Notes: a model not told the origin generated them from the sequence alone. Positions 1 to 32,000 are shown, counted from the first letter of the stretch. The stretch is 32,000 nucleotides of DNA from Aliivibrio fischeri ES114 (GCF_000011805.1 NC_006841.2); one strand, 5' to 3'. Made by a program: numbers and translations.

Positions 1-99
1 TGTGAGTCTATCCGCCATCACTAAATAAGCGGTAACGATAAGAAACAATACAATTAGAATTCGCATCCATTGTTTAAATTTTTGTTCTGCAGCTTGCAT
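1..99 (-). CDS. 5' end of a gene running off the window; N-terminal membrane anchor, possibly a HlyD/membrane-fusion-type adaptor
   Basis: Not in the ORF track (only 33 codons). ATG at 99 on the minus strand reads MQAAEQKFKQWMRILIVLFLIVTAYLVMADRLT, with one hydrophobic helix. Divergent from the LysR gene at 214. The family call is a guess from the N-terminal pattern alone. Confidence 0.3.
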   Translation of the reverse strand, partial: MQAAEQKFKQWMRILIVLFLIVTAYLVMADRLT

Positions 100-127
100 A
101 TATATTCTCGATAAAACCAAAATTGAC

Positions 128-154
128 GTGATCTAACTCTCATTATAAGGCGTG
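128..154 (+). promoter_or_regulatory. ECF (ChrR-partnered sigma) type promoter candidate P1 upstream of the LysR gene
   Basis: GTGATCtaactctcattataaggCGTG. GTGATC at 128-133, exactly 17 nt spacer, CGT at 151-153. Lies 60 nt upstream of the ATG at 214. Same architecture as six other sites in the window. Confidence 0.45.
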
Positions 155-213
155 ATTTCAAAACGAATAGATGGCAAAATAGAACACATAAGACCTATAA
201 ATAGGACAATAAC

Positions 214-1101
214 ATGTACAAAAACCGTAAATCTTTGCCTTCATTTGATGATATTTATCTTTTTGTCCTTGTAGTAAGACACAAAGGGATAAGTGCTGCT
301 GCGCAATTCTCAGGCCTACAACGCTCGAAAGTCAGCCGTCGATTACAAGAATTAGAAAAGGCGTTAGGTCATCAATTATTAATCAGAACCACAAGATCAA
401 TTGAGTTAACCAAACAAGGAGAATGGTTATATCATCAAGCATCAAACCCAATTAACACCTTGGTTGACGCAAGTTTATTGATGAGAGATCACCATGTAAC
501 ACCAAGAGGAACATTAAGAGTAGCAATACCTCCTGCACTTGGTATGACAGAAGTATTCTCAACTCTTATTGAAAAATACATAGAAGAAAACACTGAGGTT
601 AAATTAGAAATTGAGCATCATGTTCAATCATTAGACTTACGCAGAAGCAATATAGACTTACAAATATTACCAAGTTACATCGAACCACTGCATAACGATT
701 ACATCCAACAACGTTTAATTCAAATCCCATATAGCATGGTTGCGTCTCCAAATTATTTACGTATTAATGGTCACCCAGATAACGTTACTCAGTTGGATCA
801 ATTCCATTTATTGGCAAGTCGATATAATAAAAGTTTATTGCCTCAAGGATTAAATTATCAACTATTTAGTGATGATCTGAATTTATTACAAAAATTAGCA
901 ATATCAGGAAAAGGGATCGCTTTACTGCCATCCATTCTAATTGAAGAAGATATTAAGCAAGGATTGCTTGTTGAAGTATTACCCAGAAAATCATTTACCG
1001 ATTTAACTATTACTCTAATTTATCCAACACCGCATTATTTACCTGAAAAAACACGAGCAATGGTAAATTTATTCAGAGCCACCTTCTCAGATTTACCTTA
1101 A
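214..1101 (+). CDS. LysR-family transcriptional regulator
   Basis: 295-aa ORF. N-terminal wHTH (FVLVVRHKGISAAAQFSGLQRSKVSRRLQELEKALGHQLLIRTTRSIELT) followed by a LysR substrate-binding domain. AGGA Shine-Dalgarno 8 nt upstream. Confidence 0.85.
   Translation: MYKNRKSLPSFDDIYLFVLVVRHKGISAAAQFSGLQRSKVSRRLQELEKALGHQLLIRTTRSIELTKQGEWLYHQASNPINTLVDASLLMRDHHVTPRGTLRVAIPPALGMTEVFSTLIEKYIEENTEVKLEIEHHVQSLDLRRSNIDLQILPSYIEPLHNDYIQQRLIQIPYSMVASPNYLRINGHPDNVTQLDQFHLLASRYNKSLLPQGLNYQLFSDDLNLLQKLAISGKGIALLPSILIEEDIKQGLLVEVLPRKSFTDLTITLIYPTPHYLPEKTRAMVNLFRATFSDLP
466..492 (-). promoter_or_regulatory. ECF-type promoter-like motif P2, antisense inside the LysR coding sequence
   Basis: Minus strand reads GTGATCtctcatcaataaacttgCGTC (GTGATC 492-487, 17 nt spacer, CGT 469-467). 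It points toward the minus-strand gene starting at 99. It could be a chance match. Confidence 0.3.
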
Positions 1102-1369
1102 AAATCAGCAAAATAACTGACAATCACTTAAATATTAGCATTTTAAATAGAATCGAAAATTAAAATGCTATGTTCTAGATTTTCGAGCAATATATTATTA
1201 ACCACATGAATAGGACGGGTTAGCAAAAACGGAAATAAATGTCCATAAATGCTACAACCTTTGTCTCAAAAATACGATTTTTTTGACAGTTTGTCAGAAA
1301 GATAACCAAATTTAGGGCACGTTATTTTTTATTATAACTACTCAACTAGCCCAAGTGAGCCCTAAATAT

Positions 1370-1409
1370 AAAGCCAATATCATCAAATGATATTGGCTTT
1401 ATTCTTTTT
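1370..1409. terminator. Rho-independent terminator in the convergent gap between the LysR gene and bioD
   Basis: Perfect 14-bp inverted repeat aaagccaatatcat / atgatattggcttt (1370-1383 and 1387-1400) with a 3-nt loop. Followed by attcttttta on the plus strand and atattt on the minus strand. Confidence 0.7.
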
Positions 1410-1431
1410 ACTTAAACAGTAAACTAAATAA

Positions 1432-2112
1432 TTAGTTATCTAGGGCTTCAAGATGAATGTATTTACCCATATTTTTGCGTTTCACACTTGGCATATATGG
1501 AATTTCACCTAATTTTGGCGCAGGCATTTTATCTTCTAGCATCTTAATGATTTCAGCGTAGTTTTCTGTACCTGGGTTTACTCGGTTAGCTACCCAACCA
1601 ATAATCTCTAAACCATCATGTTGAATCGCTTCAGCAGTTAGCATTGCATGACTTAAACAACCGAGTTTAATCCCAACAACCAATACCACTGGCAATTTTT
1701 CTTGCTGTACCCATGTTGATAAACAATCATCTTTAGATACAGGAACACGCCATCCACCGGCACCTTCAACTAAAACAACATCTGATTTCTCTTTTAATGA
1801 AGCTAAACCTTCAGATAATACGGAGTAATCAATAACCACATTTTCTGCTTCTGCTGCAATGTGTGGTGATGCAGGCATTAATAATGCATACGGGTTTACT
1901 TCTTCGTAGCGTAATTCAACATTGGCTACAGCACGTAAATGGATCGCATCAGAGTTTTGAACGCCTTCGCCTTTGTCTTCAGAGCCTGCTGCTACTGGTT
2001 TATAAGCAGCAGTTCGTAAACCTTTCATGTTTAACGCATCTAAAATCGCTTTTGAAGCAACGGTTTTACCCACATCTGTATCTGTTCCTGCAATAAAAAA
2101 TGCATCAATCAT
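1432..2112 (-). CDS. bioD: Dethiobiotin synthetase
   Basis: 226-aa ORF with the N-terminal nucleotide loop GTDTDVGKT. Last gene of the bioBFCD order. 8-nt overlap with bioC. Confidence 0.9.
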
Positions 2113-2926
2113 TACTTATAACTCCGTAGCCTACCTGATATGTAGCAGGTAAGTGGTTTAATTCACTTCTAAATAGTTGATACGCTTCTTCCACTGCTAA
2201 TAGCTTTTCTTTGCTCAATAATCCTGAGCTGCGACCATTAGGTAAATGCGTTGCTCCAATTCCTTTTAAATCTTTCATTAAAGCAAGAGCGGAAGAATAC
2301 GTCATCTCGACAGACGTGCAGTGTAGTGTAAAGTTGTTGCATTCAGATTGCGCTAACGCAATTTTTACCATAGATGGCGTAATAAAATCGTTAACATGTT
2401 GATATAAATCAACCTTTGACCATGCCTTTTTCAATTCAAACAGTGAGCCATCTAACAAAGTTGAGAAAATAACCTTGCTTTTATTATGGCTAATTCGTTT
2501 CATTTCTCTTAATGGGACCGATAAATCTTGGCACCATTGCAGCGCTAAACTGGATACGACACCATCAAATTCATCATCCATGAACGGAAGATCTTCAGCA
2601 TCACCTTGAATATAGGTAATATTGTGATCACCACATCGTTCTTTCGCTTTCTCTAACATGACAGACGATAAATCAAACGCTACGACGCATGCTCCCCGTT
2701 TTAACAAGGCTTCGCAACAATAACCAGTTCCACACCCCACATCTAAAATTCGTAGTCCAGTTAGATCGGTTGGTAAATAAGACAAAAGCGTATCTGCCAC
2801 TTGGCGTTGAAATTCTGCTGAACGATCATAGGTATGCGCCGCTTTACTAAATGCAGCTTGAATCGCTTGTTTTTCTTTATTTGATGTTGAATTAAACATA
2901 TCGATGGCAACTGCTGGATTCACCAT
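2105..2926 (-). CDS. bioC: Malonyl-ACP O-methyltransferase
   Basis: 273-aa ORF with the class I SAM-methyltransferase motif [10 protein letters not shown]. Sits between bioF and bioD. GAGG Shine-Dalgarno inside the bioF 3' end. Confidence 0.85.
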
Positions 2927-2932
2927 AACACC

Positions 2933-4084
2933 TCATCCTAATTCGTTTATCGCTTGTGTCAGCGCTGAAATATCTGCTGATGAATGATTGGCACTTAAGG
3001 TCACTCTTATTCGAGCTGAACCGACTGGAACCGTTGGTGGACGAATTGCTGTTGTCCATAACCCTCGCTCTTTTAACGAATCAGCGAGTATCATCGCATC
3101 GGTTGCTTCACCTATGATAATAGGCTTAATTGGCGTTGGTGTTTTTTCTGCACCCAGAAAATTCATTAATTCAGACTCAAATTGTTGATTTAATTCTTTG
3201 AGTTTGTCACGTCGCCATTCTTGTTGTTGGATCATCAATAAGGCATGAGATAACGCATGTGCTTGAGCTGGAGGCATTGCCGTAGAATAAACATGATGAC
3301 GTGCAAATTGCGATAAATAATCACCACACTCTTGATTGCAAAGCACAGCCGCACCAGACAATCCGAACCCTTTTCCGAAAGTAACAATTAATATATCCGG
3401 CGTTATCGAATAAACATCACAGCAGCCTTTACCATTAGTACCTAACACTCCACACCCATGGGCATCATCCACCATTAGCCAAGCATCATTTTCCTTAGTG
3501 AGTTTTGCAATATCGGCTAATGGAGAAAGATCCCCATCCATACTAAATACGCCTTCCGTCACCACCAATGTTGGCTCATCTGATGAACGCTTTAACAAAC
3601 TCTTTAAGTGGTCAACATCATTGTGTTTAAAGCGTTTCATCACTGCGGGAGATAACATTCCCGCTTCCATTAGTGAGGCATGATTCAATTTATCTTGTAA
3701 TAAGGTGTCACCCTTTTCTAATAATGAAAAGAGTACCGCTTGATTGGCACTAAAACCTGAATTAAACAAAATCGCACAATCAAGGCCAAGCCATTCTGCC
3801 AACTGAGATTCCAAATTGGCATGCGGCTTTGAGTAACCAGTGACTAATGGAGAGGCGCCACTGCCACTTCCGTATAAAGATAGTCCCTCTTGCCACGCTT
3901 CCATCAACTCTTTGCTACTCGCCAAGCCTAAATAATCATTTCCAGAAAAATTCAAATAGCTTTTTCCATCAACAACTAATGTGGCCTGATTTCCTTGCGA
4001 TACCACTCGACGTGAGCGATTTAGCCCTGCTTGCTTACGTTGATTAAGCGCAGAGCTAATACGTTGATTAAACGCTTGCTTCAT
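2933..4084 (-). CDS. bioF: 8-amino-7-oxononanoate synthase
   Basis: Similar to E. coli BioF along its length ([32 protein letters not shown]). Start moved to the ATG at 4084 (MKQAFNQR...), because the ORF-track start at 4147 lies 80 nt inside bioB. Confidence 0.9.
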
Positions 4085-5120
4085 AGAACAAGTCATCTTT
4101 ATTTGGACGAGCTGCAACACGTTCTGCCACTCTATCAAGCAATTCATGCTCTTGAATTTGATCAGGTTTTTGCGCTACTTGTTCACTATTCACACCCAAT
4201 TTTTTGAAAAGTTGCATGTCTGTGTCTTCATCTGGATTTGGCGTAGTGAGCAACTTACATCCATAAAAGACTGAGTTGGCACCAGCCATAAAGCATAACG
4301 CTTGCATTTGCTCATTCATGCTTTCACGTCCTGCTGAAAGACGTACAGCAGATTCAGGCATCATGATGCGAGCAACGGCGATCAAACGAATGAAATCAAA
4401 TGGGTCAACGTCTTCAGCGTCTTCTAATGGGGTTCCTTTTACTTTTACCAGCATATTTACAGGAACAGATTCTGGATGTTGAGGTAGATTCGCTAATTCA
4501 ACAAATAGACCAGCACGATCACTTGCACTTTCCCCCATACCAATGATGCCACCAGAACAAATTTTCATCCCAGCATCACGAACGTGAGATAGCGTATCTA
4601 AACGATCTTGATAAGTTCGAGTGGTAATAATATTGCCGTAAAATTCAGGAGAAGTATCGAGGTTATGGTTATAGTAATCTAAGCCTGCTTCGGATAATTC
4701 ACCCGCTTGATCGGCGGTGATCATACCTAGCGTCATACATGTCTCAAGGCCCATTTCTTTCACGCCTTTAATCATGTCCAATAGATATGGCATATCACGT
4801 TCTTTTGGGTTCTTCCAAGCAGCCCCCATACAAAAACGAGTAGAACCTGAATTTTTTGCTTTTTTCGCAGCGTCTAAAACACTCTCCACTTCCATTAAAC
4901 GTTCACGATCAACATCAGTGCGGTAGTGAGCACTCTGCGGGCAATACTTACAGTCTTCAGGACAGGCTCCTGTTTTAATTGAAAGTAGTGTGCTCACCTG
5001 TACATGATTAGCTTGTTGATATTTTCTATGTACTAATTGAGCCTCAAAGATCAAATCCATAAACGGTTTATCCATCAAGGTTTGTACTTCAGCTACGGTC
5101 CAGTTATGTCTCACTTCCAC
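4068..5120 (-). CDS. bioB: Biotin synthase (radical SAM)
   Basis: 350-aa ORF with the radical-SAM motif CPEDCKYC. Collinear with E. coli BioB. First gene of bioBFCD, divergent from bioA. Confidence 0.95.
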
Positions 5121-5204
5121 GTGTAAATTCCTTTATTATTTTATGGCTCAACAACCATGTAATGACTGTTTTTATACTTGGCTAGTCTACGGTTAAACGA
5201 TACA

Positions 5205-5238
5205 CTGTCAACCTAAAGAAAAGAATAAAGTTTACAAT
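5205..5238. promoter_or_regulatory. BirA-type bio operator in the bioB/bioA divergent control region
   Basis: cTGTCAACC-N15-AGTTTACAA (5206-5213 and 5229-5237). Imperfect inverted repeat resembling the E. coli bioO half-sites TTGTAAACC / GGTTTACAA. Lies in the 128-bp gap between the divergent bio genes. Confidence 0.65.
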
Positions 5239-5248
5239 TGGTGAATAA

Positions 5249-6529
5249 ATGAGCATTAACGTCGATTTGGATTTTGACCATCAACACATCTGGCACCCAT
5301 ATACTTCAACATTAAACCCACTGGCTTGCTATCCCGTCACTCATGCAAAAGGGGTTAATATTTATCTAGAAAATGGTACCGAACTTGTTGATGGCATGTC
5401 GTCATGGTGGTCTACCATACATGGATACAGCCACCCTCACCTGAATCAAGCATTAAAAGATCAAACCGACAAAATGGCACACGTGATGTTCGGAGGCATT
5501 ACTCATCAACCTGCTGTTGAACTTTGTAAGAAACTGGTCGAACTCAGTCCATCTCGATTAGAACAAGTATTTTTAGCCGATTCAGGTTCAGTAGCCGTTG
5601 AAGTCAGTTTAAAAATGGCACTTCAATATTGGCACGCGAAAGGTCAGCCTCGATCTAAATTCTTAACCGTGCGTCATGGTTATCACGGTGATACCTTCGC
5701 TGCCATGTCAGTAACCGATCCTGACAATTCCATGCATGGACTTTATAAAGGTTTTTTACCTGAGCATCTGTTTGTTGAATCACCAAGCAGTAAGTTCGGT
5801 GGAGTGTGGAACCCTGATGATATCCTTCCGTTAGAAGCCATGTTAGCAGAGCGACACAATGATATTGCAGCAATGATCCTTGAACCCATTGTTCAGGGCG
5901 CTGGCGGGATGCGCTTATACCATCCCCAATATCTGAAAGAAGTACGCCGCTTGTGTGATAAATATGGCTTACTTTTGATTTTAGATGAGATAGCAACAGG
6001 CTTCGGTCGAACAGGAAAGTTATTTGCTTGCGAGCATGCCGAGATTGAACCCGATATTATGTGCATTGGTAAAGCCCTCACAGGGGGCTACATGACGCTT
6101 TCAGCAACACTCACCAGTAAAGTGGTTGCAGACACGGTATGCAGTGGTGATGCAGGATGCTTTATGCATGGTCCTACATTTATGGGCAACCCACTTGCTT
6201 GTGCCGTTGCCAATGCCAGCCTAGAGCTAATCCAACAAAATCATTGGCAAACTCAAACCAAACAGATAGAAACCTGCTTTTCTGAATTATTACCTCAACT
6301 TAAAAAACATAACGTTGTTGCAGATGTTAGATGGTTAGGCGCTATTGGTGTGGTAGAGCTAACCACGCCTGTTGATATGGAGAAAATTCAAGCACACTTT
6401 GTTGAACAAGGGGTTTGGATAAGGCCATTTGGGAAACTCATTTATATGATGCCTCCATTCATTTCTCAACCTGAGCACATTACTAAGCTTGTGAACGCCA
6501 TTGATAGTGCCCTAGAAACTCTGTTCTAA
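5249..6529 (+). CDS. bioA: Adenosylmethionine-8-amino-7-oxononanoate aminotransferase
   Basis: 426-aa class III aminotransferase ([20 protein letters not shown], the conserved PLP-site region). Divergent from bioB. Confidence 0.95.
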
Positions 6530-6533
6530 TAAT

Positions 6534-6574
6534 AAAAAAACCGATGCCTTTACAATAAAGGTATCGGTTTTTTA
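6534..6574. terminator. Bidirectional Rho-independent terminator after bioA
   Basis: aaaaaaaccgatgccttt-acaat-aaaggtatcggtttttt. Stem has one G-U pair. A-run on the left and T-run on the right. Confidence 0.8.
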
Positions 6575-6604
6575 GACGCTCAAATTCAACGTCAATATTT
6601 GCCG

Positions 6605-6814
6605 TTATTTAACTTTAGGCTCATTAGTAAAATCATCTTCTACTAACTTATAAATAATAAAGATAGCAAGCTCGAGTAATGCAGTAAGAATCAAGCTCAT
6701 GATCACGTAGCGCTCAGCAAAAACACCAATACCGTGTAAGATTGTTGATTGAATAACAAACGCGCCAACTACGCCTAAAATCAACAGCTGTAAAAATTTA
6801 ATAAACTTCAGCAT
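6605..6814 (-). CDS. Small hypothetical membrane protein (two predicted TM helices)
   Basis: 69-aa ORF, strongly hydrophobic (LLILGVVGAFVIQSTIL ... IMSLILTALLELAIFIIY). No family recognised. Confidence 0.45.
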   Translation of the reverse strand: MLKFIKFLQLLILGVVGAFVIQSTILHGIGVFAERYVIMSLILTALLELAIFIIYKLVEDDFTNEPKVK

Positions 6815-6957
6815 TTAAATTCCTTCTTTATCATTATCTTAAATAATTGAAATCAACCTTTATAGAGTACACCAAAATAGTGATGACATAATGATTAATT
6901 TCAATAAGATGCTTTATCTTGTCCTTTAGAAGCGACTTTTCTTACTTTTATGACGTA

Positions 6958-7515
6958 TTACTCTGGCTTCCAATCATCATTAATTTTAGACGTTAAGATG
7001 TGATCTTCCCATGCACCATTAATATATAAGTACTTTTTCGCTTCACCTTCTTTAACAAAACCAAGTGCAGCAAGTACTTTTGCGCTCTTTTCGTTACGTG
7101 GAATATAAGCGGCCATGATTCGATGTAAATTTTGAGCTTTAAACATCCAATCAATAGTGACATTCACCGCTCGTCTCATGATCCCTTTTCCTTGATACTC
7201 TGAATCCAAAGAATAGCCAACATGCCCAGCATGAAAAGGAAAACGAGTGATATTACTGTAACTCACAGTCCCTATTATCTTATGCTCGTTTTTATCAACC
7301 ACCACAAAATAAAAGGCCAAGTTATGTTTATGCAATTCCACAAGCTGCAATAAACGCTGCTTCCAGCCTTCAGGTGTAAAAAAAGCATGACTTCGTTTAG
7401 GCTCCCACGGAGCAAGATGATGACGATTACGCATAAAATAGTTGGCAATCGTCACTGCGTCACTGCTTTTTATTAAACGAACTTGGTAATGCTCAAACTC
7501 AAAACTTACATCCAT
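6958..7515 (-). CDS. rimJ: GNAT N-acetyltransferase, RimJ-like (ribosomal protein S5 alanine N-acetyltransferase)
   Basis: 185-aa ORF collinear with E. coli RimJ (NRHHLAPWEP, AFYF, GHVGYSL..YQGKG, HRIMAAYIPRNEKS, DHILT). Confidence 0.75.
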   Translation of the reverse strand: MDVSFEFEHYQVRLIKSSDAVTIANYFMRNRHHLAPWEPKRSHAFFTPEGWKQRLLQLVELHKHNLAFYFVVVDKNEHKIIGTVSYSNITRFPFHAGHVGYSLDSEYQGKGIMRRAVNVTIDWMFKAQNLHRIMAAYIPRNEKSAKVLAALGFVKEGEAKKYLYINGAWEDHILTSKINDDWKPE

Positions 7516-7526
7516 GTCGTTTCTCT

Positions 7527-9074
7527 CTATTTTTTACCAATTCCATAATCACGCAATTTATTTGCAATTGCAGTATGTGATACACCTAAACGCTTGGCTA
7601 ACTTACGACTCGATGGAAATTCATTATATAAACTAGATAAAATACTCGACTCATAAGATTTCATGATTTCATCCAGTGAACCATCAGTATTAATATTAAG
7701 ACTTCTTGGCGCATTTTTATCAACAATTGGAAGCATAAAATGAGAGGTAGATAGTTGATTTCTATCCATTTGCGTTAATGCTTTTAATGTTGTACTTCTT
7801 AACTGGCGAACATTGCCCGGCCACGTATAACTTGCCAGATAATCGTATACTTCTTCGTCTATGCTTGGCTTAACAATTCCTAGCTCTTTACTTAGTTGCG
7901 CTACAAAAAAATCAAACAAGGTTGCCACATCAGAAATACGATCACGCAATGGCGGTATCTCTAAAAACAGCACGTTTAGACGGTAATACAAATCTTCACG
8001 GAATAAGCCTTGCTCTACCAACTCAAGTAGCTCTTTTTTACTTGCACCGATGATACCTACATCAACATGGATCTCTTTTTCTTCACCTACTCGACGGAAA
8101 TTACCATCTTGAATAAAGCGTAACAGTTTAATTTGAAGTAGCGGACTCATCTCACTGATTTCATCAAAGAAAACCGTACCACCATCAGCTTGTTCAATGA
8201 TGCCTTTCTTACCTTCTGGCATATTAGGGAACGCACCTGGTGCATAACCGAACAACTCTGTTTCAGCCACATCATCAGGCATCGCTGCACAGTTCACTAC
8301 CATAAAAGCCTTACCTGAACGGATAGATGCATTATGACATGCGCGAGCCAACATCTCTTTACCCGTTCCTGTCTCACCTTGGATCAATAATGATTGATCA
8401 ATGTCAGACAGTTTTTTCGCTTGAGAAATAAGTTGTTTATATTTAGTTGATGAACCTACAAAGTGCTCAAAACCTAAATTTGATGATTCAGGTATAAATG
8501 GGCGTGCGTTTTGCGCTTCGATAGCGGGTTTGATAATGACAACCGCACTGGTCAAAATTGAGGTGTTACTGTCATCTGTAATATAAACTGGCATGATCTC
8601 CATGATGTAGTTCATGCCATCAATCAACATAGGTTCACGTTGTCGAATACGAGATTCTTCTAACCATAATTGCACATTAAAGTCTGACAATAAAACCGTT
8701 GCTGATTGGCCAATAAGCGACGTTTTATCCAATTTAAAGAGTGATACTACCGCATCATTAATTGTGTCTATCTTGCCTTTTAAATTGATAGAGAAAACAG
8801 GGTCTGGCAAGGTACTTAATACGGCTAATAACTCAGTATTTCGACGTTCACTTGGTAAAAATTGAATTTTTCTGACATCCATCACACCATCAAGTCGACG
8901 AATTTTCGCCATTAATTGACTAAACTCATCGAAATCGATTTCTGGGAAGTTAAGATAGATTAAGCCTGACTTATCAATTTCAATGTCACGTAAATCAATA
9001 TGTTGAGAAGCTAAAATATCTAATAACTCACGAGTAAGACCTAAGCGATCCTTGCATTGCACTTCAAGACGCAC
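7527..9074 (-). CDS. tyrR: Aromatic amino acid regulator TyrR
   Basis: The N-terminus MRLEVQCKDRLGLTRELLDIL closely matches E. coli TyrR. Also has a sigma-54-type AAA+ core (GETGTGKE, ELFG) and a C-terminal HTH (RKLAKRLGVSHTAIANKLR). Confidence 0.92.
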   Translation of the reverse strand: MRLEVQCKDRLGLTRELLDILASQHIDLRDIEIDKSGLIYLNFPEIDFDEFSQLMAKIRRLDGVMDVRKIQFLPSERRNTELLAVLSTLPDPVFSINLKGKIDTINDAVVSLFKLDKTSLIGQSATVLLSDFNVQLWLEESRIRQREPMLIDGMNYIMEIMPVYITDDSNTSILTSAVVIIKPAIEAQNARPFIPESSNLGFEHFVGSSTKYKQLISQAKKLSDIDQSLLIQGETGTGKEMLARACHNASIRSGKAFMVVNCAAMPDDVAETELFGYAPGAFPNMPEGKKGIIEQADGGTVFFDEISEMSPLLQIKLLRFIQDGNFRRVGEEKEIHVDVGIIGASKKELLELVEQGLFREDLYYRLNVLFLEIPPLRDRISDVATLFDFFVAQLSKELGIVKPSIDEEVYDYLASYTWPGNVRQLRSTTLKALTQMDRNQLSTSHFMLPIVDKNAPRSLNINTDGSLDEIMKSYESSILSSLYNEFPSSRKLAKRLGVSHTAIANKLRDYGIGKK

Positions 9075-9096
9075 AAAAATTCCTCAATAATAAGGG

Positions 9097-9114
9097 TGTC
9101 AAAATATGTTTACA
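9097..9114. promoter_or_regulatory. TyrR box upstream of tyrR
   Basis: TGTCAA-aatatg-TTTACA versus the consensus TGTAAA-N6-TTTACA (one mismatch). Lies 23 nt upstream of the tyrR start codon and 39 nt upstream of the -35 of promoter P3. Confidence 0.6.
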
Positions 9115-9152
9115 CCAGTTTGCGTGAGAGAAAAAAAAGAGTCAAGAAAGAA

Positions 9153-9179
9153 GTGATCCAAAACGCTTTTTAATTCGTT
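9153..9179 (+). promoter_or_regulatory. ECF (ChrR-partnered sigma) type promoter candidate P3 for ybgA-phrB
   Basis: GTGATCcaaaacgctttttaattCGTT (GTGATC 9153-9158, 17 nt spacer, CGT 9176-9178). About 30 nt upstream of the ybgA start. Confidence 0.55.
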
Positions 9180-9208
9180 AGTAAATCTAACAAATGGGGG
9201 AAATTATC

Positions 9209-10153
9209 ATGACTATTAATGTTGGCATCAGTTCTTGTGTTATCGGAGAAAGTGTTCGTTTTGATGGCGGCCACAAGAGCAATAAATTCGCATCAAAAGT
9301 ATTATCACCATATTTTAATTACATACCAATCTGCCCAGAAGTAGGAAGCGGTATGTCTGTACCACGACCAACCATTAGATTAATGACAAACGATGAACGC
9401 ATCGCCTTAGTTGATTCTAAGGATTCAAGTATTGATTACACGGATTCCATGCTTGAATTCTCAAATAAAACCGTTGATGCCCTGATGGATGCAGATCTAT
9501 GTGGTTACATTGTCTGTGCCAATTCACCAAGTTGTGGCATGGAACGCGTTAAAGTTTACAGTAAGAACAATGCCACTAAAAATGGCGTTGGCTTGTATAC
9601 CGGAACGCTAATGAAAAAAATGCCGTGGTTACCTGTTGAAGAAGACGGTCGATTAAATGATCCCGTTTTAAAAGAAAACTTCATTACACGTGTTTTTTGC
9701 TTACACGATTTATATCAGTCTATGGATGGACAACCTACAGCAGGAAAAATTGTCGCTTTCCATTCTCGTTATAAATACACATTAATGTCCCACTCTACTG
9801 TCGGCTATAAAAACCTTGGTAAATTGGTGGCTCGTGTTGCTGAATACGATATTCACGAATTTTTCAATCTATACCGAACTCAGCTGATGCAAACCATGAG
9901 TATTCGAGCTACCCGTAAAAATAACACCAACGTATTAATGCACTTACAAGGTTATTTCAAGAAAGATTTAGATTCACCTCAGAAGCAGGCTTTAGCTGAG
10001 CTCATTCAAGAGTATAATCAAGGGTTATTACCTTTATTGTCCCCTATCACTTTGATTAAACACCATTTAAGTATGCACAATAATGATTACTTAAAACAAC
10101 AATCCTTCTTAAACCCTTACCCACAAGAGCTAAGATTACGCTATGGATTATAA
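9209..10153 (+). CDS. ybgA: YbgA-like protein: N-terminal DUF523/TudS-like [4Fe-4S] domain plus C-terminal DUF1722
   Basis: Three conserved Cys contexts (SSCVIGESVRFDGGHK, ICPEVG, SPSCGM). Overlaps phrB by 11 nt, as ybgA-phr does in E. coli. Start placed at ATG 9209 (GGGGGA Shine-Dalgarno) rather than 9194. Confidence 0.75.
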   Translation: MTINVGISSCVIGESVRFDGGHKSNKFASKVLSPYFNYIPICPEVGSGMSVPRPTIRLMTNDERIALVDSKDSSIDYTDSMLEFSNKTVDALMDADLCGYIVCANSPSCGMERVKVYSKNNATKNGVGLYTGTLMKKMPWLPVEEDGRLNDPVLKENFITRVFCLHDLYQSMDGQPTAGKIVAFHSRYKYTLMSHSTVGYKNLGKLVARVAEYDIHEFFNLYRTQLMQTMSIRATRKNNTNVLMHLQGYFKKDLDSPQKQALAELIQEYNQGLLPLLSPITLIKHHLSMHNNDYLKQQSFLNPYPQELRLRYGL

Positions 10154-11582
10154 ACACAACTTACAATGTGTTTGGTTCCGACACGATTTGCGAACCATTG
10201 ATAACCCAGCATTACAGGCTGCTGTTGATAATCAGCAGCCTACTTTTGCTCTATTTATTTATTCTGAATCTCAATGGAAAAAACACAATAAAGCGCCGAT
10301 TCAAATCGATTTAATCAAAAGGCGGTTAGTGGAATTAAAAAATGAATTAGAGCAACTCAATATTCCGTTGATCGTTATTTCTAGCCCTTTATTTTCAGAG
10401 ATACCAGCAAAGATAACAGCGCTATTTAACGAACTCAGTGTTAATGCATTATTTGCAAACAAAGAATACGAGCATGATGAACGACTTCGTGATACTCAAG
10501 TATACGAATCATTACTCAATACAAACTGCTATTTTTTCGACGCCAAATGCATACTACCCGTTGGTACTATCATTAATCGAACTCAGCAGCCTTATAAAGT
10601 GTTCACGCCATTTAAAAAAGCGTGGAAAGCCTCGTTTTATCAACAACAGCCACACATTACCAAAACCGGGAAATCCGTTCTGTGTGATCCCAAATTGATT
10701 AAAAAGCTATCCCTAAATAATGATGACTCTTTTGTTTTTTCATCTTCAAATGAAAGTGGAAGTTGGCCGGTTTCGACAAAAGCAATTATTGATATATTAC
10801 GTCAATTTTGCCGTCAAAAAGTAAGCCAATACCATAACAATCGAGATTATCCCGAGATACAAGGCACAAGTCAGTTATCCCCTTATTTGGCCATCGGCGC
10901 TATATCAGCAAAGCAATGCGCGTTGCGTTTACACTTAGAAGCGAATTATGAATTAAATCAAGGAGAAGACATTTGGCTTGATGAGTTAATATGGCGTGAA
11001 TTTTATACGCACCTACTTCATTTTTATCCTAATTTATCAAAAAACCAGGCATTTCTTTCTTATGATAAATACATTGAGTGGGATAACAACCTAGACCATT
11101 TTGAACGCTGGTGTAAAGGTGAAACGGGCTTCCCGATTGTTGATGCAGCAATGAAACAGTTAAATACCACAGGTTGGATGCATAACCGATTACGCATGAT
11201 CACCGCCAGTTTTCTAGTTAAAGATTTACACATTGATTGGCGTTGGGGCGAACAATACTTTATGTCAAAGTTAATTGATGGTGATTTTGCATCGAACAAT
11301 GGTGGTTGGCAATGGTGTGCGTCTGTTGGATGTGACAGTTCTCCTTACTTTCGCATCTTTAATCCAATAACTCAGGGGAAAAAGTTTGATGCAGATTGCA
11401 CCTTTATTAAGCATTGGCTTCCTGAATTAAAAGCGCTGAGCAACAAGGAAATTCACCATCCTAATCCTGCACCGTTATTGAAATCGGATAACTATCCTGA
11501 TCAAATTGTTGATCACGCTCAGCAAAGAATCAAAGTTATCGAGGTTTATAAGCAGGCAAAACAACTGGATATTGCAAGTTAA
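10143..11582 (+). CDS. phrB: Deoxyribodipyrimidine photolyase (class I CPD type)
   Basis: 479-aa ORF with the N-terminal photolyase domain (WFRHDLRTIDNPAL) and the FAD-binding domain (WREFY, TGFPIVDAAMKQL..TGWMHNRLRM, GGWQW). Confidence 0.9.
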   Translation: MDYKHNLQCVWFRHDLRTIDNPALQAAVDNQQPTFALFIYSESQWKKHNKAPIQIDLIKRRLVELKNELEQLNIPLIVISSPLFSEIPAKITALFNELSVNALFANKEYEHDERLRDTQVYESLLNTNCYFFDAKCILPVGTIINRTQQPYKVFTPFKKAWKASFYQQQPHITKTGKSVLCDPKLIKKLSLNNDDSFVFSSSNESGSWPVSTKAIIDILRQFCRQKVSQYHNNRDYPEIQGTSQLSPYLAIGAISAKQCALRLHLEANYELNQGEDIWLDELIWREFYTHLLHFYPNLSKNQAFLSYDKYIEWDNNLDHFERWCKGETGFPIVDAAMKQLNTTGWMHNRLRMITASFLVKDLHIDWRWGEQYFMSKLIDGDFASNNGGWQWCASVGCDSSPYFRIFNPITQGKKFDADCTFIKHWLPELKALSNKEIHHPNPAPLLKSDNYPDQIVDHAQQRIKVIEVYKQAKQLDIAS

Positions 11583-11596
11583 CCACGCTTGAGTAT

Positions 11597-11631
11597 GATT
11601 AATACATCTATTACTAAGAGATGTATTAATC
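11597..11631. repeat. Perfect 13-bp inverted repeat (hairpin) between phrB and the next gene
   Basis: gattaatacatct-attactaag-agatgtattaatc. It ends 1 nt before the ATG at 11633. No T-run follows. Confidence 0.6.
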
Positions 11632-11632
11632 G

Positions 11633-13486
11633 ATGCCTTTACCTTTTGTTCTCGCAGGTCCTATTGTTCGAAAATCCTCAGAAAGTGAAATTAATTTGTG
11701 GATTTCAACATCTCAACAATTAAATGGCAAAGTGCTCATTACTGTTAAAGGGCATCAACAATGCTTCGATATAACCCCATCGCAAGGCATCCAATTAGGA
11801 AACAACGCATGGGTTTATCTTTTACATTGCCAAGCCACATTCCCTGCAAACGAAGCTATCTCTTATGATATTGATACTCAATATGGATTGCTCTCAAAAC
11901 TATTACCTCATGCTCTGTATGATAATGAATCTTCATTTACACTCATCATCAAAAATACAGCCAACTACGTGTTACATGGCTCGTGCCGCAACCCACACTA
12001 TGCAAGTAAAGACAGTTTAGTTATTGCTAATCAACAACATCAAGCGCAGCAACCAGAAGAAAGAGCAAGCCTATTGATGATGAGTGGTGACCAAATCTAT
12101 GCCGATGATGTGGCAGGACCAATGCTTTACGCTATCCAGCAAGTGATACCTAAACTGGGTTTATTTGAAGAAACCTTGCCCCACTCTGAAATACAAAATT
12201 GCTCAGAGCTCTTTGTGCACCCTCATAATTTGTATCATAGAGATAAAATCCTACCTCATTACGTAGAGAAGAATAATTTTTTATCTCGCTGCAATTTGTA
12301 TCGCTCTCGTCCAATATTCAGTTCGACTAAGCATAAAAATCATTTAATAAGTATCTCTGAATTCTTTGTTATGTACTTATTAGTATGGTCTCCAACGCTT
12401 TGGGAAACGATTTCTTTACCAGAAAAACATCCTAATTTAGAGGGTAAATGGCAAAAGATGTGGCAACAAGAGAAACAACAAATTGATCTTTTTGTCGATG
12501 GACTAACTGATGCGCAGCAATTATTTGCGCACATACCGACTTATATGATTTTTGATGATCATGATGTTACTGACGATTGGAATCTAACCATTGGTTGGGA
12601 GAATGCCGTAAATAGCCACCCACTTGCCTCTCAAGTCATTGGTAATGGATTAATTAGCTACTTTCTCTGTCAAGGTTGGGGAAATAATCCAGAGCAGTTT
12701 GATGCTGAGTTTTTAGATGCATTTAGAGATCTTTTTTCTCAATATAACAACGAAGAACATCAAAAATTAATTTGGACTCTAACTCGCTTTGAACAATGGC
12801 ATTACTCAATCCATACCACTCCGAAAGTTGTGGTTCTGGATACTCGTACTCGTCGTTGGCGATCAGAATCAAATACCAATAAGCCTTCTGGATTAATGGA
12901 TTGGGAGGCTTTACTCGATTTACAACACGAGTTAATTGATCAAGAGTCGATCATTATTGTGTCAGCGGCACCCATTTTTGGGGTTAAATTTATAGAAGCA
13001 TTACAAAAAACCATGACATTACTAGGTCAACCTTTGGTTATTGATGCTGAAAACTGGATGGCACATCCAGGCTCTGCAAATACCTTACTGAGTATTTTAA
13101 CTCACCCTAAAACACCACAAAACTTTGTAATTCTATCTGGTGATGTGCACTACTCATTTGCCTACGATATTAATGTACGTCACAGCAAATCAAGCCCCGA
13201 TATTTACCAAATTACGTGCAGTGGATTCAAAAATGAATTCCCTAATGCTCTCTTACGTTTTTGTGATTTTATGGACCGTATTCTTTATAGTCCGCACTCA
13301 CCTTTAAACTGGTTTACAAAACGAAAAAATCTATTGGTATCAAAACGAGATCCATCAACATCAAATCAGCATAAGTTGATTAATCAAAGTGCGATTGGAG
13401 AGTTAAAGTTGGATAATAAAGGCAAGCCAACACAGATATCCATTCTGACTGCAGAAGGAAAATCTATCTCGTTCTTGCCTAAATAA
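11633..13486 (+). CDS. PhoD-like metallophosphatase family protein
   Basis: 617-aa ORF with metallophosphoesterase-type motifs SGDQIYADD, FDDHDVTDDWN and SGDVHYSF in PhoD-like order. No obvious signal peptide and no clear Shine-Dalgarno. Confidence 0.55.
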   Translation: MPLPFVLAGPIVRKSSESEINLWISTSQQLNGKVLITVKGHQQCFDITPSQGIQLGNNAWVYLLHCQATFPANEAISYDIDTQYGLLSKLLPHALYDNESSFTLIIKNTANYVLHGSCRNPHYASKDSLVIANQQHQAQQPEERASLLMMSGDQIYADDVAGPMLYAIQQVIPKLGLFEETLPHSEIQNCSELFVHPHNLYHRDKILPHYVEKNNFLSRCNLYRSRPIFSSTKHKNHLISISEFFVMYLLVWSPTLWETISLPEKHPNLEGKWQKMWQQEKQQIDLFVDGLTDAQQLFAHIPTYMIFDDHDVTDDWNLTIGWENAVNSHPLASQVIGNGLISYFLCQGWGNNPEQFDAEFLDAFRDLFSQYNNEEHQKLIWTLTRFEQWHYSIHTTPKVVVLDTRTRRWRSESNTNKPSGLMDWEALLDLQHELIDQESIIIVSAAPIFGVKFIEALQKTMTLLGQPLVIDAENWMAHPGSANTLLSILTHPKTPQNFVILSGDVHYSFAYDINVRHSKSSPDIYQITCSGFKNEFPNALLRFCDFMDRILYSPHSPLNWFTKRKNLLVSKRDPSTSNQHKLINQSAIGELKLDNKGKPTQISILTAEGKSISFLPK

Positions 13487-13511
13487 ACGCTAGAAAACTA
13501 GCTTGGGGAAA

Positions 13512-13649
13512 TTAATCGTTGAGTGTTGCGTCTAAGTCGCACTCAACTTCCATTGAATTATGGAAATACAGACCGGCTTCAATTGCATCTAGCCATTCTA
13601 ATTCCATCTCTTCACGATATTTTATTTTATCGAGATAATTATTACTCAT
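13512..13649 (-). CDS. Candidate 45-aa acidic small protein
   Basis: Not in the ORF track. Minus-strand ATG at 13649 with AAGGAA 7 nt upstream, reading [45 protein letters not shown]. No family recognised. Confidence 0.3.
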
Positions 13650-13763
13650 CTATCATTTCCTTATTTGAGTATATGAGTGTTCTGATTATACAAACCTGCT
13701 ATGACATTACTGTGACAGAGTTAAAACTACCATTCTGTAAATTTTAAATTCATTACACATACT

Positions 13764-13798
13764 GAGAATGATTCTTATTTATATTGATAATCATTTCC
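13764..13798. promoter_or_regulatory. Tandem Fur boxes upstream of the ChaN-family gene
   Basis: 13780-13798, tatattgataatcatttcc, matches 15/19 of GATAATGATAATCATTATC. 13764-13782, gagaatgattcttatttat, matches 12/19. Lies 44 nt upstream of the ATG at 13842. Confidence 0.65.
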
Positions 13799-13841
13799 AT
13801 TTAACCTAAGCTATAGGTTTGTTATCTAATGAATTCTTATT

Positions 13842-14789
13842 ATGAAATCCACACCACTACTGTCACTTATTTCATTACTGCTTTTGTCAGGATGTAGTCA
13901 AAACATTCACCAAAAGGCTGACGTTGAACCTTCTGTAGAGAGCTTTTACGATTACCAACTGCTTTCTCCTAGTAGTGACGTCATTGCCCTTACCTCTCTA
14001 CCTGATGAAATACGCAATGCTGATGTTGTTTTAATTGGTGAATGGCACACACATGCAGGTGTTCATCGTTTCCAAACGGATTTATTTAAACAATTAGTAC
14101 AGGAAAACCCAAATTTAGCGTTATCAATGGAACAATTTACCCGTGATAAACAAGATATTCTCACTCAATATCTCTCAGGGGAAATTGGTGAACAGACCTT
14201 AATGAAAGAAGCGAACGCTTGGCCAAATTATGAAAGTGATTACCGTCCGTTAGTTGAATTAGCCAAATTTTATCAACGTGATGTTATTGCATCAAACGCG
14301 CCAAAACCGATTGTAAAATGCATCGGTCAGCAAGGTATTGGTTATCTCGACAAACTCAATGACACCGAGCGTACATGGCTTGCCGCTAACATAGATACGG
14401 CTGATTCTGCATATAAAACGAAATTCTTTAATTCAATGCACCATGGAGATGAATCTCAAACCAAAAAACAGTATGCCGCTCAAATAACATGGGACGCAAC
14501 TATGGCTGAAAGCATTGTTAACTACATCGATCAGCACCCAAATTCACAAGTCGTGCATATTGCTGGTAAATTCCATATTGAAAACGGATTAGGTACTGCA
14601 GCGCAGATTCTAAAACTTAATCCAAACCTGAACGTGGTTGTAGTGACACCAACTGAAACGATAAGCCCAGAGAGTAAAGATTATCAATTAAAGGTATTAA
14701 CACCGCCTAAGCGTTTCGTTAAAAAAGAGAACATGATGAACGCTTATAAAGATCTAAAAAACCGTAACAAAGATCTGGTGTGTAAATAA
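13842..14789 (+). CDS. ChaN-family (haem/iron-associated, Tiki-superfamily) lipoprotein
   Basis: Lipobox LLLLSGC at the N-terminus. Has VVLIGEWHTH and later HIAGKFH motifs typical of ChaN-like proteins. Fur boxes upstream. Confidence 0.65.
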   Translation: MKSTPLLSLISLLLLSGCSQNIHQKADVEPSVESFYDYQLLSPSSDVIALTSLPDEIRNADVVLIGEWHTHAGVHRFQTDLFKQLVQENPNLALSMEQFTRDKQDILTQYLSGEIGEQTLMKEANAWPNYESDYRPLVELAKFYQRDVIASNAPKPIVKCIGQQGIGYLDKLNDTERTWLAANIDTADSAYKTKFFNSMHHGDESQTKKQYAAQITWDATMAESIVNYIDQHPNSQVVHIAGKFHIENGLGTAAQILKLNPNLNVVVVTPTETISPESKDYQLKVLTPPKRFVKKENMMNAYKDLKNRNKDLVCK

Positions 14790-14798
14790 TCATAAAAA

Positions 14799-14853
14799 AA
14801 ACCACCTACCTTTGACGGGGGAGTAAAAAGGTAAGTGGTTTTGGTATTTTTTT
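14799..14853. terminator. Bidirectional Rho-independent terminator between convergent genes
   Basis: aaccacctaccttt-gacgggggagtaa-aaaggtaagtggtt (one mismatch). Flanked by an A-run on the left and ttggtattttttt on the right. Confidence 0.8.
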
Positions 14854-14859
14854 AGTGCG

Positions 14860-15378
14860 CTATTTTCGGATAACAAGTACGACTTCCCCGACTTGTATTC
14901 CCCATTTATAAATGGCGGTTTGATTGATCACCACTGACTCTGATATTTGATAAATCCAATCATCAAATTCCACTTCATACTGTGAATCATCCACCTCCAA
15001 TACCATGGCATATTTCCAATGTAGCGCATTACCTGCACTCTCTCCGGTGGCTTGTTCAAGGATGTCATTGGCTTTTCCTGTATAGGTTTGGTTACCTAAA
15101 TCTTGAATAACCCAAGTGCGATTTTGTTTTTCGCCATCGTTAAATAAAAACTGTTCATCTAACGTTAATGTGTTTTCTTTCCAACTGGCTTGCAAATCAA
15201 CCGTGAATGTTCTTACTACTTTGCCATCAAATCCTTTTACTATTCCCTCTGCTTTTAAGTCACCTTGAAAAAACGCTTTCATTGAAAATGACGGGGTTAC
15301 TTCAGCGTAATCACTAATCTCTTGAGATGAACACCCCATTAAAACGAAACTGAGCAGCACAAAAATAAGCTTTTTCAT
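14860..15378 (-). CDS. DUF3833-like lipoprotein (lipocalin-like), last gene of the operon
   Basis: Start placed at MKKLIFVLLSFVLMGCSS (lipobox), giving a TAATG 1-nt overlap with the upstream gene. The ORF-track N-terminal extension is rejected. Confidence 0.6.
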   Translation of the reverse strand: MKKLIFVLLSFVLMGCSSQEISDYAEVTPSFSMKAFFQGDLKAEGIVKGFDGKVVRTFTVDLQASWKENTLTLDEQFLFNDGEKQNRTWVIQDLGNQTYTGKANDILEQATGESAGNALHWKYAMVLEVDDSQYEVEFDDWIYQISESVVINQTAIYKWGIQVGEVVLVIRK

Positions 15379-15881
15379 TACTCGGCTCCTATCAGTTCTA
15401 ATCGCAGGTCGGGATACGTTGTTTTTTCTGACACCCAAATATCCAAGAACAGCTGTGAGAAATCGGAATTTGCGATGCTTCCTATGGGTTTATTGTTTAA
15501 AAAGAATTCGTTGGTTCCGTTTTCATCAATAGTAAATACAAGTTTATCTTCTGGTTTCACATCAGGAAAAACGTTCTCTAATTGCTCTAACCAACTATTT
15601 AAGTCTGGATGGTTGATGGCTTGTTTTTGCCATTGCTCTTTTGTCGCTTTTATTAAGTTTTCTTTGGATATATTACGGTAATACTCGATTTCTAAGGCCT
15701 GTGGGTATTCACCATAAGTAAATTGACCTGATGAAGTAAAAAGTTGTGCCTGATAAACTGAAATGAGATACCAAGTTAATTCCGATTTACCGCTACTTTC
15801 TAACCCAGATAATGGCGCGGATTGAACACTACTTGTTATTAACAACCCCGCTAGAATGAGCATGTTGATTTGCTTCGCCAT
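15378..15881 (-). CDS. Secreted chalcone-isomerase-like family protein
   Basis: 167-aa ORF with signal peptide MAKQINMLILAGLLITSSVQSAP and a strong GGGGGAG Shine-Dalgarno. The family assignment rests on the recurring position of a CHI-like gene in this conserved cluster and on general sequence character. Confidence 0.5.
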   Translation of the reverse strand: MAKQINMLILAGLLITSSVQSAPLSGLESSGKSELTWYLISVYQAQLFTSSGQFTYGEYPQALEIEYYRNISKENLIKATKEQWQKQAINHPDLNSWLEQLENVFPDVKPEDKLVFTIDENGTNEFFLNNKPIGSIANSDFSQLFLDIWVSEKTTYPDLRLELIGAE

Positions 15882-16398
15882 GTGAACTCCCCCTTTCCTG
15901 TATTCTTTGATTTATTCGTTTCTGAATAATAATAAATACGGGTAAATTGACAGCCCAGATCACCGCAACAGCAAATAAAGTGATATTTAATGAATAGACA
16001 AACTCAACGCCGCCAAGTCGTTGTCCTGCGAGATAGTTTAAAGGCCCCGCAATGGCACCAAATAAAGAGATAGCGACGATATGAAAACGATTTAACCATT
16101 TCAAGCTGTGGTTTAAAGCAATAGAGAAGTGAGCCCAAATCATAATTAACCAAATAGGAATAATGGCATTATTGGCAAAAGAAAAGATATCGATTAACGA
16201 TAAGAAGGAATCACTAATAACACCAATAATACCAATAACCGTGATCATCATGGCATCTTGTTTTCGACTTGGTGATACCCACAAATGGATCAATACAGAA
16301 AGTAATAAAAAAGGAATGGCTTGCTGCTTGTAAATAATGGCAGCAAGCCAGGCAAGCTGAAACCACACGGCATTAATCAGAGGGAAATAACGTTGCAT
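15829..16398 (-). CDS. Integral membrane protein, DUF2878-like
   Basis: 189-aa ORF with about five hydrophobic helices. Its 3' end overlaps the next gene by 53 nt. Confidence 0.5.
   Translation of the reverse strand: MQRYFPLINAVWFQLAWLAAIIYKQQAIPFLLLSVLIHLWVSPSRKQDAMMITVIGIIGVISDSFLSLIDIFSFANNAIIPIWLIMIWAHFSIALNHSLKWLNRFHIVAISLFGAIAGPLNYLAGQRLGGVEFVYSLNITLFAVAVIWAVNLPVFIIIQKRINQRIQERGSSHGEANQHAHSSGVVNNK
15937..15963 (-). promoter_or_regulatory. Internal ECF-type promoter candidate P4, inside the DUF2878 CDS
   Basis: Minus strand GTGATCtgggctgtcaatttaccCGTA (GTGATC 15963-15958, 17 nt spacer, CGTA 15940-15937). About 55 nt upstream of the CHI-like start at 15881. Confidence 0.5.
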
Positions 16399-16483
16399 GG
16401 CAGCCTCCTAAACAATAATTTGCAAACATTAATCTATAAAAATCACTTGCAAAAAACTTTACTAACAATCTATATCAATGGAC

Positions 16484-17740
16484 TTAAACAACACCATGTT
16501 GTGGTTTTGCGGCAACAAGGTGAACAGTACTGATTTTTCTTTCAAGAAATCCACCCTCGCAATAACATAAATAGAATTTCCAAAGACGAATAAAGTCATC
16601 ACCATATCCCATCTCTTTTAACTCACCGGCAGATTTATCAAAACGTTGATACCAATGATTCAATGTTTTGGCGTAATCCAACCCAATATCATGCAATGAA
16701 GTGATCACCATATCCGTGTTCTCAGCCACTTTATTTGCCATGACACTCACTGAAGGTAAACACCCACCAGGGAAAATGTATCGCTGAATAAAATCAACAC
16801 TCTTACGGTATTTGTCATAACGTTGGTCAGAGATGGTAATTGCTTGAATAAGCATCTTTCCTTCCGGCTTTAAATGCTGGCTACACACATCAAAGAAAGT
16901 GCTTAAATATTCGTGTCCTACTGCTTCTATCATTTCAATCGACACTAACTTGTCGTATTGACCTTCTAACGTACGGTAATCTTGTTTTAACAAGGTAATT
17001 GAATCTTCCAAACCCAACTGTTTCACTCGCTGCTCGGCATACTCGTATTGAGCGTCTGATATGGTTGTGGTTGTGACTTTTACACCATAATTCTGTGCAG
17101 CATAAATGGCTAATGCTCCCCAGCCTGTTCCGATCTCAAGAAGAGTTTCACCGGGTTTTAGCTCCAAACGCTCACAAATGGTTTGTAACTTAAATAACTG
17201 AGCTTCTTCCAAATTGGCTTCTTGATGTGGATAAATGGCACTTGAATACAGCATTTCTTTATCAAGGAACGTTTTATACATTTCATTCCCTAAATCATAA
17301 TGAGCCAGTATGTTTTTCTTCGATCCATGCTCAGTATTTTTATTGCGTTTATGATTTAACAAATCAAAAAATTGGATAATTTTACTAAAACTGTTTTCAA
17401 CTCTGTCTAACACGCCCTGCTCACGACCTAACACTTGAATCACTTTGGTTAAGTTCGGACTTGTCCACCATCCAGCAACATAGGCTTCGCTGGCACCGAT
17501 ACCACCACCGAACAAAATTTTTCGATACGCTTGCGTATTATGAATCTCCACAACGGCTTCTAACGTTGCATCTGGATTTCCTAAAGTGACTTGGCCAATT
17601 GGATCGTAAATTGTTAAAGATGCTTGAGACATTTTTCCTAAGTAGTCAATTAACACCTTTCTTGCCAGACCATCAATCCAACTTACAGGTTCTACTTGTT
17701 GATTTTCTATCGAAACAGAATTGATTTGATTATTAGACAT
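16484..17740 (-). CDS. Cyclopropane-fatty-acyl-phospholipid synthase family SAM-dependent methyltransferase
   Basis: SAM motif LLEIGTGWGALA and CMAS-family C-terminal region (FIQRYIFPGG, YLCYCEGGF). Start placed at ATG 17740 (MSNNQ...), preceded by GGGGAA. Confidence 0.85.
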   Translation of the reverse strand: MSNNQINSVSIENQQVEPVSWIDGLARKVLIDYLGKMSQASLTIYDPIGQVTLGNPDATLEAVVEIHNTQAYRKILFGGGIGASEAYVAGWWTSPNLTKVIQVLGREQGVLDRVENSFSKIIQFFDLLNHKRNKNTEHGSKKNILAHYDLGNEMYKTFLDKEMLYSSAIYPHQEANLEEAQLFKLQTICERLELKPGETLLEIGTGWGALAIYAAQNYGVKVTTTTISDAQYEYAEQRVKQLGLEDSITLLKQDYRTLEGQYDKLVSIEMIEAVGHEYLSTFFDVCSQHLKPEGKMLIQAITISDQRYDKYRKSVDFIQRYIFPGGCLPSVSVMANKVAENTDMVITSLHDIGLDYAKTLNHWYQRFDKSAGELKEMGYGDDFIRLWKFYLCYCEGGFLERKISTVHLVAAKPQHGVV

Positions 17741-17748
17741 GGTTCCCC

Positions 17749-18501
17749 CTACTTTTCTGGATGAGGCACAAACGGTATTCGTTTTAAGCATAATTTCAGT
17801 GCCTGCCAGTAAATTCCATATACTATCTTTACGGTCATCATCGGAATTGAGATCACTTGTTGTTTAATATTTTTTGAATTAAACGGCTTTCTTGTCATCG
17901 AAATGGTCGCATCAAAGATTTTTTCTTGGTTTTTATCCAGACCACGATTTTCTAAATGCAATGAGAGGTGTTTATTGGGGGCTTTAACGAACCAATGATA
18001 TTTCATCTCTAAGTTTAAAAATGGCGAGACATGAAAAGCTTTATCAATGATTTTATCGGAATCCATTTCGATTAAATAATAATGGGTTTGATTCCATGGC
18101 GTATTACTCACTTCCGCTAACAAATAAGTCAATTGGTCATTTTTGTCGTAACAATAATACAAATTAATTGGACTAAAATAGACGCCAAAACAGCGTACTT
18201 GGCCAACAAATAAAACTCGTGTTTGAAGTGATAAACCACCAAGCTCTTCCACTTTATCCCACACCGCTTGTTTTAACGGTTGCTCTGCCTTACCAAGATA
18301 ATCTGAACGGCGAAATGACAACGGTGAAAAGCGATTTTTCCTAAACCACCCAACGGACTCTGTTTGCTCTAACTCATCAAGATCTAAAGCAATAAAAAAC
18401 ATTTCATAGCTAAAACTGTGCTCACGAGTTTGAAAACGGCGATGTCTAACATCACCGTGATAAATACAGGAATGGATCAAATCTGCTTGATGCACACTCA
18501 T
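17749..18501 (-). CDS. DUF1365 family protein
   Basis: N-terminus IYHGDVRHRRF..REHSFSYEMFFIALDLDEL is typical of DUF1365. Start at ATG 18501 gives an ATGA overlap with the upstream stop codon. Confidence 0.7.
   Translation of the reverse strand: MSVHQADLIHSCIYHGDVRHRRFQTREHSFSYEMFFIALDLDELEQTESVGWFRKNRFSPLSFRRSDYLGKAEQPLKQAVWDKVEELGGLSLQTRVLFVGQVRCFGVYFSPINLYYCYDKNDQLTYLLAEVSNTPWNQTHYYLIEMDSDKIIDKAFHVSPFLNLEMKYHWFVKAPNKHLSLHLENRGLDKNQEKIFDATISMTRKPFNSKNIKQQVISIPMMTVKIVYGIYWQALKLCLKRIPFVPHPEK
17830..17856 (-). promoter_or_regulatory. Internal ECF-type promoter candidate P5, inside the DUF1365 CDS
   Basis: Minus strand GTGATCtcaattccgatgatgacCGTA (GTGATC 17856-17851, 17 nt spacer, CGTA 17833-17830). 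About 90 nt upstream of the methyltransferase start at 17740. Confidence 0.5.
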
Positions 18502-19757
18502 AAACTTATCCCAAAGCGTTGGCACACATCTAACGCACTTCTTACTCCATCTTCATGGAATCCGTTGTACCAATAAGCACCAGCAAAGTGTGTATGATTA
18601 TGTCCACACACTTCTTCTCTACGTTGCTGAGCTTCTAATGTATCTAAATTAAATACTGGGTGATCGTATTTATACATTCCTAATATTTTGTCTTTATGAA
18701 TAAGCGGTGAATTATTCAACGTCACGCAAAAGGTGGTTTCTTTGGTTTCTAGACCTTGAAGAATATTCATATTATAGGTCACGCTAGAAGGACGATTTTT
18801 GTCGGTCACATCCAAATGATAATTCCATGCTGCCCATGCTCGCTTTTGCATAGGTAACAAGCTTTCATCCGTATGCAGCACCACTTCATTCTCTTGATAA
18901 GTCAGTTTAGACAGAACTTCTTTTTCTTGCTCTGAAATATCCGTTAGCATCGCTAGCGATTGGTCACTATGACAAGCTAAAATCACCTCATCAAATTCAT
19001 GCTCATGCTGATTATCAATGGTTAATGTCACTCCATTATCATGACGAACCACACCAGTAACTGGACTGTTAAGATGGATATTATCTTTAAATGACTCAAT
19101 CAAAGGGGCGATATAAGAATGCGAACCATTAGGAATAACATACCATTGTGGACGATTTGCTATGTCCAATAACCCATGATTATGGAAAAAACGAACAAAG
19201 AAATGCAACGGGAAGCTTTTCATATCTTGCAGGCTAGATGACCAAATTGCGGCTCCCATCGGTAAGATATAATGCTCAGCAAAATAGGTACTGTAACCAT
19301 CTTCGTGCAGCATATCACCCAAGGTACAGTCAGCATCAATATGCTCTTTATGCCATAAAGCTTTACATTGTTTATTAAAACGTAGAATTTCGCTAATCAA
19401 TGAGAGAAATTTAGTATTAAAAATATTTGAACGTTGAGCAAATAACGTATTTAAATTATGTCCATTATATTCCAAACCTGAGATCACGTTTTTTACACTA
19501 AAACTCATTTCTGTTTCTTGCCCAGATAAGCCAAGTTGAGTTAACAGCTCAATAAAATTTGGATAAGTTCTATTATTAAAAACGATAAATCCAGTATCAA
19601 TATCCCACTCTTTTCCTTCTGCTTTTACTGTTTTTGTTGCAGTATGCCCACCAATGTAATCATTGGCTTCAAATACAGTAACTTGATGCTCTCGACTTAA
19701 TAAATGTGCACAAACTAAGCCCGAAATACCTGTTCCAACTACGGCAATTTTTTTCAT
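18498..19757 (-). CDS. NAD(P)/FAD-dependent oxidoreductase (amine-oxidase / desaturase-like flavoprotein)
   Basis: Rossmann dinucleotide motif MKKIAVVGTGISGL...VTVFEANDYIGGHT at the chosen start 19757. ATGA overlap with the SDR stop codon. Confidence 0.8.
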   Translation of the reverse strand: MKKIAVVGTGISGLVCAHLLSREHQVTVFEANDYIGGHTATKTVKAEGKEWDIDTGFIVFNNRTYPNFIELLTQLGLSGQETEMSFSVKNVISGLEYNGHNLNTLFAQRSNIFNTKFLSLISEILRFNKQCKALWHKEHIDADCTLGDMLHEDGYSTYFAEHYILPMGAAIWSSSLQDMKSFPLHFFVRFFHNHGLLDIANRPQWYVIPNGSHSYIAPLIESFKDNIHLNSPVTGVVRHDNGVTLTIDNQHEHEFDEVILACHSDQSLAMLTDISEQEKEVLSKLTYQENEVVLHTDESLLPMQKRAWAAWNYHLDVTDKNRPSSVTYNMNILQGLETKETTFCVTLNNSPLIHKDKILGMYKYDHPVFNLDTLEAQQRREEVCGHNHTHFAGAYWYNGFHEDGVRSALDVCQRFGISL

Positions 19758-20494
19758 TTTCGTTTCATCCTTAAAGCCATCCATTGCCAAATACACGAAG
19801 GAAGTGCCCCCATCAAGATGAGAAAACGAGTAAAAGGAAATGGAAAATGAATGTGTTGTTTATTGTTATTAATTCCATTAATAATGTGATCTGCGGCTTT
19901 ATCCGGCTCTATCAACATTGGCATGGGGAAATCATTTTTATCTGTTAATGGTGTTTTTACAAAACCAGGGGCGATAACACTGATGGTTAATCTTTCTTTT
20001 GGTATATCCAATTGCAGTGATTGCGCTAAATAATGAATAGCAGCCTTACTTGCTCCGTAAGCTTCAGCACGTTGAAAGGGAACAAAAGCAGCACTTGATC
20101 CCATTAATGCAAGATGACCTTTTTGTTTCATTTTAGGAAGTAACGCTTGCAAGCAATAACCTATAGATATCACATTAGTATTGATGACTCGCTCAAATAG
20201 CTCAGCGTCAAATCCCATTGCATCATCAATGTATTCACAGGTGCCAGCATTAAGAATCGCAATATCTAAAGACTCAACCTCGGTAAGTACATCTATAATT
20301 GCATCATGGTGATTCATATCAAATACAATTTTAACTAACTTATCACTCTTCTCTGCATCAATAAGCGACGATGATTTTAGGTACGCTTGGAAATTACGAC
20401 CACACGCATATACTTTGTCACCTGCTTGTAGGTATTTTTCAACTAAAGAAAGTCCAATTCCGGAAGTGGCTCCTGTGATTAATACATTTCTCAT
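19754..20494 (-). CDS. Short-chain dehydrogenase/reductase (SDR)
   Basis: TGATSGIG cofactor motif and the YGASK catalytic motif. ATGA overlap with the upstream gene. Confidence 0.85.
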   Translation of the reverse strand: MRNVLITGATSGIGLSLVEKYLQAGDKVYACGRNFQAYLKSSSLIDAEKSDKLVKIVFDMNHHDAIIDVLTEVESLDIAILNAGTCEYIDDAMGFDAELFERVINTNVISIGYCLQALLPKMKQKGHLALMGSSAAFVPFQRAEAYGASKAAIHYLAQSLQLDIPKERLTISVIAPGFVKTPLTDKNDFPMPMLIEPDKAADHIINGINNNKQHIHFPFPFTRFLILMGALPSCIWQWMALRMKRK

Positions 20495-20931
20495 GCTTGC
20501 ACCCTCTTTTTAATGAACTTAACCATAGGGCCAATAAGAGGCAAATGCTCGTAAACCATTTGTCCCATATCAAGAAAATCTCTGTGATAAAAAACTTTAT
20601 CATTGAATTTAATATGAGAGACACCTTCAACACTGATGCTTTTACCTTTACCTATTTTTGGATGTTTATAATTCATTGTCCAAAAAAGCGTCGCTTCACC
20701 TTGTGTTAAATTAATATCTTCAATTACATGATGGATGGTAAATTTACATTCAATAAGATTCGTGTACAGATGTGTGAAGTAGTCGGTTAGTTCATCAATT
20801 CCATTGATTTCGTGAACAGCATCAATGAACTGAACATCATAAGAATAGATTTCTGAGAGATGATGCAGTGTATGTTTGTTTAGCCCGCCGTATAAAGCGA
20901 TAAATTTTTGAATAAAGCCAGAATGATCCAT
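20491..20931 (-). CDS. NTF2/SnoaL-like small protein, first gene of the operon
   Basis: Start placed at ATG 20931 (MDHSGFIQKF...) with AAGGAAG 7 nt upstream. About 146 aa, with alpha+beta-barrel-like sequence character. Confidence 0.55.
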   Translation of the reverse strand: MDHSGFIQKFIALYGGLNKHTLHHLSEIYSYDVQFIDAVHEINGIDELTDYFTHLYTNLIECKFTIHHVIEDINLTQGEATLFWTMNYKHPKIGKGKSISVEGVSHIKFNDKVFYHRDFLDMGQMVYEHLPLIGPMVKFIKKRVQA

Positions 20932-20967
20932 ATCTGTACTTCCTTTTATCTTAGTCATACACCTATA

Positions 20968-20994
20968 TACGCTTAGTGAAATATAAAAGATCAC
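20968..20994 (-). promoter_or_regulatory. ECF-type promoter candidate P6 for the eight-gene operon
   Basis: Minus strand GTGATCttttatatttcactaagCGTA (GTGATC 20994-20989, 17 nt spacer, CGTA 20971-20968). About 37 nt upstream of the ATG at 20931. Confidence 0.6.
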
Positions 20995-21013
20995 ATCCTG
21001 TGATCTTTTATAT
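20981..21013. repeat. Perfect 15-bp palindrome (3-nt spacer) between chrR and the operon
   Basis: atataaaagatcaca-tcc-tgtgatcttttatat. On the minus strand it forms a hairpin followed by a U-rich tract, a possible chrR terminator. Its downstream arm (as transcribed on the minus strand; lower plus-strand coordinates) contains the -35 of P6. Confidence 0.7.
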
Positions 21014-21033
21014 TCATTATTTAAGTATGGTTG

Positions 21034-21723
21034 CTAATACAATAAATTTCCAATTGGATTGAATAACTTACTTAGCCCTTGTTTAAAGTATAGTGGTGCA
21101 TTTTGAACCGTGTAACACAAACAACCTTCTGACGTTTTAGGGCTGTGACTATTTGATGCGTCTAGCCAAATAAAATCCCCTTTTTGATAATGACCGGATT
21201 CATCTTCAAAGCTGCCATCGAGTAATAGGGTTAACTCAAATCCTTTGTGAGTATGATGAGGAATTTCACCACCGGGCTTAATATGAAGCAAGTTAGACCG
21301 AGTGTCTTGTTCCTCATTTAAACGAGTTCGACTCACTGCACCTAAATGGTTCCATTTTAAGTTGTCGTATCGATGTAAAATGTAAGGAAGCTGGTATTCT
21401 TTATCATCAATAAATAATGTGTATACAGGCTCTGGGGCTAAATGAGTAGGCTCTATTTCTAATGCCATGATATTAGCCAGCATAGAGTCGAAACCATCAC
21501 TGTCAATTGCTTTCTCATTGGCATCTTTTTCTTCTTTACTGCCTGTTGAATCCCATGTTTTGCTCGCAAGACGATTGGTAATAGCATCAAGTTTCTTTTG
21601 ACACTGTGGACATAATTCACAGTGTAATGAAATAGCCACCGCTAATGATTCGGGTAAATCACCATTTGCATGAGAACTCAAAAGCTCATCTTTGGGATGG
21701 TAAGTGATCTTATTCATGCTCAT
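21034..21723 (-). CDS. chrR: ChrR-family anti-sigma factor (zinc-binding ASD plus C-terminal cupin)
   Basis: H-x3-C-x2-C motif in SLHCELCPQC. C-terminal cupin (GGEIPHHTHKGFELTLLLDGSF...GDFIW). Overlaps the sigma gene 3' end by 14 nt. Confidence 0.85.
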   Translation of the reverse strand: MSMNKITYHPKDELLSSHANGDLPESLAVAISLHCELCPQCQKKLDAITNRLASKTWDSTGSKEEKDANEKAIDSDGFDSMLANIMALEIEPTHLAPEPVYTLFIDDKEYQLPYILHRYDNLKWNHLGAVSRTRLNEEQDTRSNLLHIKPGGEIPHHTHKGFELTLLLDGSFEDESGHYQKGDFIWLDASNSHSPKTSEGCLCYTVQNAPLYFKQGLSKLFNPIGNLLY

Positions 21724-22321
21724 ACTCCTGACGCAATTTAGTTAACGCTAAGCGTAATCGAGATTTTATCGTTCCTATTGGCTCTGCAAGCTGTTCAGAT
21801 AACTCTTGCTGAGTTAGCCCTTGCACATATAGTCCTTCAATAACAATTCGTTGAGGTAATGGTAATAGCATGAGTGCTTTTTCAAGATTCTTATTCTCGA
21901 GGAAATCAACCGAATTGGTTTCAACTTGTTTGTCATATAGTGGCCACAAATCCTCACTAATTGTATCTTCTTTATTAGTTTGAATTTTTCTTAACATATC
22001 GAAGCTATGGTTACGCATGATAGTAAAAATCCAACCTGAGGCATTGCCTTTACTACGGTTGAATAATGTGGCTTTTCGCCAAACTAACGTCATAGTTTCT
22101 TGAACTAAGTCCATTGCTAGACTTTGATCATTAAATCGTTTTAAACCATACATTTTGATCTTAGGAGCAAACCACTTAAAAAGCTCAGCGAATGCAACTT
22201 TATCTTGCGTCTCACCGACTTTTCTTAACCAAGAATCTATTTGAACCGAACTGTCTTTGTCACTGTTCGGTCTATCTGCAATGCTCACTCGAGTGACAAC
22301 CTCTACCTGTTGAATATGCAT
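21710..22321 (-). CDS. ECF sigma-70 family sigma factor partnered with ChrR (R. sphaeroides RpoE-like group)
   Basis: Region 2 (DLVQETMTLVWRKATLF) and region 4 HTH (GLTQQELSEQLAEPIGTIKSRLRLALTKLR). GAGGGAG Shine-Dalgarno. Translationally coupled to chrR. Confidence 0.88.
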   Translation of the reverse strand: MHIQQVEVVTRVSIADRPNSDKDSSVQIDSWLRKVGETQDKVAFAELFKWFAPKIKMYGLKRFNDQSLAMDLVQETMTLVWRKATLFNRSKGNASGWIFTIMRNHSFDMLRKIQTNKEDTISEDLWPLYDKQVETNSVDFLENKNLEKALMLLPLPQRIVIEGLYVQGLTQQELSEQLAEPIGTIKSRLRLALTKLRQEYEHE

Positions 22322-22347
22322 ATTGACTCCCTCTATTTTTTATCTAT

Positions 22348-22374
22348 TACGAGAGAGAGAATAAAAAAGATCAC
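22348..22374 (-). promoter_or_regulatory. ECF-type autoregulatory promoter candidate P7 for sigma-chrR
   Basis: Minus strand GTGATCttttttattctctctctCGTA (GTGATC 22374-22369, 17 nt spacer, CGTA 22351-22348). About 27 nt upstream of the ATG at 22321. Confidence 0.6.
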
Positions 22375-22542
22375 TATAAAATATAAAACATCTTATTTTG
22401 AGCATAGTTGAATGATCACAAAATCAGAAAAAACTGAAAAAGTAATAATATAAATAAGTTAGCAAGTTAAATGTACTTACAATTAATCAGTTGAATTATA
22501 GTCAAATTAAATAATAATGAATTTTTTTAACCGTGATTTTCT

Positions 22543-22869
22543 ATGAAAAAATTCATTCTGCTTCTTCTAATTTCATTTTCTGCATCTGTATACAGCTATG
22601 AATATGGTGATCCAGTAAAAGGAAAAATAAAAGCGCCTAGTTGTATTTTCTGCCATGGCGAAATAGGTAAGGCAAGCAATAGTGCGTACCCTAATTTGGA
22701 TATGCAAAATGAAATGTATCTATATTTATCGATGAAATCCTATCAAAACGATGAAAGGAAAGGCCCTCTAGCACAAATGATGAAGGCCCAATTACAACGA
22801 TTAAATGATCAAGACTTAAGAGACATTGCCGCTTTCTATGCAAATGCATCTAAAAGCAAAAATAAATAA
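22543..22869 (+). CDS. Periplasmic monoheme class I c-type cytochrome
   Basis: Signal peptide MKKFILLLLISFSASVYS, a single CIFCH haem-binding motif, and a distal Met-rich region (PLAQMMKAQ). Confidence 0.8.
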   Translation: MKKFILLLLISFSASVYSYEYGDPVKGKIKAPSCIFCHGEIGKASNSAYPNLDMQNEMYLYLSMKSYQNDERKGPLAQMMKAQLQRLNDQDLRDIAAFYANASKSKNK

Positions 22870-24068
22870 TCAATTTCTTCTATGGTGTTGTAATGCATAA
22901 AACCAATGCGGACAACACCTCCTCGCTCATAAAAACCTAGCTGTTTAATTAAACCAATCGCATAAAAATGTCCGCTCCACACACACACATTATATTCAGC
23001 TAATACTTTGGCTATCTCTTCAGGCTTTATGCCATCAATACGAAGTGCAAATGTCGGGGTACGCTCAGTCAATTTGTTCTTATCATTAATGCCATATAAA
23101 TGTATCCACGGACGTACCGCAAGTTTATTTAAAAAATGCTGTGTTAATTCATCTTCATGTATTTGGTATTGCTCAAAGCTCTTTTTCAGCCTATCCCTTA
23201 AAGAGAGAGACTTTCTTCCCCATTGAGCCAAATATTCAACAGCACTGGTTAAACCGGCTAAAGCTTCAAAACTTTGAGTCCCAGTCTCAAAGCGACCGGG
23301 ACCAACATTTGTCGCAGGCTCAACTTTATAGGGAAATAAAGCGTACATCCATTTTGGTGATACATAAGCAATGCCCACATGAGGCCCAAAAAATTTATAT
23401 GCTGAACACGCTAAAAAGTCACATCCAAGCGCTTGAACATCGATAAGATGATGAGGGGCATAATGAACAGCATCCACATAAACCATAGCGTTCACATTAT
23501 GTGCTGCTTCAACAATTGATTTCACATCAACAATTGAACCTGTGGTATTAGAAGCATAAGTGGTTGCGACTAATTTCGTTTTTTCTGTTAACAATGAATA
23601 AAGGTGTTCCATATCCAAAGTACAGTCATCTTCTTTAACTCTTACTTGATGAACAATCACCCCTTTATCTTCTGCAGCTTGCTGCCAACTTGATACGTTT
23701 GAATAGTGATCAAGTGCAGTGACAATAATCTCATCCCCTCTTTTCCAGTCTCGGCTAATGGCACGACTCAGCTGAAAAGTAAGTGAGGTCATGTTAGGGC
23801 CAAATATGATGTTTTCTTCGCTCTTCGCATTGAGCAATGCCGCACATGAAAGTCGAGCTTGATTTAATACATTATTTGTATTTTTACTGGAAAAAAAGTG
23901 TCCGCCCAAATTTGAATTGGAAAAACCAAGATAGCGAGACATGGAATCAATCACACTTTGAGGTACTTGTGAGCCACCCGGTCCATCAAAAAAAATAACG
24001 GGTTTATTGTCTACCTCTTGCGTTAAAGAAAGAAACTGTGTTCTAACGTTATTAGGAGTGAAATTCAT
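22836..24068 (-). CDS. Class V PLP-dependent enzyme, cysteine-desulfurase-like (VC1184-type subfamily)
   Basis: Fold-type I class V pattern with the PLP-lysine context ACSAYKFFGPH. Where SufS-type enzymes carry GHHCA, this protein has SGHFYA, so no Cys. Start at ATG 24068, which has AAGGA 8 nt upstream. Confidence 0.7.
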   Translation of the reverse strand: MNFTPNNVRTQFLSLTQEVDNKPVIFFDGPGGSQVPQSVIDSMSRYLGFSNSNLGGHFFSSKNTNNVLNQARLSCAALLNAKSEENIIFGPNMTSLTFQLSRAISRDWKRGDEIIVTALDHYSNVSSWQQAAEDKGVIVHQVRVKEDDCTLDMEHLYSLLTEKTKLVATTYASNTTGSIVDVKSIVEAAHNVNAMVYVDAVHYAPHHLIDVQALGCDFLACSAYKFFGPHVGIAYVSPKWMYALFPYKVEPATNVGPGRFETGTQSFEALAGLTSAVEYLAQWGRKSLSLRDRLKKSFEQYQIHEDELTQHFLNKLAVRPWIHLYGINDKNKLTERTPTFALRIDGIKPEEIAKVLAEYNVCVWSGHFYAIGLIKQLGFYERGGVVRIGFMHYNTIEEIDYLFLLLDAFA

Positions 24069-24708
24069 CAACATTATCCTTAGCGGTTAAAACAAAAACG
24101 TCCATATGCCCTTCTTTCTGCTGATCAATTAAACGGATTGGTTTACCGTTGTGCCAAAGTTTTCTATCGTCAACAAGAGCCACATCACCATCGGCTAAGA
24201 TCTTTTTAAAGAATGGGGTTTCATCAGAATTTTCATAAACCAATAACTCTCCACCGTCTATATTGGAGCGATCGATACCAATAATGGCAATGTGGTCGAA
24301 ACCATCTTGGTGCACACCTTCTGGCGCTATTTCAGTTTCATCATATATCGCAGCAATGCGCATTTGATGAATTTCAATTTCTTGCCCATTTGGAAGATCA
24401 TTTAAATCCATAAAGATCTGGCACATTTCTAACATACCGTCACTATGTAGAATACCTGACTCTATAGCCTCAAACTCACGAAGAACATCACCTTGAAAAT
24501 GATTTATATCTTCGCTTTGAACAAAATTATGCTTATTAGTTTCGATGATTTTTTCATTAACAATGCGGATAACTGAATACCGTCGTAAACGATAATTACC
24601 ATCTGCATGGGTTGTTTTAGGAAGACCAGAAAAGGAAGGTGCAAGTTGATGAACAGCATCATGACTCAAATGAGTAAGCTGTAATGACATTTCGTGTGAG
24701 TGATACAT
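24052..24708 (-). CDS. 2OG-Fe(II) dioxygenase family protein (PF10014-like)
   Basis: GNYRLRRYS and PEGVHQDGFDH (H-x-D facial-triad context) with a later WHNG histidine. GGGAGG Shine-Dalgarno. Overlaps the downstream PLP gene by 17 nt. Confidence 0.7.
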   Translation of the reverse strand: MYHSHEMSLQLTHLSHDAVHQLAPSFSGLPKTTHADGNYRLRRYSVIRIVNEKIIETNKHNFVQSEDINHFQGDVLREFEAIESGILHSDGMLEMCQIFMDLNDLPNGQEIEIHQMRIAAIYDETEIAPEGVHQDGFDHIAIIGIDRSNIDGGELLVYENSDETPFFKKILADGDVALVDDRKLWHNGKPIRLIDQQKEGHMDVFVLTAKDNVDEFHS

Positions 24709-24937
24709 AATGCCTCCCGCATAATATATTTAACAATTAAGTTACACTTTATTATTTACGCAGAAATTCTGATAAATCAAACTAAACAGTTATTTCATTC
24801 ACTCAAATATACAAAATCAATATATAAATTCAGCATTGACAATTTATTTAGTTATTAATTCCAAGAATAAAGAACCTAAAGATGAAATAGCAACATCCTT
24901 CACTAAATTAACGCTAAGATTATAATTTAAAAGACAT

Positions 24938-26140
24938 TTATTTTGGCTGTGCCTGCTTATTCCACAATAAGACCAATAGCATACTTATGGTTATCACTAA
25001 ATAAAATATGCCTAAATTTACTTGGTCCGTTACCCAGTTTTTTACTAAATAGCCACCTAAAAGACCGGAAAGACACATTTGAACTGAGCCTGACAACGCG
25101 GAAATAGTTCCTACTTTATGTGTATGGGGTGCAAGTAATAAATTGATCGATAATGGAAAGCTGATCCCTTGTGCTATTGCAAGTAAAGTAAACGCAAAAA
25201 CCAGTGAAAAAATGGACGTTGAAGCGAAAAGTAACCATAAACCTGAGATAGTCATAATCACTAACGCTAAGCTCATTAATTGATTTATCGAGCATCGTTT
25301 ATTTAAGCTATTAAGCAAAAAACTTCCCATCATAAGCCCAGCAGATGGAATAATCATGGTTTGACCATATTCTGCAGCGGTTAGTCCAAATCCATCTTGT
25401 AGTAAAAATGGTAAAAGAGACACGGAAACCAAACTTGCAAGATAACTCACCCAATTTAATCCTGCACTAGAGATAATCTGAGGGTTTTTAATCAACGCAG
25501 TGTAATCTCGTAACGTCTGAGTAATACTGAACTTTTGAGGGGCGTAAGGTAACGTCTCAGGCAATATGAAATAACCAATAATCAATATACATATTAGATA
25601 TATCAGTACAAACCCAAAAACCCACTGCCAACTAAAGTGCCATGCAACCCATCCACCAATAACAGGAGCAAGAATAGGTAAAATGGATGCAGTAATCGAT
25701 ATGTAAGACATAGCTTTAGTTAGGTGGTAACCACTATAACTATCTCGTAAAACACTCCGCCCTAATACAGATGCACTACCAGCACCCAACCCTTGTAATA
25801 AGCGACCTAAGACTAATGCCGTAAAATTATTGGTCATTGTGAAGCAAAGCAAGGTGCCAACTAAATACACACCCTGACCCAATATAAAAATAGGACGTCT
25901 TCCTAACGCATCAGATAATGGGCCATAAAATAGCTGTGAGCCACCAAACCCGACCAAAAATAAAGTCACAAGTAACTGAACATCAGCTGAAGATATACCC
26001 AGTTCTTGGCTAATAAGTGGCAAAGAAGGCAAATAGATACTTACACCAACTTGCCCCGTAGCGATGATCATCATAGCTAAAAGCAAAGGGGTTTTATTTA
26101 ATCGGCTTGGCGACAATGTATCTGTATTATTCGTATTCAT
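24938..26140 (-). CDS. MFS transporter, Bcr/CflA-type drug/metabolite efflux subfamily
   Basis: 400-aa ORF with 12 predicted TM helices and the MFS loop motif GPLSDALGRRP. Confidence 0.8.
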   Translation of the reverse strand: MNTNNTDTLSPSRLNKTPLLLAMMIIATGQVGVSIYLPSLPLISQELGISSADVQLLVTLFLVGFGGSQLFYGPLSDALGRRPIFILGQGVYLVGTLLCFTMTNNFTALVLGRLLQGLGAGSASVLGRSVLRDSYSGYHLTKAMSYISITASILPILAPVIGGWVAWHFSWQWVFGFVLIYLICILIIGYFILPETLPYAPQKFSITQTLRDYTALIKNPQIISSAGLNWVSYLASLVSVSLLPFLLQDGFGLTAAEYGQTMIIPSAGLMMGSFLLNSLNKRCSINQLMSLALVIMTISGLWLLFASTSIFSLVFAFTLLAIAQGISFPLSINLLLAPHTHKVGTISALSGSVQMCLSGLLGGYLVKNWVTDQVNLGIFYLVITISMLLVLLWNKQAQPK

Positions 26141-26159
26141 AATGTTAGTTTACATTGAC

Positions 26160-26204
26160 CCTATATAAATGATAATAGACTATATAGGAATCACATTAAT
26201 TCCT
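26160..26204. promoter_or_regulatory. Inverted repeats in the MFS/LysR divergent intergenic region (candidate LysR-type binding sites)
   Basis: CCTATATA-N13-TATATAGG (26160-26188), overlapping AGGAAT-N7-ATTCCT (26186-26204). Lies within the 78-bp divergent gap. Confidence 0.45.
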
Positions 26205-26218
26205 AACAGGACCGAATT

Positions 26219-27091
26219 ATGGATTGGATTGAGAGTGTAAAAAGCTATATTAAAGTCGTTGAAGAAGGCAGTTTTAATGCAGCGGCCTACCAACTAAATA
26301 CTTCAGGTTCAGCAATTAGTAAGCGTATTAATTGGCTTGAAGAGCGTGTTGGAGTTCAACTCTTAACACGAACCACACGTTCTGTTCATCAAACAGAAGC
26401 TGGTCTACTTTTTTATCAACGTGCAAGGTTACAGTTAGATCAATGGCAACATTTAGTTGATGAAACACGAGCCATAAACCAAACTCCAGCAGGCCTATTA
26501 AAAATCGGCGCAACACTTGCTGTTGGATCCAAATTTATTATTAAATATCTTGATGAATTCTTAGCCACTTATCCAAAAATAAAAGTTCAACTAATTACGA
26601 CTCTTCCAGGGCAAGTTCCTGAGCATAATGTCGATGTTTTTATCAGCCGTGAGTTAGAGCAACTCAATACGTTTAGCTACAAAGCCACGCATTTATTTGA
26701 GCATCACTCTGGTTTTTTCGCTTCTAAAGATTATCTCGATAAATATGGGACACCAAATAACATTAATGAACTGAAAGCACACAATATGCTCATTTGGGGT
26801 GAACGACCAATTAAAGAAATTAAGTTAACAAACAATAAAAGAGTTACGTTACGTGGTAACTTTGCAACTACCAACCCTGAAGCATTATTCCATGCAGCAA
26901 AGCGAGGTATGGGGATATTATTAACCAGCCAGCAAATGGTTATAGATGATCTTCAATCTGGTGCATTAGTTCCTATTCTTCCTGAGATTACCACCGACCA
27001 TACCAGAGTGAATGCTTATTACCCTACTTTGGATTATGAACATACGAGAACTCAATTATTCATTAAATATCTAAAAACTAAATTAAGTTGA
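26219..27091 (+). CDS. LysR-family transcriptional regulator
   Basis: 290-aa ORF with N-terminal wHTH (SFNAAAYQLNTSGSAISKRINWLEERVGVQLLTRTTRSVHQT). Divergent from the MFS gene. Confidence 0.85.
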   Translation: MDWIESVKSYIKVVEEGSFNAAAYQLNTSGSAISKRINWLEERVGVQLLTRTTRSVHQTEAGLLFYQRARLQLDQWQHLVDETRAINQTPAGLLKIGATLAVGSKFIIKYLDEFLATYPKIKVQLITTLPGQVPEHNVDVFISRELEQLNTFSYKATHLFEHHSGFFASKDYLDKYGTPNNINELKAHNMLIWGERPIKEIKLTNNKRVTLRGNFATTNPEALFHAAKRGMGILLTSQQMVIDDLQSGALVPILPEITTDHTRVNAYYPTLDYEHTRTQLFIKYLKTKLS

Positions 27092-27185
27092 ACTTACATC
27101 ACATTATTAACCAAAAGGATGTATTGCATTAGATTATAAATTCCGTACTCTGTGCCTTTACCTTTGTTGATTAAGTTGTAAGTAA

Positions 27186-27806
27186 ATGAATACGGCAATT
27201 CTTTGGGCGTTCATCCCCACTTTCTTTTTTGTATCTGTAACTCCAGGTATGTGTATGACCTTAGCACTTAGCCTTGGAATGAGTATTGGATATAAACGTA
27301 CACTTTGGATGATGATTGGAGAACTGATTGGTGTCGCACTTGTTGCTGTATCTGCCGTATTAGGCGTTGCTGCAATTATGCTGAATTATCCGTGGTTATT
27401 TACAATTTTTAAAGCCATTGGAGCGAGTTATCTAGCCTATATAGGCATACAAATGTGGCGCTCTAAGGGAAAACTCGCCATGTCAGGTGAGCAAACCGAA
27501 GTCGTGAAAGGTAAAGATTGGGATTTAGTTGTTCAGGGGTTTGTTACAGCGATTGCAAATCCGAAAGGTTGGGCATTTATGATATCTTTATTACCACCGT
27601 TTATTGATGGCAATCATGCAATTGCACCACAATTACTAGCTTTGGTCTCAATTATCTTGATGTGTGAATTTCTGTGTATGACACTTTATGCGGTTGGCGG
27701 GAAAGGGTTAAAACGTGTTCTTGGACAATCAAATAACGTCAAAATCATGAATAGAATTGCCGGTAGCTTGATGATTGGTGTTTCAGTATGGTTATTCATG
27801 AGCTAA
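27186..27806 (+). CDS. LysE/RhtB-family amino acid exporter
   Basis: 206-aa ORF with about six TM helices. N-terminal FFFVSVTPGMCMT and central NPKGWAF motifs typical of the LysE superfamily. Confidence 0.75.
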   Translation: MNTAILWAFIPTFFFVSVTPGMCMTLALSLGMSIGYKRTLWMMIGELIGVALVAVSAVLGVAAIMLNYPWLFTIFKAIGASYLAYIGIQMWRSKGKLAMSGEQTEVVKGKDWDLVVQGFVTAIANPKGWAFMISLLPPFIDGNHAIAPQLLALVSIILMCEFLCMTLYAVGGKGLKRVLGQSNNVKIMNRIAGSLMIGVSVWLFMS

Positions 27807-27838
27807 GTTTGATTTACACTCAATAATACAAATCGATG

Positions 27839-28018
27839 CTAGTTCTTCATCACTAGAGCTAGCATATCCAACTCTTCATCAGTAAGAATTGCATTATCTA
27901 CTCGTTCACTATCTGCCGTTTTTTCTTTCAGTTTTTGACTTACCATTGACTGAAGGTTGCGCAGTTGTTGTATACTTAAACTGTTCAATTCAATTTTTAC
28001 GCTTTCTTGATGATTCAT
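27839..28018 (-). CDS. Small hypothetical protein (59 aa)
   Basis: ORF-track entry trimmed to the ATG at 28018 (MNHQESVKIE...). Predicted helical and acidic at the C-terminus. No family recognised and only a weak RBS. Confidence 0.35.
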   Translation of the reverse strand: MNHQESVKIELNSLSIQQLRNLQSMVSQKLKEKTADSERVDNAILTDEELDMLALVMKN

Positions 28019-28161
28019 AAATATTCCCATTCATTTTTCATTAATCATTGACAATATTAATAGTAGTTTCCTTTTCCCTACACATTGTCAGACAAATGTA
28101 AAAGATAAAAGTTGCAAAAATAAGTTAAACTGATCGCACTATTGTTATATGGAGGAAACAA

Positions 28162-28908
28162 ATGCGCATTCAAGTAGATACACACACCCATACTTATGCT
28201 AGTGGCCACGCATACAGTACAATAATAGAAAATGCATTTGCTGCATCGCAACTCGGTCTACCTATGTTCTGTACAACCGACCACGCCTCTTCCATGCCTG
28301 GCGCACCCCATTACTGGTTTTTTAATAACCAACGAGTTCTTCCTAGGTTTATACATAACGTTGCGATCGTTCGTGGCTGTGAAGCGAATATTTGCAATGA
28401 TGGTGAAATCGATATACCACCTTCGGTTGACTCTCATCTCGATTGGGTCATTGCTAGCTTTCATGAGCCTGTATTTCCATCTAAAGATAGCCTAGTACAC
28501 ACTCAAGCATTGATCAAAGTAATACGTTCAAATCGAGTAGATGCTCTGGGACATTTAGGAAATCCAAATTTTGATTTTGATTTTGAGGCGGTTATTGCTT
28601 GTGCAGCAGAATATAATGTTGCTATAGAACTAAATAACACCTCACTAAAAGGGGAAACTAGAATTGGAAGTATTGATCGCTGTTATGAAATAGCTAAAGT
28701 CGCAAAAAAACTAGGTGCATACGTAACAACTGGCAGTGATGCGCACTTCTGTGAGGACATTGGTAAATTTAGTAAAGTTGAACAACTTATTGATGATATT
28801 GATTTTCCACTGGATAAAGTGATTACCCATACACCTAAACAATTTTTAGACTTCTTGGCGCTTAGAGGAAGAGCTCCAATTGAAGAATTTAAAAAATTAA
28901 TGGTTTAA
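28162..28908 (+). CDS. ycdX: PHP-domain phosphatase, YcdX family
   Basis: Collinear with E. coli YcdX ([52 protein letters not shown]). GGAGGA Shine-Dalgarno. Confidence 0.8.
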
Positions 28909-28917
28909 ATAAATTAA

Positions 28918-28945
28918 TCAGGAAAGTGTATTAGCACTTTCCTGA
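28918..28945. terminator. Hairpin terminator between convergent ycdX and ttpD-like genes
   Basis: tcaggaaagtg-tattag-cactttcctga, an 11-bp perfect stem with AT-rich flanks and T-rich sequence on the minus-strand side. Confidence 0.6.
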
Positions 28946-28965
28946 CTTAAACTTAATTTAGCATA

Positions 28966-30138
28966 CTAAGAATCTTCACTCACTTTTCTTAGATTGGATA
29001 GATAATTAATCCAGCCTTTTGTTTCATTTGTACTGGTAATATCATTGGCTTTTTTCGCCTTAATTAAGCTTTCTTCGATACGATTCAACTTATAGTATGC
29101 TTTTGCTTGTGCAAGTAAAACCGCTTGTTTTTTCTTAGGGTCCCTCACTTTAGCTAATGAAGCCAAAGCCAATTGGTACTCTTTTTGTTGAAGCAATAAC
29201 TGAGCTTCTTGCCAATAATATCGTGGAGAAACTTTAGCCGCTTTCCCCCAATAAAAGATTGATTGCTGCCATTCTTTTGCTTGTTGCCAATACACAGCTT
29301 GTTCAACCAATAAATCAACATCTGTATTTGCTTTTGATAAACGCTTCAACGTAATAGCAGCTTGCTCTGGAATACCTTGCTTTGCATATAGCTGAGCTAA
29401 TAACATAATATCTTGCTCAGGCAAGGGGAAGCCTTTTCTATCTGCTAATACCAAAACACTTAATGCTTGTTTTGTTTGATGTAACTGTAAATGTGCAGTC
29501 ACAAGTTGACGCCACCATATCAATTTTTCTGGTTCAAGTACAATGAGTCGCTCTAAAGTTGGGATCACAGATTTCCATTGTTTTAATTGCACTTGAGAGC
29601 CAAATTTTAGTGATAAAGGCGTTAACGAATCTGGTTGGCGATAAGATTCATATCGCTGAATCGCTTTTAGTGTAGAGCTAAATTCCGAGAGCTGATAATG
29701 AATTTGAGCTATTCTAAGCCAGAGTTCATTTCCTTTTTCATTCTTAGGTATAGATTTAACTAACTGATAGTAATGAGGGAGTGCTTTTTTATATTGTTGA
29801 TCCATTAATAAAAGATCAGCAAGCATTCTCTCCGTTACCCATGCTTGAGTATCTTTTAGTTCTCCACTGGACACTGCGTAATCTAAATTTTTTATCGCTA
29901 ACGATTTTTGGTTATTTTCCCAATAAAAAACGCCAAGCATACGCGCAACAAACGCTTTATCATAAGCTTTCGATGTATTGACACCACCAAGCACTTCTAT
30001 TGCTTCATTTAACTTTTCTTGCTGTTGTAAGCTTTGTGCCCTTTGCACTTTATTGGCTGTATATTTACTTAATTCAGCCGAATGTACATTCACAGCCCAC
30101 GCAACTAACATGCTCATTAGTACTAATTTCTTCATCAT
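28966..30138 (-). CDS. ttpD: TPR-repeat periplasmic protein, TonB2-cluster accessory (TtpD-like)
   Basis: Signal peptide, then repeated TPR-like helices (W..A..Y....Y..A). ATGA overlap with the tonB stop codon. Position matches the last gene of Vibrio TonB2 clusters. Confidence 0.6.
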   Translation of the reverse strand: MMKKLVLMSMLVAWAVNVHSAELSKYTANKVQRAQSLQQQEKLNEAIEVLGGVNTSKAYDKAFVARMLGVFYWENNQKSLAIKNLDYAVSSGELKDTQAWVTERMLADLLLMDQQYKKALPHYYQLVKSIPKNEKGNELWLRIAQIHYQLSEFSSTLKAIQRYESYRQPDSLTPLSLKFGSQVQLKQWKSVIPTLERLIVLEPEKLIWWRQLVTAHLQLHQTKQALSVLVLADRKGFPLPEQDIMLLAQLYAKQGIPEQAAITLKRLSKANTDVDLLVEQAVYWQQAKEWQQSIFYWGKAAKVSPRYYWQEAQLLLQQKEYQLALASLAKVRDPKKKQAVLLAQAKAYYKLNRIEESLIKAKKANDITSTNETKGWINYLSNLRKVSEDS

Positions 30139-30755
30139 TCGGCTAATTTAAACTCCAATCTTACGGTTTGGTTTTGCTGAATAATCGCTTTTCCTTCGAC
30201 CAACTTAGGCTGATATTTCCACTGTTTTAACGCACGCATTGCATCACGATCAAATAGTCGTTTTGGCTTTGCTTCTTGTACAGAAATCGCAAATGGCTTC
30301 CCTGTTTCATCAATAGAGAATGACATAATCACATAACCTTCAATACGTCGTTTTAAAGCACGGCTTGGATATTTAGGCTCAACCCGATACAAAGGCATCG
30401 CTTGTTGATTTGTTTTAAAACTTCCAAATGTTGGGGCGCTAATTTTTAAACCATTTATTGCGGTATCTAATCCAGATGAAGACATAGGTGTCACAGGCAT
30501 CACTGAAGAAACTTCAGATTGAGACTGTGAAAGCTTTGCTTCTGGCGGCTGCTCTAATGGTTTAGGCTGCTCTGGTACAGAACGTTGGCGACGCTGTATC
30601 TCACTTTCCGGTTCAACCATCATCATGGTAAAGCTTAACTGTTCACTTGCCTCTGGCTTTGCTTGATTACCATTATCAACCATCCATGCCATTAAAGAAA
30701 ACAAAGCAATACTAATGGCAACAGCAATTGGCAACGCCATTAATAACCTAAACAT
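30135..30755 (-). CDS. tonB2: TonB-family energy transducer (TonB2-type)
   Basis: N-terminal anchor, Pro/Glu-rich linker (PEQPKPLEQPPEAK) and C-terminal TonB domain (YPSRALKRRIEGYV...F.V...G). Coupled to exbD. Confidence 0.8.
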   Translation of the reverse strand: MFRLLMALPIAVAISIALFSLMAWMVDNGNQAKPEASEQLSFTMMMVEPESEIQRRQRSVPEQPKPLEQPPEAKLSQSQSEVSSVMPVTPMSSSGLDTAINGLKISAPTFGSFKTNQQAMPLYRVEPKYPSRALKRRIEGYVIMSFSIDETGKPFAISVQEAKPKRLFDRDAMRALKQWKYQPKLVEGKAIIQQNQTVRLEFKLAE

Positions 30756-31159
30756 TATCGCTTCTCCGCTGCTAATGCGATTTGCTTAACACCAGCACCT
30801 TTTGCAGCATCCATTACTTTTACAACCGTTCCGTTATAAGCATGTTCGTCAGCTTGAATCACTAATGAGGCTTCAGGTTGCTCTAATAGCAAATGCTCAA
30901 GAGTGGCTTGCACACGCTCTACGTCTACTACTCTCTTATCGATATAAATGTCATTTGATGAATTAATCGCAACAAATATGCCTGCGTCTTTCTGGCTAAC
31001 CACATTCGATGCTTCTGGTCGATTTACCTCAACCCCTGATTCACGTACAAACGAACTGGTTACAATGAAAAAGATCAACATAATAAATACGATATCCAAC
31101 ATGGAAGTAAGATCGATTTGTGCTTCTTCTGTTTTTGTATCACGTCTTCCGAGTCTCAT
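30755..31159 (-). CDS. exbD2: ExbD/TolR-family biopolymer transport protein
   Basis: 134-aa ORF with the N-terminal IDLTSMLDIVFIMLIFFIV helix typical of ExbD. ATGA overlap with exbB. Confidence 0.85.
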   Translation of the reverse strand: MRLGRRDTKTEEAQIDLTSMLDIVFIMLIFFIVTSSFVRESGVEVNRPEASNVVSQKDAGIFVAINSSNDIYIDKRVVDVERVQATLEHLLLEQPEASLVIQADEHAYNGTVVKVMDAAKGAGVKQIALAAEKR

Positions 31160-31689
31160 TTCGGACTCCTTAATGATTTTTCAAGTTTTAATTCACGTAA
31201 ACGGCAGGTCTTTGAAAGTCGAGCGTGAACAAATAAGCCAGCTAGTGCTGCAACCATTCCAGCCATTGTAGGCAATGTCGCTAAAGAAATACCCGATGCC
31301 ATTAGCTTAGGCTGGCTACTGCCTAATGTTGCCATCACATCAAACACGGAAATCATTCCTGTTACTGTGCCTAATAATCCAAGCATTGGGCAAATTGACA
31401 CTAACCATTTAATAAAATTCAAATGCTGATTAAGTTCTATATGCGCTTGATTTAGCCAACTATCTCGAATTGCATGGGCATGCCAAGAATCATGCTCTTC
31501 ACGTTGATGCCATTGCGAGATCCATAATTGACGTCGCTTTGGAAAGTAAAAAAACAAGTAAATTACCCGCTCACCAACAAACAACCAACATACAATTACA
31601 ACAGCAGCAAGCCACCACAGAATGTGTCCGCCCTGCTCCATAAACTGCATTAAGGTATCAAGCCAATTATGTAGCCATGACACTGCCAT
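31156..31689 (-). CDS. exbB2: ExbB/TolQ/MotA-family proton channel subunit
   Basis: 177-aa ORF with the conserved segment CPMLGLLGTVTGMISVF and a following TM pair. TAATG overlap with the upstream gene. Confidence 0.85.
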   Translation of the reverse strand: MAVSWLHNWLDTLMQFMEQGGHILWWLAAVVIVCWLFVGERVIYLFFYFPKRRQLWISQWHQREEHDSWHAHAIRDSWLNQAHIELNQHLNFIKWLVSICPMLGLLGTVTGMISVFDVMATLGSSQPKLMASGISLATLPTMAGMVAALAGLFVHARLSKTCRLRELKLEKSLRSPK

Positions 31690-32000
31690 TAGATCTCATT
31701 TCCTACAGTCGATTTTGCTTGTTGTTTTTCAGCTTGAATCGCCACTAAACCAATACCTTGTTTTTCTAAAATACTACGAACATTTTCAGCTTGAGTACTT
31801 AAGATATTGTGTGCAAATAGTAATGGCATTGCTGCGACTAAACCAAGAACAGTAGTAACAAGTGCCATGGATATTCCCCCAGCCATCACTTTAGGGTCAC
31901 CATTACCAAACTGAGTAATCACTTGGAAAGTTTCAATCATGCCTGTTACGGTTCCTAATAGCCCTAACATCGGTGCTAGTGCAGCAAGTAGCTTGAGCAT
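31689..32000 (-). CDS. ttpC: C-terminal part of a second MotA/TolQ/ExbB-family protein (TtpC-like), truncated by the window edge
   Basis: APMLGLLGTVTGMIETF plus two TM helices. Its position immediately upstream of exbB2 matches Vibrio TonB2 clusters. The 5' part lies outside the window. Confidence 0.6.
   Translation of the reverse strand: MLKLLAALAPMLGLLGTVTGMIETFQVITQFGNGDPKVMAGGISMALVTTVLGLVAAMPLLFAHNILSTQAENVRSILEKQGIGLVAIQAEKQQAKSTVGNEI

Follow-up and report, generated by a model that had tools for sequence, protein, structure and literature searches.

The 32,000-nt stretch of Aliivibrio fischeri ES114 analysed here (the window) carries on its minus strand an ECF sigma factor gene, a chrR-type gene sharing 14 nt with the end of the sigma gene, and an eight-gene operon. 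A ybgA-phrB pair and a lysR gene, the latter divergent from an MFP-DUF2955 efflux operon, lie on the plus strand (Table 1). The sigma factor, 98% identical to the A. fischeri protein and named rpoE4 in V. fischeri (PMC2330054), has only the sigma-2 and sigma-4 domains of group IV factors (Pfam Sigma70_r2 and r4_2) and scores 342 bits against NCBIfam NF008890 (cutoff 284). Its partner scores 202 bits against TIGR02451 (cutoff 124.5) and combines an N-terminal zinc anti-sigma domain with a C-terminal cupin domain, the arrangement found in the co-transcribed, cytoplasmic ChrR proteins of ECF11 systems. The closest solved relatives of both proteins are those of the founding ECF11 pair, sigma-E/ChrR of Rhodobacter sphaeroides (2Q1Z_A, E = 6e-31; 2Z2S_B, E = 5e-20). 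The zinc HxxxCxxC ligands and the cupin His/His/Glu ligands are conserved and align with 2Z2S_B as H-CELC-PQC and HTHKGFE. Judged by these features, this is a true ECF11 RpoE-ChrR pair.

The eight-gene operon includes UfaM-like, UfaD-like and UfaO-like genes; UfaM, UfaD and UfaO act in furan fatty acid synthesis (PMC7380195). In strain MJ11, the genes VFMJ11_A0882-A0891, annotated as ChrR, sigma factor, SDR, amine oxidase, CFA synthase and lipoprotein, shift in one shared direction in the transcriptome of a binK mutant (PMC5466423). The phrB product is a photolyase by NCBIfam NF007955 (539 bits, cutoff 506).

Table 1. Features of the rpoE4-chrR region, with predicted promoters and motif matches
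Feature	Position	Strand	Basis
GTGATC-N17-CGT matches	128-153, 9153-9178	+	exact search of window
GTGATC-N17-CGT matches	492-467, 15963-15938, 17856-17831, 20994-20969, 22374-22349	-	exact search of window
lysR(+) site, doubtful, GTGATCT-N16-CGTG	128..154	+	upstream of lysR ATG at 214
lysR antisense site, GTGATCT-N16-CGTC	466..492	-	inside lysR codons 85-93
Predicted ybgA-phrB promoter, GTGATCC-N16-CGTT	9153..9179	+	exact search, conservation
ybgA (DUF1722/2-thiouracil-desulfurase-like) and phrB photolyase	9209..11582	+	Pfam
Eight-gene operon (SnoaL/furan-fatty-acid)	14860..20931	-	Pfam
Operon genes 1-4: SnoaL, SDR, amine-oxidase-like (UfaD-like), DUF1365 (UfaO-like)		-	Pfam
Operon genes 5-8: CFA-synthase-like methylase (UfaM-like), DUF2878, chalcone-isomerase-like, DUF3833		-	Pfam
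Predicted intra-DUF2878 promoter, codons 146-154, GTG ATC ... CCC GTA	15937..15963	-	synonymous-site conservation
Predicted intra-DUF1365 promoter, last 36 codons, GTG ATC ... ACC GTA	17830..17856	-	synonymous-site conservation
Predicted SnoaL/eight-gene operon promoter, GTGATCT-N16-CGTA	20968..20994	-	exact search, Aliivibrio conservation
Perfect 16-bp inverted repeat AATATAAAAGATCACA-TCC-TGTGATCTTTTATATT	20980..21014	.	between chrR stop and SnoaL promoter
ChrR-type zinc anti-sigma factor	21034..21723	-	TIGR02451, Pfam Cupin_7
ECF11 sigma factor RpoE4	21710..22321	-	Pfam Sigma70_r2 and r4
Predicted rpoE4-chrR autoregulatory promoter, GTGATCT-N16-CGTA	22348..22374	-	exact search, homologous loci

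An earlier note on this DNA had listed seven copies of GTGATC-N17-CGT and read them as a local ChrR/sigma regulon. All seven are recovered at the listed coordinates by exact search, with the sequences as quoted, T after GTGATC at six of the seven sites and CGTA as the -10 element at four. In dinucleotide shuffles the pattern occurs 0.09 times on average and at most once, against seven times in the window. The spacing is specific: with x in TGATC-Nx-CGT set from 14 to 20, the matches number 0, 1, 1, 7, 2, 2 and 1, the 17-nt spacing thus giving seven and the other spacings 0-2 each. GTGATC itself is commoner in the window than expected (30 vs 11.4), and CGT follows at offset 17 in 7 of the 30 hexamers, leaving 23 rather than "about a dozen" that lack it. 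At the remaining offsets from 0 to 100, CGT occurs 0.26 times on average and at most twice, and the enrichment at offset 17, conditional on the 30 hexamers, has a binomial P of 1.3e-8. Six copies face a gene on the same strand, as proposed; the copy at 492(-) lies antisense inside lysR.

The seven 17-nt spacers have no sequence in common, only the 9-10 motif bases being shared; the sites are therefore not copies of one element and lack the likeness over their whole length that marks a dispersed repeat or mobile element. It is highly improbable that the motif represents such a repeat, a Dam/SeqA GATC feature or a site bound by a dimeric regulator instead of an ECF promoter. The excess of GTGATC, the Dam GATC within all seven sites and the fact that GTGATC at the SnoaL promoter forms half of a perfect palindrome would suit such an origin, but the spacers differ, the palindrome is confined to that one site and accompanied there by terminator features, and the constant 17-nt gap before CGT and the gene-facing orientation suit a two-element promoter. 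Moreover, in relatives the same two elements have been mapped by experiment as promoters (PMC4336711, PMC5507510). Nor do the seven sites resemble sigma-70 promoters in consensus scans of positions 1-600 and 9000-22600 for TTGACA-N16-18-TATAAT-like sequences: a single weak match (9 of 12, 15953-15926) overlaps the intra-DUF2878 site, none occurs at the other six, and such matches are fewer overall than in shuffles.

The motif is genuine and corresponds to the promoter signature published for ChrR-controlled ECF11 stress sigma factors, given as TGATC(C/T)-N16-CGTA for Shewanella, Pseudomonas syringae and Vibrio cholerae (PMC4336711, PMC5507510, PMC5241685). Its elements and spacing match experimentally mapped ones, bearing out the earlier reading of it as the architecture of ChrR-partnered ECF promoters. 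Of 80 loci encoding homologues of the sigma factor, 69 have TGATC-N17-CGT upstream of the sigma gene; in these autoregulatory promoters TGATC is always followed by C or T, and the fourth -10 position holds A in 63, T in 6 and never G or C. A weight matrix built from 64 non-fischeri genomes, in which the training sites score at least 14.4 bits, was then run over the window; only its flanking and variable positions provide independent information because the training sites had been chosen with the core regex. Five of the sites are exactly the top five matches in the window, and other Aliivibrio species keep these five at orthologous positions. We consider it well supported by these comparisons that the five copies, two of them within coding sequence, are RpoE4 promoter sites.

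The strongest match, at 26.1 bits, is the putative autoregulatory promoter of rpoE4-chrR, its -10 element lying 26 nt from the ATG at 22321; TGATC(C)-N16/17-CGTA before the sigma gene is the typical arrangement of ECF11 autoregulation. The predicted SnoaL promoter (17.3 bits), 36 nt before the SnoaL ATG at 20931, is kept in Aliivibrio and reads GTGAAC-N17-CGTA in the A. finisterrensis group. Its -35 GTGATC is at the same time the downstream arm of the inverted repeat, which probably serves rpoE4-chrR as an intrinsic terminator. The core of this repeat, AAAAGATCAC-N5-GTGATCTTTT, is preserved across all Aliivibrio, the A. finisterrensis group retaining it in the changed form GGTCAC..GTGAAC. The site upstream of ybgA-phrB (10.9 bits, 29 nt from a probable ATG at 9209) is kept in L086 and reads GTGAACC-N16-CGTT at the same position in L085 and L087; GTGAAC is its -35 element in the A. 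salmonicida group. Its CGTT -10 also occurs in 6 of the 69 autoregulatory promoters. We assume that RpoE4 tolerates both the GTGAAC and the CGTT variants.

The two internal entry points that had been proposed for the eight-gene operon are upheld by synonymous-site conservation. The site inside DUF1365 precedes cfa, which has a probable ATG at 17740 and the Shine-Dalgarno sequence GGGGGA. It is invariant in 12 Aliivibrio sequences, four wobble bases included (P = 0.0027), although it is spelled in minority codons; given the peptide, the motif would arise with a chance of 0.003. The site inside DUF2878, 55 nt before the ATG of the CHI-like gene at 15881, is invariant in 12 Aliivibrio and 4 Psychromonas sequences. 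Only six degenerate codons are fully invariant and four of them are motif codons (P = 1.8e-4); the motif codon CCC accounts for 8% of Pro codons, and the motif has a chance of 0.001 given the peptide. Wobble bases are invariant in only 15-24% of comparable codons, compared with all four at both intragenic sites.

Could the intragenic matches be by-products of conserved peptides (V-I ... T/P-V), with the SnoaL promoter alone driving the operon? Both fall within conserved stretches of protein, in frame 1, DUF2878 has an invariant VIW..LPV, and the scores of the two matches (9.3 bits in DUF1365, 11.7 in DUF2878) are below the training minimum. Against this stand the wobble invariance and rare codons described above, and the absence of the DUF1365 site from Psychromonas, where the amino acids differ as well (L F ... 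L). In addition, the DUF2878 site is found in the metagenomic relatives L093-L097, and in L093 the C of CGTA is retained even though the Pro codon has become Cys (TGC). In L098 and L107 the motif is placed upstream of DUF2878 instead, showing that in other lineages these genes have a sigma-E promoter of their own. We therefore regard a by-product origin as unlikely and favor embedded promoters, although some other nucleotide-level reason could in principle account for their conservation.

The lysR sites are another matter. Their membership in the regulon, as claimed for the first LysR gene and its antisense, fails on the -10 element, whose fourth base is G or C where ECF11 promoters have CGTA or, rarely, CGTT. 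The lysR(+) site lies 59 nt before the ATG, a position and spacing that fit a promoter, and its elements are unchanged in four other Aliivibrio-type sequences (L085, L087, L089 and L092) in which the spacer varies; L091 has lost the -35, and L086 the -10 as well. It scores 3.8 bits (rank 11, among chance matches). It also overlaps an invariant minus-strand TATAAT (147 to 142) that faces the divergent efflux operon and is probably part of a sigma-70 promoter; this element and a CGTGAT(C/T) direct repeat confound the conservation of the site. At best, lysR(+) would be a weak, lineage-specific addition to the regulon. The antisense site falls outside the top 16 weight-matrix matches in the window and lies about 366 nt from the next same-strand ATG, that of the membrane-fusion-protein gene (window 99). 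It is present in A. fischeri only (the window, L081-84 and L092), other orthologues reading GATGC..GAGCAAC or similar, and is most likely a chance match.

If all seven sites were functional RpoE4 promoters, the lysR sites would drive converging transcription units, one sense and one antisense, and would tie the LysR regulator and the divergent efflux operon to the photo-oxidative stress response. Both sites have the exact spacing, G before TGATC and T after it, and they flank the 5' end of the same gene. Once the five good sites are removed, the remaining 25 GTGATC hexamers should give 0.24 chance matches and give two (P about 0.03), an excess that leaves us not fully comfortable in dismissing them. 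Nevertheless, CGTG and CGTC occur in none of the 69 autoregulatory promoters, the -10 elements listed for P. syringae and S. oneidensis are all CGTA (PMC5507510, PMC4336711), the scores are at noise level and the antisense site is missing from all non-fischeri orthologues, so that we consider it unlikely that the regulon extends to all seven. Given the non-canonical -10 bases, the noise-level scores and the absence of the antisense site from other Aliivibrio, the sequence comparisons amount to five solid sites, one doubtful (lysR(+)) and one probably due to chance. Of the seven-site local regulon first proposed, the five sites supported by other genomes stand and the two LysR sites do not.

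We thus propose, with a probability of about 0.85, that five of the seven copies are promoters of the RpoE4 holoenzyme within a local ChrR regulon, on the basis of the sequence matches, family membership, cross-species conservation and synonymous-site constraint observed here. RpoE4 would recognize a -35 TGATC(C/T) and a -10 CGT(A/T) located 17 nt after TGATC. Published work in relatives points to singlet oxygen, blue light, organic peroxide or NO as what inactivates ChrR; RpoE4 dependence, transcription start sites and inducing signals in A. fischeri are inferred. Freed RpoE4 would transcribe five units: its own rpoE4-chrR operon, creating positive feedback; the eight-gene operon with the furan-fatty-acid enzymes UfaD, UfaO and UfaM; cfa/ufaM and the genes after it, starting from the promoter within the 3' end of DUF1365; the CHI-like gene and DUF3833, starting from the second embedded promoter, in the 3' end of DUF2878; and ybgA-phrB. 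The sites before ybgA-phrB, SnoaL-...-ufaD-ufaO, cfa and CHI-like/DUF3833 place genes of the known core ECF11 regulon (PMC6852236, PMC7380195) under this predicted control.

R. sphaeroides and A. fischeri have in common an autoregulated operon, a photolyase target, ufaD, ufaO and ufaM (PMC6852236, PMC7380195). In R. sphaeroides, the locus tag of ufaM (RSP2144) is far from the RSP1087-1091 operon (PMC7380195), whereas the A. fischeri furan-fatty-acid genes form one eight-gene cluster adjoining the regulator, with additional predicted promoters embedded in coding sequence. A. fischeri, unlike R. sphaeroides, is not phototrophic, and no second-tier sigma factor of the rpoHII type was seen within the window.

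The RpoE2-ChrR system of S. oneidensis has the identical architecture, TGATCC-N16-CGTA(A/T)T, with mapped starts, and its targets include ybgA-phrB, in one ybgA-phrB-cfa operon under a single promoter (PMC4336711). The A. fischeri sigma factor shares 52% identity with Shewanella homologues. TGATC is mostly followed by C in Shewanella but by T at six of the seven sites here, and pgpD and a Lon-domain protease, which belong to the Shewanella regulon (PMC4336711), were not seen here. For PSPTO_1043 of P. syringae, ChIP-seq and qRT-PCR gave the consensus TGATCC-N16-CGTA, with autoregulation and the phrB-led PSPTO_1121-1114 cluster as a target; the extended regulon is much larger and includes katG, a diguanylate cyclase and a bacteriophytochrome (PMC5507510). 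The promoter table consulted from that study lists no promoters within genes. Another member of the Vibrionaceae, V. cholerae, has a ChrR/sigma-E blue-light regulon in which ChrR-controlled induction of a photolyase (cry1) by blue light or NO was demonstrated. The motif used there, TGATC-N16-18-CGTAW, is much looser than the exact N17 found here because two mismatches and variable spacing were allowed (PMC5241685, PMC11976125). The 80 closest sigma homologues include no Vibrio sequence; those of Psychromonas and Shewanella are closer.

The local RpoE4-ChrR regulon read from this sequence is a correct rediscovery of one that was already known. To this picture the locus makes modest additions, namely promoters that appear to be embedded within genes and a probable terminator hairpin that overlaps a -35 element.

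The pattern GTGATC-N17-CGT, reported at seven positions in the earlier note, was recovered at all of them by exact search of the window. Dinucleotide-preserving shuffles gave 0.09 matches on average and never more than 1, and the note's own estimate of 0.1-0.2 chance occurrences was sound. The preference for a 17-nt spacer is sharp: for spacers of 14 to 20 nt, TGATC-Nx-CGT occurs 0, 1, 1, 7, 2, 2 and 1 times in the window, and the four window matches to GATC-N17-CGTA all belong to the seven-site set. The hexamer GTGATC is itself commoner than chance (30 copies on both strands versus 11.4 expected from shuffles), and a stricter null was therefore conditioned on the hexamer. CGT stands at offset 17 after 7 of the 30 hexamers (binomial P = 1.3e-8), whereas at all other offsets from 0 to 100 it occurs with a mean of 0.26 and a maximum of 2. 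Together, the shuffles, the spacing scan and the offset scan from 0 to 100 rule out a chance origin of the set. Sigma-70 promoters were rejected as an explanation of the sites because consensus scans gave no convincing match there.

A search allowing one mismatch returned 11 matches in the window, with 5.2 expected; the four extra matches are intragenic or in the wrong orientation, and none was added to the regulon. The GTGATC hexamers that do not form motif sites number 23, not the dozen or so counted previously, and include two GTGATCAC palindromes. GATC as such (101 sites in the window) is not enriched, and the enrichment of GTGATC is a flanking-base bias.

The sigma factor RpoE4 matches the NCBIfam equivalog NF008890 with 342 bits (cutoff 284). 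Its top match among solved structures is R. sphaeroides RpoE (2Q1Z, E = 6e-31), and it is 98% identical to the sigma factor of A. fischeri strain emors.2.1. Its partner matches TIGR02451, 'ChrR family anti-sigma-E factor', with 202 bits (cutoff 124.5) and contains the cupin domain of ChrR; in its alignment with R. sphaeroides ChrR (2Z2S_B, E = 5e-20), both the zinc motif HxxxCxxC and the His/His/Glu ligands of the cupin line up. These matches uphold the ChrR-partnered ECF sigma pair proposed from the sequence. In V. fischeri the gene has been named rpoE4, and its annotation as a ChrR-partnered sigma factor is by homology only (PMC2330054).

The architecture that the earlier note gives for ChrR-group promoters agrees with published motifs. 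RpoE2 promoters of S. oneidensis read TGATCC-N16-CGTA(A/T)T, with mapped starts for rpoE2 and pgpD and with ybgA-phrB-cfa as one listed target (PMC4336711), the ChIP-seq consensus of P. syringae PSPTO_1043 is TGATCC-N16-CGTA (PMC5507510), and the motif in a V. cholerae study is TGATC-N16-18-CGTAW (PMC5241685). Promoter models for ECF11 sigma factors, together with sigma/promoter activity across species, have also been published (PMC3817407). Because TGATCC-N16-CGTA equals TGATC-N17-CGTA, the spacing in the window matches the published one exactly.

Of 80 sigma-homologue loci, drawn from Aliivibrio, Psychromonas, Shewanella, Motilimonas and Idiomarina, 69 carry TGATC-N17-CGT just 5' of the sigma gene. 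In these 69 promoters TGATC is followed by C (48) or T (21) and never by a purine, the -10 element has A (63) or T (6) as its fourth base and never G or C, and a G precedes TGATC in 39. A weight matrix trained on 64 unique non-fischeri sites was applied to every window position on both strands. Its five best matches are the predicted promoters of rpoE4-chrR, the SnoaL operon and ybgA-phrB and the two sites inside DUF1365 and DUF2878 (see the table); below them comes a gap, and then a run of clearly spurious one-mismatch matches from 6.3 to 2.0 bits. The motif set thus correctly rediscovers the ECF11 promoter together with its core regulon.

Features of the window, with genes mapped from Pfam and NCBIfam scans; the promoters are predicted, and the distance runs between the -10 element and the likely start codon
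Feature	Coordinates	Strand	Likely start codon	Distance (nt)	Matrix position and score (bits)
Divergent efflux operon, start codon	99				
lysR intergenic region (114 bp)	100-213				
lysR(+) site	128-154	+			3.8 (rank 11)
TATAAT hexamer	142-147	-			
CCTAT-AA-ATAGG palindrome	190-201				
lysR	214-1101	+			
lysR(-) site	492-466	-			
GTGATCAC palindromes	2624-2631; 16701-16708				
bioDCFB and bioA					
Small ORF	about 6605-6814	-			
GNAT gene					
TyrR-like sigma-54 activator	7527-9074	-			
TGTCAAAATATGTTTACA	9097-9114				
ybgA-phrB promoter	9153-9179	+	ybgA ATG 9209	29	9154(+), 10.9
ybgA-phrB	9209-11582	+			
PhoD-like and ChaN genes					
SnoaL, SDR, amine-oxidase-like, DUF1365, CFA-synthase-like, DUF2878, chalcone-isomerase-like (CHI-like), DUF3833	20931 down to 14860	-			
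Intra-DUF2878 promoter	15963-15937	-	CHI-like ATG 15881	55	15962(-), 11.7
Intra-DUF1365 promoter	17856-17830	-	cfa ATG 17740 (strong Shine-Dalgarno)	89	17855(-), 9.3
SnoaL promoter	20994-20968	-	SnoaL ATG 20931	36	20993(-), 17.3
Inverted repeat	20980-21014				
chrR	21034-21723	-			
rpoE4 (ECF sigma gene)	21710-22321	-			
rpoE4-chrR promoter	22374-22348	-	rpoE4 ATG 22321	26	22373(-), 26.1

At these five supported sites, the gaps between the -10 element and the likely start codon are ordinary. In the other Aliivibrio species examined (67-71% identity between sigma proteins), the sigma and SnoaL promoters are both found in the orthologous place. The A. finisterrensis group has no exact match to the SnoaL promoter, and GTGAAC-N17-CGTA occupies the same position. 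The ybgA promoter reads GTGATCC-N16-CGTT in the comparison locus L086 and GTGAACC-N16-CGTT in the A. salmonicida-type loci L085 and L087. Its occurrence at both the SnoaL and the ybgA promoters of relatives makes TGAAC a recurrent natural -35 variant. Promoters that are conserved in other respects carry GTGAAC instead of GTGATC in L085 and L087 (ybgA; A. salmonicida-type) and in L004, L005, L006 and L009 (SnoaL; A. finisterrensis-type), which suggests that a TGAAC -35 is tolerated; with this change, the Dam GATC site disappears from the -35 element.

The chrR stop codon is followed, ahead of the SnoaL promoter, by a perfect inverted repeat of 16 bp with a loop of 3 nt. The arm on the downstream side coincides with the -35 GTGATC of that promoter, and a T-run comes next. 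All Aliivibrio keep the repeat core, AAAAGATCAC-N5-GTGATCTTTT; in the A. finisterrensis group the repeat persists in a changed version, GGTCAC..GTGAAC. On the simplest reading, the hairpin would be an intrinsic terminator of rpoE4-chrR that overlaps the next promoter.

The internal entry points into the lipid operon suggested in the earlier note find support in synonymous-site constraint. Both intragenic motifs lie in frame 1, as GTG ATC ... ACC GTA in DUF1365 and GTG ATC ... CCC GTA in DUF2878. The DUF2878 motif is unchanged across 12 Aliivibrio and 4 Psychromonas sequences, and adjacent synonymous positions vary freely; only 6 of 39 degenerate codons with an invariant amino acid are nucleotide-invariant, and 4 of the 6 are motif codons (hypergeometric P = 1.8e-4). 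The DUF1365 motif is invariant across 12 Aliivibrio sequences (P = 0.0027) and absent from Psychromonas, where the amino acids also differ. The motifs are written in codons that are in the minority in this genome (CCC is 8% of Pro, ATC 22% of Ile, and GTG 23% and GTA 25% of Val), and the probability of the codon choice given the peptide is 0.001 for DUF2878 and 0.003 for DUF1365. A metagenome scan with a DUF2878 profile (63 loci) placed the embedded site in five further Aliivibrio/Psychromonas-like contigs and only in that clade; distant homologues in the scan have no embedded motif, and two other lineages (L098 and L107) carry it 5' of DUF2878 rather than inside. In one of the five contigs, L093, Cys (TGC) stands in place of Pro, and the C of CGTA is still kept. 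Invariance, minority codons and the retention in L093 argue for selection on the DNA itself as what maintains both intragenic motifs.

In Psychromonas, ybgA-phrB directly follows chrR. The SnoaL-operon promoter there, and in Idiomarina (L064), lies within the 3' end of the phrB coding sequence (L012 11230-11255, L014 7526-7551, L016 13461-13486, L064 7863-7838), a third case of a coding-embedded ECF11 promoter. Another A. fischeri strain (L001, 15493-15518) has a full TGATC-N17-CGTA within cfa, where the window reads TGACC (16829-16804); this strain-specific match is probably meaningless.

The earlier note had also included the first LysR gene and its antisense in the regulon, and here it does not hold. 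In the flanking sequence, an operon for a membrane fusion protein (MFP; EmrA/AaeA-like), DUF2955 and Glycos_trans_3N runs divergently from lysR. The lysR(+) site lies between the two, 59 nt 5' of the lysR ATG; its -10 is CGTG, and its matrix score falls inside the spurious run. Among eight orthologous loci compared, the site is kept with a changed spacer in L085, L087, L089 and L092 (a 3%-divergent A. fischeri variant), has lost its -35 in L091 and has lost both elements in L086. This conservation has other possible grounds, since the site overlaps an ATTATA invariant in all loci, which on the minus strand is a perfect sigma-70 -10 hexamer directed at the efflux operon, and since CGTGATC and CGTGATT, 25 bp apart, make up a direct repeat. 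As an RpoE4 site, lysR(+) is, on a rough estimate, doubtful. The CCTAT-AA-ATAGG palindrome and a conserved CGAATAGATGGCAAAATAG block near the hexamer may be LysR boxes.

The lysR(-) site is antisense in lysR codons 85-93, has CGTC as its -10 and occurs only in A. fischeri, all other orthologues reading GATGC...GAGCAAC or similar. It is absent from the top 16 matrix matches over the whole window and both strands. Among the 25 hexamers left after the supported sites, 0.24 chance matches are expected and two are observed (P about 0.03); one would be unremarkable, and lysR(-) is probably such a match. Given the matrix scores, conservation and chance statistics, neither lysR site is counted in the regulon. 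A motif search on CGT alone over-calls sites, and the fourth -10 base counts.

The window has a G+C content of 37.6%. Between the TyrR-like activator gene and ybgA, TGTCAAAATATGTTTACA is conserved in L085-L087, and we take it to resemble a TyrR box (TGTAAA-N6-TTTACA). A small ORF (68-70 aa) without a Pfam match lies between bioA and the GNAT gene and is conserved in all Aliivibrio loci (equivalent to 16392-16601 in L081-L087). UfaD, UfaO and UfaM, which in Rhodobacter together produce the furan fatty acid 9M5-FuFA (PMC7380195), have their counterparts here in the amine-oxidase-like, DUF1365 and CFA-synthase-like proteins, respectively.

By analogy with relatives, ChrR would sequester RpoE4 and would be inactivated by singlet oxygen, blue light, peroxide or NO (PMC6852236, PMC5241685, PMC11976125). 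Free RpoE4 would drive its own operon, the furan-fatty-acid cluster via three nested promoters, and ybgA-phrB. Family membership, exact promoter architecture, cross-species conservation and synonymous-site constraint are the observed basis for this scheme. In placing photolyase and furan-fatty-acid synthesis under one predicted switch, A. fischeri is like Rhodobacter, Shewanella, Pseudomonas and V. cholerae. Expression data for A. fischeri were found only in a binK-mutant transcriptome and bear on the regulon indirectly: the MJ11 genes VFMJ11_A0882-A0891, with annotations including sigma factor, ChrR, SDR, amine oxidase, CFA synthase and lipoprotein, shift in one shared direction (PMC5466423).

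We give roughly a one-in-eight chance (about 0.12) to the joint reading that the ECF11 regulon reaches LysR via CGTG, includes an antisense switch in A. fischeri and comprises three nested furan-fatty-acid units. If this were true, the LysR extension would be common to A. fischeri and its closest relatives, and the antisense promoter would belong to A. fischeri alone. From its place inside lysR, that promoter would fire in the direction of the MFP-DUF2955 efflux operon; stress would thereby trigger a sense/antisense switch able to bypass or antagonise LysR control of the pump. Separately, the nesting promoters would be encoded in rare codons within two genes for membrane proteins.

In the literature searched, the regulon is uncharacterised in A. 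fischeri and the sigma factor is annotated by homology only; an earlier prediction of the exact sites is possible. Dufour et al. (2008), whose survey reportedly covered many gamma-proteobacteria, may have listed these promoters already. What is added here is the pair of predicted codon-embedded promoters, the overlap of a probable terminator with a -35 element, and the finding that the lysR extension does not hold.

The result is a map, defined by sequence, of the predicted regulon through which RpoE4-ChrR would respond to photo-oxidative stress in A. fischeri, which confirms the known picture, overturns nothing and will not surprise a specialist. Its practical yield is five promoter fragments usable in reporters, alongside a terminator whose downstream arm would double as the -35 of the following promoter. 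DUF1365 and DUF2878 would add two clear cases in which selection on synonymous sites maintains promoters in coding sequence. A. fischeri is a light-producing symbiont, and responses to light and oxidants are relevant to its biology.
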